NCBI GenBank assembly: GCA_039795875.1
Contig: JBDKKY010000009.1
Location: 1 to 31,773 of the forward strand
Source of the DNA: Candidatus Parcubacteria bacterium
GTDB lineage: Bacteria > Patescibacteriota > Minisyncoccia > Phycocordibacterales > CAIZLB01
Direction: 5' to 3'
Length of the DNA: 31,773 nt
In this document: piece after piece, positions 1 through 31,773 of the stretch
Numbering within the stretch: the stretch's first letter is position 1
Layout of the letters: each line of letters begins with the position of its first letter
Notes under the pieces: model-generated
The model's database searches: none
Told to the model about the DNA's origin: nothing
The model's input: only the letters and a program-made list of their open reading frames with translations
Made by a program: the position numbers and the translations under genes

Positions 1-645
1 ATCAGTGTGTTGATATATGATTTAAAAAATAATGAATTGGTTGCCGGCAAGACGATGGAGGACACGATGTCTTTAGCTTCTCTAACAAAGATCTTTACTT
101 CAGGGTTGGCTTACGAAACATTTCTCAAAACACACAAGCGAGATAGCCCGGAGGCACGAGCGTATGTTGCTCGTATTCAACGTATGTTGGCACAGTCTTC
201 AAACGAAGAAGCGGAAGCTATTGCAACAATATTTGGAAACACCCGAAAAGAATCCGTCACCCGTCTGAACGAATATGTAAAACCGTACAGTTTGGTGTTT
301 AGAAATGTAAATGGTTTGGATATAAAAACCGATGGCGGAGTGGGTGGAAGGGGCACGCCGGTCAATTTGGCTCGAGGGATTCGTGATGTTTATTTTAAAT
401 ATCCAGAATTATTTGATAAAACAATTTTACCGTACAACGATAATACCAATCTGATCGCTGGTAAGTTAGATTTCTTTTTAGCGGGGAAGACGGGGTTCAC
501 CAACTACTCCGGAGGCAATTTGATGGTGATTATTCAGAAAGGAATTACGCATAAATATTTGATCATAGTCCTCGGTTCAACAGAAAAGGATCGATTTGTC
601 GATGTTGAGCATATAGTTAAAGCTCTGCTACAATTGGACGTATGA
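1..645 (+). CDS. D-alanyl-D-alanine carboxypeptidase (peptidase S11 / PBP5-like), 5'-truncated by window edge
   Basis: The reading frame is open back to position 1 with no upstream stop. It carries an active-site SxxK motif (ASLTKIFT) and a KTG motif (AGKTGFT) about 125 aa later, typical of serine DD-carboxypeptidases. Its stop overlaps the mraY start (ATGA). Confidence 0.6.
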   Translation: MSVLIYDLKNNELVAGKTMEDTMSLASLTKIFTSGLAYETFLKTHKRDSPEARAYVARIQRMLAQSSNEEAEAIATIFGNTRKESVTRLNEYVKPYSLVFRNVNGLDIKTDGGVGGRGTPVNLARGIRDVYFKYPELFDKTILPYNDNTNLIAGKLDFFLAGKTGFTNYSGGNLMVIIQKGITHKYLIIVLGSTEKDRFVDVEHIVKALLQLDV

Positions 646-1727
646 TAATTAGCGCCCTTAAGGTCTTGATACCGACCCTTTGTTCATTTGCCTTTGGTAT
701 TCTTGTTACCCCATATTTGACTCGCATCATGTACGAGAAGAAAATGTGGAAGCGAAAATCTCGCAGTTCTGAGAATACCGAGGCAATGTCTGTGGAGTTT
801 CAGAAAATTCACAACGAGACCGATGAGGTGCACACCCCGCGTGTCGGAGGCGTCGTTATTTGGCTGGCTGTGCTACTCACATTGATCGTCATGATGGTCG
901 CACAATATCTGGTGATCCGATATGTCACAACTGACCACGCGGTTACTCATGCATTGTTTGATCGTCTGAATTTTATATCTCGAAATCAAACTGCCCTTTT
1001 GATTCTGGCGTTGATTGCAGGGTCTGTCTTTGGGTTGGTAGATGATTTGATGCAGATCTATGGTCGCCAATTGAAACTAGGTGATGGCGTTCCGCGAAAG
1101 TTACGAGTTGGATTTGTATTATTGGTGGCAGTGATTGGAGCCTGGTGGTTCTATAGCAAGTTGGGTATGGATACAATCCACATTCCGTTTTATGGTGAGA
1201 TCTACTTAGGCATTGGTTTTGTTCTGCTGTTTATTGTGGCAGTTCTTGGAACATTTTCCGGTGGCGTGATTGATGGTATTGATGGTTTGGCGGCAGGAGT
1301 CATGATAGCTGCCTTCGGATCATATACACTGATTGCTTTTGCGCAGTCTCAATACGACTTAGCGGCACTAGGTGGAGCGATCATCGGAGGACTCTTAGCC
1401 TTTCTGTGGTTCAACGTACCCCCAGCCAGGTTTTACATGGGGGAGACGGGAATGCTCGGCATCAGTATAGTACTTGCCATGTTTGCCTTCTTGACCAAGG
1501 AGGTCATCGTGTTGCTCGTGGTGGCATTTCCGCTCGTGGCAACGTCTCTATCTTCTTCGATTCAAATGTTTTCTAAGAAGCATTTTGGTAAAAAAGTCTT
1601 TCGAATCGCACCACTGCATCATCATTTTCAAGCCATAGGTTGGCCGTCGGCAAAAGTAACAATGAGATATTGGATTGTGTCCGTGATTTGTGCGGTGATA
1701 GGTGTTATCATTGCTCTATTGGGATAG
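642..1727 (+). CDS. mraY: phospho-N-acetylmuramoyl-pentapeptide transferase
   Basis: The 361-aa polytopic membrane protein has MraY signature segments (PPARFYMGETGMLG; C-terminal PLHHHFQ). It sits in the mraY-ftsW-murG gene order. Confidence 0.9.
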   Translation: MIISALKVLIPTLCSFAFGILVTPYLTRIMYEKKMWKRKSRSSENTEAMSVEFQKIHNETDEVHTPRVGGVVIWLAVLLTLIVMMVAQYLVIRYVTTDHAVTHALFDRLNFISRNQTALLILALIAGSVFGLVDDLMQIYGRQLKLGDGVPRKLRVGFVLLVAVIGAWWFYSKLGMDTIHIPFYGEIYLGIGFVLLFIVAVLGTFSGGVIDGIDGLAAGVMIAAFGSYTLIAFAQSQYDLAALGGAIIGGLLAFLWFNVPPARFYMGETGMLGISIVLAMFAFLTKEVIVLLVVAFPLVATSLSSSIQMFSKKHFGKKVFRIAPLHHHFQAIGWPSAKVTMRYWIVSVICAVIGVIIALLG

Positions 1728-1737
1728 GTTTCAGCGT

Positions 1738-2907
1738 ATGTTTTTTAAAAAAAGTCGAAAAAGAAATATTGAGAAAGCTCAATCTAAAACTCTCTCACGA
1801 ATAGAATCTGGGGCGGATCGTTTTTTCTTAATCATTGTTTCCTTATTAATCCTTTCAGGGTTGATTATATTTTCTTCAGCCACTCTTATGCTGGTAGGCA
1901 CCGCCAAATACGATGCGGTCCGGTTCAATCAGTACGGGCTGGGCTTTGTGGGTGGGTTGATTTTGTTATATATTGCCTACAAGATTCCTGTATCGGTTTT
2001 CCGCAAAACCAGTTTCTACGCTTACGTGTGCTCAACGATCTTAATGCTCATGGTTTTTGTTCCTGGGGTTGGTGTATTCCATGGCGGAGCTTACCGGTGG
2101 TTATCGATTGGAAGTTTTCAATTTCAACCAGCCGAAGTCTATAAGCTTTCAGCAGTGCTGTACATGGCCCTTTGGTTTTGTCGAGATTTTGGTAAGAAAC
2201 TAGACTCAAAGATAAATTTTTACCAGCGGACTATTCCGCTCTTGGTCATGATAGGTGTGAGTGCTATTGTATTTTTATTACAAAGAGATACAGATACGTT
2301 GATGGTGACTGTCGCAGCTCTGGTCGGTATGTACATATTGTCCGGAGGCAACTGGAAAGATGTGTGGGGTATTGCGGGTCTTGGATGTATTGCGCTTATC
2401 ATCTTAATCTTTTCCCGACCATACGTTATGCAACGTGTGCAGACATTTTTAAATCCGAGTCTTGACCCTACGGGTAGTGGATATCAGATTCAACAATCAT
2501 TAATTGCTATCGGATCTGGCGGTGTTTCAGGTCGTGGATATGGTCAGAGTATTCAAAAATTTAAATATTTACCTGAACCTATTGGGGACTCGGTCTTTGC
2601 TGTGGCGGCTGAAGAGTTTGGATTTATAGGGACAACCACGCTTGTTTTTTTGTATTTGATGTTTATGTTGCGAGGGTTGAAGATGGCCACTCGATCTTCA
2701 TCGTACGGCTCTTTGGTGATAGGCGGAATCTTATTTTTGATCACAGTCCAATCCTTTTTGAATATTACAGCGATGTTGGCGATCGTACCTCTCTCGGGTA
2801 TGCCGCTGATCTTTATCAGTCATGGAGGAACAGCTTTACTTATGGCCTTGTTTTCGGTTGGAATTATGCTGAGTGCTTCGAAAGAGAAAAAAATTGGCGT
2901 CCGGTAA
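1738..2907 (+). CDS. ftsW: SEDS-family peptidoglycan glycosyltransferase FtsW/RodA
   Basis: It has about 10 TM segments and the SEDS hallmark PEPIGDSVFAVAAEEFGFIG. I prefer the ATG at 1738, which lies after the mraY stop; a GTG at 1702 is an alternative start. Confidence 0.85.
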   Translation: MFFKKSRKRNIEKAQSKTLSRIESGADRFFLIIVSLLILSGLIIFSSATLMLVGTAKYDAVRFNQYGLGFVGGLILLYIAYKIPVSVFRKTSFYAYVCSTILMLMVFVPGVGVFHGGAYRWLSIGSFQFQPAEVYKLSAVLYMALWFCRDFGKKLDSKINFYQRTIPLLVMIGVSAIVFLLQRDTDTLMVTVAALVGMYILSGGNWKDVWGIAGLGCIALIILIFSRPYVMQRVQTFLNPSLDPTGSGYQIQQSLIAIGSGGVSGRGYGQSIQKFKYLPEPIGDSVFAVAAEEFGFIGTTTLVFLYLMFMLRGLKMATRSSSYGSLVIGGILFLITVQSFLNITAMLAIVPLSGMPLIFISHGGTALLMALFSVGIMLSASKEKKIGVR

Positions 2908-3023
2908 AACTCCAACTGCTCCGGGTTCGGTTTCGGCGCAATTGCCCCAGCGCCTGCAAATGAACCCTGCACAGTTGTCGTTTTTGTAGACCTAATATAA
3001 CAACATTCTAGTCGGAGTGATAA

Positions 3024-4187
3024 GTGTTTTGTGTTATACTGGTTATTATGAAAATTGTTGTAACCGGAGGCGGATCAGGTGGACATTTCTATCCCTTGAT
3101 GGCTGTTGCAGAATCAATCCAAAAACAAGCACGAGAGCAAAAATTACTTGAACCTCGGCTGTATTATGTTGGCCCAGATCCATACAACCCCAAAGAATTA
3201 TTTGACAGAGGTATTGATTTTATAAAAGTTACTGCTGGCAAGCGAAGAATCAATCCCAAAGGATTCAGTAGAGTTAGGAATTTTTTTGATATTTTTAAAA
3301 TGGGGTTTGGTTGTATCGCAGGCTTGATAAAGATGTTTTTCCTTTTTCCTGATGTTGTCTTTGCCAAGGGAGGATTTGCCGCCTTCCCGGTTCTATTCGC
3401 TGCTAGGGTTTTAGGCATACCAGTTGTTATCCATGAATCAGATAGTGTGCCAGGACGGGTAAATTTGTGGGCAGGCAAATTTGCTAAACGTGTTGGGGTG
3501 GCTTTTCAAGAAGCTGCTGAGTATTTTGATCCAAAAAAAGTTGCCTATACCGGTAATCCAGTGCGCAAAGATATTACACTGCCTCTTACGGTTGGAGCAT
3601 ATGAGTATTTGGAGCTCGATAAAGATTTGCCGGTGATTGCTGTTATGGGAGGATCTCTAGGCGCTAAACGAATCAATGATGTCGTTATTGGTAGTCTGCC
3701 TCTATTGGTAGAACGGTATCAAGTCATTCATCAAACCGGCCGAAGCAATATTGATATAGTCAAAGGAATGGCCAAACTTGCTCTTGATGGCGCCAGTCAT
3801 CCAGAACGATATAAAGCTGTTGATTACCTAAATCCAATGAGTATGCGAATGTTGGCTGGTATTGCCGATGTCATTATCTCTCGCTCAGGCTCATCGTTGT
3901 TTGAGATTGCCTTATGGGGAGTACCGAGCATTATGATCCCTATTACAGATTCAAACGGAGATCACCAGCGGAAAAATGCCTTTAACTATGCCCGGTCTGG
4001 AGCTGCAGTTGTGATAGAAGAGGCCAATTTGACCCCACAGATCTTGGTAAATGAGATTACTCGAATCGTAAATGATAGGGAATTGCATGACCGTATGTCC
4101 AGTGAAGCCAAGAAGTTCTCACGGCCTGATGCTGGGGATATTATTGCTCATGAAGTGTTAAATATTGCACTTAGTCACGAGGTTTAA
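3024..4187 (+). CDS. murG: UDP-N-acetylglucosamine--N-acetylmuramyl-(pentapeptide) pyrophosphoryl-undecaprenol N-acetylglucosamine transferase
   Basis: The N-terminal glycine-rich GT-B loop VVTGGGSGGHFYPLMA and the C-terminal UDP-GlcNAc-binding region match MurG. A GTG at 3024 is preceded by GGAG; an ATG at 3048 is the alternative start. Confidence 0.9.
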   Translation: MFCVILVIMKIVVTGGGSGGHFYPLMAVAESIQKQAREQKLLEPRLYYVGPDPYNPKELFDRGIDFIKVTAGKRRINPKGFSRVRNFFDIFKMGFGCIAGLIKMFFLFPDVVFAKGGFAAFPVLFAARVLGIPVVIHESDSVPGRVNLWAGKFAKRVGVAFQEAAEYFDPKKVAYTGNPVRKDITLPLTVGAYEYLELDKDLPVIAVMGGSLGAKRINDVVIGSLPLLVERYQVIHQTGRSNIDIVKGMAKLALDGASHPERYKAVDYLNPMSMRMLAGIADVIISRSGSSLFEIALWGVPSIMIPITDSNGDHQRKNAFNYARSGAAVVIEEANLTPQILVNEITRIVNDRELHDRMSSEAKKFSRPDAGDIIAHEVLNIALSHEV

Positions 4188-4239
4188 TATACTATTTACA
4201 GGGGCGAATTAATATTAATTTAAATATACACATAAATTT

Positions 4240-4455
4240 ATGGCTACTTTAAACGGTTTAGGAAAATTGGCTTGGGTACTTGTGATCATCGGAGCATTGA
4301 ACTGGGGACTAGTCAGTATCAATCCTGATTGGAACGTAGTAGACATGCTACTTGGAGCATGGCCAGCAGTTGTTCGAGTAATTTACGGACTTGTTGGACT
4401 ATCAGCGCTTGTTCTTATCTTCGGTTTGGGAAAAAAGACGGTGTCAACAATGTAA
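4240..4455 (+). CDS. DUF378-family small membrane protein
   Basis: The 71-aa protein has two TM helices and the ALNWGLV motif typical of DUF378/YuzA-like proteins. Confidence 0.55.
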   Translation: MATLNGLGKLAWVLVIIGALNWGLVSINPDWNVVDMLLGAWPAVVRVIYGLVGLSALVLIFGLGKKTVSTM

Positions 4456-4474
4456 TTTACTCTCAAATACAGTG

Positions 4475-4506
4475 AAAATCCCGCTCGGCGGGATTTTTAT
4501 TTTTTA
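4475..4506 (+). terminator. Rho-independent terminator (aaaatcccgc-tcg-gcgggatttt followed by a T-run)
   Basis: A perfect 10-bp stem and 3-nt loop are followed by TTTTATTTTTT. It ends the murG/DUF378 transcription unit. Confidence 0.65.
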
Positions 4507-4542
4507 TACACAATCTGCACCTGCAAAAAGGAGAAAAAATCC

Positions 4543-7500
4543 TTGTCTACTAAAGATAAAATTGATATTATTAATACACGTATGAGAGTTTGCCGGACAT
4601 TAATAATTATCATACTTTTGTTGAGTACATTTGTTACTGCAGGTGCTATTTCTGCTGCTTCACAAAATGATGTAATTGCTGCCAACTCTGTAGCTGAAAG
4701 TGGTCTATGGAATCGAATGATCAATGCTTTGGCCACACCTTTCGTTCCTTTGTTTACGCCTCGCATACTTGTTGCCACAGCAGTCACACCATCTGCTCCG
4801 GTTGTGAAAGTTAACACTCCACGAAAAACAGTCGTGCCTCCTCGAGGTATCACACAGAATTTTCTATATGGAGTCTCACAAGCGCAATTACAAGTCGAAT
4901 TGAAAGCCTGGGGTGACAGTATCTTGGCCCGAGCTCTTGCTGGACAACGACAAGAGATTGATGCCCTGGCCCAAAGCTTGAATCGAAGTCTGAATCCTAT
5001 TGTTCAAAATGTTAACAATATCGTCAATAATACTGTTGTAAATAATACCGGTGGCAGCTTTGATTTCTCTGAGATTGTAAATGGTTTGGAGTACTCAGGT
5101 GGAGTATTGTCGACAACTGCCGGATATGAGATCCCTCTGAGCGCTTCAACAACTGGTTGGAACGCATTTTATAACGCACCCTCAAGTCGTATCATCGCAG
5201 GTGCAAATTGCGCATGGGTCAGTAACACCTTCAACTGTGTTAGTGCAAGTGGAAGTGCGACAACAACCATCAATGGTGCCAACGGTCCAACTTTCACATT
5301 TAATGCTGGTAGCAGTGGAACAGATTTTAGTATTGCTACAAGTGCCGGCACAGTTATTTTCAATATTCCGACCTCTTCAGCCTCTGTGCGGGGCTTATTG
5401 GCAGTCACTGATTTTTTGAGAATCCCTTTAACTGCTTCATCAACAAACTGGAATTCTTTTTACAATACACCGTCAACTCGGGTTACCGCAGGCGCAAATC
5501 TGGCCTGGGTTGGCAACACGTTGGGCTTTTCAGGGATTCTGCCAATTGCTAGTGGCGGAACAGGGACAACAACTGCCCCCACCTATGGCCAATTATTGAT
5601 GGGAAATATCGCTGGTTCTTATGATCTTGTTTCTACATCTTCACTTGGGTTTGGATCAGGAACGGTAGGGTCAGGTACAACTGGACAGACTTCATACTAC
5701 GCCGCGAACGGGACAACACTTTCTGCAACCTCAACAGTATTTATTGCCACAAACGGAAATGTTGGGATTGGTACAACAACACCTTCATACAAACTGGATC
5801 TCGGGTATACCAATAGTGGTGCCAATGTACCAGGATTGTATATTCATAATGATGCAGCAGCATCGGGTATTGAAGCGGCTATGTGGATTGCATCTCCCAA
5901 TTCTCAGCATGCATCTGATAGAAACTGGGGCTTTGTTATCAACCATACAGGGAATGGATATTTTGAGATATTGAATTCCGCCAGCGCTTCAACAAATCCG
6001 AGCGTAACAAGATTGACAATCAACTCAGCTGGTCAAGTAGGTGTCGGCTCAGCTCCTATAGCAGGACAGCAGATGACTATCTTGGGAGATGCATCATCTG
6101 ACGGTGATGGCGCATTGTATGTTAAAGGAGATGCCTCAAGTGGAAACTACTCAGCACAGTTACAAGTCGGATCTCGAACAGGATATACACCTTCAAGAAT
6201 TGAATTTGTTGATGGAAGTGGTGCTGGCACAGCAATGCTTGAGTCAAATAGAGGTGATGGAGTTTCGTCTGGTACAGGTGGATATCTGGCGCTGAAGACT
6301 GGTGCTACTGGTGGTACAGCTCCTTCAGAGAGGATGCGTATTACGTCGGCGGGATTGATAGGAATAGGTACCACCACTCCTAACAACAAATTGGATATCT
6401 ATTCAACCACTAAATCTGCCATCGGATTCTCTGGTGCAGCTGGTTCAACATATAAATGGACAATCGGTATGGACGTATCAAATGGTGGCCGATTCTCGAT
6501 CGCTTCATCAACCGCACTTGGAACTACAGATCGATTTGTGATTGATGGTAATGGAAATGTTGGAATCAACACTGCTAGTCCACTTGGCTCTGGCTCAACA
6601 ACGCTACACGTTGCGGGACCTGCTGCTGGTAGTGGTACCCAATATGGATCTTTAACTCTTTCAAATACAGGAAACACAGATGATGTTCTTGGAGCGATTG
6701 ACTTCTATGCGGGTAATACAAGTCAAGCATCTATACGAACTGTCGTGGTTAGTCCAGGATCTTCAGCAGACTTATATTTTATGACTCGAGGCTCTGGAAC
6801 ATTTTCAGAAAAAATGAGATTGACCAATGCTGGGAATCTTGGAGTAGGAACCTCTTCACCTGCATCCAAACTGGATGTCTGGGGCAATCTTCGTGTCGGA
6901 ACCTCATCTACTCCTATATTGATGGTTGACACCGCCACAGGACTTGTTGGTATAGGAACTTCTTCACCAGCATATCAACTGCATATTCGAAAAGATCAAA
7001 ATGCTGGTACAGTTTTGATGGTGCAAAACAACACCAGCGGTACTGCAGCATTCGCCCAGACGATGATGAATACTCCTTCTGATAGTCTGCAAGTTGGTAT
7101 TACTAGTGCGGGATACACTGTGACTGGTGGTGCAGAACTATTTGGCCAAAATACTGCGTACATGGTTGGTAGTGCCGCAGGTGGAGTGAACATGGTTGCC
7201 TCGAATGCGTCCGGTGTAATCAGATTTGGAACTGGCGGTTATGCAACTGCCAATGAAAGAATGCGTATCGATCAAAACGGACTTGTTGGTATAGGAACTT
7301 CTTCACCAGCATATCAACTACATATTCGAAAAGATCAAAATGCCGGTACTGCTTTGATGGTTCAAAACAACACTAGCGGATCGGCTGCTTTTGCGCAACT
7401 GATGATAAACACTCCTTCTGATAGTTTGCAGGTTGGTGTCGGTAGTGCTGCGTATACTCCATCTGGAGGAGCGGAACTATTTGGACAGAACACTGTTTGG

Positions 7501-8841
7501 ATGATTGGTAGTCCAGCAGGTGGAGTTAACCTCGTTGCCTCAAATGCATCCGGTGTGATCAGATTCGGAACAGGTGGTTATGCAGCTGGAAATGAGAGAA
7601 TGAAAATAACCTCTAGCGGCGACGTCGGTATCGGTACAACTTCCCCATACGCCAAGCTATCTGTTGTTGGGCAAGTTGTTGGTCAATATTTTACAGCCAC
7701 TTCAACAACAGCAACTTCAACCTTTGCAGGAGGGCTTGTGGCGGCGTCAAGTCTGTACGTCTTGCAGGGTGGAAATGTGGGTATCGGTACTACAACACCT
7801 ACTGGTAAGTTTGTCGTCCAAGGACCAACTAACAGCTCATCAGGTGGAGGATTGACGACCGTCACTCTTTTGGCAGGAAATGGTAGTGGAGTTAGTGCCT
7901 CAAACGGTCACAATGTGCTTATACAGGCGGGTAATGGTTCAACAGGAGGTTCAACAGGAGGAAATGGAGGATTTCTGGAATTTTATGGAGGTACCGGCGG
8001 CGATACTGTCACTGACGGGTCGGGTGGAAATATCTATATTGCTCCAGGTAACTCAAGCTCTGGAACTAAAGGCCATACTCTCCTCGGCATCATGAGAGAC
8101 GGATCAGTTGTCGGTAATGTTGGTATCGGTACAAGCACCCCTGGTCAAAAGTTAACAGTCGTCGGTAACGCCCAATTTACCGGAGTAACTTCTGGTACGT
8201 ATGCTAGCGATCTAAACATAACCGCCGATGGCACCCTGACTACAAGCGCATCTGATATTCGTCTGAAGGAAAATATTTTAGAGTTGGCTACTTCTACTCT
8301 TGATAAATTGATGCAGCTTAAAGCTTATAACTTTACATGGAAAACAGATCCTGATCATCGCCAAGACCTCGGTTTGATTGCCCAAGAAGTTGAATTTATT
8401 TTCCCCGAATTGGTATTCACTAACCGAACTGATGGATTTAAGGGAGTGAACTATTCTCGACTGGCAGTGTTGCTGTTAAAGGGAATTCAAGACCAACAGA
8501 TCAGACTTGATGATTTGAAAAAATATACAACAGTGCTTAATCTAAAAGAATTACATACCGAAAAACTCTGTGTCGGCTCAGCTGATGATGAGGTGTGTAT
8601 GACCAAAGATGATGTTCGGCGATTATTAAATGGAAACAGTAGTCCTGCTCCAACTGGTAACAATAATGGCGGCGGCGGGGTGACAACTCCAACGGAACCA
8701 GTTATAGAAGAGCCTGCACCAGAGCAAACTCCTCCGACTGAACCAACAGTAGAAGAAAATGTAGAGCCTCCTGCTCTTGTAGTAGATCCAGTTGAAGTCC
8801 CAATTGAATCACCACCAGAAACACTTGCTCCAACAGAATAA
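4543..8841 (+). CDS. giant tail-fibre-like surface protein with C-terminal intramolecular chaperone (peptidase S74) auto-processing domain
   Basis: A TTG start follows AAAGGAGAAAA by 9 nt. The protein has an N-terminal signal-anchor (TLIIIILLLSTFVTAGAISAA). A Gly/Thr/Ser-rich body contains about 8 repeats, each carrying a (N)VGIGTTxPxxKLDV motif, plus two WN(A/S)FYN(A/T)PS(S/T)R(I/V)(I/T)AGAN(C/L)AWV(S/G)NT modules (about 5150-5230 and 5440-5525); the second is followed by LPIASGGTGTTTAP. The C-terminal SDIRLKENILEL...YNFTWKTD...GLIAQEVEFIFPELVF is the phage tail-spike/endosialidase chaperone domain. A Pro/Glu/Thr-rich acidic tail follows. Confidence 0.8.
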   Translation: MSTKDKIDIINTRMRVCRTLIIIILLLSTFVTAGAISAASQNDVIAANSVAESGLWNRMINALATPFVPLFTPRILVATAVTPSAPVVKVNTPRKTVVPPRGITQNFLYGVSQAQLQVELKAWGDSILARALAGQRQEIDALAQSLNRSLNPIVQNVNNIVNNTVVNNTGGSFDFSEIVNGLEYSGGVLSTTAGYEIPLSASTTGWNAFYNAPSSRIIAGANCAWVSNTFNCVSASGSATTTINGANGPTFTFNAGSSGTDFSIATSAGTVIFNIPTSSASVRGLLAVTDFLRIPLTASSTNWNSFYNTPSTRVTAGANLAWVGNTLGFSGILPIASGGTGTTTAPTYGQLLMGNIAGSYDLVSTSSLGFGSGTVGSGTTGQTSYYAANGTTLSATSTVFIATNGNVGIGTTTPSYKLDLGYTNSGANVPGLYIHNDAAASGIEAAMWIASPNSQHASDRNWGFVINHTGNGYFEILNSASASTNPSVTRLTINSAGQVGVGSAPIAGQQMTILGDASSDGDGALYVKGDASSGNYSAQLQVGSRTGYTPSRIEFVDGSGAGTAMLESNRGDGVSSGTGGYLALKTGATGGTAPSERMRITSAGLIGIGTTTPNNKLDIYSTTKSAIGFSGAAGSTYKWTIGMDVSNGGRFSIASSTALGTTDRFVIDGNGNVGINTASPLGSGSTTLHVAGPAAGSGTQYGSLTLSNTGNTDDVLGAIDFYAGNTSQASIRTVVVSPGSSADLYFMTRGSGTFSEKMRLTNAGNLGVGTSSPASKLDVWGNLRVGTSSTPILMVDTATGLVGIGTSSPAYQLHIRKDQNAGTVLMVQNNTSGTAAFAQTMMNTPSDSLQVGITSAGYTVTGGAELFGQNTAYMVGSAAGGVNMVASNASGVIRFGTGGYATANERMRIDQNGLVGIGTSSPAYQLHIRKDQNAGTALMVQNNTSGSAAFAQLMINTPSDSLQVGVGSAAYTPSGGAELFGQNTVWMIGSPAGGVNLVASNASGVIRFGTGGYAAGNERMKITSSGDVGIGTTSPYAKLSVVGQVVGQYFTATSTTATSTFAGGLVAASSLYVLQGGNVGIGTTTPTGKFVVQGPTNSSSGGGLTTVTLLAGNGSGVSASNGHNVLIQAGNGSTGGSTGGNGGFLEFYGGTGGDTVTDGSGGNIYIAPGNSSSGTKGHTLLGIMRDGSVVGNVGIGTSTPGQKLTVVGNAQFTGVTSGTYASDLNITADGTLTTSASDIRLKENILELATSTLDKLMQLKAYNFTWKTDPDHRQDLGLIAQEVEFIFPELVFTNRTDGFKGVNYSRLAVLLLKGIQDQQIRLDDLKKYTTVLNLKELHTEKLCVGSADDEVCMTKDDVRRLLNGNSSPAPTGNNNGGGGVTTPTEPVIEEPAPEQTPPTEPTVEENVEPPALVVDPVEVPIESPPETLAPTE
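6943..7620 (+). repeat. in-frame tandem duplication, 2 x 339 bp (113-aa units, about 85 % identical; first about 65 nt nearly identical)
   Basis: The string cttgttggtataggaacttcttcaccagcatatcaact occurs at 6943 and again at 7282. The translated units LVGIGTSSPAYQLHIRKDQNAGT..GVIRFGTGGYA..NERM align along their full length. Confidence 0.75.
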
Positions 8842-8881
8842 AAGTATTGATTATTAGAATAAAAGATGAGATCATTAGCAC

Positions 8882-9397
8882 ATGGCCAGTACAAAAACTA
8901 TTGAAAAAAATATATCCACTGCACAAGAAGAAATAATAACATCAGCTCCACGACCGCGCCGCCGAGGATTGGCGGTAAAGTTTTCAGGATTATTATTTAT
9001 TGCAGTTATCGTTCTAGGTGTACTATATCTACAACAAAGAACACAGATACGACGATTGACTGATCCTGTTGCTCAAACAGAATATGCCGAGCAACAAGTC
9101 AAAAAGGTGATTGAAGATTTAAAGCAGTATGTTGTGATACCCGATGAAGAGCAATTGCAACTATTGGGGGTGATCAATGACGCGGAGAGCTTGAAGAAGG
9201 ATCAAGCTTTTTATGCAAACGTTGAACGAGGTGACTATGTATTCCTATTTACAAAAACATCTCGAGCTCTTATCTGGAGACCTAGTACAAAGAAGATTGT
9301 AAACTTCGGTATTGCAGACACGACTCAAGCGCAACAACAAGGAAACATTCAAAAGTCTACTCCAACAGCAGCGGCTAGTTCTACTCAAGATAACTAG
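8882..9397 (+). CDS. hypothetical single-pass membrane protein
   Basis: The 171-aa protein has a basic N-terminus (RPRRRG) followed by one TM helix (LLFIAVIVLGVLYL). I recognise no domain. Confidence 0.45.
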   Translation: MASTKTIEKNISTAQEEIITSAPRPRRRGLAVKFSGLLFIAVIVLGVLYLQQRTQIRRLTDPVAQTEYAEQQVKKVIEDLKQYVVIPDEEQLQLLGVINDAESLKKDQAFYANVERGDYVFLFTKTSRALIWRPSTKKIVNFGIADTTQAQQQGNIQKSTPTAAASSTQDN

Positions 9398-9403
9398 GTT
9401 ACG

Positions 9404-9964
9404 CTATCGGAGGGCAGAGGCAACGCTGCCGATAATGTAGATCCCGATACAATTGAAAATAAATGAAACCAGGAGAAACCATCTGGTTTTTATTTTTGAA
9501 AATCCAAGCATGCTGATGCCAACTTCGTCAGGTAATGGGGAAGCGATGATCATTCCTCCAACTAAAAAGGTAAACCAATACATATATTTCCATTGAAAAA
9601 ATGATCTTAATTTTAGTTTGAACTTATTGTGTTGCAAGGCGGCTGCGATATGGGCTGAAAATCTGTCTTTGATAAAATAGAAAATCACTAAGTCTCCGAG
9701 AACAGCGCCAAGAGTTCCAAATAGTGCGGTGGTCCAGAGGTTATTATGTGAAGCGATCTCACCTAAAGCAACGATGGCAGGTGCTGTCGTGAATACTGAA
9801 GTAAAAAAGAAACCAGCAACTAAACTAGCGATAATAGGAGATGAACCATGATCTTTCAACATATCTACAATCACGCCGGTTTTGATAAAAAGAGTAGCTA
9901 CCAAAATACTAAATAGAATAATGACGATGTCTTTGAGTAAGAGCAGGTTATTTTTGGATCGCAT
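9404..9964 (-). CDS. DedA/VTT-domain-like polytopic membrane protein
   Basis: An ATG at 9964 (MRSKNN...) gives an AT-rich 187-aa protein with about 5 TM helices. The track ORF 9404..10183 runs upstream into compositionally different GC-rich DNA and is probably an over-extension. The family assignment is tentative. Confidence 0.45.
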   Translation of the reverse strand: MRSKNNLLLLKDIVIILFSILVATLFIKTGVIVDMLKDHGSSPIIASLVAGFFFTSVFTTAPAIVALGEIASHNNLWTTALFGTLGAVLGDLVIFYFIKDRFSAHIAAALQHNKFKLKLRSFFQWKYMYWFTFLVGGMIIASPLPDEVGISMLGFSKIKTRWFLLVSFIFNCIGIYIIGSVASALR

Positions 9965-10062
9965 ATATCCATTATAGCCTGAACCGTAAGGTATCAAAAT
10001 AAAAACCCCTGGAGACTGCTTTGCTAAGGCAGCTCCAGGAGCGGGTTTTTGAGCGGTGAAAC

Positions 10063-10620
10063 TCAGCGAGAATGTCGGGCGCGCACGGCTTTGAGCCATT
10101 TGAGGGGCTCGAGAAGCCAGCGTTCTTTCCGGCTCATCGGATGTGAGGATCGCACGATGTGGACTTTCCACTTCGGCGGACAATACTTTCTGACATAGGC
10201 GGCGATCCGCTTCTGGTGCCAGTAGCTGTCAGAAGATCCGATATACACATCGAGGTGGGTTGTTGGATCCGCACCATAATTGATGGCAAGGGCGAACCCT
10301 TGCCGGATCTCGTTCCCGGTGCTCCAACAGCACGGGTTCGCTACTGAGTTCTCCTCGGTCCATTCAGGAAACGTACGGAGCCACTCAATGAATTGGGTGG
10401 ACAGCGCACGCATCCGGGCAGGAACAGGAGTGCTGGGACTTTCGCGGGTGTAGCCGGCGGTAGCGACGACCAATACGTGCTCAGGCAGTACGGCTGGGGA
10501 TATGTTAGCCACCGTGTCCATATGGCGCATGATTGCGCCATCGGCCATTCCCAGTCGATCTATGTCTCCATAGGCCAAGGAAATGATGAGAGAGGTGAAT
10601 ATGGGTTCTGGCGTGCTCAA
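10063..10620 (-). CDS. hypothetical protein, GC-rich (compositionally foreign)
   Basis: The 185-aa ORF starts at a TTG at 10620; in-frame ATGs lie at 10548, 10530 and 10521. GC content is markedly higher than in the flanking genes. I recognise no family. Confidence 0.4.
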   Translation of the reverse strand: MSTPEPIFTSLIISLAYGDIDRLGMADGAIMRHMDTVANISPAVLPEHVLVVATAGYTRESPSTPVPARMRALSTQFIEWLRTFPEWTEENSVANPCCWSTGNEIRQGFALAINYGADPTTHLDVYIGSSDSYWHQKRIAAYVRKYCPPKWKVHIVRSSHPMSRKERWLLEPLKWLKAVRARHSR

Positions 10621-10767
10621 GGTGTCAGGTGTTCTGGTAGAGGTTGAAGTTTCGGGTGAATTTCAGTACAACACTATTATACCATATCTGTCAAGTAAAA
10701 GCAAGGGTGGATAGAGTATAATAAAAGTGTCGGAAGTTTATCAATTAATTCATTCAAAACAAGCACA

Positions 10768-11160
10768 ATGCTCAACAAAAGAGTCAAAACAACAAATATG
10801 GAATTAACAGATGCCATATCTGATTATGTTCATAAAAAAGTTGATGTTCTAGAAAAATTCATTGAATCTGATGTGCAAGCTTTGGCAGAGATCGAGATCG
10901 GTAAAACTACACATCATCACCACAAAGGAGATGTGTTTAAAGCCGAGATTAGTCTGACTATGGGTAAAGATAATTTCCAAACTAGTGTGGTTGAGTCGGA
11001 CCTCTATACCGCTATTGATAAGATGAAAGAGAGTATTGTTCAAGAAGTAACACGTTCAAAACGGAAAAAACAGCATCTATTCCGCAGAGGTCGTCAGAAG
11101 ATTAAAAATATATTGCGAGGATTTACTAAAGGCAAGAAAGAGCCAGTAGAGACAGAATAA
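10768..11160 (+). CDS. hpf: ribosome hibernation promoting factor / RaiA (S30AE family)
   Basis: The N-terminal NMELTDAISDYVHKKVDVLEKF, the middle FKAEISL and SDLYTAIDKM, and the basic C-terminal tail match the HPF/YfiA pattern. Confidence 0.8.
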   Translation: MLNKRVKTTNMELTDAISDYVHKKVDVLEKFIESDVQALAEIEIGKTTHHHHKGDVFKAEISLTMGKDNFQTSVVESDLYTAIDKMKESIVQEVTRSKRKKQHLFRRGRQKIKNILRGFTKGKKEPVETE

Positions 11161-11180
11161 GGGACGTCAACATAGATAAA

Positions 11181-11237
11181 AAACCCTCCGCTTCCGTCCA
11201 AGCTGGACTCCAGCGAGACGAAGGAGAGTTTTTTTAT
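11181..11237. terminator. putative bidirectional terminator between the convergent hpf and VOC genes
   Basis: An imperfect hairpin (ccctccgcttccgtc ... gagacgaaggagag with inner gtcca-agc-tggac) is flanked by an A-run upstream and TTTTTTT downstream. Confidence 0.3.
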
Positions 11238-11243
11238 GGTCAA

Positions 11244-11603
11244 CTACTTTGCTTTTCTCTTGTGGATAATCACCCGACTTCCGTCTGGATCTAGCACTAC
11301 TGCCATCTGGCAAGTTGGATACGTTTGTGGTTCCAGCTGGAATGTTACGTCATGTTCTTTAAGTTTGGCAACTGCGGCCTCAAAGTCTTCCATTTCAAAT
11401 GCGATACATGCGCCTTCGGGAGAGGGTTTATACATGTCTGGAGCACAGCCGAGAGAGAATGTGCTATCGCCAATCGTATATTCAGTCCACTGATCACTAT
11501 TAAATTCTGTTCCTGGGACGAGCCCGAGTATTCCTTCATAGAAGGCCTTGGCTTTTTTCATATCGTTGACAGCGTATATTGTGAATGCAAATTCTTTAAT
11601 CAT
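11244..11603 (-). CDS. VOC-family (glyoxalase/bleomycin-resistance fold) protein
   Basis: The 119-aa protein shows the MIKEFAFTIYAVNDMKKAKAFYEGILGL and VVLDPDGSRVII beta-alpha-beta-beta-beta module pattern of the VOC family. Confidence 0.65.
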   Translation of the reverse strand: MIKEFAFTIYAVNDMKKAKAFYEGILGLVPGTEFNSDQWTEYTIGDSTFSLGCAPDMYKPSPEGACIAFEMEDFEAAVAKLKEHDVTFQLEPQTYPTCQMAVVLDPDGSRVIIHKRKAK

Positions 11604-11615
11604 TAGTGTGATAAA

Positions 11616-12005
11616 TTAATTGGCTTTTAATGCGTCTGTGACGGCTTTGACAATATCTTGAGGCTCGGTTGTGGCCTTGATCATAAATTGGGCATTGAGA
11701 GAGCCCGCGCGATCTCGATCTTTCCTTTCGTCGGTATTGCTGACAACAATAACTTTAATGCCTTTGGTTCGATCGTCCTTGCGCAATTGTTCCAAAGCGT
11801 CTAATCCGTTCATCCCCGGCAAAAAGATATCTAGGAGAAGGATGTCTGGTAGATTGGTTTTTAATGCATCGAGCAGTGCCTCGGCAGTTGTGAATAAAGA
11901 GGTCTGAATGCCAGCCTCGGCCACTTGGTCTTTTAAAATTCTGCCTAAAAAAGTGTCGTCCTCAACGATAAATACCTTTTTTGAAGTGATGTTTGTGTCA
12001 GTCAT
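11616..12005 (-). CDS. stand-alone response-regulator receiver (CheY-like)
   Basis: It carries KKVFIVEDD, a phospho-acceptor Asp in ILLLDIFLPGMNG, and a conserved T/K (VIVVSN, K). It has no output domain. I prefer the ATG at 12005 because the GTG at 12041 overlaps the -35 box of the divergent promoter. Confidence 0.75.
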   Translation of the reverse strand: MTDTNITSKKVFIVEDDTFLGRILKDQVAEAGIQTSLFTTAEALLDALKTNLPDILLLDIFLPGMNGLDALEQLRKDDRTKGIKVIVVSNTDERKDRDRAGSLNAQFMIKATTEPQDIVKAVTDALKAN

Positions 12006-12030
12006 ATCCACAGTATACACCAGCTCTTCC

Positions 12031-12059
12031 TTGTAGACCACCCATAACTCTAATATAAT
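12031..12059 (+). promoter_or_regulatory. sigma70-like promoter TTGTAG-17-TATAAT for the Met-rich membrane protein / HK operon
   Basis: The -35 box ttgtag lies at 12031-12036, then a 17-nt spacer, then tataat at 12054-12059. That is about 38 nt upstream of the ATG at 12097. Confidence 0.45.
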
Positions 12060-12096
12060 AAAGCTATATCAATAATAACTAACTTTATATAAATTT

Positions 12097-12882
12097 ATGG
12101 ATACAAATATGAACATGGAAGGTCATGATATGATGATGGGTGACAACATGATGACTGGTCATGATATGGGGGGGATGGGTGACATGGGCATGATGATGGA
12201 TATGGGACCTGTGGTCTTCGGAGGCCTTCATTTAGTTAATCTACTTTTAATGGTTTCAGGAGTATTCTATCTTATCTGCGCGCTTTCTATCTTTAAAACT
12301 TGGAGACGAGAAAAGAACGAACTATTGGGAGCCTTGTTTGCCTTTCTATGTTATCAAGCTGTAAGTATGTTTTTCATGGGAGCGGGTATGCAGACTATGA
12401 ATATGTTGTATAGCAACATTGCTGCACTAGCCGTATTTGTTGGATCAGCGTACATGTTGAAATTTCCTTTAAGTAAATTGGCCCAGAAAACTCGAAATGC
12501 TCTGTTTTTGGTCATATTGGTTATTTTGTTGGCACTGTTTGTTTGGTTCGTCCAAACTCCAGAGAGAGAAACTCAATTGATGCACTTCGTGATGTGGTAT
12601 GACTTAGTGGTCAACGGAATTGTTGTAGGAGGATCAATCATTATGTTTGGAATACGAGCAACCGAAGCGGCGTTTAAAAAGAAGGCTATCGGAGGGGGAG
12701 CCGGTGTTGTTAGTTGTTGTGTGGTTGCAACAGGGGCGATGATTGGCGGGGCATTCCTATTTGGAACAATCTTCTCATTTTTGGCTCCAATTATCATCTT
12801 GAGTACATTACGACAGAAAGCTTTGAGCGGTGGGTCGAATACAACATCTGCACCAGCCGCCAATCCAGCACCAACGATGTAG
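12097..12882 (+). CDS. Met/His-rich polytopic membrane protein (putative Cu/Ag-binding accessory sensor)
   Basis: The N-terminal 40 aa are MDTNMNMEGHDMMMGDNMMTGHDMGGMGDMGMMMDMG: 16 Met, 2 His and Asp-rich, resembling Ctr/CopB/CusF 'Mets motifs'. About 6 TM helices follow. Its stop lies 3 nt before the HK start. Confidence 0.55.
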   Translation: MDTNMNMEGHDMMMGDNMMTGHDMGGMGDMGMMMDMGPVVFGGLHLVNLLLMVSGVFYLICALSIFKTWRREKNELLGALFAFLCYQAVSMFFMGAGMQTMNMLYSNIAALAVFVGSAYMLKFPLSKLAQKTRNALFLVILVILLALFVWFVQTPERETQLMHFVMWYDLVVNGIVVGGSIIMFGIRATEAAFKKKAIGGGAGVVSCCVVATGAMIGGAFLFGTIFSFLAPIIILSTLRQKALSGGSNTTSAPAANPAPTM

Positions 12883-12885
12883 TAT

Positions 12886-13830
12886 ATGAATAATACACTA
12901 GAAAGAATCCTTGCGTATGTGCTCGGAGCACTTATAGGAGCGGGCTGCGGCTCGCTTTTGGTGTCTTTAAATATGCACATTATAGATCCTGCGTACCAGA
13001 CAGTGACTGTTAGAATCATGCCACTCATCGGCTTGTTGATTTCTATGGTCATCGTTGAGTATCGGTATGAACGGTCTTTAAAAAAGAATCAGGCAATTCG
13101 AGATGAGACAGTGGCGCTGATTACTCATGAGATGAGGACGAGTCTAACCTCAACCGGTTGGGCAATAGGTTTAGTCTTGAAAAAGTATGGTAACAGTATT
13201 GAGGAATCTGATAAACAGTTGCTAAGTGGTGTGGTTGATTCTATACACACAACGGTTATGCACTCGGTTAATCTGCTTGATGTGAGTCTGCTTGATATCG
13301 GAAAATTGTCGATCTCACTCGAATGGACAAAATTGTCTAAGGTGACAGAGATGATGCATGAAATCTTGGAAAAATATACTATGGGCGCGGAAAGTCATGG
13401 TATTCATTTGACAAAGAATGTCAATATTGATGAAGAAAAAATGGCTGAAGTTGATATGTTGCGCTTGCGAATTATCTTAGAGAATCTTTTGGAAAATGCT
13501 ATCCAGTATACTGCTGAAGGTGCAGATAAAAAGGTGGCTGTCAGCGTGTTCAACGATGAGCACGAGTTGCATGTACAAGTGGCCGATAACGGTATTGGTA
13601 TCCCAACAGGGGAAAGAGAGAAGATTTTTGGTGAATTTTATCGTGCTAGCAATGCTCGCAAGAAACTGAGTACTGGAAGCGGTATCGGTTTGTATACCTC
13701 GGCCAAATACATCAAAGCTCATAGAGGAGAGATCCGTTTTGAGTCTACTGAGGGTAAAGGAACTACCTTTTTCATCACCATTCCTCTCAAAACCGAGGCT
13801 GATGTTGGAGGATTCTTGAAGAAGATATAA
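12886..13830 (+). CDS. sensor histidine kinase (intramembrane-sensing type)
   Basis: Two N-terminal TM helices are joined by a short loop of about 10 aa. The H-box is ITHEMRTSLTS. The N/G1/F/G2 boxes are ENLLENAIQYT, VADNGIGIP, FGEFYRA and GSGIGLY, forming a HATPase_c domain. Confidence 0.8.
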   Translation: MNNTLERILAYVLGALIGAGCGSLLVSLNMHIIDPAYQTVTVRIMPLIGLLISMVIVEYRYERSLKKNQAIRDETVALITHEMRTSLTSTGWAIGLVLKKYGNSIEESDKQLLSGVVDSIHTTVMHSVNLLDVSLLDIGKLSISLEWTKLSKVTEMMHEILEKYTMGAESHGIHLTKNVNIDEEKMAEVDMLRLRIILENLLENAIQYTAEGADKKVAVSVFNDEHELHVQVADNGIGIPTGEREKIFGEFYRASNARKKLSTGSGIGLYTSAKYIKAHRGEIRFESTEGKGTTFFITIPLKTEADVGGFLKKI

Positions 13831-13849
13831 GCATGCTATACTCGAGTGC

Positions 13850-15640
13850 ATGAATAAACTCAAAACAGCGTGGGATTTTTCCCATATGTATAAGGGGATT
13901 AAGGATCCTAAAATCGAGAAGGATGTGCAAGGGTATGTGCGAGCTTACAAGACTTTTACGGCCAAATATAAAGATAAGAAGTTTGTAAACAGCGTTTCGG
14001 GACTGGCACAGGCGATGAAGGATTGGAACACTCTCCATGAGACCACGTCTCCACGTGCGTTGTGGTATCTGTATTTGGAAGGTCGACGGGATACTGGAAA
14101 CACAGAACTCCAAGCTGAAACCGCTCGGTTGGATGATATGTTTAAGAAAGGGTATAAGGAAATCATCTTTTTCAGCTCGGCTGTTTCAAATATAGAGTCT
14201 AAAAAGCAAGCGGTGTTTTTGAAAGATAAAAGATTGGCACCGTATAGATATGCCTTAAAAGTCATGTTTGCTAAAGGCAAGTACAAATTGTCAGACGCTG
14301 AGGAGAGAATAATGACAGAGAAGGCCACTGTCGCGCACGGTGCCTGGGTTAAGGCCATGACCAAATATCAAAACGCTCAAAAGGTTAAGAAAGGTAAAAA
14401 GTGGATTTCTCTTTCTGAAGCATTGAGCTCTAAGGCCGAACTGCCGCGAGCTGAACGAAGAGCGCTGCACAAAACTGTCATGGAAAAATACAAAGAGATC
14501 AGCTTCCTAGCCGAGGCAGAATTGAATGCGATAGTTCGGAATAGAATAATTGATTGTGACATCAGAGGGTATAAGACTCCTTATGAACCAACGGTCTTAT
14601 CATATCAGAATGACCTAAAGAGTATTGAAAGCCTGGTTGCTGCTGTGACAGCATCAAACCCAATAGCCCACAAATTTTATTCCTTAAAAGCTAAGATTTT
14701 AAATAAAGTAGAAAAAACTGGCGAAAAAAAGATCACCATGGCAGAGTTCGCCACAACTGTTTCTACAACAGAAGGCCAAAGTAAAAATGTTTCCTTTGAA
14801 GAGGCTGCCAAGATCGTCAAAGGTGCACTGGCAGAAGCTAGTCCAGAATTTGGTGACATGTTCCAAACATATTTAGATAATGCTCAACTTGATGTGTTTC
14901 CAAAACAAGGTAAACAGATCGGTGCTTTCTGTTGGGGTATGATAGGGTCAGATCGGACTCGTGTTTTTTTGAATTACTCTGGACGACTGAAAGACATTTC
15001 TACTATTGCTCATGAGATGGGGCACGCTATTCATTGGGATCTAGCCAAAGTACAACCAGCAATGTATCAAGATTTTACGATCTCAGTGGCGGAAGTGGCG
15101 AGTACATTTTTTGAAAATATTTTATTTGATAAATTATTAGAAACAGCTACTGCGGATGAGAAGCGTGATCTGATGTTAAATGACATTCAGGGACGGATTA
15201 ACACCATTCACGCCCAAATTGCCTATTTTCAATTTGAAAAGAAATTGCATGCGGCCGTTCGGGAGCAGGGGTATGTCTCAAAAGAGAATATTGCTAAGAT
15301 GTTTGCAGATTGTCGTCGATCCTATATCGGTGATGCGATTGAGATTACCGAAGACGATGGATATGGATATGTGTATATTTCCCATTTTCGTAGATTCTTT
15401 TATGTGTATTCATATGCGTATGGTCAATTGATTGCCGATGCATTGTATACAGAATATAAGAAAGATAAAAGATTTATTGAAAAAGTAAAAAAGTTTTTGC
15501 GAGCAGGAGGTAGTATGTCGCCAGCTGACATTTTCAAGAGCATTGGTATTGATACGACTAAGCCGGATTTCTTTAAAAAAGGTTTGAAAAAATTGAGTGA
15601 CGATCTAGAGAAGGTGAGTAAGATGGTCCGCCTTCGCTAA
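13850..15640 (+). CDS. pepF: oligoendopeptidase F (M3B zinc metallopeptidase)
   Basis: The 596-aa protein has HEXXH zinc motif IAHEMGHAIH at about residue 387 plus a downstream Glu. Size and layout are typical of PepF. Confidence 0.75.
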   Translation: MNKLKTAWDFSHMYKGIKDPKIEKDVQGYVRAYKTFTAKYKDKKFVNSVSGLAQAMKDWNTLHETTSPRALWYLYLEGRRDTGNTELQAETARLDDMFKKGYKEIIFFSSAVSNIESKKQAVFLKDKRLAPYRYALKVMFAKGKYKLSDAEERIMTEKATVAHGAWVKAMTKYQNAQKVKKGKKWISLSEALSSKAELPRAERRALHKTVMEKYKEISFLAEAELNAIVRNRIIDCDIRGYKTPYEPTVLSYQNDLKSIESLVAAVTASNPIAHKFYSLKAKILNKVEKTGEKKITMAEFATTVSTTEGQSKNVSFEEAAKIVKGALAEASPEFGDMFQTYLDNAQLDVFPKQGKQIGAFCWGMIGSDRTRVFLNYSGRLKDISTIAHEMGHAIHWDLAKVQPAMYQDFTISVAEVASTFFENILFDKLLETATADEKRDLMLNDIQGRINTIHAQIAYFQFEKKLHAAVREQGYVSKENIAKMFADCRRSYIGDAIEITEDDGYGYVYISHFRRFFYVYSYAYGQLIADALYTEYKKDKRFIEKVKKFLRAGGSMSPADIFKSIGIDTTKPDFFKKGLKKLSDDLEKVSKMVRLR

Positions 15641-16158
15641 AGCTTCGACAGGATGAAATAAATTGGATTTCCAGCGTCATCATCGTCATCACCACCGGGG
15701 CCAGCACCGAACAGAGCACCACCCAGACCGCTGAGTAGCATTTCCACGAGGGACACACCGGCGCTTCCGCGATCGCCACCGAAGAGTTCTCCGAGATCTC
15801 CGAGGGGGACCGCGACGAAGCCGGGAGGAGCTGCGCTAGGACCGTTGGCGGGCGCGGCGACCAGTAATCCGTCACCTTTGATCAGGACGCCGGTCGAGGA
15901 GTTCTTGAACTCATCGGGCAGATCGGCCAGGATCATGAGGTTCATAAACCTGTTGCCAGCACTTTCGATCGCGCGGATTTCATTCAGCTCGCGCTGAAGT
16001 GCCGCCTGCGTCGTGTTGTAGTCGCGCCGGGTCTCGCTGGTGTGGCGGGTGAAGGCACGATGTTCACGTTGATTGCGTTGCATCTGTCTGACGATCACGT
16101 TACCGGCCTCGCGCATTGTCTCCAGGAAGAAAAAGGTTTGCCGGTTGTTCGTGCTCAT
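15637..16158 (-). CDS. hypothetical protein, GC-rich; coiled-coil N-terminus, Gly/Ala/Pro-rich C-terminus with poly-Asp tail
   Basis: An ATG at 16158 is preceded by AAGGTGG 8 nt upstream; the track ORF starts at a GTG at 16170. GC is about 58 %. The protein is MSTNNRQTFFFLETMREAG...GPGGDDDDDAGNPIYFILSKL. Confidence 0.45.
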   Translation of the reverse strand: MSTNNRQTFFFLETMREAGNVIVRQMQRNQREHRAFTRHTSETRRDYNTTQAALQRELNEIRAIESAGNRFMNLMILADLPDEFKNSSTGVLIKGDGLLVAAPANGPSAAPPGFVAVPLGDLGELFGGDRGSAGVSLVEMLLSGLGGALFGAGPGGDDDDDAGNPIYFILSKL

Positions 16159-16510
16159 CTGGTCAACCACCTTGTCATTGTGGCCAATAGGTGGTGTGCC
16201 GGGGAGTTGGGCCTTGGGGTCGTACTTGCGGAATAAGGCATTGAGGTTTTTTCATGGGTATGGGTAGTCTATGGGTGTTTGGTTGTGAGCTGCGTATCTC
16301 CCTATGGAGAGAACGAGACGGAAATGTTCGTTACAGCAGACAATTGTCCAGATGAACAACTAGCTGCCGTAACGAACCAGACCTTGTAAAAGTGCGATAG
16401 TGATAATCATAGTATAACTTCCTTATTTTGTCAAATGCCCAATGAATACAGGTTAAATCCCCTAGGAAAAAGGTTTTTTTGATGCCCTACAAACTGTTAT
16501 ACTTATCACC

Positions 16511-16783
16511 ATGAAAACAGTTATTAAAAAGATTGATACACAATGGTTTGATGATATTTCTGCAGGAATTAAAACATGGGAATTACGTCTGGCTGATTTT
16601 GATATTGAAGTTGGAGATATTTTACGGCTGGAAGAATGGATAGGAGAAGGAGAAAATAGAAAACCAACAGGTAGAGTGATTGAAAAAGAAATGACATATG
16701 TACGGAAAGTTGATTTGAAAAAATGGATTGAAACTCAACCAGAATTATTGGAGAAGGGAATGTATATGTTGACGTTTAAATAA
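16511..16783 (+). CDS. ASCH-like DUF3850-family protein
   Basis: The 90-aa protein has KKIDTQWFDDISAGIKTWELRLADFDIEVGDILRLEEW ... KPTGR, matching the DUF3850 pattern (HELK..P.YF..G.KTFE.R.NDRDF.VGD.L.L.E...YTGR). Confidence 0.55.
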   Translation: MKTVIKKIDTQWFDDISAGIKTWELRLADFDIEVGDILRLEEWIGEGENRKPTGRVIEKEMTYVRKVDLKKWIETQPELLEKGMYMLTFK

Positions 16784-16790
16784 ATAAAAA

Positions 16791-16837
16791 CGCTGCAGGA
16801 CCTCGGGTGAGGTCCCACAACGTGGGGGTTTGCAGCG
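16791..16837 (-). terminator. structured terminator for the GC-rich gene 16849..17526
   Basis: The outer stem cgctgca/tgcagcg encloses the hairpin ggacc-tcgggtga-ggtcc. On the minus strand it is followed by TTTTTATTTATTTAAA, directly downstream of the stop at 16849. Confidence 0.55.
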
Positions 16838-16848
16838 TAGCGCGAGGC

Positions 16849-17526
16849 TTACTGCGCGGTGTTTGGGGTGGGAGGGTTGGCGGGTTCAGGAGTGAGGGGT
16901 TCCACCGGTCTAGGGCTGGTCTCTTTGAGGGCTTTGTTCGCGTACTCCAGTACCTGATCGTCGGTCAAGGTAGAAGTGTCGTGGCTGTAGCTGTAGTCAC
17001 TGGAATAAGAGTCGTACTCACCTTTTCCAGCATACACTGTTTCGGTGCGCCAGGGTGAGTATTTGAGTTGGCCATTGTGCACGACCTTTATCAAGTGGGT
17101 TGTTCCCGGCGGAATGTCAAACGTGATGATATCGGAAGTATGTACGACGTACTGCATACCACCAGCATCACTGACGATGACTTGGGGCACAGGCCATTCG
17201 CGGCCGGAAGCAGGGTGGTTGTAATTGCCGGTCATGACAATTCTGACGACCTGCCCCTCTTGAAGGGCGATGATCTGACTCTCAGCTCTCTTCAGGTCAG
17301 CCGTTCGGCTGCTCAGCCATTCGGGTTTCAGAACAATGACGCCGAGGAAAATGGTCAACAGCCACTGTGCTAAGTTGCTGAGCACGAAGAGGGTCGAAGG
17401 TTGAGTGGTGGTGGTATTTTGAGGTGGGTTCACGGTAGTAGTGTGTAGGAGTTGTTTGATTGTGAAGGCCCTATATCTAAGGGTTGGGTATACTATACGT
17501 ATATTACACCACAATGTCAAGTACAC
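16849..17526 (-). CDS. hypothetical membrane-anchored protein, GC-rich, Pro-rich C-terminal tail
   Basis: The track ORF starts at a GTG at 17526, but a consensus promoter overlaps that point, so the true start may be the GTG at 17433 (VNPPQNTTTT...). It has a TM anchor (LFVLSNLAQWLLTIFLGVIVL) and a C-terminal PRPVEPLTPEPANPPTPNTAQ tail. Confidence 0.5.
   Translation of the reverse strand: MYLTLWCNIRIVYPTLRYRAFTIKQLLHTTTVNPPQNTTTTQPSTLFVLSNLAQWLLTIFLGVIVLKPEWLSSRTADLKRAESQIIALQEGQVVRIVMTGNYNHPASGREWPVPQVIVSDAGGMQYVVHTSDIITFDIPPGTTHLIKVVHNGQLKYSPWRTETVYAGKGEYDSYSSDYSYSHDTSTLTDDQVLEYANKALKETSPRPVEPLTPEPANPPTPNTAQ
17492..17520 (-). promoter_or_regulatory. sigma70 consensus promoter TTGACA-17-TATAGT (minus strand)
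   Basis: The plus-strand tgtcaa at 17515-17520 is TTGACA on the minus strand. A 17-nt spacer follows, then TATAGT (plus-strand actata at 17492-17497). Confidence 0.45.
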
Positions 17527-17559
17527 TCAAAAAACATGTCCTGGTGCTATAATCAACTT

Positions 17560-17928
17560 ATGCTCATCACAACTATAGTATTATTCGTCATTGTCCTTAT
17601 GTGTATTCCAACCTTCAAGCGGCTGTATGTGCCGTACGCCAAGGATAATCCAAACAAGCTTTGGTTTAAGAAAAAATTATATGGCTGGGGTTGGACACCG
17701 GTAACTACTCAAGGCTGGACCGTGACCTGGATTTATGTTGCTTTAGTGTTTACATTTGCCTTTACTATTGACGAACAATCTCCATCCAAAGAGGTGTGGT
17801 TTACATTTATTCTACCTGTTGTTCTTTTAACTATCGCATTTGTCCGCATCGCATACACCAAAGGCGAGAAACCAAAATGGCAATGGGGTCCGGAGAAAAA
17901 GCTCGAAGATAAACCAGAAGTAAAATAA
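17560..17928 (+). CDS. small membrane protein (2-3 TM), possibly leaderless
   Basis: An extended -10 box (TGcTATAAT at 17545-17553) ends 7 nt before the ATG at 17560. The protein is MLITTIVLFVIVLMCIP...KLYGWGWTPVTTQGWTVTW.... The upstream part of track ORF 17452.. overlaps the divergent promoter. Confidence 0.5.
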   Translation: MLITTIVLFVIVLMCIPTFKRLYVPYAKDNPNKLWFKKKLYGWGWTPVTTQGWTVTWIYVALVFTFAFTIDEQSPSKEVWFTFILPVVLLTIAFVRIAYTKGEKPKWQWGPEKKLEDKPEVK

Positions 17929-17975
17929 AAAAAACACTCCACGACCGCAGGGGCACGGTCGGGAGGTTGGAGTCT

Positions 17976-18767
17976 TCAAGGGGTTAGCTTAACGGTCGAT
18001 CGAGGCCGCTTGCATATGCCCGGACGGCGCTTCCTCTTCATCCTCGGTTGATCAAGAGGTGTCCAAGGCGTACGACGAGTGGGATTCATGACGGTGCAGG
18101 CCATGTCTTCCCAATGCATTGCATTGAAGATTTTGAATGCGATATCTTTGATAAGCTTGACGCCGGTATCGGACACCACACTGTATGCACGGGTTTTCCC
18201 ATCAACGGAGTTGCACATCACTCGCATCAGTCGATGACGATCGTCATACGGAGTATGCTGTATTAGCACGGCGAACGCCGAACTGATGTGAGTCATAATC
18301 CAGTCAGGGACTTTGTCGAACCCGTACGACGGATCATAAATGATCCGTCGTAAGAAGACCAGGAATTTCCGCCGAGCGTCTCTCATCGTACTAGGCGTCA
18401 CGTCGCTCATGTATGATGGTGCTGTGATGCAACCGACAATCAGTGCCCCGATAAAGTTCAGGTGATTGTCCATGCCGCGCGGCCCACGATGGTCATCAAT
18501 CCAATTTGCGACTCGCTTGAAGGGACGAGGCTCAAGTTCGGCGGCGCAGTACACGCAGAGCCCTTGAACAACTCTGAGCTGCTCCTCCCAAGTGTTGCGA
18601 GGATTCAGGAGAACTCCTCGCAGCACCTTGGGCACGACTTGAGCTGGGTTAGGGTTGAACATGAGTTCCTCCCAGCAATTTCCCAGTTCACGGTCGTGAA
18701 AGGGGATATGCAGGGCGAGGAGGCGGCGTTGTAATGTAGTGTGTTTTGGTTCGTTTGGGGTATTCAT
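17976..18767 (-). CDS. hypothetical protein, GC-rich, with strongly basic NLS-like C-terminus
   Basis: An ATG at 18767 (MNTPNEPKH...) is preceded by AAAAGG. The coding sequence is GC-rich; the upstream part of the track ORF is AT-rich and holds the hairpin cttgctt-tttc-aagcaag. The C-terminus reads PRMKRKRRPGICKRPRSTVK. Confidence 0.5.
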   Translation of the reverse strand: MNTPNEPKHTTLQRRLLALHIPFHDRELGNCWEELMFNPNPAQVVPKVLRGVLLNPRNTWEEQLRVVQGLCVYCAAELEPRPFKRVANWIDDHRGPRGMDNHLNFIGALIVGCITAPSYMSDVTPSTMRDARRKFLVFLRRIIYDPSYGFDKVPDWIMTHISSAFAVLIQHTPYDDRHRLMRVMCNSVDGKTRAYSVVSDTGVKLIKDIAFKIFNAMHWEDMACTVMNPTRRTPWTPLDQPRMKRKRRPGICKRPRSTVKLTP

Positions 18768-18900
18768 AACCTTTTCAGGTAGTCTTGCTTTTTCAAGCAA
18801 GGGGTTGACGGATTTCTCCGTATGCCATACGTTATGGCACGGTTCAACGATATAACTCTTATTATATAAAGTCAAACTAAATATTTGCCATACTATACTC

Positions 18901-19515
18901 ATGACAGCTTTTCTCAAAACTATAAAAATTCTTATCTATGTAGTAGTTTTTTTGGTTATTATTTATTTTGCCCTTAAACTAACTTCATCAACCTCTAAGC
19001 CGAGTACTAAGATCAATCTCGACCAAGCGTCAGTGATCACTGAGATTGAGGCTTTATCCAAACTGGAGACGGCATCGTTTACTATTGAAAAGATTATCGA
19101 AGCAGGTGTACAAGGAAATGCATTTCAGAATATTTTATATGGTGACAAGATTCTTTTGATTGCCCATGCCAATGTTGTCGCTGGATTTGATCTGGCAAAA
19201 TTAAATAAAGAATTGGTGAAAGTAAAAGGAACAAAATTGGAAATTACTCTACCCGCACCAGAAATCCTGTACAGTCGACTCGACAATGATCAAACGCGAG
19301 TGTATGATCGCAAACTTGGATTATTAACAAAAGGAGATGCAGCTCTCGAATCACAAGCCCGAGCAGCAGCCGAACAATCTATAAGAAAAGCAGCCTGCGA
19401 TGGTGGTATTTTACCAATAGCTGCCGAAAATGGTCGAAAACAATTTCAAACAATGTTTGCTTCTGCGGGATTTACAGAAGTGATTGTACTGACTCCAGTT
19501 GGAGAGTGTAAATAA
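18901..19515 (+). CDS. DUF4230-family membrane-anchored protein
   Basis: An N-terminal TM helix is followed by KIIEAG..., KILLIAHANVVAGFDLAKL and TKLEITLPAPEIL, typical of DUF4230. Confidence 0.5.
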   Translation: MTAFLKTIKILIYVVVFLVIIYFALKLTSSTSKPSTKINLDQASVITEIEALSKLETASFTIEKIIEAGVQGNAFQNILYGDKILLIAHANVVAGFDLAKLNKELVKVKGTKLEITLPAPEILYSRLDNDQTRVYDRKLGLLTKGDAALESQARAAAEQSIRKAACDGGILPIAAENGRKQFQTMFASAGFTEVIVLTPVGECK

Positions 19516-19567
19516 AATCCCACCCGTTGACGCTATGAAGCGATCGCGGGGCGGGGGATTTTTTGCG
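19514..19567. terminator. bidirectional Rho-independent terminator
   Basis: The sequence aaaatcccacccg...cggggcgggggatttttt is an imperfect GC-rich hairpin with T-runs on both strands. It lies between the convergent genes 18901..19515 (+) and 19576..19968 (-). Confidence 0.5.
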
Positions 19568-19575
19568 CATTCTGA

Positions 19576-19968
19576 TCATCCACGGAGATAATCCATTTCG
19601 ACTTTCAAGACGGGATAAGCGGCCAGTCCGGGCTCGTACTGAACGGTCACTCGCTGGTAACCGAGGTCTTCACCAGTGTATACATCGCCACCGATGTAGG
19701 GTTCAGTGGGGTGCTCCACTAGGTGGAGAATAGCTCGCCAGCCGAGGCTCTGAAAGTATTCCTCGAGTAAGCGGAGAATGTGGCAAAGAGAGATGATCTC
19801 TTTGCATTCGATGCGCACGACCTCAAAGAGACAGTCGTGAGGGCTCTGATGTTGAAATGGGGCTGGGATGTGCAGTACTCTTAGTCCTCGGGTTCCTAGC
19901 CTGCTGAGCAGGGCGGGTCCTAGTGGTTGGTCTTCTTCAGTGTGCGGTTTTAGGTTAATTTCGGGCAT
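19576..19968 (-). CDS. hypothetical protein, GC-rich
   Basis: The 130-aa ORF has an ATG start and GC above 55 %. I recognise no family. Confidence 0.4.
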   Translation of the reverse strand: MPEINLKPHTEEDQPLGPALLSRLGTRGLRVLHIPAPFQHQSPHDCLFEVVRIECKEIISLCHILRLLEEYFQSLGWRAILHLVEHPTEPYIGGDVYTGEDLGYQRVTVQYEPGLAAYPVLKVEMDYLRG

Positions 19969-20034
19969 TGTTTGGGGTTGTTGGTAAAGGGTTCGTTTGT
20001 AGTATTAAAACATACTTCATGTTGAATAGCAAAA

Positions 20035-20658
20035 TTACGTACGCGGATCACTTTTATCCCATTCGATAATAGTCCCAAGCTTCATCTCCATAGCATCGGC
20101 TTTACGCAAAAGTTGCTCATTTTTCTTCGGAAATAATGAAATCATTTTCATGTCATACATCTTTTCAGCAATATCATATAAATCGTCGTTAGACGTAATC
20201 CATGCTGTACCAAATTTTTTCACGTTGATAGGACCTGCATACCCTCGCAAATCTTTTTTACCATTTTTATCATTGAAGCATTCATGGAAATACGACATGA
20301 CCAATTCGCGTATGGTTTTATAGACCGGATCACGAAAACGCAAAGCCAGATGATTGGTTTTACTGATCGCACCCCAGTATCCATTGCGTTTATAGAGTGT
20401 CACGACATGTCCGACATCACTCGGAACTTTTAGATCCAGCACAAGTGGTTGTTCGCCATTGATCCAGAGTGCTACTGCAGCAAACAGAGCACCTTCAAAA
20501 CAATGGGCTTTCTGGGCTTTAATCACACCCCGAGGAGACATGTTAAAGTCGCCATCTTTTTCCCAATTGATGGCCAAGGCGTCGAGATAATCTTGAATCT
20601 TGATCGGAGTGTTCAATCTCTTAAATATAGACAATTCCGCTTTTGATAAGCCAAGCAT
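20035..20658 (-). CDS. hypothetical protein with candidate Cys/His (papain- or transglutaminase-like) catalytic pair
   Basis: The 207-aa protein has KAHCFEGALFAAVAL (Cys) and DVGHVVTLY (His) in the order and spacing seen in C39/transglutaminase-like folds. The family assignment is tentative. Confidence 0.45.
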   Translation of the reverse strand: MLGLSKAELSIFKRLNTPIKIQDYLDALAINWEKDGDFNMSPRGVIKAQKAHCFEGALFAAVALWINGEQPLVLDLKVPSDVGHVVTLYKRNGYWGAISKTNHLALRFRDPVYKTIRELVMSYFHECFNDKNGKKDLRGYAGPINVKKFGTAWITSNDDLYDIAEKMYDMKMISLFPKKNEQLLRKADAMEMKLGTIIEWDKSDPRT

Positions 20659-20720
20659 ATATATAGTGTATCAATTTACCGTAGAGTAGGGTACTATATG
20701 AAAATAAAATATATACACAT

Positions 20721-21143
20721 ATGCGGAGATCATACACACCAGATAAGTTTAAAGTAATAGTCAAACGATCAAATGCTGGCCTAGGACTATTTGCAGGAGA
20801 TGATATTCCTAAAGGAACTTGTATCATTGAATACAAAGGGCGACAGATCAAAGGACAAGAAGAGTATACTAGTACGAGCAAATACCTTTTTGGAGTACAC
20901 GATCGTTTGACTATAGACGGACGAGAACGGTCAAATACAGCGCGGTATATCAACCACTCATGTCGAGCCAATTGCGAACCGATCAGCTATAAAGCTCGAG
21001 CCTATATATTTGCCAAAAGAAAAATTATGGCTGGTGAAGAATTGACATATGATTATGGAAAGGAATATTGGAATGAACATATCAAGCCTTTGGGCTGTCG
21101 ATGTGTGAAGTGCGTTGAGAGGAAGGCTACTGTTAAGGAGTAG
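20721..21143 (+). CDS. SET-domain protein lysine methyltransferase (minimal, vSET-like size)
   Basis: The 140-aa protein has a SET core with ARYINHSCRANCE (NHSCxPN motif) and ELTYDYG, followed by a Cys-rich post-SET segment (CRCVKC). Confidence 0.75.
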   Translation: MRRSYTPDKFKVIVKRSNAGLGLFAGDDIPKGTCIIEYKGRQIKGQEEYTSTSKYLFGVHDRLTIDGRERSNTARYINHSCRANCEPISYKARAYIFAKRKIMAGEELTYDYGKEYWNEHIKPLGCRCVKCVERKATVKE

Positions 21144-21166
21144 AATTGTGATACACTGGGGCTATT

Positions 21167-21661
21167 ATGGAATTAAAAAGAAGTTTTACGAGAGATGATG
21201 GGGAGACTGTTGAGGTTATATATAACGAAGGTGATCCGACTGCAGACATGGAGGGAAAGGTATTAGGAGGCATACACGCTTTTGCTTTTTATGATGGGAA
21301 AATGGTCTTGGTAAATCATCCCAAAGGTGGGTGGATGCCGCCTGGTGGAGGTAGAGAGGAGAAAGAAACTATCGAAGAGGTTGTAATTCGAGAGGTCCAG
21401 GAAGAAACAAATATGAAAATATTGCATCAAGAGGTAATAGGTTTTCAAGATATTTATCATGACAATAAAATAACCAGACAAACTAGAAACTTTTGCATCG
21501 TAGAACCATATGGAGAATTTGTCGCTGATCCTGATGGCGAAATCATGGAAATGCAATTGATCGATCCAGCAGAATATAAAAAATATTTTGATTGGGGTCC
21601 TATCGGAGATAGAATTATGGAAAGGGCGATGCAGATGTTGGAAGAATATTCTAAAAAATAA
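21167..21661 (+). CDS. NUDIX hydrolase
   Basis: The Nudix box is GGGREEKETIEEVVIREVQEETNM (Gx5Ex7REUxEExGU). It lies 23 nt downstream of the SET gene and is probably co-transcribed. Confidence 0.75.
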   Translation: MELKRSFTRDDGETVEVIYNEGDPTADMEGKVLGGIHAFAFYDGKMVLVNHPKGGWMPPGGGREEKETIEEVVIREVQEETNMKILHQEVIGFQDIYHDNKITRQTRNFCIVEPYGEFVADPDGEIMEMQLIDPAEYKKYFDWGPIGDRIMERAMQMLEEYSKK

Positions 21662-21721
21662 CCCACGTAGGGACCGGGTTAGGGTGTGCATGGGGTTAGA
21701 TTGAGGAGGTGAAGAGCCTGG

Positions 21722-22408
21722 CTAGGCCATGTTGGTGCGGTATTTCTCCAGGATGATTTCCGCTGCTCCTTCGCGAGGAAGAAGTGATGTATCAATCGGG
21801 AAGGCCTCGGGGTGTTGTCTGGCTGGATTGTGCTCGCGGTGGGTGTCTCGGTGATCACGGTCGACGATGCTGTTGAAAATAGCTGTCTTGCTAAACGTGG
21901 TAACGCCGGTGGACTGGAGGTAAGCGAAGTGCCGAGCTGCTTTGACATGCACATCAGTGAAGAGATAGAAACGGTACTTGGTGTTATACACCCAGCATAC
22001 ATCGCGTCCATCTGTCACCAGCGGTCCTTCCTCGCGTTTACGGAGTTGAAATGTCCGGAGAGCTTCGCGCACAGGTAAGTGAACGGCAATCTGAGAAGCA
22101 TGAGCTGCTCCAGCACCAGTGCGGATGCCTTCAGTTTCATCTATTCCATGCAGAATGATGTGGTCGTCGTTTTCTTCAACGCGGAGAGCGAGAGCGATGT
22201 CCCGCAATGCATTGACGTCTTCCAGTACATTCTGACGATGGCCCAGCAATGCCACAGCGCGAAAAAGGGCACCGCTGTCGCAGGTCCGGAATCCAAGTGC
22301 TTTAGCAACCAGTCGCATAGCGGTCGAGGTGCCAGTCCGTGCCAATCCGTCGATTGCGATGACGGGGTGAGTCAGATCTTGAGGGGGAGGTTCAATAAGT
22401 AATCCCAT
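21722..22408 (-). CDS. cmk: cytidylate kinase, GC-rich copy
   Basis: It has the P-loop-like IAIDGLARTGTSTAMRLVAKALGF...DSGALFRAVAL and the DGRD motif (LVTDGRDVCWV) of CMP kinase. GC content is far above the neighbouring genes. Confidence 0.75.
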   Translation of the reverse strand: MGLLIEPPPQDLTHPVIAIDGLARTGTSTAMRLVAKALGFRTCDSGALFRAVALLGHRQNVLEDVNALRDIALALRVEENDDHIILHGIDETEGIRTGAGAAHASQIAVHLPVREALRTFQLRKREEGPLVTDGRDVCWVYNTKYRFYLFTDVHVKAARHFAYLQSTGVTTFSKTAIFNSIVDRDHRDTHREHNPARQHPEAFPIDTSLLPREGAAEIILEKYRTNMA

Positions 22409-22524
22409 AGTTTTGTGGTCGGAAAGGTGAGAATTGCCACGTCCAGAATCAGAGTGATTAAGGAGCGTTTGTGTTATTTGTACAGGAAAATTGAGCTCAG
22501 GTCAATTTGTGTTACTATGAAAAT

Positions 22525-23178
22525 ATGAAAACAGTATACTTAGTTCGTCACGCAGAAAGCCTTGGAAATGTAGGTCCTATTCGACAAGGTCCTGATACAC
22601 CCTTATCAGAGAAGGGTGTTAAACAAGCCAAACTATTGGCGGAACGATTTAAACATATTCATGTTGATAAAGTGTTGGTGAGTCCATTTCTGAGAACAAA
22701 ACAAACTGCTGAGGCAATCGCTGAAGTTTTACAAAAAGAACATGAGTTCAATGATTCTCTAATCGAACGTCTACGACCAAGTAAGGTGATCGGAGTTGAT
22801 AAGAATCATCCAGATTCATTGGAGGTTGATCGTGTGCTGGCAGAGAATTTTCATGATCCAGAGTTTAGGTATTCTGATGAAGAAACTTTTGCTGATTTAA
22901 AGAGGCGGGCATTGTCTGTATTGGATCAATTGAGTAAGTCAGACGCTGAACACATACTTGTTGTAACACATGGTGTATTTTTAAGAATGTTGGCAGCGTG
23001 TGTGGTTTTAGGAGAAGATTTGAATTCCTATGAATATAAAAAATTTCATTCAGGTCTTGCTGTTGCAAATACAGGTATAACGGTTTTCAAACAGGTGATG
23101 CGTCACGGTGAAGAGATTTGGTGTATTGAATCATGGAATGATAGTGCACACTTGGGAGAACTTAGCACGAGTGAATAA
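22525..23178 (+). CDS. histidine phosphatase superfamily (PGAM-like) protein
   Basis: It carries the catalytic RHG-type motif in VYLVRHAESLGN and downstream His (VVTHGVFLRM). I prefer the ATG at 22525 (MKTVYL...); the track ORF begins at 22507. Confidence 0.65.
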   Translation: MKTVYLVRHAESLGNVGPIRQGPDTPLSEKGVKQAKLLAERFKHIHVDKVLVSPFLRTKQTAEAIAEVLQKEHEFNDSLIERLRPSKVIGVDKNHPDSLEVDRVLAENFHDPEFRYSDEETFADLKRRALSVLDQLSKSDAEHILVVTHGVFLRMLAACVVLGEDLNSYEYKKFHSGLAVANTGITVFKQVMRHGEEIWCIESWNDSAHLGELSTSE

Positions 23179-23444
23179 AAATAAATCCGCCAGAAAAATG
23201 TAATACCAAAAGTTCGACAAAACCCTTATACCACAAGGACATTACAGTAATATTAACACTAATGTGAATAGTGTATAACGGGGTTGCTAACCTGGCTCAA
23301 CAGGAACATACTGAAGATGTAGCGTGGATAACCCTCTTGTATCTGTATATGAGAAAGTCCTTTTCTAAAAGAGTTTGGCTACAAACTCGAGATACTAATT
23401 TATTCATTAGTACTTTATTAATTCTAAAAAATTAAAATAACTGT

Positions 23445-24077
23445 ATGAAAAATAATAAAACGGTATTGGGATTAGCATTACTTTTTGGTTTTGCACTAGC
23501 TGCAGCACTGCCTCTAACGGCATCGGCTGCTCTCTATCGAGAATTACAACTCGGAATGAGTGGATCAGACGTGTCTGAGTTGCAGGCATTCCTGGCAACA
23601 GATACCAGTATCTATCCACAAGGATCAGTCACAGGTTATTTCGGATTATTGACTAAAGCAGCCGTAGCGCGATATCAGTCCCGAAACGCAATCAGTCCTG
23701 TCGGACGAGTTGGCCCACAAACATTGGAATACATATTGTCACAAATGGGTGGCACTGTAGGTACAGTGTTTCCATGGTTTACAGGTATAAGTGTTATTCC
23801 TGGTAATTCTTCAGCCACTTTCAATATTAGTGCAAATACTAATGTAAGAGCTGCAGTTCACTATGGCACATCACCTGTTCCTGCATCAGAGAATGAATCT
23901 CAAGGATCAGTGACTCTAGGCGGCACACAGGCTCAAGTAAGTAACACATTGCAAACATCGCACAGTATCACAACTGGATTGCTACAACCAAACACGTTGT
24001 ACTACTATATTGCGCATATTGTAAATGCTAACGGAAAATCAAGTGTATGGTTTGGTAGATTTACTACTAGTAATTAG
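23445..24077 (+). CDS. secreted protein with peptidoglycan-binding (PG_binding_1) domain
   Basis: It has a signal peptide (MKNNKTVLGLALLFGFALAAALPLTASA). The PGBD pattern is LQLGMSGSDVSELQAFL...GYFGLLTKAAVARYQ...GRVGPQT. I could not assign the beta-rich C-terminal part. Confidence 0.6.
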   Translation: MKNNKTVLGLALLFGFALAAALPLTASAALYRELQLGMSGSDVSELQAFLATDTSIYPQGSVTGYFGLLTKAAVARYQSRNAISPVGRVGPQTLEYILSQMGGTVGTVFPWFTGISVIPGNSSATFNISANTNVRAAVHYGTSPVPASENESQGSVTLGGTQAQVSNTLQTSHSITTGLLQPNTLYYYIAHIVNANGKSSVWFGRFTTSN

Positions 24078-24176
24078 TCTGTGTATTCCTCATACTCCGT
24101 CATAAATTGATCAAAGAAAAAACCACCGAATGATTGCGGTGGTTTTTTCGTGTATGAATTATGATAGGATTGGACT

Positions 24177-24704
24177 GTGCCAGGTTTTACCAAGAAAAAA
24201 GTAATAGTACGGGACCTAATGCAAAAAAGGTATACCTATGAATTGGTAGAACCCGTCGGTAAAAACTTTGATTCTGAATTTAAACCAGATCTGACTCCTA
24301 AGCAGATGCTGGAGCTCGGTGTCTTTGGGGGAATATATCTACGAGATTGTGTTAAAGAATTTTCTAAGGAATGGTTTACTAAAGCAAAGTTTGCACCAAA
24401 AGAGATTCATAAGCCAATCGCTTCTTTAAACTATTTTAAGAAAAATGCCAGTCAATCTTTACAAGTCTGGCAACAGAAAGGTTGGATATATAAAGAAGAC
24501 CCACGAGGATGGTTTCAGTGGTACTGTCGATATTATATGGGCCGCAGAATTCCTAAAGAGGATCGTAGGCAAATCAAAAGGTGGAAAGCTATCAAGCGAC
24601 ATATTATTCAAATTCAAAATAATTGTGAAGCTGGGAATATGATGTGCCGTCCAAAGCAAAGACAGGCGGTGTTGCACTGGGCATATGACAGCCGGCGAAT
24701 ATAG
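24177..24704 (+). CDS. hypothetical basic protein (Trp/Arg-rich)
   Basis: The 175-aa protein contains GWFQWYCRYYMGRRIPKEDRRQIKRWKAIKRH. I recognise no family. Confidence 0.4.
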   Translation: MPGFTKKKVIVRDLMQKRYTYELVEPVGKNFDSEFKPDLTPKQMLELGVFGGIYLRDCVKEFSKEWFTKAKFAPKEIHKPIASLNYFKKNASQSLQVWQQKGWIYKEDPRGWFQWYCRYYMGRRIPKEDRRQIKRWKAIKRHIIQIQNNCEAGNMMCRPKQRQAVLHWAYDSRRI

Positions 24705-25103
24705 CTACCGATTGATGTAGGTAATTGTCAATTGTAGACATGTTGCAAATGTGACCCAGAGTAGATAAGGAATTTGTATATACGTAATCCACCGTGCGTG
24801 AGAGAAAATTGCAATCATGGCCCAGACCAAAGTCCCAAGAACTAGGATGATATCAAGTGCTGCTAAACCGTTACTTTTTAATCCAAACTGTATCGGAGTG
24901 AAGATGAGATTGAAAACAATATTTAAAATAAAAGGTAACGCCACAATAAATGGTATCTGTTTGTGAAATGCCATCCAAAATACTTTTCCAAAAGAAATAG
25001 TAATCAAGACATATAAACATGTCCACACTGGTCCAAATAACCATGAAGGTGGTGCCCATGTTGGTTTGGCTAATTTTGAATACCAGGCGTAGTTTTGATT
25101 CAT
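24705..25103 (-). CDS. tspO: TspO/MBR tryptophan-rich sensory protein
   Basis: An ATG at 25103 gives MNQNYAWYSKLAKPTWAPPSWLFGPVWTCLYVL, the TspO N-terminal signature, and 5 TM helices. The upstream extension in the track ORF 24705..25154 is unlikely to be coding. Confidence 0.7.
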   Translation of the reverse strand: MNQNYAWYSKLAKPTWAPPSWLFGPVWTCLYVLITISFGKVFWMAFHKQIPFIVALPFILNIVFNLIFTPIQFGLKSNGLAALDIILVLGTLVWAMIAIFSHARWITYIQIPYLLWVTFATCLQLTITYINR

Positions 25104-25480
25104 GGATATAGTATATCTTATATCTATTGCAATAATAATAGGAACACATGTCAATAAACACGTAGATCTTTATCCCAACTATGCCAAATAAAAAACCTTC
25201 CGAAGAAGGGGTGAGACTCGTTGCAGGTAGGTTCTAAGTTTTGCGTGTCTACTGACAAAATGTTGGGGGAGTGGAAGCAGCCCCGAGAGACGCATGCCGG
25301 GAGAAAGGCGATCCCGATCAAACTTGTACTTGTGCGTGCGATAGACCGTTTGAGAGTACGGTCGACTTGGTTACTTCTAACCTGGACTGTCCAGTAGAAT
25401 TGGCCGGGCACTGCCTGCAACGAGCTCGAAAATTAGTATACATATGAGGGATGTGGTTGTCTAGAGGTCCGATTTTTCAT

Positions 25481-25489
25481 GATATAATC
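25481..25489 (+). promoter_or_regulatory. extended -10 promoter element TGaTATAAT for the TrmB-like gene (near-leaderless)
   Basis: TGATATAAT ends 8 nt before the ATG at 25498. Confidence 0.35.
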
Positions 25490-25497
25490 TCTGTACT

Positions 25498-26268
25498 ATG
25501 AGACACTTCGCTATAGACGAATATTTAAAACATCTAGGCTTCAGTGAAAAAGAAACAGAGGTCTACGAATACTTGCTTGAAGCTGGTATGGCTAGTCCAT
25601 TGGCTATCAGCAAAGGTATAAAAATAAAACGTTCAACTGTATATGCCGCTCTTGATGAATTGGCCAATAAAGGATTGGTGCGCGAGATCAAACATGAGCA
25701 CAAAGATGTATTCATCGCTGAAGATCCGGAGCGCATCAAGATTCTTTTGGAAGAAGCAAAAAATAAAACAGAAGAAATGTCGAGTGTTTTCAGTGAGTCC
25801 ATCCCACGTATCCGGGCGTTCATGAAAAAACCGGGTGGCGCACCAACATTAAAATTTTATCAAGGTAGGGATGCAATTCAGGCATCGATGATAGAGTTTG
25901 TTCACAATCCAGGATTAAAAGAATCTTTGGACTACGGTGTGTTTTCTTTGGATGTAGTACATCAGATGTTTGGCAATAAAGGTTGGGTCTCGTATGTCAC
26001 CGAACGTATAAAAGAGAACGATGTCTACAAAGTTATTTACACTTCAGAAGAAGGAGAGTTGCCCGACTCACATTTTAAAGAATCTTTGAAGATAGATCAG
26101 TCAAAGTATCCACTTTCTTGTGATATTGGTATTTATAAAGAAGAAGTTCGTATTCATATGATGGGGGATAATGCATATGGAATCTGCATTGAGTCAAAAC
26201 AATTGGCGGAGACTCTAGGATCGATTATTCGTCTAGTAATGGACAACCAAAGACAAAATCAAAAATAA
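25498..26268 (+). CDS. TrmB-family HTH transcriptional regulator
   Basis: The N-terminal winged HTH reads GFSEKETEVYEYLLEAGMASPLAISKGIKIKRSTVYAALDELANKGLV. A C-terminal effector domain of TrmB size follows. Confidence 0.6.
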   Translation: MRHFAIDEYLKHLGFSEKETEVYEYLLEAGMASPLAISKGIKIKRSTVYAALDELANKGLVREIKHEHKDVFIAEDPERIKILLEEAKNKTEEMSSVFSESIPRIRAFMKKPGGAPTLKFYQGRDAIQASMIEFVHNPGLKESLDYGVFSLDVVHQMFGNKGWVSYVTERIKENDVYKVIYTSEEGELPDSHFKESLKIDQSKYPLSCDIGIYKEEVRIHMMGDNAYGICIESKQLAETLGSIIRLVMDNQRQNQK

Positions 26269-26309
26269 ATTCTAAATAAAAATAGAATAAAGATTCTATG
26301 AAGTTGGTC

Positions 26310-26338
26310 AAAATACCCTTATAAACAAAGGGTATTTT
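26310..26338 (+). terminator. Rho-independent terminator (aaaataccctt-ataaaca-aagggtatttt)
   Basis: A perfect 11-bp stem and 7-nt loop lie 42 nt after the stop of the TrmB-like gene. Confidence 0.6.
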
Positions 26339-26398
26339 ACGTATACGCCTTTTGTATATTTTGAATTGTAATCTTATATTTTTTTCTGAAAAAATATT

Positions 26399-26433
26399 TT
26401 GACATATTGTACTTTGTTGCAATACTAATCTCA
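26399..26433 (+). promoter_or_regulatory. candidate sigma70 promoter TTGACA-16-AATACT upstream of the SPFH gene
   Basis: A consensus -35 hexamer sits in AT-rich DNA about 135 nt upstream of the GC-rich gene. Confidence 0.35.
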
Positions 26434-26567
26434 GAACGAACTTTGACAGCGAGTGGTATGTAAGACAACTGAACAGAATTCGCGACAGCAATGCATCCGG
26501 ATACGTAGATGGATGCAACGCTGTTTCGAATCATCGACTCAGTAAACCCAAATACAACACGCACTAT

Positions 26568-27875
26568 ATGACTAAATCTAGAATCGTTCTGGCCCTTATC
26601 CTGATCGGGATAATTGCCTTCATCGAGTTCGTTATACTCACTCCTACCGATCAACTCATCAGCCCCAAGATGGGGATCAATCAGGTCAACGGTGATGATC
26701 TTGACGGCTTGAAGCTGCGAAGCTTGCAAGAAGCCAAGAACACCGTCACGTTGATCTGTGGTACGCTCTACGGGCTTGTCGCCCTGTGGCTGTTCAAGCC
26801 GCTGATTTTGCGGCTGTGGAAATCTGGCAACAAAGCACCAGTCACCAATCTGATTCTGATTGGTTTGGCTTCGACCACGATGGTCAGCTGTATGAAGCCG
26901 TACGACAAACCTGAGTACGTCGAGATCAACAACAATGAAACCGCTTTCGTGTTTCCGCTTGAGGGTGACACGAAAGAGCAGGCCAAGTTCCAGAGCAAGG
27001 AACACCTGCAGCAAGCCAAAGTGGCTGCTAAACGTATTCAGATCACGCACCGGTGGAATCAAACCGCCCGTGGCGAAAGCAACGGCGAGTGGATACCTTC
27101 CATTCGTGTGATCAAAGTTGACCGCTCGCCAGTGACTCGTAACTGGCAAGCTGCGGCCGGTGGTGCCCAAACCAAAGGACAAGAGAAAGATACGGCCATC
27201 TGGGTCGAGTCTGCCGACAGCGTCGGCTTCTCCATGGGCTTTGCCTGTACCGCGTATGTGACGGAAGAAGATTCCGCTACGTTTCTGTATTGGTATCCGA
27301 GTGGTAGCCTGGCTATCGTGATGGACACCGAGATCAGGGCTCGCATACAGCAAGGTGCTGCCGAGGTCTCTGCTAAGTACCCGCTGGATATTCTTCGCGG
27401 GAAAAAGCAGGAGATCATAGACAGTATTCGTACTGATGTGACGGTGTTCTTCAAAGAGCGCGGTATCACGATCACCACTGTTGGTATGTTCGGCGGTATG
27501 ACGTACGAAAACACGAAGATACAGGAGGCCATAGACTCCGTCTTCATTGCTCAGCAGGAAAAAGAAAAAGCCAAGGCGGCTTTCGAGGCTCAGGAAAAGC
27601 TGAACGCTACTGTCACGCTGGCGGCGCAAGCTCAAGCTGACAAAAAACGCATCGAGGCTGAAGGTGAAGCCAAAGCCATCGATGCGGTGCAAAAAGCGTT
27701 GCAACAAGCTGGACCTCTGTACATTCAGCGCGAGTTCATTACGCGCTGGGACGGCAAGTTCCCTGAGTACTACCTGGGAGGCGGTGCTGGTGGCCCCTCT
27801 CTGCTCCTCGGAGTTCCTGCTCCGACACCAGGCAAGGTGGAACACTCCACTGAGCCTACCCCTACTAAGAACTGA
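26568..27875 (+). CDS. SPFH/band-7 (HflK/C-, flotillin-like) membrane protein, GC-rich
   Basis: It has an N-terminal TM helix and an SPFH-like core. A Glu/Ala/Lys coiled-coil follows (QQEKEKAKAAFEAQEKLNATVTLAAQAQADKKRIEAEGEAKAI), as in HflK/HflC. The Gly/Pro-rich C-terminus is GC-rich. Confidence 0.6.
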   Translation: MTKSRIVLALILIGIIAFIEFVILTPTDQLISPKMGINQVNGDDLDGLKLRSLQEAKNTVTLICGTLYGLVALWLFKPLILRLWKSGNKAPVTNLILIGLASTTMVSCMKPYDKPEYVEINNNETAFVFPLEGDTKEQAKFQSKEHLQQAKVAAKRIQITHRWNQTARGESNGEWIPSIRVIKVDRSPVTRNWQAAAGGAQTKGQEKDTAIWVESADSVGFSMGFACTAYVTEEDSATFLYWYPSGSLAIVMDTEIRARIQQGAAEVSAKYPLDILRGKKQEIIDSIRTDVTVFFKERGITITTVGMFGGMTYENTKIQEAIDSVFIAQQEKEKAKAAFEAQEKLNATVTLAAQAQADKKRIEAEGEAKAIDAVQKALQQAGPLYIQREFITRWDGKFPEYYLGGGAGGPSLLLGVPAPTPGKVEHSTEPTPTKN

Positions 27876-27911
27876 GGTTCTCTGAGGGAGATGCATTGAG
27901 TGCATCATCGG

Positions 27912-27946
27912 GCGTTCGGTCAGCAATGACCGGACGCTTTTTTATT
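27912..27946 (+). terminator. Rho-independent terminator with GCAA tetraloop
   Basis: The 11-bp stem gcgttcggtca / tgaccggacgc (one G-U pair) and GCAA loop are followed by TTTTTTATTT. Confidence 0.7.
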
Positions 27947-27958
27947 TCCGTAAACATA

Positions 27959-28435
27959 CTATTCTCCATCAAATGCCTTCTGCAATGCCGATACATCAAT
28001 CTTTACCATCTTCATCATCGCCTGCATCACTCGGGCTGATTGTTCAGGTGTGCCCTTACTCATCAGCTCAGGCAATTGTTGTGGTACAACTTGCCATGAC
28101 AGGCCGAATTTATCTTTTAACCAACCACATTGTGATTCTTGTCCACCGTCGGCTAAAAGTTTTTCCCAATAATAATCAACCTCAGTTTGGTCTTTGCAAT
28201 CGACCATAAAAGAGATAGATTCGTTAAATTTGAACATCGGGCCGGCATTCATAGCTGTGAACTTTGATCCGTCAAGTTCGAAAGAAACAATTTGTACTGT
28301 TTGTTTTTCATCAGGACCAGTATTTTCCATTTCCTCTTGTCCTAGGATTTTGGAATTGGGAAAAATAGAAGTATATAGCTTTGCTGCCTCTAGTGCCTGC
28401 GTGTCGTACCAAAGGAAAGGGGTTACTTTTGTCAT
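27959..28435 (-). CDS. PhnB-like / 3-demethylubiquinone-9 3-methyltransferase-domain (VOC-fold) protein
   Basis: MTKVTPFLWYDTQALEAAKLYTSIFPNSKI ... DCKDQTEVDYYWEKL ... CGWLKDKFGLSWQV is the typical PF06983 pattern. Confidence 0.7.
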   Translation of the reverse strand: MTKVTPFLWYDTQALEAAKLYTSIFPNSKILGQEEMENTGPDEKQTVQIVSFELDGSKFTAMNAGPMFKFNESISFMVDCKDQTEVDYYWEKLLADGGQESQCGWLKDKFGLSWQVVPQQLPELMSKGTPEQSARVMQAMMKMVKIDVSALQKAFDGE

Positions 28436-28451
28436 GATATACTTATTATAT

Positions 28452-29027
28452 ATGACATCGCTAGAACATCAAGATTTTGGATCTGATAGAGAATTGTCCA
28501 CAGAGACTAGAGAGAAGTTAGAGTCCATGAGTAATATCCAATTGGCTTATAAACTGGCTCATCATTTGGCCTACTCATATGATGTGGGAGGACACTCTGT
28601 TGGACGCAGTCAGCGTTCCGAGTTGTTAGATATGTTTATGCATCTCAATCGGACGGAAGATGTGCCTGGAGTAGATCAATTTACATTATCTGAATATATA
28701 CAACAGGAAGCAGCAAAGAGAGATATAGGCGTGTCACCTTCTTTGCTTCATGCAGAATGCGATACACAAAATCCTAAAGTTATGTCAGCTATCGTATTAC
28801 ACGTATTGATGCGACACTATAAAGAACAAGTTGGTGTCAACGACTCTCTGGCAGCACAATCCGGAGTGAGTTCGAATGACATCAATTTTAGTTTTAAACG
28901 AGAATTGCCGATGATTACATTGATATATAACTTGTATATCAGCCAATTAGAATTTTCTGAGGCGGAGTTGAGTGGTTTGGCGGAAGGGTATACAGTAGAG
29001 GCGCTGAGGGAGATGGTTGCACAATGA
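28452..29027 (+). CDS. hypothetical protein
   Basis: I prefer the ATG at 28452 (MTSLEHQ...). The track ORF start at 28194 overlaps the convergent PhnB-like gene by 240 nt. I recognise no family. Confidence 0.45.
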   Translation: MTSLEHQDFGSDRELSTETREKLESMSNIQLAYKLAHHLAYSYDVGGHSVGRSQRSELLDMFMHLNRTEDVPGVDQFTLSEYIQQEAAKRDIGVSPSLLHAECDTQNPKVMSAIVLHVLMRHYKEQVGVNDSLAAQSGVSSNDINFSFKRELPMITLIYNLYISQLEFSEAELSGLAEGYTVEALREMVAQ

Positions 29028-29060
29028 AAATCCTTTAACAGTTCTCCAGGAATATTTGAG

Positions 29061-29459
29061 GTGTCATTTTATAAGATAAATGGTATGAATATATTCACAA
29101 TCTGGAACACCTACAAAGAAAACCTAGATAAGAGATTATCTGTGCCTGTATTTCACTCTAGAGAAATCTGGTGGTGTGCACTCGGTAAAAATATTGGTCA
29201 CGAGCAGGATGGGAAAAATGAATTATTTGAGAGACCTGTGTTGATTTTACAAAAGTTTAGTAAAGAAGTCTGTGTGGTTATACCTATTACATCTACTGAT
29301 AAAGAAGGTAAATATTATTATGAATTAGAAATGTCTGACTCTAGAGTGATATTAAGTCAGATACGGTTGATTAGTGCAAAGAGATTATTGCGCTTTATTA
29401 AAACTATATCCCGAACTGAATTTAATATAATTAAACAAAAAGTGAAAGATCTTCTGTAA
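29061..29459 (+). CDS. PemK/MazF-family endoribonuclease toxin-like protein
   Basis: REIWWCALGKNIGHEQDGKNELFERPVLIL ... VCVVIPITST aligns with Kid/PemK GEIWLVSLDPTAGHEQQGTRPVLIV ... LPVVVPVTSG, including the GHEQ motif. It has an N-terminal extension of about 30 aa. Confidence 0.6.
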   Translation: MSFYKINGMNIFTIWNTYKENLDKRLSVPVFHSREIWWCALGKNIGHEQDGKNELFERPVLILQKFSKEVCVVIPITSTDKEGKYYYELEMSDSRVILSQIRLISAKRLLRFIKTISRTEFNIIKQKVKDLL

Positions 29460-29460
29460 A

Positions 29461-29490
29461 AACGAAAACCTCCACAAAGGAGGTCTTCTC
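29461..29490. terminator. hairpin acctcc-acaaa-ggaggt, T-rich on the minus strand
   Basis: A 6-bp GC-containing stem lies between the convergent genes. On the minus strand it is followed by TTTCGTTTTT. The T-run is weak on the plus strand. Confidence 0.35.
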
Positions 29491-29564
29491 AGTTGGTACT
29501 TCCTATTGCTAGGTGACCATTTATGAATATAAGTATATCAATTTGTAATATTGAGTCAAGAGGC

Positions 29565-30044
29565 CTACTGATACAAATGATAAATATTTGTCCTCCAATG
29601 TGTTGGCTCTGGATCTTGCATTGGACCAACGAGATATTCTTCGACGGCCACTGCGTCACTCGAGTAGGTGTATCCTTTGTCAGTCAATTCTTTGGCTGTT
29701 GCCATGTGAGCGTCGCTGAGTCCGTCATATGATCCTTCCAGTACATTCAAGATGGCTTTAGTTTCTGGAAGTTCGACTAGACTCAAGGCGGCGTCATCTA
29801 CACTTTCCAGATTGGCGATCGGAAAAGCGATGGCCATGTCTGTGCTCTGTTTATCCATCATGTCCCAAGTAAAATAGATAACTGTCCATGGTCCTGTCGG
29901 AGTAAGTCCATGTGAAGTCATGTATGCTCCAAGTTGCTTACCCGCGTCTTCATACATTTGTTTGTTGCTCACTTCTGAAAGAGCGATTGATTTTTTGAGT
30001 GCCAAATATTTTTTGGCACCGAATGTTGTTTCTGTGAATGTCAT
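29565..30044 (-). CDS. GyrI-like small-molecule-binding domain protein
   Basis: The 159-aa protein shows the typical pattern (..GPW.VIYF.WD......MAIAFPI....LVELPETKAILNVLEGSY..L..A....). Confidence 0.55.
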   Translation of the reverse strand: MTFTETTFGAKKYLALKKSIALSEVSNKQMYEDAGKQLGAYMTSHGLTPTGPWTVIYFTWDMMDKQSTDMAIAFPIANLESVDDAALSLVELPETKAILNVLEGSYDGLSDAHMATAKELTDKGYTYSSDAVAVEEYLVGPMQDPEPTHWRTNIYHLYQ

Positions 30045-30053
30045 ATAGTTAGT

Positions 30054-31031
30054 ATGAATGAAAATGATATACTTGTCTATATGAAAGAGAAAGCCTTAAC
30101 AATGGCTAGATTGGGCGATTTAGAAGTAGACCCTGCTGGGTTTCAGCGTTTTGCTGCATTGAAGAAAGAGACGGCGGATTTGGAGATCTTTAGTAAAGAA
30201 GGAATGATGACGCAAGAAGGAGAGATAGATCAAGATAAAGCTTTGGCAGAATCATATGGTTTGAGTGCGGTGTTGATTGATATGGAGTGGGCATATGTAA
30301 AAAGTTTGGACAAAGATTATATAAAAGGTTTCCGTATTCCGTTTGATGAAGAATTCTGGATAGCATTTCAGAACCATTGTATGGAGATGTTGGGAGAAGG
30401 ACAAGATTATCTATTACGAAAATTGGACCGAATCATGGAGTTGGGTCCCGATAATTGGGATTCACTCCCTCGAGCGGAAAAGATTATTCTTAGGTATCTG
30501 TTTATCAAACAGCAACTTGGTGATAGAGCAGGATTTCCGTCGTTTAAAGATCTTGTCACATTCTACACTCGATTTGCAAAAGTCGCGTACGATAAATTTG
30601 AAGTGGAAAAAGGGCGAGTGATGACGCCGGAAGAATTTACTCATGTCTTACAACACCCGTCTTTCAATACTCGACTCGTGACATTGATGAATAATCACAG
30701 AGATTATGGTATTCCAGCTGTAACCACATTACATGAAGGTGGAGGAATGGGTGTTCAGGTAGATTTAAATAGAATAGATGTCTTTATGGACCCGGCATTT
30801 TTCGAAATCAGGGAAGATGGTGGTGGTCCTGTTTTGCATATTAAAGATGATTTTCTGGATCAGGTGAGAAAAGGCACAGCTGCCCACGTAGACAAATTAC
30901 ACCCCGATGCCAAACCAACAATTCTCCGTTGTCCTGTAGTATATACCGCCAAATTTCCAGAAATGGCGCAATGGATGTTTGAACAGTTGGCGTATCATTT
31001 AAACTTTGCAGGGGAGAGCGAGGAGGAGTAA
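30054..31031 (+). CDS. hypothetical protein
   Basis: The 325-aa ORF looks cytoplasmic. I recognise no domain. Confidence 0.45.
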   Translation: MNENDILVYMKEKALTMARLGDLEVDPAGFQRFAALKKETADLEIFSKEGMMTQEGEIDQDKALAESYGLSAVLIDMEWAYVKSLDKDYIKGFRIPFDEEFWIAFQNHCMEMLGEGQDYLLRKLDRIMELGPDNWDSLPRAEKIILRYLFIKQQLGDRAGFPSFKDLVTFYTRFAKVAYDKFEVEKGRVMTPEEFTHVLQHPSFNTRLVTLMNNHRDYGIPAVTTLHEGGGMGVQVDLNRIDVFMDPAFFEIREDGGGPVLHIKDDFLDQVRKGTAAHVDKLHPDAKPTILRCPVVYTAKFPEMAQWMFEQLAYHLNFAGESEEE

Positions 31032-31034
31032 GAT

Positions 31035-31773
31035 CTAGCACCCCTCAATCTTTTTCACTAGTCCACGCAAATATTGATTCTGATCTACTTTTTGTCCATA
31101 TCCTCGCGCGACTTCATATAACCTGAACAAGAAATCCAACATATCTTTGTCATGAATTTCAATAGAAACCCCATCTTTCCAATTTACCAGATAAGCCACA
31201 TTTCTAAACATCATCAATTCACTGGAAGCGTGTAAATATTTTTTATCAACGTATACCATATCAGTTGCACGGCCGATAAAACTTTTTAGAGAATTGAGAG
31301 CATTCTTTGGATCTTTTTTGGCCAGATACTGATACATCGAAGTATAATAGTCTTCCTGCAGAACTGCCTCGATAATAATTCCTTTTTCACGAATGGCATC
31401 TTGTATTGGTGTTAGATCTTTTTGCCATTGTAGATTTTTCATCACATTCAACATAGAAAATGTTGGCTGAATGCCGTATACACGTTCGCCAGGTTTCAGA
31501 CGTGCCACTTTTTCAAAAACAGAATATACAGCTTTGATATCTCTGTGAACAATAAAACCAGAATTCTCTTTTGCCACCTGCACAGTTCCTTTATGTGTCA
31601 CCGAGGCCAGATTGGATAAATTGGTGGCAATAGATTCTGCTGATTCAATACTCCAATATCGTCGTCGTCCTTCTCGTACAAAATCAATCAACCCTCTTTT
31701 TTTAAGAATGTTCAAAACAGGGTAGAGGGTCATGCGGGGGATACGAGTGGCTCGAACGATATAAGCGATGATG
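31035..31773 (-). CDS. HTH (TrmB/winged-helix type) regulator, 5'-truncated by window edge
   Basis: The frame stays open beyond 31733 to the window end (..IIAYIVRATRIPRMTLYPVLNILKKRGLIDFVREGRRRYW is a winged-helix recognition helix plus wing). A C-terminal domain of about 200 aa follows. Confidence 0.55.
   Translation of the reverse strand, partial: IIAYIVRATRIPRMTLYPVLNILKKRGLIDFVREGRRRYWSIESAESIATNLSNLASVTHKGTVQVAKENSGFIVHRDIKAVYSVFEKVARLKPGERVYGIQPTFSMLNVMKNLQWQKDLTPIQDAIREKGIIIEAVLQEDYYTSMYQYLAKKDPKNALNSLKSFIGRATDMVYVDKKYLHASSELMMFRNVAYLVNWKDGVSIEIHDKDMLDFLFRLYEVARGYGQKVDQNQYLRGLVKKIEGC

What the first reader, a model, noticed from the sequence alone, without database searches (positions are those of the whole stretch)
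4543..8841. Giant self-cleaving, phage-tail-fibre-like surface protein immediately downstream of the dcw cell-wall genes
A 1432-aa protein combines several phage-fibre features.

(i) It has an N-terminal signal-anchor.

(ii) It carries about 8 Gly/Thr/Ser-rich repeats, each with a 'NVGIGTTTPxxKLDV' motif. An 'LPIASGGTGTTTAP' element follows the second WN(A/S)FYN.. module. Both are hallmarks of phage tail-fibre shafts.

(iii) It ends in a C-terminal intramolecular-chaperone / peptidase S74 domain (…TSA|SDIRLKENILEL…YNFTWKTD…GLIAQEVEFIFPELVF…). In endosialidases and T5 pb1 this domain trimerises the fibre and then excises itself at the Ser of the SD(I/x)RLK motif, predicted here near nt 8251-8256.

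Unusually, the chaperone domain is followed by an about 70-aa Pro/Glu/Thr-rich acidic tail (PTEPVIEEPAPEQTPPTEP…). It also contains two Cys residues (LCVGSADDEVCM).

The gene is chromosomal. It sits between murG/DUF378 and ordinary housekeeping-type genes, with its own SD-TTG start and no phage structural genes nearby. This points to a domesticated fibre used as a cellular adhesin or S-layer-like appendage, as might suit an epibiotic or host-attached lifestyle.
Basis: partly seen in the sequence, partly recalled or inferred. Interest (0 to 1): 0.7.

Follow-up and report, generated by a model that had tools for sequence, protein, structure and literature searches.

The report
Phage-fibre-like surface protein of a Parcubacterium
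A tiny, probably host-attached bacterium (Candidatus Parcubacteria) carries in its own chromosome a 1,432-residue protein built like a phage tail fibre with a predicted self-cleaving folding domain. It most likely forms a long surface fibre like the prey-binding fibres of Bdellovibrio, and it is one of thousands of undescribed relatives.

Summary
ORF 4543-8841 (+) encodes a 1,432-aa protein with four parts:
- an N-terminal hydrophobic export signal;
- a Gly/Ser/Thr-rich shaft with 8 copies of xVGIGTxxPxxKL;
- a Pfam Peptidase_S74 intramolecular-chaperone domain (58 bits), with the Ser1237/Lys1242 pair invariant and a confident S74 fold;
- a further ~100 aa, made of a two-Cys beta-hairpin plus an acidic Pro-rich tail.

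It is not in a prophage. No phage structural gene was found in the 31.8-kb window. The locus murG-DUF378-fibre-orf171-S30AE is syntenic in three other Patescibacteria contigs. Two further relatives have the same locus without the fibre.

The best solved-structure match of the shaft is Bdellovibrio Bd2133, a "MAT" adhesive trimeric fibre. The most likely reading is therefore a Sec-exported, S74-matured trimeric surface fibre of a candidate-phyla-radiation (CPR) bacterium, probably an adhesin.

New details found here:
- The fibre ends are conserved but the shaft length varies (822, 1,432 and 1,618 aa) and the shaft is mosaic.
- The hairpin-plus-tail module defines at least 3,684 protein clusters, and 49 of 53 sampled members carry S74. 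No match in isolated phages reached it.
- Some paralogues carry a cytoplasmic HTH domain.

Function, cleavage and trimer formation are inferred, not shown. Verdict: a new variant of a known kind, of moderate interest.

The parts
4471..4510 (+). Intrinsic-terminator-like hairpin plus T-run ending the upstream DUF378 gene. It implies that the fibre gene is transcribed on its own.
   Evidence: 14-pair stem, T-run; sequence. Equivalent hairpins sit at the same place in the orthologous loci L001 and L023.
4526..4584 (+). Translation-start region. A promoter-like TTGTCT-17-TATTAT lies at 4543-4571.
   Evidence: The orthologues P0002 and P0003 begin MRSLNK/MRVLKK, which corresponds by eye to the window's M14 (MRVCRT). 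The start is therefore ambiguous (1,432 or 1,419 aa).
4543..8841 (+). Fibre precursor gene: 1,432 aa plus the stop codon.
4597..4659 (+). N-terminal hydrophobic segment, aa 19-39 (TLIIIILLLSTFVTAGAISAA). It is a Sec signal, either a membrane anchor or cleaved after AISA.
   Evidence: Hydropathy scan; it is the only such segment in the protein. HTH-bearing paralogues place a TM helix at the equivalent point, which argues for N-in/C-out topology.
4702..4761 (+). Juxtamembrane motif GLWNRMINALATPFVPLFTP (aa 54-73). Its role is unknown.
   Evidence: Related motifs occur in P0003, P0008 (twice) and P0046.
5122..5649 (+). Proximal fibre modules: two GY.IPL.AST..WN.FYN..S.R..AG modules (aa 194-231 and 292-328), and the LPIASGGTGTTTAP..GQLLMGN module (aa 333-369).
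   Evidence: This region is 31-63% identical to the orthologues P0002 and P0003. The modules recur in other CPR giants. Invariant columns are listed.
5758..8154 (+). Repetitive shaft carrying the 8 xVGIGTxxPxxKL loops (aa 406-1204). It is mosaic and not orthologous between syntenic genomes.
   Evidence: It is homologous to Bd2133 (8OND, aa 901-1102, E 1e-16) and to 8OML, and to PHROG tail-fibre families.
6940..7602 (+). Tandem duplication of a 339-nt (113-aa) shaft module. The copies are 82% identical in nt and 93/113 identical in aa.
   Evidence: Both copies best match a single region of the contig-truncated L027 fibre.
8113..8250 (+). Distal tip of the predicted mature fibre (aa 1191-1236), ending at the predicted scissile bond A1236|S1237. 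It is the most conserved part of the protein.
   Evidence: It is 80-87% identical to P0002, P0003 and the L027 fibre.
8251..8526 (+). Peptidase_S74 / C-terminal intramolecular chaperone domain (aa 1237-1328). The catalytic candidates are S1237 (nt 8251-8253) and K1242 (nt 8266-8268).
8527..8637 (+). Two-Cys beta-hairpin plus short helix (aa 1329-1365; Cys1343 at nt 8569-8571, Cys1352 at nt 8596-8598). No Pfam family matched it in the scans run.
   Evidence: AF2 predicts strands at 1341-1344 and 1351-1354 and a helix at 1355-1362, with block-mean pLDDT 83-86. Both Cys are invariant in 30 and in 53 sequences. The profile finds 3,684 clusters, and 49 of 53 sampled members carry S74.
8638..8838 (+). 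Acidic Pro/Glu/Thr-rich tail (aa 1366-1432), predicted to be disordered.
   Evidence: Composition. AF2 gives low confidence and no secondary structure here. Equivalent low-complexity tails of 17-176 aa follow the hairpin in homologues.
8882..9397 (+). Neighbouring 171-aa single-pass membrane protein. It is a conserved resident of the locus. It is probably not a dedicated partner of the fibre.
   Evidence: It is 65% identical in L001. A 28%-identical homologue lies directly upstream of another S74 fibre in L002 and L003. It is also present in the fibre-less loci L025 and L026.

Best explanation
This is a chromosomal gene of a Candidatus Parcubacteria (Patescibacteria/CPR) bacterium. It encodes the precursor of a long, probably homotrimeric, cell-surface fibre of the phage-tail-fibre / Bdellovibrio-MAT type.

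Proposed mechanism, with the status of each step:
1. The gene is transcribed on its own, after the DUF378 terminator. This is shown only as sequence signals.
2. The N-terminal hydrophobic segment sends the chain through Sec, and the N-terminus stays at or in the cytoplasmic membrane. This is inferred.
3. Outside the cell, three C-terminal S74 domains associate and template folding of the triple beta-helical shaft. This needs no ATP. It is inferred from what is established for K1F endosialidase, T5 pb1 and Bd3182.
4. Once the tip is correctly folded, Ser1237, activated by Lys1242, cleaves the Ala1236-Ser1237 bond. This releases a 196-aa fragment made of the chaperone, the Cys hairpin and the acidic tail. 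This is inferred.
5. The mature fibre of about 1,200 residues would be roughly 80-90 nm long. That figure is an extrapolation from Bd3182, whose full-length model is about 550 A for 922 aa. The fibre would project from the cell with the conserved tip (aa 1191-1236) exposed, and would bind a surface structure of a host or partner cell. This last step is speculative.

Shaft length and composition evolve quickly, by module duplication and exchange. The gene is dispensable in some close relatives.
For: **S74 domain.**
- Pfam hit of 58.4 bits against a cut-off of 22.
- S1237, D1238 and K1242 are invariant.
- A confident AF2 domain whose best PDB matches are intramolecular chaperones.

**Shaft.**
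- Homologous to the solved Bdellovibrio MAT fibres 8OND and 8OML, and to phage long tail fibre 6F45.
- Homologous to PHROG tail-fibre families.
- MAT proteins are surface-displayed trimers. S74 self-cleavage of Bd3182 was shown biochemically (PMC10769870).
- In T5 pb1 the Ser/Lys(+5) mechanism is described (PMC4690869).

**Export signal.**. HTH_17-TM-fibre paralogues fix the topology as N-in/C-out.

**Cellular rather than viral.**
- No phage genes in the window.
- Normal GC content.
- Synteny in L001, L023 and L027.
- Housekeeping context of other CPR S74 giants.
- No close relative on viral contigs.
- All 16 reference-genome relatives are Patescibacteria, and two MAGs have two loci each.

**Fast, modular evolution.**
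- Flanking genes are 54-84% identical to L001, but the fibre centre is not orthologous.
- Orthologue lengths are 822, 1,432 and 1,618 aa.
- There is an in-gene 339-nt tandem duplication.
- L025 and L026 lack the fibre. Pairwise MurG identities place them among the fibre-bearing genomes, which suggests loss rather than repeated gain.
Against: - There is no experimental evidence for export, trimerisation, cleavage, surface location or binding.
- Only monomer structure prediction was possible. The N-terminal 430 aa gave an unusable model (pLDDT 36.7).
- The sequence AISA|AS could be a signal-peptidase site. If it is cut, no anchor is evident.
- There is no Arg in the 45 residues before the scissile bond. 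T5 pb1 uses Arg1250 of a neighbouring chain, 14 residues upstream, as the folding sensor. The cleavage chemistry may therefore differ, or be absent.
- The S74 domain is not at the very C-terminus, unlike in phages.
- The tip next to S74 is the most conserved part. This is the opposite of the variable receptor-binding tips of phage fibres and MATs, so a role in host-specific recognition is not obviously supported.
- No ligand-binding or enzymatic domain was detected.
Confidence: 0.7

Rival explanations
1. The gene is a remnant tail fibre of a prophage, tailocin or extracellular contractile injection system, stranded in the chromosome and not used by the cell.
For: The shaft and S74 domain hit phage tail-fibre PHROGs. 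623 phage records match the S74 domain.
Against: - No capsid, terminase, portal, tail, baseplate, sheath or integrase gene was found in 31.8 kb.
- No tRNA gene that could mark an integration site.
- GC content is like the flanks.
- The ORF is intact at 4.3 kb and has its own export signal, which a virion protein does not need.
- The locus is syntenic in genomes whose flanking proteins are only 54-84% identical.
- No close relative on IMG/VR contigs.
Confidence: 0.03
2. The protein is a structural envelope fibre, such as an S-layer-like coat, a spacer or a biofilm matrix element. It has no specific host-recognition role.
For: - The tip and the S74 domain are as conserved as housekeeping genes, while only shaft length and composition vary.
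- No lectin or enzyme domain was detected.
- The gene lies next to cell-wall synthesis genes.
Against: - The gene is absent from the same locus in two close relatives, so it is not essential envelope architecture.
- The closest characterised relatives are adhesins.
- Family members carry pectate-lyase, GDSL-lipase, YadA-head and Ig-like domains, which are typical of interaction proteins.
Confidence: 0.15
3. The fibre is released, not cell-bound. The signal peptide is cleaved after AISA and the trimer is secreted, for example as a soluble binding or bacteriocin-like factor.
For: - There is a possible signal-peptidase motif AISA|AS.
- There is no LPXTG-type or second TM anchor.
- No recognised wall-binding domain was detected.
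Against: - Paralogues with a cytoplasmic HTH_17 domain before the TM helix must remain membrane-inserted.
- The orthologues' hydrophobic segments lack an AXA site.
- MAT fibres are retained on the cell by their N-terminal region.
Confidence: 0.1
4. The S74 domain folds the fibre but does not cut. The hairpin and acidic tail remain attached and form the functional distal end.
For: - The domain is followed by a conserved extra module, unlike in phages.
- No Arg 'sensor' is visible upstream of the scissile bond.
Against: - Ser and Lys(+5) are invariant across 26 homologues, including all that carry the hairpin.
- The same hairpin and tail also follow a different autoproteolytic chaperone, Peptidase_G2. 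This fits a role linked to the cleaved pro-region.
Confidence: 0.07

Closest known systems
Bdellovibrio bacteriovorus MAT (mosaic adhesive trimer) fibres, S74 subgroup (e.g. Bd3182; shaft structure Bd2133, PDB 8OND) - Caulton et al. 2024, PMC10769870
   Same: - Chromosomal, non-phage genes of a bacterium that attaches to other bacteria.
- An export signal, then a long Gly/Ser/Thr-rich shaft with repeated ..VGIG/N-T-x-x-P-x-x-K-L loops.
- Direct sequence homology: E 1e-16 to 8OND and 1.9e-4 to 8OML.
- A C-terminal S74 domain with the SDxxxK motif.
- Mosaic, modular evolution, and several paralogues per genome in some relatives' MAGs.
   Different: - The host is a monoderm-like CPR bacterium, not a diderm predator.
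- The conserved ~130-aa beta-rich MAT N-terminal domain could not be recognised. Here there is a TM/signal segment followed by a region that is weakly predicted to be helical.
- The S74 domain is followed by a Cys hairpin and an acidic tail, a feature not mentioned in the parts of that paper I read.
- The tip is conserved rather than swapped.
- CPR is not among the lineages listed in that paper's Supplementary Table S3.
Phage tailspikes and tail fibres with a C-terminal intramolecular chaperone domain: K1F endosialidase (3GW6), GA-1 neck appendage (3GUD), T5 pb1 (PMC4690869), T4-like long tail fibre tip (6F45)
   Same: - The S74 fold and the Ser/Lys(+5) pair.
- The chaperone is placed directly after a fibre or beta-helix.
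- The shaft hits PHROG tail-fibre families.
   Different: - There is no virion and no tail or baseplate genes.
- The N-terminal virion-attachment domain is replaced by a Sec signal or anchor.
- About 100 extra residues follow the chaperone. None of the listed best places among the 623 matching phage records extended beyond aa ~1338, and none covered at least 80% of the query.
Eukaryotic MyRF (myelin regulatory factor) ICA domain (7DC3)
   Same: It is the best structural match of the S74 domain (Foldseek E 8.6e-6, TM 0.61-0.68 relative to the target). It is also a cellular, membrane-associated protein that uses the phage chaperone domain for trimerisation-dependent self-cleavage.
   Different: In MyRF the domain is N-terminal to the TM helix (from my own knowledge of the protein) and releases a DNA-binding trimer. 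Here it is extracytoplasmic and C-terminal. The window protein has no DNA-binding domain, although paralogues carry HTH_17.
Trimeric autotransporter adhesins (YadA family)
   Same: The likely function is analogous: long, repetitive, trimeric surface fibres. 4 of 53 sampled proteins carrying the hairpin module contain YadA_head repeats.
   Different: There is no beta-barrel translocator. The secretion and trimerisation logic differs. No homology to the window protein was detected.

Membership tests
Peptidase S74 / C-terminal intramolecular chaperone domain (Pfam PF13884) | Profile-HMM match above the curated threshold | tested here: met
   58.4 bits against a cut-off of 22, E 8.8e-16, aa 1237-1291, model positions 1-57 of 58.
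Peptidase S74 / C-terminal intramolecular chaperone domain (Pfam PF13884) | Catalytic Ser with Lys five residues downstream (S-D-x-x-x-K) | tested here: met
   S1237-D-I-R-L-K1242. S, D and K are invariant in 26 aligned homologues. The same spacing is seen in T5 pb1, Ser1264/Lys1269, and in the MAT SDxxxK motif.
Peptidase S74 / C-terminal intramolecular chaperone domain (Pfam PF13884) | Chaperone fold (alpha/beta part plus a long helix that forms the trimeric coiled coil) | tested here: met
   The AF2 monomer has pLDDT 87-97 across the domain. Foldseek gives 7DC3 (E 8.6e-6), 3GW6 and 3GUD as the top hits.
Peptidase S74 / C-terminal intramolecular chaperone domain (Pfam PF13884) | Arg from a neighbouring chain upstream of the scissile bond, acting as a folding sensor or oxyanion-hole residue (T5 pb1 Arg1250) | tested here: inconclusive
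   There is no Arg in aa 1191-1236. Equivalence of positions cannot be established without a trimer structure.
Peptidase S74 / C-terminal intramolecular chaperone domain (Pfam PF13884) | Trimerisation-dependent autoproteolysis and release of the domain | not testable with these tools
   This needs multimer modelling or biochemistry (wild type versus S1237A).
Bdellovibrio-type MAT fibre family (PMC10769870) | Shaft homologous to the MAT beta-helix with repeated capping-loop motif | tested here: met
   phmmer against 8OND (Bd2133) gives E 1.1e-16 over aa 901-1102, and against 8OML E 1.9e-4. There are 8 motif copies. The published consensus is written V-G-G/N-pi-x-x-P-x-x-x-L. The correspondence rests on the direct alignment, not on the literal pattern.
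Bdellovibrio-type MAT fibre family (PMC10769870) | Signal peptide followed by a conserved ~130-aa beta-rich N-terminal domain | tested here: inconclusive
   The signal is present. No MAT N-terminal sequence or structure was available for comparison. The AF2 model of aa 1-430 is unreliable (pLDDT 36.7) and, if anything, helical at aa 41-64 and 113-162. Membership in the strict sense is therefore not claimed.
Bdellovibrio-type MAT fibre family (PMC10769870) | C-terminal S74 domain or an alternative adhesive tip | tested here: met
   The S74 domain is followed by an extra module that is not described for MATs.
Bdellovibrio-type MAT fibre family (PMC10769870) | Surface display as a homotrimer; role in binding other cells | not testable with these tools
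Phage virion tail fibre / tailspike | Encoded within a phage, prophage or tailocin structural module | tested here: not met
   No phage structural genes in the window. Chromosomal synteny is conserved.
Phage virion tail fibre / tailspike | N-terminal domain that docks to the tail or baseplate, with no secretion signal | tested here: not met
   The N-terminus is a Sec-type hydrophobic signal.

The most novel reading that the evidence does not exclude
The window protein represents a very large class found, so far as sampled, in Patescibacteria, and undescribed in the literature I could search. Its members are exported trimeric fibres whose self-cleaving chaperone (S74, occasionally Peptidase_G2) carries an additional two-Cys beta-hairpin and an acidic or low-complexity tail. 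On this reading these fibres are the host-recognition and attachment organelles of episymbiotic Patescibacteria. Shaft remodelling and gene gain or loss at conserved loci would tune host range. The hairpin and tail would be a new functional part, for example a foldon-like registration clamp or an envelope-transit device for folding outside a cell that lacks a periplasm. The HTH_17-TM-fibre paralogues would couple fibre engagement to transcription.
Probability: 0.25. Interest if true: 0.75.

Novelty: new variant of a known kind. Interest (0 to 1): 0.5.

Why it matters
How ultra-small CPR/Patescibacteria find and hold on to their host cells is largely open. To my knowledge, type IV pili are the main characterised factor.

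This gene shows that a Parcubacterium encodes a fibre related to those that Bdellovibrio displays on its surface to recognise prey. The family is large: at least 3,684 clusters at 50% identity carry the distinctive C-terminal module. Named members are labelled only 'hypothetical protein' or 'tail fiber domain-containing protein'.

The family gives concrete, testable candidates for host-range determinants. It is also a natural example of ATP-independent, self-cleaving chaperones used to fold long fibres outside a cell that has no outer membrane. Finally, it supplies a new conserved appendage (hairpin plus tail) whose role in S74 and G2 chaperone function can be tested in vitro.

Tried and rejected
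- **Prophage, tailocin or eCIS context.** Pfam and PHROG scans of essentially every ORF of at least 130 aa in the window found no structural phage gene. There are no tRNAs and no GC anomaly at the gene. Rejected.
- **JGI's shorter gene model** (1,335 aa, starting at V98). It removes the export signal and a region conserved with the orthologues. Rejected.
- **orf171 (8882-9397) as a dedicated fibre partner.** It looked attractive because a homologue flanks another S74 fibre in a different gene order. However, it persists in the fibre-less loci L025 and L026 and was not found next to the other fibres examined. Downgraded to 'resident of the locus'.
- **NCBIfam.** No family matched the fibre.
- **Word-indexed search with the hairpin profile.** It gave only 6 short fragments and was uninformative. 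It was replaced by the exhaustive HMMER scan.
- **IMG/VR scans.** The scan with the whole protein found no relatives.
- **AF2 of the N-terminal 430 aa.** pLDDT was 36.7, which is unusable, so no fold search was run on it.
- **Literature.** Searches for Patescibacteria/CPR/Saccharibacteria combined with S74, endosialidase, tail fiber, MAT or beta-helix adhesin found nothing describing this family.
- **Juxtamembrane motif (PFVPLFTP) as a family-wide anchor signature.** It occurs in only 4 of 127 proteins. Minor.

Full report

Yes. ORF 4543..8841 on the + strand is the longest ORF of the window, at 1,432 aa. The same 1,432-aa product is deposited at NCBI as MEN9604692.1, 'hypothetical protein RJB39_377 [Candidatus Parcubacteria bacterium]'. 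JGI called a shorter 1,335-aa version.

The upstream 71-aa gene is DUF378. It ends in a terminator-like hairpin at 4471-4510. An AAAGGAG box lies 10 nt before TTG 4543.

The orthologues begin MRVLKK/MRSLNK, which corresponds to the window's M14 (ATG 4582). The start is therefore either TTG 4543 or ATG 4582. Either way the N-terminus is a short basic stretch followed by the only strongly hydrophobic segment of the protein, aa 19-39.

The pattern xVGIGTxxPxxKL occurs 8 times, and 0 times in 2,000 shuffles. It is also visible as a DNA repeat family.

**2. The S74 domain**

- Pfam Peptidase_S74 matches aa 1237-1291 at 58.4 bits, against a gathering score of 22.
- In an alignment of 26 C-terminal regions, S1237, D1238, L1241, K1242, G1277 and A1280 are invariant.
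- Ser with Lys at +5 is the arrangement described for T5 pb1 (Ser1264/Lys1269; PMC4690869). It is also the SDxxxK motif of the Bdellovibrio S74 fibres (PMC10769870).
- An AF2 model of aa 1150-1432 is confident over the domain (pLDDT 87-97).
- Its only significant PDB matches are the MyRF ICA domain (7DC3), the K1F endosialidase chaperone (3GW6) and 3GUD.

One open point remains. T5 pb1 uses an Arg of a neighbouring chain 14 residues upstream of the scissile bond. No Arg exists in the 45 residues upstream here.

**3. What the shaft is**

PHROG profiles annotated as tail fibre match aa ~890-1300 (1.7e-44 and 7.6e-36).

Among solved structures, the best sequence match is not a phage protein. It is Bd2133 (8OND, E 1.1e-16, aa 901-1102), followed by a phage long-tail-fibre tip with its chaperone (6F45) and by a second entry (8OML) labelled 'cell wall surface anchor family protein'.

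Bd2133 is one of 21 'MAT' (mosaic adhesive trimer) fibres of Bdellovibrio bacteriovorus. Thirteen of them end in S74. They are displayed on the predator's surface. Self-cleavage was shown biochemically for Bd3182 and is blocked in S782A (PMC10769870).

The repeated motif in the window protein aligns residue for residue with the 'GNLGLGTAAPTSALHV' and 'GNVGIGATAPTAKLEV' loops of Bd2133. By my reading, these are that paper's capping loops.

**4. Cellular, not viral**

- Pfam and PHROG scans of the rest of the window find a D-Ala-D-Ala carboxypeptidase-like gene, mraY, ftsW and murG.
- They also find a ribosome hibernation factor, a two-component system, oligopeptidase F, cytidylate kinase, NUDIX, SET, TspO, an SPFH protein and a MazF toxin.
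- They find no capsid, terminase, portal, tail or baseplate gene.
- There are no tRNAs.
- The GC content of the gene (0.41-0.47) is like the rest of the window.

The strongest evidence is synteny. Three other contigs carry murG-DUF378-S74 fibre-orf171-(DUF5671)-S30AE-response regulator-...-kinase-peptidase M3:
- L001, from GCA_964450605.1, with a fibre of 1,618 aa;
- L023, with a fibre of 822 aa;
- L027, with a fibre of at least 1,115 aa, cut at the contig end.

Flanking proteins are 54-84% identical between the window and L001.

Two further relatives, L025 (GCA_964367655.1) and L026, have the same locus with DUF378 followed directly by the orf171 homologue and no fibre. MurG identities are window-L001 73%, window-L025 78% and L001-L025 82%. 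These pairwise values place the fibre-less genomes among the fibre-bearing ones. A single loss is therefore the simplest history, although no tree was built. The gene is dispensable.

Other S74 giants of CPR genomes lie next to ribosomal proteins, SecY, ATP synthase or tRNA synthetases. By contrast, one non-CPR-sized genome has its homologue beside an integrase and a toxin-antitoxin pair.

All 16 relatives found in the species-representative genome collection are Patescibacteria MAGs, and two MAGs have two loci each. No close relative was found on IMG/VR viral contigs.

**5. How the gene evolves**

I compared the protein segment by segment with its syntenic orthologues.

| Segment | Identity to orthologues |
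|---|---|
| Last shaft repeat, the tip (aa 1191-1236) | 80-87% |
| S74 domain | 69-78% |
| Proximal region (aa 101-420) | 31-63% |
| Central shaft | repeat-level similarity only |

- Some shaft segments have their best matches in unrelated paralogues. For example, aa 601-790 is 56% identical to P0013 and 47.5% to P0010.
- Inside the gene, a 339-nt module is tandemly duplicated (82% nt identity, 93/113 aa). Both copies best match the same single region of the contig-truncated L027 fibre.
- So both ends are held constant while the shaft is lengthened, shortened and exchanged.
- Phage receptor-binding proteins and MAT tips behave differently. In them, the distal end is the variable part.

**6. 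The C-terminal extension**

After the chaperone's long helix, AF2 predicts a beta-hairpin (strands at aa 1341-1344 and 1351-1354, each containing one Cys) and a short helix (aa 1355-1362), with block-mean pLDDT 83-86. A disordered tail follows. The tail has 16 Pro, 13 acidic and 0 basic residues in 67 aa.

- A regular-expression survey found the LC[VI]...C[VI]T..QL..LL hairpin, followed by a 17-176-aa low-complexity tail, in 36 of the 119 other top homologues.
- The two Cys are the only invariant columns.
- An exhaustive HMMER scan of 1.84 billion cluster representatives with this 54-position profile finds 3,684 proteins at E <= 1e-3 and 230 at E <= 1e-10. In nearly all listed matches the module lies near the C-terminus.
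- Of 53 such proteins, chosen only by this profile and by length, 49 carry Peptidase_S74 and one carries Peptidase_G2. The latter is the other autoproteolytic fibre chaperone.
- Two window homologues also combine G2 with the same hairpin and tail.
- Named members are 'tail fiber domain-containing protein [Candidatus Paceibacterota bacterium]'.
- Among 623 isolated-phage records that match the S74 domain, none of the listed matches extends beyond query aa ~1338, and none covers at least 80% of the query.

The extension is therefore not an oddity of this gene. It is the signature of a large, cellular, CPR-associated subfamily. No Pfam family matched it in the scans I ran.

Its role is unknown. 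Its position after a coiled coil and its hairpin shape suggest a foldon-like registration element. This is my inference and has not been tested.

**7. Most likely mechanism**

1. Sec export through the N-terminal signal.
2. Retention of the N-terminus at the membrane. Paralogues with a cytoplasmic HTH_17 domain before the TM helix show that the family can be N-in/C-out.
3. Extracellular trimerisation nucleated by the S74 domains.
4. Self-cleavage at A1236|S1237, releasing a 196-aa fragment.
5. A mature fibre of about 1,200 residues. Scaling from the ~550 A model of the 922-aa Bd3182 gives roughly 80-90 nm. This is only an extrapolation.

By analogy with MATs, and given the episymbiotic lifestyle typical of CPR bacteria, the fibre probably mediates attachment to another cell. 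The conserved tip and the lack of any recognisable binding domain keep this at moderate confidence.

**8. Novelty**

- Cellular S74 fibres for binding other bacteria are known from Bdellovibrio. That paper lists relatives in several predatory lineages and in Omnitrophica, but not in CPR.
- I found no paper connecting Patescibacteria/CPR with S74 or tail-fibre-like surface proteins.
- Databases label family members 'hypothetical' or 'tail fiber domain-containing protein'.

I therefore rate this as a new variant of a known kind:
- the same fibre-plus-chaperone principle;
- a different envelope context;
- a different N-terminal end;
- an additional conserved C-terminal module;
- a documented presence/absence and length polymorphism at a conserved chromosomal locus.

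Noticed in passing
Homologues P0010, P0027, P0032, P0054 and P0105 (not in the window): Some paralogous CPR fibre proteins begin with one or two cytoplasmic HTH_17 (excisionase/MerR-like) domains, followed by a TM helix and then the giant extracellular fibre, often ending in S74. This is a ToxR-like architecture. It suggests that fibre engagement could be coupled to DNA binding.
   Followed up: partly
Homologues P0009, P0012, P0016, P0019, P0020, P0023, P0048, P0094 and P0116 (not in the window): At least two other kinds of post-S74 extension exist in CPR fibres, each again followed by a Pro/Ser/Thr-rich tail. One is a 'G[IV]xLYD...C......G.C' two-Cys module. The other is a beta domain with a very weak H-type-lectin match (E 0.085).
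   Followed up: partly
window 8882-9397 (+): A 171-aa single-pass membrane protein with no Pfam family. It is conserved downstream of the fibre in the syntenic loci. A 28%-identical homologue lies directly upstream of a different S74 fibre (after secDF) in L002 and L003. It is also present where the fibre is absent (L025, L026). Only 9 homologues were found, all of them close.
   Followed up: yes
L025 9001-9603 and L026 9001-9612, compared with window 4456-8881: There is a clean presence/absence polymorphism of the 4.3-kb fibre gene between DUF378 and orf171. The fibre-less loci have only a ~90-nt spacer there.
   Followed up: yes
window 20721-21143 (+): A 140-aa SET-domain protein (PF00856, E 1.2e-23), a lysine-methyltransferase fold, in a CPR genome. 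It is conserved in the related contigs L025 and L026.
   Followed up: no
window 26337-27926 (-) and 26568-27875 (+); GC 0.53 at 27001-28000: This is the most GC-rich kilobase of the window. Long ORFs overlap on both strands. The + strand ORF has an SPFH/Band 7 domain and a PHROG 'lipoprotein' hit. The 529-aa - strand ORF has no hits and is probably spurious.
   Followed up: partly
window 29061-29459 (+): A PemK/MazF-type toxin (E 3.5e-15). The partner antitoxin was not identified.
   Followed up: no
Homologue P0029 (Candidatus Woesearchaeota, DPANN archaeon): A 923-aa archaeal protein is built from the same NVGIGTTxPxxKL repeat shaft (E 3e-36 to the window protein), with no S74 domain recorded. 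The fibre module is thus shared with the other major group of episymbiotic ultra-small prokaryotes.
   Followed up: no
window 4543-4584: A promoter-like TTGTCT-17-TATTAT with a TG extension overlaps the annotated TTG start and ends 10 nt before ATG 4582. The orthologous loci have a TATAAT-like box at a similar distance from their ATG, by my reading of the sequence. The mRNA may therefore be nearly leaderless and start at M14.
   Followed up: partly
L025 18320-end and L026 18461-end: The fibre-less relatives carry another giant gene (1,514 and 1,649 aa; Laminin_G_3, fn3, pectate-lyase-like beta-helix and PG_binding domains) a few kb downstream in the same neighbourhood. It may be an alternative surface protein.
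   Followed up: no

Follow-up and report, generated by a model that had tools for sequence, protein, structure and literature searches.

The window, a stretch of 31,773 nucleotides, spans an entire contig, which belongs to a Candidatus Parcubacteria MAG. A sliding GC profile combined with a two-state HMM returns exactly seven GC-rich islands (Table 1), separated by backbone segments with a GC content of 0.36–0.43. Each island segment holds one listed ORF whose edges agree with those of the segment within about 50–110 nt, the I3 ORF, as listed, overrunning its segment by 112 nt. The island genes have a GC content of 0.52–0.58 (z 4.1–6.2) against 0.405±0.029 for the backbone (n=29 genes), and a GC3 of 0.53–0.66 against 0.364±0.063 (Mann-Whitney p = 1.2e-7), so the one-gene islands in an AT-rich backbone described in the initial annotation are borne out at the level of both segments and genes. 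Six of the seven lie on the minus strand, as was also noted, compared with 8/28 backbone genes (Fisher p = 0.0099). The promoter hexamers named for I3, the AAGGTGG preceding the ATG at 16158, and the two terminator-like hairpins, beyond I3 and I7, are likewise present.

Table 1. GC-rich islands and associated features of the window. Promoters, leaders and terminators are predictions from sequence.
Feature	HMM segment (GC)	Coordinates	Strand	Details
I1 gene	10006–10643 (0.566)	10063–10620	-	GC 0.565, GC3 0.64
I1 terminator-like hairpin and T-run		10003–10052	-	downstream; direct sequence reading
I1 promoter-like site		10715–10744	-	upstream; TTGATA-18-TATACT; consensus scan 10/12
I2 gene	15671–16231 (0.602)	15637–16158	-	GC 0.584, GC3 0.66
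I2 promoter and leader		16159–16434	-	predicted TTGACA-17-TATGAT at 16434–16406; scan 11/12
I3 gene	16791–17414 (0.556)	16849–17433	-	GC 0.538, GC3 0.63; ORF open to 17526
I3 terminator-like hairpin (15 pairs) and T-run		16790–16823	-	intrinsic type; sequence scan
I3 promoter-like site		17492–17520	-	TTGACA-17-TATAGT; scan 11/12, best in region
I4 gene	17935–18728 (0.545)	17976–18806	-	predicted all-alpha helical-repeat protein
Terminator common to I4 and convergent 122-aa gene		17925–17968	-	about 30 nt identical in L017
I5 gene	19519–19947 (0.550)	19576–19968	-	130 aa; GC 0.532, C3 0.39
I6 gene	21662–22390 (0.550)	21722–22408	-	divergent cytidylate-kinase family; PF02224, E 2.6e-32
Small C-rich unit		25196–25463	-	promoter-like TAGACA-17-TATACT, about 230 nt, terminator-like site
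I7 promoter-like site		26399–26426	+	TTGACA-16-AATACT with TG; consensus scan
I7 gene	26637–27937 (0.539)	26568–27875	+	SPFH/Band-7 membrane protein, phage-associated family
I7 terminator-like hairpin and T-run		27910–27939	+	sequence scan

The I1 protein has no match in Pfam, PHROG, NCBIfam, PADLOC or PDB, and its AlphaFold model is of low confidence (pLDDT 52). It is 50% identical to a GC-rich gene in the same slot of the related contig L021 (413–913), and alignment with this homologue suggests that it probably starts at ATG 10548 (161 aa). The warning that gene callers might go astray in this region holds for I1: its exact sequence occurs in no public gene call, it is unannotated in every public gene call for the contig, and the caller used by Logan stretched the neighbouring gene into it (9404–10171). 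I2, convergent with an M3 peptidase gene, is predicted from its translation to have a coiled-coil N-terminus and a Gly/Asp-rich tail; its N-terminal 100 aa are 34% identical to the same-slot gene of L021 (6771–7598). For I3, position 17433 (JGI call, 194 aa) is a more likely start than 17526, since the latter lies inside the gene's own promoter. The product has a single predicted membrane segment and a beta-rich domain, ends in a Ser/Thr/Pro-rich tail, and is 30–36% identical to its same-slot counterpart (L021 7875–8759).

I4, which probably starts within 18767–18806, has a conserved, basic motif at its C-terminus, PRMKR[KT]RRPGICKRP. Among 1.84 billion representatives it has a single non-self homologue, P0093 (49% identical, E 1.6e-70), and none outside the clade; P0093 lies on L017, of a sister lineage, adjoining the orthologue of the AT-rich neighbour of I4. 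A further homologue, in L024, is 50% identical. The AlphaFold2 model (pLDDT 64.5, pTM 0.63) matches no PDB fold at E < 0.1. Across the terminator, identity with L017 is 97% in a stretch of 34 nt and 93% in one of 41 nt, whereas the four-fold sites of the coding sequence are saturated. I5 matches no family. No homologue was found in the fetched loci, so that of the relatives examined only the window lineage has I5, and in L021, L023 and L024 only about 10–100 nt separate the genes that flank its slot, DUF4230 and a 207-aa gene.

The I6 product scores below the TIGR00017 cut-off (104.5 against 135.55), and its degenerate P-loop (GLARTGTST) is without the P-loop lysine, which is retained in the same-slot genes of L021 and L024 (36% identical). 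These genes share the motifs GL[GA]RTG and TDVxVKAxRH with I6, and to judge from such shared derived motifs they are probably orthologues. The proteins of the window and L021 are no closer to each other (36%) than to outgroup cytidylate kinases (33–38%), and the motifs are the sole evidence excluding separate acquisition of a cmk gene in the same slot by the two lineages. The best match outside the clade is 37% identical. It had been proposed that a xenologous cmk either replaced or supplemented a core gene; with the P-loop lysine missing and an AT-rich cytidylate kinase of another family (PF13189) in a related genome, supplementation is the more likely.

The non-coding stretch at 25195–25430, previously listed as GC-rich, tops out at 0.49 GC and is uncalled by the HMM. 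It falls within a small C-rich unit (sense C/G 1.42), the interior of which could be either a mini-ORF or a structured RNA, its predicted fold (z = -2.8) being closed by a 5'/3' stem. Rfam yields nothing for the unit even at E ≤ 1, nor was conservation found in relatives; the unit is possibly a mini-cassette of the island class.

Could the mosaic be an artefact? Logan contigs of run SRR35181295, produced by a second assembler, match window positions 7290–16995 and 16982–29446 at 100% identity. Moreover, the same alternation of AT-rich backbone and GC-rich islands, in the same slots, is seen in related contigs from at least four independent datasets (SRR30276816, SRR30276809, ERR10802336, GCA_020050275.1 and GCA_964424465.1). 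GC-rich genes occupying the same slots in independently sampled relatives are not chimeric joins, and the suggestion of an assembly or binning chimera is thereby refuted. The window is best read as a piece of chromosome, assembled correctly, from a freshwater-type member of the Parcubacteria (candidate phyla radiation).

How old are the islands? L021 carries same-slot homologues of I1, I2, I3 and the cmk-like gene, and same-position homologues of I4 occur in L017 and L024. Across the relatives compared, island proteins are 30–50% identical and backbone proteins 66–89% (window versus L021: 35–50% and 80–89%). This divergence scales with backbone distance: between L021 and L024 the cmk-like proteins are 90% identical and the backbone 94–96%, and I4 is 83% identical between L017 and L024. 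In the outgroup relatives L026 and L028, the backbone order is kept, with the M3 peptidase gene abutting DUF4230 and SET abutting PG_binding, and no 300-nt window across 15–20 kb reaches a GC content of 0.50. Such compact, island-free slots imply that the islands were inserted at some time, which upholds one part of the initial proposal, single-gene insertion into a native backbone. The remainder, that there were many recent, independent acquisitions from a high-GC donor, is not supported: there are same-slot homologues, four-fold sites are saturated (see below), and no donor was found, in a search that was exhaustive for I4, word-indexed for cmk and, for the IMG/VR scans of I1, I2, I3, I5 and cmk, sensitive to close relatives only. 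I5 and I7, on the other hand, may be recent arrivals, being without orthologues in the relatives examined. The cassettes also behave as discrete units: in L021 an AT-rich Cdd1 gene stands in for I4, which its close relative L024 keeps, and at 94–95% nucleotide identity L005 precisely lacks a 281-bp unit of L004 that comprises a promoter, a leader, a 35-aa ORF and a terminator.

The GC-richness of the islands is mainly a synonymous dialect, in which NNC is raised and NNA lowered at four-fold sites and NNC is used over NNT. The excess is mainly of sense-strand C, with A depleted, whichever DNA strand codes; the shift is not symmetric in GC, a further point against a high-GC donor. C3 is 0.32–0.43 across all seven genes and 0.16 in the backbone; in three clades, and for genes of either strand, four-fold-site C is 0.28–0.46 in islands against 0.08–0.23 in backbone genes, and four-fold-site A 0.05–0.28 against 0.33–0.43. 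C-rich first positions make Arg, Pro and His modestly more frequent. Compared between the window and L021 or L017 at four-fold sites whose residues are conserved, island orthologues are saturated, with an identity of 0.32–0.34 against 0.27 expected if independent and a GC4 of 0.56–0.62 (backbone: 0.377 against 0.295, GC4 0.24–0.34). The insertions are therefore older than this deep split.

What keeps the islands distinct? In a simple substitution model (146–214 four-fold sites, from alignments of proteins 30–50% identical), backbone-calibrated resampling gives a GC4 ceiling of 0.57 for the window and 0.50 for L021, even starting from a GC4 of 1.0. Observed island GC4 is 3.7 and 4.4 SE above the prediction for a starting GC4 of 0.8; with a start near 1.0, the window value exceeds the neutral limit by just 1.7 SE. 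Since synonymous sites are saturated and GC4 is still distinct, we infer that the dialect is actively maintained. Local hypermutation is not seen, since L021 and L024 agree at four-fold sites about as often in cmk (0.566) as in the backbone (0.585), and in a second clade a GC-rich 246-aa gene has a dN/dS of 0.13 (L004 versus L005). A HisPhos gene that is missing in the outgroup, and whose window and L021 copies are only 50% identical, is nevertheless AT-rich, so fast evolution or accessory status alone is insufficient for GC-richness. Ordinary translational selection is an unlikely cause, since the enolase and ATP-synthase genes of L030, albeit a different lineage, use backbone codons (GC3 0.34–0.44, C3 0.16–0.25).

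Consensus predictions of promoters and leaders also set the two gene classes apart. A -10 hexamer lies 4–12 nt ahead of the start in 15/28 backbone genes and 0/7 islands (p = 0.012), and most of the backbone appears to be leaderless. Within the 19-kb region, I3 and I2 have the two best -35/-10 matches, and a predicted intrinsic terminator follows six of the seven island ORFs. Island leaders are about 40–240 nt long and, except for I2, without a Shine-Dalgarno motif. In five islands they are rich in C (0.31–0.43) and poor in G (0–0.14), as in I1 (C 0.43, G 0.09) and the final 35 nt of I3 (C 0.43, G 0.00); in the I2 and I4 leaders the two bases are equally frequent (C 0.26, G 0.26). The I2 leader is roughly 240 nt with a long hairpin (fold z = -3.3), and the promoter-leader region of I2 shares 69% nucleotide identity with L021 across 135 nt. 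The same grammar of promoter and leader recurs in L003–L005, L008 and L021.

On balance, and with moderate confidence, we regard the islands as accessory cassettes that are long resident and evolve fast, and in which base composition is kept up actively; we do not regard them as recent imports, nor their composition as the decaying imprint of a recent high-GC donor. Seven single-gene cassettes, perhaps with one mini-unit more, entered an ancestral compact backbone, which is AT-rich, apparently for the most part leaderless, and conserved in order throughout the family, coming to lie between backbone genes and mostly in the opposite orientation. Each would be an autonomous transcription unit, with a near-consensus -35/-10 promoter, a leader, an ORF and usually its own terminator. 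At least five (I1, I2, I3, I4 and the cmk-like gene) were inserted before the window lineage split from L021, L024 and L017 and have since been passed on vertically without changing slots. Their proteins diverge about two to four times faster than the backbone at an unchanged synonymous rate, and turnover continues at some slots between close relatives. The dialect would be held by selection, or by another gene-class-specific force, on the sense strand or mRNA, probably tied to the leadered, Shine-Dalgarno-less mode of expression.

I7, missing from the relatives examined and so confined to the window lineage, affords a comparison with viral homologues. Its product matches PF01145 (25.5 bits, the cut-off being 23.6) and phrog_200 (E 1.6e-20). 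A 529-aa ORF antisense to it is a by-product, that frame being closed in all homologues. The nearest relatives, 46–59% identical, are genes on seven AT-rich viral contigs of IMG/VR, and gp65 of Bacillus phage G is 44% identical. I7 has the same GC1, GC2 and amino-acid composition as its viral homologues and differs from them at third positions, where its GC3 is 0.61, with four-fold-site A at 0.047, and theirs is 0.26–0.42.

The overall GC content of the window is 0.431, and seven segments of 429–1301 nt rise above it. A 300-nt GC profile and a two-state hidden Markov model put these islands at GC 0.54–0.60, versus 0.36–0.43 for the segments of AT-rich backbone genes in between. By gene, GC is 0.52–0.58 in the islands (n = 7; z 4.1–6.2) and 0.405 ± 0.029 in the backbone (n = 29; Mann-Whitney p = 1.2e-7), and GC at third codon positions (GC3) is 0.53–0.66 (n = 7) versus 0.364 ± 0.063 (n = 29). 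Statistically, the reality of the islands is strong. Each coincides with one of the seven single genes (I1–I7, see the table) that the initial annotation had singled out, with the abrupt boundaries that it described, and both GC3 and codon usage set the islands apart from the rest. The promoter, Shine-Dalgarno and terminator signals that it had pointed to are all found in the window sequence, and the preference for the minus strand holds as well (six of the seven islands, versus 8 of 28 backbone genes; p = 0.0099). The non-coding stretch at 25195–25430 had been called GC-rich too, which overstates it, since it tops out at 0.49 GC.

The initial annotation had warned that gene callers might go astray in this region, and at I1 they do: it is in no public annotation of the contig, and the neighboring membrane-protein gene has been overrun into it. 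I1 is taken to be a real gene because it has a 50%-identical homologue in L021, a contig from one of the closer relatives. Structured RNAs or tRNAs were rejected as the source of the GC peaks, since an ORF spans every island; no Rfam family matched at the gathering threshold or at E ≤ 1 (25196–25430 and the island leaders included), and no tRNA was found in the window or in its relatives. By exact-sequence look-up, all proteins tested belong to a single 31,773-bp contig of the MAG "Candidatus Parcubacteria bacterium" (locus tags RJB39_386–402), and the 90%-identity clusters of the tested window proteins hold calls from this contig only. Genes resembling mraY, ftsW and murG lie at the left end of the window. 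A long ORF with an internal repeat is also listed in the table; a Logan contig starts at 7290, just past the first repeat copy.

Coordinates of the islands and of other features in the window and in related contigs (L-numbers); probable starts are corrected from the initial annotation
Feature	Contig	Position	Strand	Remarks
1432-aa ORF	window	4543-8841	+	unusually high GC at second codon positions (GC2), 0.53
Repeat within 1432-aa ORF	window	6951-7263; 7290-7602		~82% identical
Membrane-protein gene, public call	window	9404-10183	-	true start ~9964
I1	window	10063-10620	-	probable start 10548
I2	window	15637-16158	-
I2 leader	window	16159-16400	-	near-perfect ~25-bp hairpin, fold z = -3.3; 69% over 135 nt in L021
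I3	window	16849-17433	-	probable start 17433
Hairpin between I4 and convergent 122-aa gene	window	17925-17968		~30 nt identical in L017 904-944
I4	window	17976-18806	-	probable start 18767-18806
I5	window	19576-19968	-
I6, cmk-like	window	21722-22408	-
Unit just upstream of TspO	window	25196-25463	-	promoter-like TAGACA-17-TATACT, ~230 nt C-rich RNA, terminator
I7, SPFH	window	26568-27875	+
Cdd1-domain gene	L021	9694-9993	+	AT-rich
I4 homologue	L024	3-569	-	GC-rich
GC-rich cassette, 281 bp	L004	5840-6120		promoter, leader, 35-aa ORF, terminator
Site lacking the cassette	L005	7792-7793		94-95% nucleotide identity to L004
44-nt terminator-like hairpin, direct repeat	L005	5434-5477; 6332-6375		on both sides of GC-rich 246-aa gene
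Same 44-nt hairpin	L004	3481-3524; 4379-4422		on both sides of GC-rich 246-aa gene
PF13189-type cytidylate kinase	L030	18451-19047	-	AT-rich, P-loop intact
GC-rich stretch, ~700 nt	L030	10724-11434		GC 0.58; downstream of DUF4230, upstream of ATP-synthase operon; sole long ORF an implausible Gly/Arg-rich protein

Could the mosaic have been created by the assembler? The initial annotation had left room for an assembly or binning chimera, in which reads of a GC-rich organism were joined into an AT-rich contig. The sudden junctions are the one compositional feature that fits, and there is a Logan contig break inside I3 (16982–16995). However, 14 junctions would be required, all falling precisely on gene boundaries, and a second assembler gives identical sequence across 13 of them: the Logan contigs (run SRR35181295) are 100% identical to 7290–16995 and 16982–29446. 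Binning cannot in any case produce a mosaic within a single contig. Orthologous junctions appear again in contigs of at least four other samples, with GC-rich genes flanked by the same AT-rich neighbors in L017, L021, L022, L023 and L024, all from other runs or assemblies. The second assembly and the recurrence in independent samples dispose of a chimera, which is exceedingly improbable.

The islands also differ from the backbone in their predicted expression signals. A TATAAT-like box is predicted 4–12 nt before the ATG in 15 of 28 backbone genes but in none of the seven islands (p = 0.012), which suggests that the organism largely uses leaderless mRNAs. (The hexamer is often preceded by TG and comes with no Shine-Dalgarno motif, e.g., at starts 13850, 16511, 17560, 24705–25103, 25498 and 27959–28435, and the same pattern is seen in L003–L005, L021 and L029.) The islands have full predicted −35/−10 sites, and I3 and I2 have the top two consensus matches of the 19-kb region. 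C is abundant (0.31–0.43) and G scarce (0–0.14) in five of the seven island leaders; in the I2 and I4 leaders the two bases are equally frequent (C 0.26, G 0.26). I2 is the only island with a Shine-Dalgarno motif. A terminator-like site, consisting of a hairpin and a T-run, follows six of the islands; none is found at I2, which overlaps the end of the convergent M3 peptidase gene. The same leader and promoter grammar is seen in the GC-rich genes of L003–L005, L008 and L021. Every C-rich window gene is predicted to have a leader, and so is the hibernation-factor gene, yet the latter is AT-rich. The predicted RNA upstream of TspO has a 14-bp stem closing its 5′ and 3′ ends (fold z = −2.8); this unit, which has no Rfam match and is not conserved in the relatives, may represent a small RNA, or else a mini-cassette whose ORF has ~39 codons.

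What do the island genes encode? Only two of the seven, I6 and I7, match known families. I1–I5 have no match in Pfam, PHROGs, NCBIfam or PADLOC, I1 and I4 have none to the sequences of PDB structures, and PADLOC detects no defense system. I4 has a predicted all-alpha repeat fold, its model matching only generic helical-repeat folds (E > 0.1), and the single-sequence model of I1 (pLDDT 52) was too poor for a fold search. I7 is an SPFH/Band-7 protein by a marginal PF01145 score (25.5 bits versus a gathering score of 23.6) that also matches a phage-associated family, phrog_200 (E 1.6e-20), and has relatives on seven IMG/VR contigs (46–59% identical) and in Bacillus phage G (44%). An antisense gene over I7 (a 529-aa frame) was considered and rejected, as the frame is closed in all seven homologues; judging from these sequences, it is a by-product of codon usage.

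I6 aligns across the full cytidylate kinase (Cmk) domain (PF02224, E 2.6e-32, 112.7 bits versus a cut-off of 26) and retains the motifs DSG..[YF]R, GRD and RD..D..R, but it stays under the cut-off of the NCBIfam equivalog TIGR00017 (104.5 versus 135.55 bits) and is only 36% identical to its own syntenic orthologues. Its Walker-A motif (residues 21–29) reads GLARTGTST and departs from the pattern GxxGxGK[GS]T, with the Lys and one Gly replaced, whereas the L021 and L024 orthologues have GLGRTGKGT, with the Lys kept, and typical Cmk has GPSASGKGT. I6 is probably not the housekeeping CMP kinase. A related Parcubacterium (L030) carries a PF13189-type enzyme that may serve the family as its native CMP kinase. 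Since the Walker-A Lys and Gly are lost in the window and the PF13189 kinase is present in this related genome, I6 is probably an extra, diverging, paralogue-like copy. The initial annotation had it either replacing or supplementing a core gene; supplementing is the likelier role, and replacement is not favored.

The age of the islands can be gauged from a graded series of relatives, obtained by searching with the backbone DUF4230 protein and fetching the contigs. (Earlier genome and metagenome scans had returned M3 peptidase relatives only 55–58% identical, with little synteny.) Backbone gene order is kept across all fetched relatives, and the L021 backbone proteins are 66–89% identical to those of the window. 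In the same slots, i.e., the gaps between given backbone genes, L021 has GC-rich minus-strand homologues of I1 (50% identical), I2 (34%), I3 (30–36%) and the cmk-like gene (36%), and L024 and L017 have I4 homologues (48–50%) beside the same neighbors, so that same-slot homologues exist for five of the seven islands. Orthology of the cmk-like genes is supported by the derived motifs that they share, GL[GA]RTG and TDVxVKAxRH. Between L021 and L024, cmk is 90% and the backbone 94–96% identical, and I4 is 83% identical between L017 and L024; on these comparisons, island divergence scales with relatedness. In the outgroup relatives L026 and L028, the M3 peptidase abuts DUF4230 and SET abuts PG_binding, and no 300-nt window reaches GC ≥0.50 within 15–20 kb. 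The distribution is patchy, since L026 and L028 have no islands, I4 is missing from L021, and I5 and I7, found in the window only, appear window-specific among the relatives so far. Because the islands are missing in the outgroup and have homologues in the same slots, they are insertions, and older than the divergence of the window lineage from L021, L024 and L017.

The initial annotation had offered, as one explanation, many independent, recent single-gene gains from a high-GC donor, a xenologous cmk among them. On this reading, with one or more such donors, the composition is still unameliorated and the cmk-like gene a fresh xenologue. Such gains would explain the atypical composition and abrupt edges, the outgroups without islands, the lineage-specific I5 and I7 and the phage-borne I7 family, and individually transferred genes are reported to be common in Patescibacteria (PMC12455944). 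However, five of the seven islands have same-slot homologues from which they are separated by saturated four-fold sites, and no donor was found. The cmk-like gene is ≤37% identical to any protein outside the clade in a word-indexed search. In an exhaustive search of 1.84 billion representatives (1.84e9 proteins), I4 has one non-self homologue, from a sister lineage (49% identical, E 1.6e-70), and none beyond the clade. The donor search for I1, I2, I3 and I5 covered IMG/VR and the family libraries, and the nearest relatives of I7 are AT-rich at third codon positions. The only GC-rich contig found with a related cmk, L019, which holds the best cmk match, was rejected as a donor type: its GC3 is 0.8–0.9, with G3 ≥ C3, and it uses Shine-Dalgarno motifs, whereas all seven islands have one C-rich, A-poor dialect in common. 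Nor are there integrases, tRNAs or flanking repeats; around the islands no flanking repeats, target-site duplications or attC-like sites were found, and no recombinase domain among the island proteins (Pfam, PHROG, NCBIfam). By synteny and saturation, recent gain appears largely refuted for I1–I4 and cmk, and as an account of the whole set it is very unlikely.

Alternatively, the slots might be hot-spots refilled repeatedly from an external or extrachromosomal GC-richer pool (an unsampled plasmid, phage or host), so that the resident copies are young even though slots and gene families look conserved. The slots do turn over between close relatives: L021 has the Cdd1-domain gene where L024 has the I4 homologue, and the 281-bp cassette of L004, which lies between two neighboring genes, is cleanly missing from L005, with no target-site duplication. 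Between TspO and the 3-demethylubiquinone-methyltransferase-like gene, the window and L021 have different GC-rich genes; the cmk-like genes of the two are as distant from each other as each is from outgroups; and I7 has phage relatives. On the other hand, island divergence follows backbone divergence, the cmk-like genes have derived motifs in common, and the flanks and terminator of I4 are orthologous. No pool member was found for I4 by exhaustive search, nor for I1–I5 or cmk in IMG/VR, and recombinase genes and attachment-site-like repeats are lacking. Refilling is highly improbable. The hairpin next to I4 shows no compensatory changes between the window and L017, and because it is conserved despite saturated synonymous sites, its conservation would exceed what a plain terminator needs.

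How long has the composition persisted? At four-fold sites under conserved residues, the fraction identical between window and L021/L017 islands is 0.32–0.34, versus 0.27 expected if they were independent, at four-fold GC (GC4) of 0.56–0.62; the same comparison for the backbone gives 0.377 versus 0.295, at GC4 of 0.24–0.34. A resampling model calibrated on the backbone, with a retained fraction of ~0.34 per lineage, sets a ceiling of 0.57 (window) and 0.50 (L021) for an assumed ancestral GC4 of 1.0; for 0.8, the observed values lie 3.7 (window) and 4.4 (L021) SE over the prediction. These numbers bear on an ancient transfer from very GC-rich sources into the sub-clade ancestor, followed by slow, parallel, neutral amelioration, the composition being unselected. 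Such a transfer would account for the islands being insertions relative to the outgroup and for the similar GC3 of orthologues across lineages, as parallel decay gives, and the window value lies just 1.7 SE over the neutral bound if GC4 was ~1.0 in the ancestor. However, the island four-fold sites are about as saturated as those of the backbone, and L021 exceeds the bound by 2.4–4.4 SE, as does the window when starting values are realistic. The excess is also specific to C, with four-fold G barely over the backbone, where symmetric decay from an ancestor about equally rich in G and C predicts otherwise. The GC3 range is equal in younger (I5 0.55, I7 0.62) and older islands (0.53–0.66), and island GC3 stays at ~0.5–0.65 even though the backbone GC3 of the clades is 0.20–0.37. 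Neutral decay from an ancient transfer is unlikely, though it deserves to be taken seriously, and there is moderate support for the island composition being maintained.

Rapid evolution of the islands does not by itself account for their composition. Between L021 and L024, cmk has a four-fold identity of 0.566 and the backbone one of 0.585, and this near equality implies that the synonymous rate is not elevated, the fast protein divergence reflecting weaker or diversifying constraint. (In a second clade, dN/dS is 0.13 for the GC-rich 246-aa gene of L004 and L005.) Local hypermutation, including mutagenesis like that of diversity-generating retroelements, was rejected because of this equal rate and the missing template repeat; no template/variable repeat pair was found in 9000–29000. 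The outgroup also lacks the HisPhos gene, whose window and L021 copies are only 50% identical, yet this gene is AT-rich, so that neither fast evolution nor accessory status alone would be sufficient for GC-richness.

What the islands have in common is a C-rich, A-poor dialect rather than high GC as such. The frequency of C at third positions (C3) is 0.32–0.43 in all seven (0.36 together) versus 0.16 in the backbone, while G3 goes up merely from 0.20 to 0.24. At four-fold sites, C is 0.28–0.46 in the islands and 0.08–0.23 in the backbone, and A is 0.05–0.28 and 0.33–0.43, respectively, a pattern found on both DNA strands and in three clades. The islands use NNC over NNT (0.52–0.75), and the two-fold codons ending in A or G are nearly unshifted. 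The amino-acid shift is modest, with Arg, Pro and His (C-initial codons) up and Lys and Phe down; in I7, GC1, GC2 and amino-acid composition equal those of its AT-rich homologues, and only GC3 differs (0.61 versus 0.26–0.42). Replication-strand skew was rejected, since minus-strand backbone genes reach a four-fold C of only 0.23, versus 0.38 in the islands. GC-biased gene conversion was rejected as well, being a symmetric process, whereas the excess is of sense-strand C on either DNA strand.

A preference for C-ending codons might simply mark highly expressed genes, through translational selection for tRNAs with GNN anticodons. For Phe, Tyr, Asn, His, Asp, Cys and Ile, the islands strongly favor NNC codons over NNT (odds ratios ~2.6–8), and the near-consensus promoters, the terminators of six of the seven islands and the mostly G-poor, probably unstructured leaders would suit such genes. 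However, enolase and eight ATP-synthase genes of the related locus L030 are backbone-like in codon usage. Codon bias is linked to growth rate and rRNA operon number, and translational selection is expected to be weak in candidate-phyla-radiation bacteria. Codon selection would explain neither the amino-acid shift toward C-initial codons (Arg, Pro, His, Gln) nor the C-rich leaders, and the genes concerned are ORFans along with a cytidylate-kinase homologue whose P-loop is broken. Translational selection of the ordinary kind is unlikely, and high expression has little chance of being the explanation.

The reading that we tentatively prefer, and hold to be possible, is that of one Parcubacteria family with two dialects side by side in a single chromosome: an AT-rich, mostly leaderless backbone, and insulated, leadered accessory cassettes, mostly without Shine-Dalgarno motifs, in whose transcripts a class-specific force that outlasts saturation would keep synonymous sites, and for the most part the leaders too, rich in C and poor in A. 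This force would act on the transcript or the decoding of the island gene class, a mechanism that is speculative. Candidates would be a tRNA pool split between GNN and UNN anticodons, a factor (Rho or a different one) recognizing RNA that is rich in C and poor in G, and selection on mRNA stability.

If the two-dialect reading is true, atypical composition would mark a regulatory or expression class and not a recent foreign origin. Atypical GC is routinely equated with recent transfer or contamination, and amelioration serves as a clock; both would mislead in this group, where the atypical composition of single genes outlives saturating divergence, and a chimera filter based on GC would raise a false alarm on contigs of this kind. 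No other genes of the region evolve as fast as the cassettes, which also have the strongest promoter-like signals in a genome that otherwise appears to depend on leaderless transcripts; this makes them candidates for functions in host or phage interaction in this uncultured episymbiont lineage. They also provide a testable case of composition tied to the mode of expression. A literature search found no report of a two-composition pattern and nothing on the source assemblies.

How do the cassettes compare with known systems? Enterobacterial integration hot-spots are usually multi-gene islands with mobility genes, and the atypical "class III" genes of enterobacteria are usually AT-richer than the host and read as recent. 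The window genes are likewise variable accessory genes between core genes, with other codon usage and turnover between strains, but they are C-richer, single, old and without mobility genes. Like integron cassettes, they are single-ORF units, mostly without a family match and followed by a hairpin, and their presence varies between relatives. Unlike these, they come with no integrase and form no contiguous array, with backbone genes in between; their 3′ hairpins and T-runs look like ordinary terminators, with no attC-like consensus or common sequence; and each carries a promoter of its own, which integron cassettes typically lack. Genomes in which leaderless mRNAs predominate, such as those of mycobacteria, haloarchaea and Deinococcus deserti (PMC4007540), resemble the window in having many genes with a −10 box just before the start and a leadered minority; we know of no report that the two gene classes differ in base composition in these organisms. 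Comparable too are the individually transferred genes and small islands of Patescibacteria, where atypical accessory genes are likewise inserted in streamlined candidate-phyla-radiation genomes; most of these transfers were judged not recent and mostly within the phylum, and old ones were assumed to be undetectable through amelioration (PMC12455944). The window units differ from them in being single genes, each with a promoter and a leader to itself and, at six of the seven, a terminator as well, in having no detectable donor, and in sitting at conserved slots with a synonymous composition that has not converged despite saturation. The islands can be interpreted as an unusual variant of accessory-gene islets, one whose members are old, tied to their slots, expressed autonomously, quick to evolve and stable in composition.

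Follow-up and report, generated by a model that had tools for sequence, protein, structure and literature searches.

Candidatus Parcubacteria encode a hitherto undescribed membrane protein of seven helices whose outer face is coated with methionine, and its gene is near-obligately paired with that of an intramembrane-type histidine kinase. We interpret the two genes, together with a stand-alone receiver, as a three-component signalling system specific to this lineage (Parcubacteria; Paceibacteria, CPR), in which the seven-transmembrane (7TM) protein serves as the input device for a sensor-less kinase and a thiophilic metal such as Cu(I) or Ag(I) is the best candidate for the signal; we put the probability of this reading at about 50%. 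Parcubacteria are tiny symbiotic bacteria with tiny genomes and very few regulators, and to our knowledge almost nothing is known of what they sense. Given its retention in roughly 200 sequence clusters throughout the group, the module probably reports a signal that matters for how these bacteria live. With Met covering its outer face and a Cys-Cys pair buried within, the unannotated family offers clear, testable chemistry. Its three small genes make a tractable case of a separate 7TM receptor driving an intramembrane-type kinase, and the module could find use as a component of biosensors for soft metals or oxidants.

In the proposed mechanism, the outer face of the 7TM protein (tail, outer loops and outer helix ends, with Met and some His and Asp) would capture a thiophilic ligand, which would then reach an intramembrane site composed of the TM6 Cys-Cys pair and Met/His/Gln/Asp positions of TM2 and TM5. 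A conformational change would be relayed laterally, inside the membrane, to the co-translated kinase via its 2-TM hairpin, which has a GxxxG motif in TM1, and possibly also through the conserved cytoplasmic loops of the 7TM protein. This would control how the kinase autophosphorylates on His81 and passes the phosphoryl group to Asp71 of the receiver-only regulator, which would act on its target by protein-protein contact. The analysis establishes how the genes are arranged, which topology and fold class the 7TM protein has, what is conserved and that its gene and the kinase gene are nearly always paired; physical contact between the 7TM protein and the kinase, the direction of information flow and the output are the steps that we infer. 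The assignment of Cu(I) or Ag(I) specifically as the ligand is tentative, with the odds leaning against it. Similarly doubtful is the scheme in its complete form: a CPR-specific, stand-alone 7TM receptor of GPCR-like fold that recognizes Cu(I)/Ag(I) via an extracellular Met antenna and an intramembrane Cys-Cys/Met/His site, gates its sensor-less kinase through lateral helix contacts and signals through a non-transcriptional, receiver-only output. If true, it would represent a new class of bacterial metal receptor and the first case of a 7TM protein coupled to a histidine kinase other than by the rhodopsin-transducer paradigm.

Organization of the locus

The window is the whole contig (31,773 nt) of a Candidatus Parcubacteria MAG, and the three genes were read at 11616-13830, with the receiver on the minus strand and the membrane protein and histidine kinase on the plus strand. 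The kinase gene starts 3 nt past the TAG of the membrane-protein gene and in the same frame (TAG-TAT-ATG, 12880-12888, plus strand). This junction suggests translational coupling of the two genes, in agreement with the coupled pair described in the first-pass annotation. The receiver and membrane-protein genes diverge from an AT-rich intergenic region (12006-12096). A promoter proposed there, TTGTAG-17-TATAAT, is present on the plus strand at 12031-12059, but its -35 element agrees with the consensus at only three of six positions, and a consensus promoter scan called nothing in the region, this candidate included. On the minus strand, TATACTGTGGAT lies directly upstream of the receiver ATG. 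An operator search of 17 orthologous intergenic regions yielded solely a partial motif, ATATCCACA/TGTGGATAT, present in five of them. No Shine-Dalgarno sequence was detected upstream of the membrane-protein gene at any locus examined, and Rfam, tRNA and tandem-repeat scans gave no match in the module region; as the tandem-repeat scan came back empty, the Met-rich tail of the membrane protein is not a simple DNA repeat.

A seven-helix membrane protein without a named family

The membrane protein (261 aa; 12097-12882, plus strand), our proposed sensor or co-sensor, belongs to an unnamed family of small, stand-alone proteins of 200-290 aa that comprises 165 clusters. AlphaFold and hydropathy both give seven TM helices, correcting an initial estimate of about six, and the model is a confident single seven-helix bundle (pLDDT 84) with the N-terminus out and the C-terminus in. 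Lys and Arg account for 17-19% of the predicted inner loops and <2% of the outer loops; this bias and the 7-TM AF2 model place the Met-rich N-terminus on the extracytoplasmic side. The cytoplasmic side carries highly conserved loops (YMLKFP, KxKAxGGG; K122-F-P, K196).

Scans of 42 members against Pfam at E up to 10 matched no family, no NCBIfam match to the membrane protein was obtained, and a family profile search of the PDB found no sequence. Membership in a well-characterised transporter family, which had been named as a potential weakness of the signalling interpretation, was likewise not found, and the model has no transporter fold. The best Foldseek matches, all weak, are GPCRs and sensory rhodopsin II (SRII), the latter at the level of the fold only (TM-score <0.5, E ~0.03). 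The up-down bundle with its N-out/C-in orientation superposes on GPCR 7TM domains and is GPCR-like as a fold class, not by homology. Given the confident 7TM model, the GPCR and SRII matches that rank best though weak, and the lack of any transporter fold or family, the protein looks, as modelled, like a receptor.

A functional parallel to such a fold is the SRII-HtrII pair, in which a stand-alone 7TM receptor likewise signals laterally to a 2-TM transducer controlling a histidine kinase. In our system, however, the 2-TM partner is the kinase itself, not an MCP-like transducer recruiting CheA, and TM7 lacks the Lys for retinal. Rhodopsins carry the Schiff-base Lys in TM7, and heliorhodopsins have an inverted topology. 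The embedded stretch of TM7 in our protein (residues 220-239, AFLFGTIFSFLAPIIILSTL) has no Lys, the only one in helix 220-247 being K243 within a cytoplasmic RQK segment; with no Pfam rhodopsin match and an N-out orientation, assignment to the microbial rhodopsins or heliorhodopsins was rejected. The same applies to the CREST/alkaline ceramidase-PAQR hydrolases (Pfam Ceramidase or HlyIII), which have conserved His/Asp/Ser metal-hydrolase residues in a 7TM core, a description to which the membrane protein does not answer. Some homologues bear the JGI name Acyltransferase-3 (OafA/YrhL). This label is unsupported: Acyl_transf_3 appeared in only 2 of 42 members at E 0.16 or worse, and about 10 TM helices would be expected versus the seven in the model. 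Fusions of the membrane protein to a kinase or to other signalling domains were absent among 1.84 billion representative proteins, and nothing supported the view that it arose when the sensor domain of some known type of kinase became a separate protein.

A methionine-coated outer face and an intramembrane Cys pair

The extracytoplasmic, disordered Met/Gly/Asp/His tail spans residues 1-37 (12097-12207, plus strand; pLDDT <50 at residues 18-34) and contains 15 Met, 2 His and 6 Asp, one Met fewer than first counted but otherwise of the composition first noted. Elsewhere in the window, whatever the frame, 37 consecutive residues hold at most 7 Met, and against a background of 2.5% Met the count corresponds to a binomial P of ~4e-15. 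Across homologues the tail varies from 2 to ~60 aa in length. A short Met cluster before TM1 is kept in nearly all close homologues, with many members having 3-5 Met there; the long tail is a clade-specific expansion of this cluster, which is near-universal in the close family. Tails are poor in Lys/Arg (0.4%) and contain 11% Asp/Glu, and they carry the motifs MxM, MMM and GHDM as well as MEGH, with His, Asp and Glu at regular spacing. Met makes up 28.8% of N-terminal tails, 14.4% of outer loops, 13.2% of outer helix thirds and 0.4% of inner, cytoplasmic loops.

As each Met codon is a possible start, we considered that the tail might be untranslated, and the start codon assigned to the gene is tentative. 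This was rejected as the main explanation because a single frame with Gly, Asp, His and Glu codons between the ATGs is found in all homologues, because nearly all close members retain the Met cluster before TM1, and because no Shine-Dalgarno sequence marks an internal start.

Beyond the tail, the outer end of TM2 and the following outer loop form a 'Met ladder' (12364-12408, plus strand), S90-M91-F-F-M94-G95 followed by AGMQTMNM, in which M91, F93 and M94 are invariant in 121/121 close homologues. A vicinal Cys pair, S206-C207-C208, lies in the middle of TM6 (codons agt tgt tgt; 12712-12720, plus strand). Both Cys residues occur in all 121 close homologues, and C207 and C208 are found in 27 and 26, respectively, of 31 distant ones. 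Mid-membrane positions near the pair switch among Met, His, Gln and Asp. Exchanges between clades include Gln/Met at position 87, Met/His at 91 (His in 15 of 31 distant homologues) and Asp/Met at 169. Among distant homologues, P0138 has a Met/His/Glu-rich tail, while P0143 and P0159 have an outer-loop insert rich in His, Glu and Asp with few Met.

The suggestion of the first-pass annotation that the Met-rich protein is a metal-binding co-sensor for the kinase is supported by the topology, the family analysis, the gene linkage, the kinase type and the nature of the receiver, with metal binding itself as the inferred part. Several observations weaken a metal sensor. The window contains no metal-homeostasis gene (copA, copZ, cueO, csoR), nor does any of 41 loci up to 6 kb from the module. 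Two-component systems known to sense Cu work through DNA-binding regulators, and a bare receiver offers no obvious route to a metal-resistance response. Evolution can dispense with the long Met tail, given the many members with only 3-5 Met before TM1, and Met and Cys are equally good sensors of oxidants.

This last point leads to an unlikely alternative, in which the Met carpet and the membrane Cys pair constitute a redox switch, via Met sulfoxide or a disulfide, that reports hypochlorite, peroxide or other oxidants with no metal involved. A Met-rich outer face with invariant Cys suits oxidation chemistry as well as metal binding, and a precedent exists in E. coli HprS/YedV, for which activation through reversible Met oxidation in its periplasmic loop has been proposed and in which a transmembrane Cys is important for signalling (bioRxiv 10.1101/2021.09.09.459708). 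However, the spaced His, Asp and Glu of the tails (GHDM, MEGH) and the distant His/Glu/Asp inserts with few Met point to cation binding, the buried Met-to-His and Asp-to-Met exchanges are typical of metal ligands, and no msr genes were present in the neighbourhoods examined.

Comparison with known metal-handling proteins

The MHYT domain is a 6-TM repeat domain (three 2-TM repeats with Met-His-Tyr-Thr motifs) fused to output domains. Galperin and colleagues reportedly described it in 2001 as a polytopic unit with conserved outer-face Met and His that was predicted to bind copper and feeds signalling outputs. Our protein, in contrast, has seven TM helices and stands alone, and with no match to PF03707 at E up to 10 in 42 members, an MHYT assignment was rejected. 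MerT is a protein of three TM helices. It possesses a mid-TM Cys pair (Cys24-Cys25) required for Hg(II) transport, as does MerE (Cys28/Cys30), for which two TM helices are predicted (PMC5715351). A mid-TM pair of this kind is shared by the 7TM protein and invariant in its close family; yet both Mer proteins are small, have few TM helices and come from mer operons, no mer context is present here, and the Met-rich surface suggests Cu/Ag rather than Hg.

CTR1 has Met/His clusters in its extracellular amino terminus (PMC8867124) and an MX3M filter in TM2 (PMC6437178). The tail motifs MxM, MMM and GHDM resemble the former and M91-x-x-M94 recalls the latter, whereas the 3-TM trimeric channel of Ctr1 differs from a 7TM bundle with MxxM and Cys-Cys to which it has no sequence relationship. 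The seven helices of the model, the lack of a Pfam match and the M91-x-x-M94 spacing led us to reject membership in the Ctr family. CusRS, CopRS and PcoRS share with our proposed system a periplasmic or extracytoplasmic Cu(I)/Ag(I) signal and a membrane kinase system that senses it (PMC10100754, PMC7763554). In these systems the metal binds to a periplasmic domain within the kinase, and efflux genes are driven by an OmpR-type regulator; here, however, the kinase has no periplasmic domain, metal binding would fall to a separate candidate protein, and the regulator consists of a receiver only.

A Met ladder followed by a mid-membrane Cys pair also has the design of the Ctr1 filter and of metal translocation by MerT/MerE (PMC6437178, PMC5715351). 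As a transporter or channel, the 7TM protein might move Cu(I) or another soft metal; the kinase would then monitor or control it, reading its activity by Bce-like flux sensing, or would simply share its operon. Transporter co-sensors of intramembrane kinases are known, e.g., BceAB-BceS (bioRxiv 10.1101/2020.02.28.969956), and P0143 stands alone with no kinase within 5 kb. We nevertheless assign transport a low probability. The fold neighbours are receptors, with ZnT3 a weak match in 1 of the 50 Foldseek rows listed (rank 45, TM-score 0.26), and no transporter family is matched. Nothing in the output for the single seven-helix bundle indicates an internal repeat or an oligomeric pore, and the conserved cytoplasmic loops, with K122-F-P and K196, look more like a surface for coupling to an effector.

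A kinase without a sensor and a receiver without an output domain

The histidine kinase (314 aa; 12886-13830, plus strand) consists of a 2-TM hairpin, a DHp domain with His81 and a catalytic domain (HATPase_c, 3e-27), with no sensor or HAMP domain. The NCBIfam models WalK, PnpS and PhoR match it at ~1e-39, all below their cutoffs. Its TM helices span residues ~8-28 and 44-60; the description of two TM helices with no extracytoplasmic sensor thus stands, but the linker between them is ~15 residues long, not ~10. As the H-box His81 follows TM2 by only ~21 residues, there is no room for a HAMP or sensor domain. Kinase orthologues form 203 clusters of 303-327 aa. Their outer loop measures 0-13 aa and is 13% conserved, while G14 and G18 (the GxxxG of TM1) and G49 in TM2 are invariant, and the H81 H-box (ITHEMRT), LLxNAxxYT, DNGIGIP, FxxFYRA and GSGIGL are conserved in 37 orthologues. 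From its sequence, the kinase appears unable to sense by itself, since the outer loop is short and unconserved and TM2 runs almost straight into the H-box.

The stand-alone receiver (11616-12005, minus strand) matches Pfam Response_reg only (1.2e-18) and has no output domain. The length of 141 aa first given for it corresponds to the maximal ORF from a GTG at 12041 (11616-12041, minus strand); from the ATG at 12005, the start implied by the intergenic coordinates 12006-12096 of that same annotation, it is 129 aa. E27, D28, D29, the phospho-acceptor D71, S101 and K122 are invariant in 19/19 orthologues, and the orthologues at other loci (127-169 aa) are every one receiver-only, upholding the view of a CheY-like receiver without a DNA-binding domain and with a complete phospho-acceptor set. 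Kinase H, N, G1, F and G2 boxes and the acidic pocket, Asp, Ser/Thr and Lys of the receiver identify kinase and receiver as two-component proteins.

Linkage of the three genes and relation to accessory-dependent kinases

At all 39 loci with enough flanking DNA, an orthologous 2-TM sensor-less kinase adjoins the membrane protein. It lies directly downstream in 38 loci (median gap 6 nt, ≤20 nt in 31) and is divergent at L034 and L053. Among distant homologues, P0138 faces the gene of an orthologous kinase in convergent orientation, a 2-TM kinase bearing an H-box comes after P0141, and P0143 has no kinase within 5 kb. The pair therefore persists in three relative orientations and in homologues at E ~1e-19. 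When look-ups were anchored on the kinase, both the membrane protein and a receiver adjoined in 3/3 cases. Family sizes are alike (165 membrane-protein versus 203 kinase clusters), and a number of the lengths recorded for the longest contigs turn up among the hits of both families. The co-occurrence on which the earlier proposal depended is thus confirmed for membrane protein and kinase, including branches that are distant or have undergone rearrangement; it extends to the receiver in only about half of the loci (~18 of 38 testable ones). This partial adjacency and the solitary P0143 weaken the three-component reading, as does the fact that adjacency fits a sensor, a regulated target or an inhibitory accessory subunit alike.

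Intramembrane-sensing kinases are defined by an input region limited to two TM helices joined by a short extracytoplasmic linker, lacking any extracytoplasmic sensor domain (PMC4388633), as seen in our kinase, and reliance on accessory membrane proteins is established for SaeS with SaePQ and LiaS with LiaF (PMC4388633, PMC3543457). The corresponding genetic association is found here at 39/39 loci and in 3/3 reverse look-ups. With a short, unconserved outer loop and the partner gene adjacent at all 39 testable loci, the analogy to BceS/LiaS-type kinases that borrow a partner as sensor has gained support. LiaF-LiaS-LiaR, VraT-VraS-VraR and SaeP/SaeQ-SaeS-SaeR resemble our module in the two-TM kinase, the short linker and the upstream membrane-protein gene in the same operon, and in each the kinase is likewise expected to receive its signal from the membrane partner. 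They differ in that the partner here is an unrelated 7TM protein of GPCR-like fold, the regulator lacks a DNA-binding domain, the organism belongs to the CPR rather than the Firmicutes, and there is no tie to cell-envelope antibiotics. Membership in the LiaFSR/VraTSR group (LiaF/YvqF accessory, NarL-type regulator) was rejected, with no Pfam match in 42 members and no output domain in the regulator. BceRS-BceAB similarly has a sensor-less kinase depending on a co-encoded polytopic membrane partner, but our partner has neither an ATPase nor a transporter fold. The window genes, the neighbour clusters inspected by eye and the Pfam-annotated contexts showed no ABC transporter, and clustering of neighbours at 41 loci revealed no recurrent transporter family beside the pair. 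A Bce-type module (BceAB ABC transporter plus OmpR-type regulator) was accordingly rejected, the regulator being receiver-only.

The same position directly upstream of an intramembrane-type kinase, as in liaF-liaS and saePQ-saeRS (PMC3543457, PMC4388633), would suit an accessory subunit without ligand specificity: a LiaF/SaeQ-like modulator, or an adaptor for membrane state or envelope stress, that sets the kinase/phosphatase balance and whose Met tail is a tolerated low-complexity expansion. The range of tail lengths is what weak constraint would produce. We consider this improbable, as Met enrichment extends past the tail to conserved outer loops and helix ends, with M91 and M94 invariant, and the Cys-Cys, Gln, Asp and Asn residues that are invariant within the membrane favour a buried, specific site of binding; in addition, the 7TM protein has no similarity to LiaF, SaeQ or any Pfam family.

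A hibernation factor and PepF occur as neighbours that are conserved within sub-clades only. They illustrate that some synteny is simply inherited, but to explain all three genes in this manner, as independent and functionally uncoupled, is very improbable: the pair is the sole feature kept at all loci while other neighbours change, it survives rearrangement and deep divergence, and its gaps are mostly ≤20 nt or the genes overlap.

A near-obligate pair of membrane protein and kinase

An ORF check of the window, a complete 31,773-bp contig from a Candidatus Parcubacteria MAG, located the three genes of the signalling module exactly where the first-pass annotation had placed them. A receiver is encoded on the minus strand (maximal ORF 11616-12041; 129 aa from the ATG at 12005), with Response_reg as its sole domain. 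The plus strand carries a 261-aa seven-transmembrane (7TM) membrane protein (12097-12882; database entry RJB39_383), without a Pfam or NCBIfam match, and a 314-aa histidine kinase (12886-13830; RJB39_384) that begins, as annotated, 3 nt past the membrane-protein TAG and shares its frame.

For linkage analysis, we scanned one genome per species, which yielded 41 loci, nearly all of them in CPR/Patescibacteria MAGs, called ORFs in these loci and searched them with the window proteins. The proposed trio recurs, with its members retained to different degrees: a kinase orthologue adjoins the membrane protein in 39 of 39 loci with enough flanking DNA, while the receiver adjoins in 18, only about half of the testable ones. 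The kinase lies directly downstream in 38 of the 39, at a median gap of 6 nt (≤20 nt in 31/38); in locus L034 it is divergent and the receiver lies downstream. In the reverse direction, kinase orthologues form 203 clusters at E ≤1e-50, all of 303-327 aa, and the recurring sizes of the longest contigs suggest that the kinase and membrane-protein match lists share contigs. Three kinase orthologues on contigs outside the membrane-protein list were inspected, and all three have both a membrane protein and a receiver adjoining. Forward and reverse linkage together indicate that membrane protein and kinase constitute a near-obligate unit, with the receiver as a frequent third member.

A ribosome hibernation factor adjoins in 10/41 loci (L001-L003, L024, L028-L031, L037 and L051), PepF is found downstream in the three closest relatives only, and all remaining neighbours differ locus by locus. 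The hibernation factor gene of the window (Ribosomal_S30AE; 10768-11160, plus strand) is close to the module, and in one clade this gene belongs to a conserved priA-def-fmt-hpf block; the proximity may reflect either inherited gene order or a tie to dormancy. Many of the TPA MAG records with the module, among loci L001-L040, are titled ‘uncultured Candidatus Saccharibacteria’, and that of L041 is titled Nanoarchaeia archaeon; the source records were probably mislabelled or misbinned.

A kinase without an outer sensor and a receiver without an output domain

The kinase has TM helices at residues ~8-28 and 44-60. Its H-box His81 lies only 21 residues beyond TM2, so that there is no room for the HAMP domain implied by the NCBI names of some orthologues. 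Across 37 orthologues, every catalytic box is conserved. TM1 residues G14 and G18, which form a GxxxG motif, and TM2 residue G49 are invariant. The outer loop is only 13% conserved; in orthologues it spans 0-13 residues, and it is almost absent in loci L028 and L037. Two TM helices joined by a short, unconserved outer loop bear out the initial reading of a kinase lacking an extracytoplasmic sensor, and this minimal input places the protein within the definition of intramembrane-sensing kinases (PMC4388633). By itself, the kinase cannot sense outside the membrane.

The receiver retains E27, D28, D29, D71, S101 and K122 in 19/19 orthologues, a complete phospho-acceptor set. It has no output domain, and the orthologues are likewise all receiver-only, in agreement with the output-less protein described from the window. 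Such a bare receiver offers no obvious transcriptional output; it may control another protein, act as a phosphate sink or represent a step in a longer relay.

A 7TM protein with a methionine-coated outer face

Hydropathy and an AlphaFold2 model built from a 42-sequence alignment (pLDDT 84, pTM 0.75) give the membrane protein seven helices (46-72, 75-100, 103-120, 130-152, 155-187, 191-216 and 220-247) instead of the roughly six first counted, preceded by a tail that the model leaves disordered. Across 121 close homologues, K/R make up 17-19% of the predicted inside loops and helix ends and <2% of the predicted outside ones, which orients the protein N-out, C-in. The Met-rich N-terminus, an acidic tail almost devoid of K/R, is thus predicted to be extracytoplasmic. 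In the window protein, residues 1-37 include 15 Met, 2 His and 6 Asp; elsewhere in the window, in all frames, no 37 residues hold more than 7 Met (P ~4e-15 given 2.5% background Met). Met content among the close homologues follows the same polarity, from 28.8% in the N-terminal tail through 14.4% in outer loops and 13.2% in the outer thirds of helices to 2.9% in mid-membrane and 0.4% in cytoplasmic loops. The tail ranges from 2 to ~60 residues and its long Met/Gly/Asp/His version is variable, whereas a short Met cluster directly N-terminal of TM1, e.g., MEHMMMEPMGP, is found in nearly all close members. Met, plus some His and Asp, makes up the outer face of the protein.

A Foldseek search with the model returned no significant match. 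The weak best matches were GPCRs and microbial rhodopsins, among them sensory rhodopsin II, at identities of 6-16%, and the resemblance of the predicted structure is one of fold class only. A retinal rhodopsin was rejected, as the membrane-embedded TM7 lacks the retinal Lys. No transporter fold appeared in this search save a very weak match to ZnT3 at rank 45 (TM-score 0.26); that the 7TM protein, with its Met-rich outer face, is a metal transporter whose activity is read by the kinase appears unlikely.

Searching 5.8 billion proteins retrieved 165 homologues, none with a Pfam domain and few with a name (Parcubacteria, Taylorbacteria or plain ‘bacterium’). When 1.84 billion representatives were searched exhaustively with the family profile, only 50 clusters emerged, all ≤290 aa and none fused to another domain, kinase or otherwise; the profile matched no PDB sequence. 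The TM core was likewise outside known families in a Pfam scan of 42 members at E up to 10, which gave no consistent match and no support for the ‘OafA/YrhL’ label attached by JGI to a few members.

Several residues do not vary in the 42-sequence alignment and vary little or not at all among the 121 close homologues: Q87, M91 and M94 in TM2 (motif SMFFMG), W167-Y168-D169 and N173 in TM5, a vicinal C207-C208 pair in mid-TM6, P231 in TM7, and the cytoplasmic motifs K122-F-P and K196. C61 in TM1, also invariant in the alignment, is Cys in 115/121. Among 31 distant homologues, C207 is kept in 27 and C208 in 26, while position 87 becomes Met in 23, 91 becomes His in 15 and 169 becomes Met in 18, exchanges of the kind that, judged from sequence, would be expected of soft-metal ligands. 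The invariant Cys pair is buried and flanked by positions exchanging among Met, His, Gln and Asp, and the cytoplasmic loops are strongly conserved.

The surroundings of the distant homologues vary. P0138, whose Met/His/Glu-rich tail was acquired independently or retained, is convergent with an orthologous kinase (same N-terminus, same C-terminal FLKKI). Next after P0141 comes a 2-TM protein that has an H-box; P0130 and P0137 are followed by TM proteins cut by contig ends, and P0163 by a soluble protein. In P0143 and P0159, the outer loop between TM4 and TM5 contains an insert of 30-40 aa with abundant His, Glu and Asp; P0143 (locus L045) adjoins a cyclodipeptide synthase, with no kinase within 5 kb, and proteins of this type may represent a kinase-independent branch of the family.

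A candidate co-sensor for the kinase

Co-translated with the kinase and of receptor-type fold, the 7TM protein could serve as its co-sensor, a reading to which we assign a probability of roughly 0.5. It would bind a thiophilic ligand and relay this information to the kinase hairpin inside the membrane, much as accessory proteins pass signals within the membrane to Lia, Sae and Bce-type kinases (PMC4388633, PMC3543457); the geometry would match the lateral signalling of sensory rhodopsin II-HtrII. We consider it unlikely that the 7TM protein is a ligand-independent accessory subunit.

As ligand of the proposed co-sensor, Cu(I)/Ag(I) is our best, if tentative, guess. This guess is based on analogy: the tail resembles the ectodomain Met/His clusters of CTR1 (PMC8867124), the invariant MxxM at the outer TM2 end corresponds in position to the MX3M filter in TM2 of Ctr1 (PMC6437178), and C207-C208 recall the Cys pairs inside a helix with which MerT and MerE handle Hg(II) (PMC5715351). 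No metal-homeostasis or msr genes were found near the module in the window and related loci. A Met/Cys redox switch, as proposed for HprS/YedV, would draw on the same residues and seems improbable.

The general logic of an intramembrane-type kinase with an accessory membrane sensor is already known. New are the unannotated partner family with its GPCR-like 7TM fold, Met-coated outer face and buried Cys-Cys, the almost universal association of this family with a single group of orthologous kinases, the receiver-only output and the module's restriction to CPR bacteria. A literature search found no system of such design; closest to it is a published proposal that heliorhodopsins couple to kinases (PMC8612252).

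Surroundings of the module

The divergent promoter proposed earlier, TTGTAG-17-TATAAT, does occur at 12031-12059; it has a weak -35, however, and went uncalled in a promoter scan. On the minus strand, the window carries TATACTGTGGATATG at 12003-12019. The motif ATATCCACA/TGTGGATAT occurs in 5/17 receiver-membrane-protein intergenic regions, the other sites being in L001, L007, L027 and L032, and the L007 copy reads TGTGGATATCCAC, almost a perfect palindrome. Both the window and L001 have a -10-like TATACT located 6 nt ahead of the receiver ATG, an arrangement suggestive of a receiver mRNA without a leader or of an operator.

By Pfam annotation, the window neighbours are ordinary chromosomal genes, comprising cell-wall functions (a D-Ala-D-Ala carboxypeptidase fragment, an MraY-type (family 4) glycosyltransferase, FtsW and MurG), the hibernation factor, a glyoxalase-fold protein, PepF, Cmk, NUDIX, TspO, TrmB and a MazF-like toxin. 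tRNA and Rfam scans of the window found no element. Small proteins of glyoxalase or 3-dmu-9_3-mt (VOC/bleomycin-resistance) fold are encoded at 11244-11603, between the hibernation-factor and receiver genes, and at 27959-28435 (both minus strand), and recur close to the module in several genomes, including L004 and L052.

Unusual for a reduced CPR genome are a SET-domain protein (20721-21143, plus strand; 1.2e-23), a TspO/MBR protein (24705-25154, minus strand; 1.3e-29) and a MazF/PemK-like toxin (29061-29459, plus strand; 3.5e-15). The segment 26337-27926 has an unusually high G+C of 53% (~40% in the flanks) and long ORFs on both strands, one of 529 aa without a Pfam match (minus) and one of 435 aa with a weak SPFH/Band_7 domain (plus). 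A 1432-aa ORF at 4543-8841 (plus strand) carries Peptidase_S74, which serves endosialidase and tail-spike proteins as an intramolecular chaperone, near its C-terminal end (residues 1237-1291; 8.8e-16). This domain content points to a large surface fibre or adhesin that cleaves itself, encoded here beside cell-wall genes on a CPR chromosome.

What the first reader, a model, noticed from the sequence alone, without database searches (positions are those of the whole stretch)
20721..21661. Minimal SET-domain lysine methyltransferase co-transcribed with a NUDIX hydrolase
The 140-aa protein has a complete SET catalytic core (NHSCxPN: INHSCRANCE; ELTYDYG) plus a Cys-rich post-SET motif (CRCVKC). That is the size of chlorovirus vSET and of bacterial 'nucleomodulin' SET effectors such as Legionella RomA, Chlamydia NUE and BaSET.

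A NUDIX hydrolase with a canonical Nudix box follows 23 nt later, apparently in one operon. Prokaryotic SET proteins are rare. They are often secreted effectors that methylate host histones, though some methylate bacterial nucleoid or ribosomal proteins. The SET-NUDIX pairing is not a described module.

Candidate partner genes are on both sides:
- On one side is the papain-like Cys/His protein at 20035-20658, transcribed divergently.
- On the other side is the GC-rich gene at 17976-18767 with an NLS-like tail.
Basis: partly seen in the sequence, partly recalled or inferred. Interest (0 to 1): 0.55.

Follow-up and report, generated by a model that had tools for sequence, protein, structure and literature searches.

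The report
CPR SET methyltransferase paired with CPR-C4 protease
The 140-residue gene is a genuine, apparently active SET-domain protein-lysine methyltransferase of a candidate-phyla-radiation bacterium, but its link to the NUDIX gene is a local accident, and the partner conserved across relatives is the divergently transcribed vasohibin-like protease CPR-C4.

Summary
Window 20721-21143(+) encodes a 140-aa SET protein (Pfam PF00856, E 1.2e-23). All catalytic motifs and a four-Cys post-SET zinc set are invariant in 59 homologues. A NUDIX gene follows 23 nt later.

The window is a Candidatus Parcubacteria contig. Small SET proteins are not rare in this lineage: more than 3,300 homologues were found.

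The proposed SET-NUDIX module is not supported.
- None of 51 other SET loci has a co-directional NUDIX.
- Three loci carrying NUDIX orthologues lack SET and instead sit next to nucleotide kinases.
- In the closest relatives SET is followed by the peptidoglycan-binding gene. NUDIX, cytidylate kinase and the histidine phosphatase form a 2.2-kb window-specific block.

The "papain-like" neighbour (20035-20658, minus strand) is a CPR-C4 homologue (PDB 7OB6, E 2e-50) with the Cys53-His84-Leu106 triad. CPR-C4 lies within 1 kb of SET in 31 of those 51 loci, mostly divergent but tandem in one clade, with changing outer flanks. A SWIB-domain gene lies nearby in 15 of them.

The GC-rich "NLS-tail" gene is a near-ORFan inside another window-specific insertion.

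Best reading: a cytoplasmic methyltransferase functionally coupled to CPR-C4. The substrate is unknown; my leading guess is a nucleoid-associated protein.

The parts
20721..21143 (+). SET-domain protein-lysine methyltransferase gene (140 aa; stop included)
   Evidence: Pfam PF00856 E 1.2e-23. 100% identical to NCBI protein RJB39_394 of a Candidatus Parcubacteria MAG. AF2 model has pLDDT 74.6; best PDB matches are the MLL1/3/4 SET domains.
20778..20789 (+). GLGL (residues 20-23), the GxG AdoMet-binding motif of the SET-N region
   Evidence: Invariant in 59 homologues (A4). Aligns to QGLGLY of KMT2D/2C.
20952..20963 (+). NHSC (residues 78-81): the N-H cofactor/pseudoknot motif, plus Cys81 as the first zinc ligand
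   Evidence: N78, H79 and C81 are invariant. Aligns to RYINHSC of KMT2 proteins.
21039..21056 (+). ELTYDY (residues 107-112): Tyr110 at the Phe/Tyr-switch position and catalytic Tyr112
   Evidence: E107 and Y112 are invariant; Y110 and D111 are conserved in at least 90%. Aligns to EELTYDY of KMT2D.
21096..21113 (+). Post-SET motif C126-R-C128-V-K-C131 (CxCx2C)
   Evidence: C126, C128 and C131 are invariant in 59 homologues. Aligns to the post-SET CxCx4C of KMT2 proteins.
20659..20720 (.). 62-nt divergent intergenic region shared by CPR-C4 and SET, read as back-to-back promoters. It holds TGATACACT at 20665-20673 on the minus strand and TACTAT on the plus strand.
   Evidence: Sequence. Short divergent spacers (25-95 nt in most loci) carry -10-like boxes on both sides in relatives. 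The exact 9-mer occurs only twice in the window.
20035..20658 (-). CPR-C4 homologue: vasohibin-like cysteine protease, 207 aa, with catalytic Cys53, His84 and Leu106
   Evidence: phmmer against PDB 7OB6/7OB7/7PJO 'CPR-C4', E 2e-50 over residues 5-202. The triad C61-H93-L115 from the paper aligns to C53-H84-L106. H52, C53 and H84 are invariant in 20 homologues. Conserved neighbour of SET.
21167..21661 (+). NUDIX hydrolase (164 aa; Nudix box at residues 61-83, window 21347-21415). It is physically adjacent to SET but is not a conserved partner.
   Evidence: Pfam PF00293 E 7.8e-12. No subfamily assignment. Orthologues elsewhere lie beside nucleotide kinases, not SET.
21149..21157 (+). TGATACACT, an extended -10-like element 9 nt upstream of the NUDIX start. 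It is a possible promoter for NUDIX inside the 23-nt spacer.
   Evidence: This is the second of only two exact copies in the window; the other precedes CPR-C4. It is a consensus-type match only.
21129..23354 (.). Window-specific 2.2-kb block (NUDIX, cytidylate kinase 21722-22408 on the minus strand, His_Phos_1 22507-23178 on the plus strand) between SET and the peptidoglycan-binding gene
   Evidence: blastn against L001 and L002: collinearity stops at 21128 and resumes at 23355. L002 has 213 nt at this position and L001 has 785 nt with no long ORF.

Best explanation
The gene encodes a cytoplasmic, catalytically competent, stand-alone SET-domain protein-lysine methyltransferase. It belongs to a very large family in Parcubacteria/Paceibacteria (CPR).

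Its core resembles the KMT2/MLL SET plus post-SET unit: an AdoMet pocket (GxG, RYxNH), catalytic Tyr112, and Tyr110 at the Phe/Tyr-switch position. By analogy with MLL1, that Tyr predicts mono- or di-methylation. Cys81, Cys126, Cys128 and Cys131 are predicted to form a four-Cys zinc site that closes the lysine channel.

Its conserved partner is not NUDIX. It is the divergently transcribed CPR-C4 vasohibin-like cysteine protease, whose start codon lies 62 nt from the SET start. In many relatives a small SWIB-domain protein is also nearby.

I propose that SET and CPR-C4 are co-regulated from back-to-back promoters and act in one pathway on an endogenous protein. The leading candidate target is a nucleoid-associated protein such as the SWIB protein or an HU/histone-like protein. 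A ribosome- or translation-associated protein is the close second.

The SET-NUDIX juxtaposition arose when a nucleotide-metabolism block (NUDIX, cytidylate kinase, histidine phosphatase) came to lie downstream of SET in this lineage only.

Shown here: domain identities, motif conservation, the gene-neighbourhood statistics and the synteny break. Inferred: enzymatic activity, co-regulation, a shared pathway and the substrate class.
For: SET identity and competence:
- Pfam E 1.2e-23.
- G20-L-G22, Y55, N72, Y76, N78, H79, C81, N84, E107, Y112, C126, C128 and C131 are invariant in 59 homologues at 59-83% identity.
- PDB sequence hits to KMT2D/2C/2A SET at E about 1e-16.
- AF2 model with pLDDT 74.6 and pTM 0.68; top Foldseek hits are MLL1/3/4, then GLP/G9a and SET8.

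Cytoplasmic location:
- SET, CPR-C4 and NUDIX have no hydrophobic segment (maximum KD19 of 0.62, 1.28 and 1.01). The DUF4230 and PG-binding neighbours score 2.68 and 2.23.

CPR-C4 identity:
- E 2e-50 to PDB 7OB6, with the triad aligned.

Linkage between SET and CPR-C4:
- In SET-centred loci, CPR-C4 lies within 700 nt in 12 of 32. No other neighbour family recurs more than 3 times.
- In CPR-C4-centred metagenome loci, SET is the commonest neighbour: 19 of 80, or about one third of loci with room on both sides.
- Over all 97 CPR-C4 loci, 32 (the window included) have SET within 1 kb: 28 divergent and 4 tandem.
- The outer flanks differ in at least 8 ways.
- The divergent arrangement is scattered over the CPR-C4 tree.
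- The C4+SET block is the best-conserved DNA segment against the closest relatives (74-77% identity).

SWIB:
- Pfam E 5e-33.
- Within 3 kb of SET in 15 of the 51 other SET loci, in both convergent and tandem orientations.
- Published precedent: SET and SWIB co-occur in Chlamydiae, where the small SWIB protein binds along the whole genome and cpnSET methylates Hc1 (PMC6426960; PMC3980110).

NUDIX unlinked.
Against: - No biochemical data exist for any member of this CPR SET family, so activity and substrate are inferred.
- The pairing is confined to the SET subclade at or above about 60% identity to the query: 12 adjacent plus 1 near out of 17. None of 15 more distant SET loci has it. About two thirds of CPR-C4 loci lack SET nearby, so neither enzyme strictly needs the other in cis.
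- The NJ tree of a 200-aa protein is noisy. Inheritance from a common ancestor explains part of the recurrence, and a few loci are near-duplicates (L052/L054, L065/L075).
- The window itself has no SWIB gene in 31.7 kb.
- In other clades CPR-C4 sits in a tight operon with an ArfB-like RF-1-domain gene (9 loci). That points to translation rather than the nucleoid.
- The published CPR-C4 structure has a positively charged pocket, implying an acidic substrate. That does not obviously fit a Lys-rich target.
- The SET-I region of the model has low confidence (pLDDT about 51-56 for residues 41-70), so nothing can be said about the substrate groove.
Confidence: 0.5

Rival explanations
1. SET and NUDIX form a functional two-gene operon. 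For example, NUDIX would clear a nucleotide by-product or regulate the methyltransferase.
For: The genes share a strand, are 23 nt apart, and have no terminator-like site between them. One relative (L013) has a NUDIX gene touching SET.
Against: - No co-directional NUDIX sits beside SET in 51 other SET loci. The L013 gene is convergent and is not an orthologue.
- NUDIX orthologues at 62-67% identity lie beside thymidylate kinase or an AAA_18 kinase and His_Phos_1, never SET.
- The closest relatives (SET 79-85% identical) have the PG-binding gene after SET. The NUDIX-Cmk-HisPhos block is window-specific.
- An extended -10-like TGATACACT lies inside the spacer, so NUDIX may have its own promoter.
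Confidence: 0.04
2. The SET protein is a secreted 'nucleomodulin' effector that methylates histones of a eukaryotic host, like Legionella RomA/LegAS4, Chlamydia NUE or Bacillus BaSET.
For: - It is 36-40% identical to KMT2 histone H3K4 methyltransferase SET domains.
- There is a domain-level hit to the LegAS4 model.
- CPR bacteria are symbionts, and characterised bacterial SETs are often effectors (PMC3980110).
- Net charge is +11.
Against: - No signal peptide or hydrophobic segment. No accessory targeting domains. LegAS4 model score is 43.5 bits against a cut-off of 550.
- The family is present in thousands of environmental Paceibacteria.
- It is stably linked to CPR-C4 and to SWIB. CPR-C4 likewise has no hydrophobic segment; SWIB was not scanned for one.
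- From general knowledge, most known CPR hosts are prokaryotes, and T3SS or Dot/Icm systems are not a CPR feature. This was not tested here.
Confidence: 0.1
3. SET methylates a component of the translation machinery (a ribosomal protein or elongation/release factor), and CPR-C4 acts on ribosome-associated or nascent polypeptides.
For: - CPR-C4 is followed, at a 4-10 nt gap on the same strand, by an ArfB-like RF-1-domain gene in 7 loci, and at 138 and 499 nt in 2 more.
- The SWIB neighbour is often followed by a DEAD-box helicase and a cold-shock protein.
- FtsJ and S30AE genes lie near SET in L118 and L119.
- From general knowledge, eukaryotic SET-domain enzymes methylate ribosomal proteins and eEF1A.
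Against: The ArfB link occurs in clades where SET is not adjacent, so it bears on CPR-C4 rather than on SET. The other neighbours are common housekeeping genes with variable positions. There is no direct evidence.
Confidence: 0.22

Closest known systems
KMT2/MLL (SET1-family) catalytic SET plus post-SET domains, e.g. MLL1 (2W5Y), MLL3 (5F59), MLL4 (4Z4P)
   Same: These are the best sequence and structure matches: E about 1e-16, 36-40% identity, Foldseek E about 3e-8. The GxG, RYINHSC and EELTYDY motifs are shared, including Tyr at the Phe/Tyr-switch position, as is a Cys-rich post-SET.
   Different: - The window protein is only 140 aa with no flanking domains.
- Its SET-I region is about 8 residues shorter.
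- Post-SET spacing is CxCx2C rather than CxCx4C.
- No WDR5/RbBP5/ASH2L partners are expected in a bacterium.
- It is a bacterial family of thousands, not an orthologue of KMT2.
Chlamydial SET proteins (cpnSET, NUE/CT737) together with chlamydial SWIB-domain proteins
   Same: Both are bacterial stand-alone SET proteins in genomes that also carry a small SWIB-only protein. cpnSET interacts with and methylates the histone-like protein Hc1, and the Waddlia SWIB protein binds along the whole chromosome. In CPR relatives SET and SWIB are physically adjacent.
   Different: NUE is a T3SS effector with an NLS that methylates host histones. Here there is no secretion signal, no SWIB gene in this window, and the additional conserved partner CPR-C4 has not been described for Chlamydiae.
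Go1-SET of Methanosarcina mazei
   Same: It is a small prokaryotic stand-alone SET that methylates an endogenous chromatin protein, MC1-alpha (PMC3980110). It is the functional model favoured here.
   Different: It is archaeal, and no CPR-C4 or SWIB context has been reported. Its sequence relationship to the window protein was not measured here.
Chlorovirus vSET and other viral minimal SET proteins
   Same: Similar size and the same fold. Foldseek against BFVD gives E 1e-6 to 1e-5, including a 116-aa protein (M1IDW8) with TM 0.74 normalised to the target.
   Different: Identity is only 15-29%. From general knowledge, vSET lacks the post-SET zinc motif and works as a dimer on H3K27.
CPR-C4 (PDB 7OB6) and human vasohibins VASH1/2, as the closest known to the partner gene
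   Same: The window ORF at 20035-20658 matches CPR-C4 at E 2e-50 and keeps the Cys-His-Leu(carbonyl) triad.
   Different: The published CPR-C4 gene has ABC-transporter neighbours, and its authors found no functional clue in gene context. Here and in about a third of relatives it is paired with SET. Vasohibins need SVBP and act on the tubulin tail, which bacteria lack.

Membership tests
SET-domain protein-lysine methyltransferases (Pfam PF00856) | Profile match above the curated threshold over the whole domain | tested here: met
   E 1.2e-23, 84 bits against a cut-off of 22.4; model positions 1-105 of 105.
SET-domain protein-lysine methyltransferases (Pfam PF00856) | AdoMet-binding and catalytic motifs: GxG, (R)YxNHxC, ELx[F/Y]DY with the terminal catalytic Tyr | tested here: met
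   G20/G22, Y76, N78, H79, C81, E107 and Y112 are present and invariant in 59 homologues. They align to the same motifs in KMT2D/2C.
SET-domain protein-lysine methyltransferases (Pfam PF00856) | SET beta-fold (predicted structure superposes on solved SET domains) | tested here: met
   AF2 pLDDT 74.6. 354 PDB matches at E<=1e-3; the 50 best listed are all SET domains, with TM 0.56-0.72. The SET-I segment has low confidence.
SET-domain protein-lysine methyltransferases (Pfam PF00856) | AdoMet-dependent lysine methyl transfer | not testable with these tools
   Needs an enzyme assay.
SET with post-SET zinc cluster (SUV39/SET1/SET2 type) | One Cys in NHxC plus three post-SET Cys that form a Zn site | tested here: met
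   C81, C126, C128 and C131 are all invariant. The spacing is CxCx2C, shorter than the CxCx4C of KMT2. Zinc binding itself was not tested.
vSET-like viral minimal SET | Close sequence relationship to chlorovirus vSET and absence of a post-SET motif | tested here: not met
   Viral SET models match at only 15-29% identity, and this protein has a conserved post-SET Cys motif.
Secreted SET nucleomodulins (LegAS4/RomA, NUE, BaSET) | Full-length match to an effector family, including its accessory or targeting regions | tested here: not met
   NCBIfam T4SS_AnkI/LegAS4 scores 43.5 bits against a cut-off of 550, covering the SET region only.
Secreted SET nucleomodulins (LegAS4/RomA, NUE, BaSET) | Secretion (T3SS/T4SS signal) and action on host histones | not testable with these tools
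   No Sec-type hydrophobic N-terminus. Effector signals and host identity cannot be assessed here.
CPR-C4 / vasohibin-like cysteine proteases (for ORF 20035-20658) | Sequence homology to CPR-C4 plus the Cys-His-Leu(carbonyl) triad | tested here: met
   E 2e-50 to 7OB6 over residues 5-202. C53, H84 and L106 align with C61, H93 and L115. C53 and H84 are invariant in 20 homologues.
NUDIX hydrolases (for ORF 21167-21661) | Pfam match and Nudix box GX5EX7REUXEEXGU | tested here: met
   PF00293 E 7.8e-12. The box spans residues 61-83, with REVQEE intact and the final Gly replaced by Asn82. No equivalog reaches its cut-off.
Proposed 'SET-NUDIX module' | Adjacency conserved in related genomes | tested here: not met
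   No co-directional NUDIX in 51 other SET loci, one convergent non-orthologous NUDIX (L013), and no SET in three NUDIX-orthologue loci. The block is absent in the closest relatives.
Proposed 'SET / CPR-C4 gene pair' | Adjacency conserved beyond local synteny, from both directions | tested here: met
   12 of 32 SET-centred loci and 19 of 80 C4-centred loci. Each gene is the other's commonest neighbour. There are two arrangements, variable flanks and a scattered distribution on the C4 tree. The pair is limited to the SET subclade at or above about 60% identity.

The most novel reading that the evidence does not exclude
SET, the vasohibin-like protease CPR-C4 and, in many lineages, a SWIB-domain protein form a conserved bacterial protein-modification module. 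Lysine methylation and proteolytic trimming would converge on one abundant nucleoid- or ribosome-associated protein. This would be a prokaryotic counterpart of eukaryotic tail 'codes' (SET on histones, vasohibin on tubulin). It would also give the first physiological context for CPR-C4, whose substrate is unknown.
Probability: 0.2. Interest if true: 0.7.

Novelty: new member of a known kind. Interest (0 to 1): 0.4.

Why it matters
The SET enzyme itself is one more member of a well-known superfamily, and public annotation already labels it as such. Two results matter.

- A tempting "new operon" (SET-NUDIX) is shown to be a lineage-specific accident.
- The real conserved partner is CPR-C4. This protease has been crystallised and shown to be active, but its authors stated that gene context offered no functional clue.

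The recurrent SET/CPR-C4 pairing, with SWIB nearby and a C4-ArfB operon in other clades, gives concrete candidates for substrate and pathway experiments. These organisms cannot be cultured. I found no paper linking SET proteins to CPR bacteria or to vasohibin-like proteases.

Tried and rejected
- **SET-NUDIX as a conserved module: rejected.** I used tblastn of window proteins against 34 genome loci, a Nudix-box regex and an ad-hoc HMM over all loci, Pfam on every gene just downstream of SET (A1), and contexts of three NUDIX orthologues.
- **Other upstream partners in SET loci without CPR-C4:** heterogeneous. SAM methyltransferases occur 3 times and glycosyltransferases twice.
- **GC-rich ORF313 as a partner: rejected.** It has no Pfam, NCBIfam, PADLOC or PHROG hit. 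It has two representatives in 1.84 billion proteins, and the only relative sits on a 1.4-kb contig.
- **Defence-system or phage origin for SET and CPR-C4:** no PADLOC or PHROG hits.
- **Structured RNA or tRNA in the region:** none found with Rfam at gathering thresholds or with ARAGORN.
- **Terminator between SET and NUDIX:** none found, but the scan is no richer than shuffled sequence.
- **NUDIX subfamily assignment: failed.** The best equivalog, YtkD, scores 36.8 bits against a cut-off of 154. The best PDB hit is an Ap4A hydrolase at E 1.6e-6.
- **GC-rich ORFs as one mobile family:** they share no similarity with one another.
Full report
**What is in the sequence**

The window is identical to a 31,773-bp contig of a Candidatus Parcubacteria (CPR) metagenome-assembled genome. 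The SET, CPR-C4 and NUDIX proteins are 100% identical to NCBI proteins RJB39_394, _393 and _395.

ORF 20721-21143(+) encodes 140 aa and matches Pfam SET PF00856 end to end (E 1.2e-23). ORF 21167-21661(+) encodes a 164-aa NUDIX protein (E 7.8e-12). The two are separated by 23 nt with no terminator-like site. The Nudix box (residues 61-83) is canonical except that the last consensus Gly is Asn82.

**Is the SET protein a competent enzyme?**

An alignment of 59 homologues at 59-83% identity shows these residues as invariant: G20-L-G22-L, I36-E-Y38, Y55, T64-I-D-G67, N72, Y76, N78, H79, C81, N84, E107, Y112, C126, C128 and C131. Y110 and D111 are conserved in at least 90%.

Against solved structures these align with the QGLGLY, RYINHSC and EELTYDY motifs and the post-SET Cys cluster of KMT2D, KMT2C and MLL1 (E about 1e-16).

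An AlphaFold2 model (pLDDT 74.6, pTM 0.68; the SET-I segment has low confidence) retrieves MLL1, MLL3 and MLL4 first at 36-40% identity, then GLP/G9a and SET8. Viral SET proteins match the fold at only 15-29% identity.

From established knowledge of SET enzymes:
- The last Tyr of ELx[F/Y]DY is catalytic.
- The residue two positions before it is the Phe/Tyr switch. Here it is Tyr, as in MLL1, which suggests a mono- or di-methyltransferase.
- The NHSC Cys plus three post-SET Cys bind zinc.

The protein is thus a minimal MLL-like SET plus post-SET unit with CxCx2C spacing. It is not a vSET-like protein.

It has no hydrophobic segment, unlike the DUF4230 and PG-binding neighbours used as positive controls, and it carries a net charge of +11.

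**SET proteins are not rare here**

The search returned 3,369 homologues, nearly all 132-171 aa and from Parcubacteria/Paceibacterota. Some are already annotated 'SET domain-containing protein'.

**The SET-NUDIX module fails from both sides**

From the SET side:
- In 34 genome loci holding SET relatives, the window's NUDIX has no counterpart.
- Pfam on the gene immediately downstream of SET finds a heterogeneous set. Only one is a NUDIX (L013), and it is convergent and not an orthologue.
- A Nudix-box regex and an HMM over 114 loci find only that gene and one more, 2.6 kb away.
- Across 52 SET loci at or above 45% identity, the window is the only one with NUDIX within 3 kb by tblastn.

From the NUDIX side:
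- The protein belongs to a conserved Parcubacteria NUDIX family.
- Three orthologues at 62-67% identity lie beside thymidylate kinase, an AAA_18 kinase and a His_Phos_1 gene, with no SET.

From synteny:
- blastn against the closest relatives (L001 and L002; SET 85% and 79% identical) shows collinearity through DUF4230, CPR-C4 and SET up to window position 21128.
- Collinearity resumes at 23355 with the peptidoglycan-binding gene.
- L002 has 213 nt in place of the 2.2-kb NUDIX/cytidylate-kinase/His_Phos_1 block.

The block looks like a nucleotide-metabolism cluster that came to lie next to SET in this lineage only. An exact TGATACACT (extended -10-like) occurs just twice in the window: 7 nt upstream of the CPR-C4 start and 9 nt upstream of the NUDIX start. 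NUDIX may therefore have its own promoter. This is a consensus match, not proof.

**The real conserved neighbour is CPR-C4**

ORF 20035-20658(-) has no Pfam or NCBIfam hit. It matches the crystal-structure protein CPR-C4 (7OB6, 7OB7, 7PJO) at E 2e-50 over residues 5-202.

CPR-C4 is a vasohibin-like cysteine protease with a Cys61-His93-Leu115(carbonyl) triad, shown to cleave labelled casein (PMC9108980). The triad aligns with Cys53, His84 and Leu106 here, and H52, C53 and H84 are invariant in 20 homologues. The family is large, with 4,780 homologues.

The CPR-C4 authors stated that the gene's neighbours gave no clue to its function.

**Linkage statistics**

- SET-centred loci, which are unbiased with respect to CPR-C4: CPR-C4 lies within 700 nt in 12 of 32, and 1.6 kb away in one more. 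No other neighbour family recurs more than three times.
- CPR-C4-centred metagenome loci: SET lies within 1 kb in 19 of 80 (15 divergent, 4 tandem), against 37 loci that have room on both sides but no SET. SET is the commonest neighbour.
- All 97 CPR-C4 loci, the window included: 32 have SET nearby, 28 divergent and 4 tandem.
- The outer flanks differ in at least eight ways.
- The divergent arrangement is scattered over a neighbour-joining tree of CPR-C4 rather than confined to one clade. The tandem arrangement, with a cupin gene in between, marks one clade.
- The C4+SET segment is the most conserved DNA in the comparison with L001 and L002.
- Divergent spacers are mostly 25-95 nt and carry -10-like boxes close to both start codons. 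This fits back-to-back promoters.

There are limits. The pairing is confined to the SET subclade at or above about 60% identity to the query; 0 of 15 more distant SET loci have it. Two thirds of CPR-C4 loci lack SET. A few loci are near-duplicates, and shared ancestry inflates the counts.

**A third recurrent gene: SWIB**

An 82-86-aa SWIB/MDM2-domain gene (Pfam E 5e-33) lies within 3 kb of SET in 15 of the 51 other SET loci, either convergent or tandem. Its product is more than 80% identical across most of these loci. The window has none.

Literature on Chlamydiae already notes that SET and SWIB co-occur there. The small SWIB protein of Waddlia binds along the whole chromosome, and cpnSET interacts with and methylates the histone-like protein Hc1. 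Go1-SET of Methanosarcina methylates the chromatin protein MC1-alpha.

**Mechanism proposed**

Shown: a complete SET catalytic core, a CPR-C4 protease with an intact triad, and their conserved, mostly divergent pairing.

Inferred: the two genes are co-regulated and act in one pathway on an endogenous cytoplasmic protein. My leading candidate is a nucleoid-associated protein (SWIB or HU-like), based on the SWIB link and the chlamydial and archaeal precedents.

The close rival is a translation-associated target. In other clades CPR-C4 is followed at 4-10 nt by an ArfB-like RF-1-domain gene.

The effector hypothesis has no positive support but cannot be excluded computationally.

**The other candidate partner**

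The GC-rich ORF at 17976-18917(-) lies in a 3.4-kb window-specific insertion (15595-19017). It has no family match. Among 1.84 billion representative proteins it has just two: itself, called as 165 aa, and one 49%-identical protein on a 1.4-kb contig. It is not a conserved partner of SET.

**Novelty and verdict**

The SET protein is a new member of a known kind and is ordinary as an enzyme class. The proposed SET-NUDIX module is not real. The conserved SET/CPR-C4 (and SWIB) neighbourhood appears undescribed: searches for SET with CPR, Parcubacteria or vasohibin found nothing relevant. It is the useful lead to come out of this finding. I score interest at 0.4.

Noticed in passing
window 15595-19017, 19516-20052 and 21129-23354: There are three window-specific insertions relative to the closest relatives L001 and L002. 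They carry GC-rich ORFs: 15637-16170 (GC 0.58), 16849-17526 (0.52), 17976-18917 (0.50), 19576-19968 (0.53) and cytidylate kinase 21722-22408 (0.54). Surrounding genes have GC 0.32-0.43. The GC-rich ORFs without family hits are unrelated to one another and were absent from all loci fetched up to that point. Only ORF313 was searched more widely.
   Followed up: partly
window 20665-20673 (-) and 21149-21157 (+): The exact 9-mer TGATACACT occurs only twice in the window, 7 nt upstream of the CPR-C4 start and 9 nt upstream of the NUDIX start. At up to 1 mismatch there are 17 matches against 8.0 +/- 2.8 in shuffles. The copy upstream of CPR-C4 is conserved in L001-L003. It may be an extended -10 element giving near-leaderless transcripts.
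   Followed up: partly
L037, L041, L058, L066, L070, L078, L090, L123, L124: In another set of CPR lineages, including a Magasanikbacteria contig, CPR-C4 is followed on the same strand by an ArfB-like RF-1-domain gene. The gap is 4-10 nt in 7 loci and 138 or 499 nt in the other 2. This looks like an operon and hints at a role for CPR-C4 in ribosome rescue or nascent-chain handling.
   Followed up: partly
L005-L009, L043, L052, L054, L064, L065, L075, L076, L095, L098, L120, L121 (e.g. L008:7106-7366): A highly conserved 82-86-aa SWIB/MDM2-domain gene lies next to SET. It is often followed by a DEAD-box helicase and a cold-shock protein gene. It also lies beside CPR-C4 without SET in L073 and L077.
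   Followed up: partly
L057, L061, L072, L092, L085, L086, L105, L109, L110: In one CPR-C4 clade an unknown 190-210-aa gene ('c7', no Pfam hit) sits just upstream on the same strand. A cupin gene lies downstream of CPR-C4 in L057, L105 and L110. In L057 the order is c7, C4, cupin, SET on one strand, and SET is also tandem downstream of CPR-C4 in L061, L072 and L092.
   Followed up: no
L001 6430-7300: In the closest relative, a stretch of about 870 nt between SET and the PG-binding gene has no ORF longer than 56 aa and no Rfam hit. It may be a decayed gene or an unrecognised non-coding element at the site where the window carries the NUDIX block.
   Followed up: partly
window 26337-27926 (-) / 26568-27875 (+): Two long ORFs overlap on opposite strands in a GC-rich stretch (GC 0.51-0.53). 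Only the plus-strand one has a hit, and it is weak (Band_7/SPFH, E 1.6e-5). Which strand is coding is unresolved.
   Followed up: no
L023 5213-5563 (-) and 6001-6384 (+): A second, divergent SET-like ORF (29% identity to the query, E 2.8e-10) lies just upstream of the main SET gene in this locus, so this genome has two adjacent SET paralogues.
   Followed up: no
L015, L017, L019: SET relatives at 52-58% identity sit on contigs binned as Bradyrhizobiaceae or Caulobacteraceae MAGs. This could be mis-binning of CPR contigs or horizontal transfer. It was not examined.
   Followed up: no
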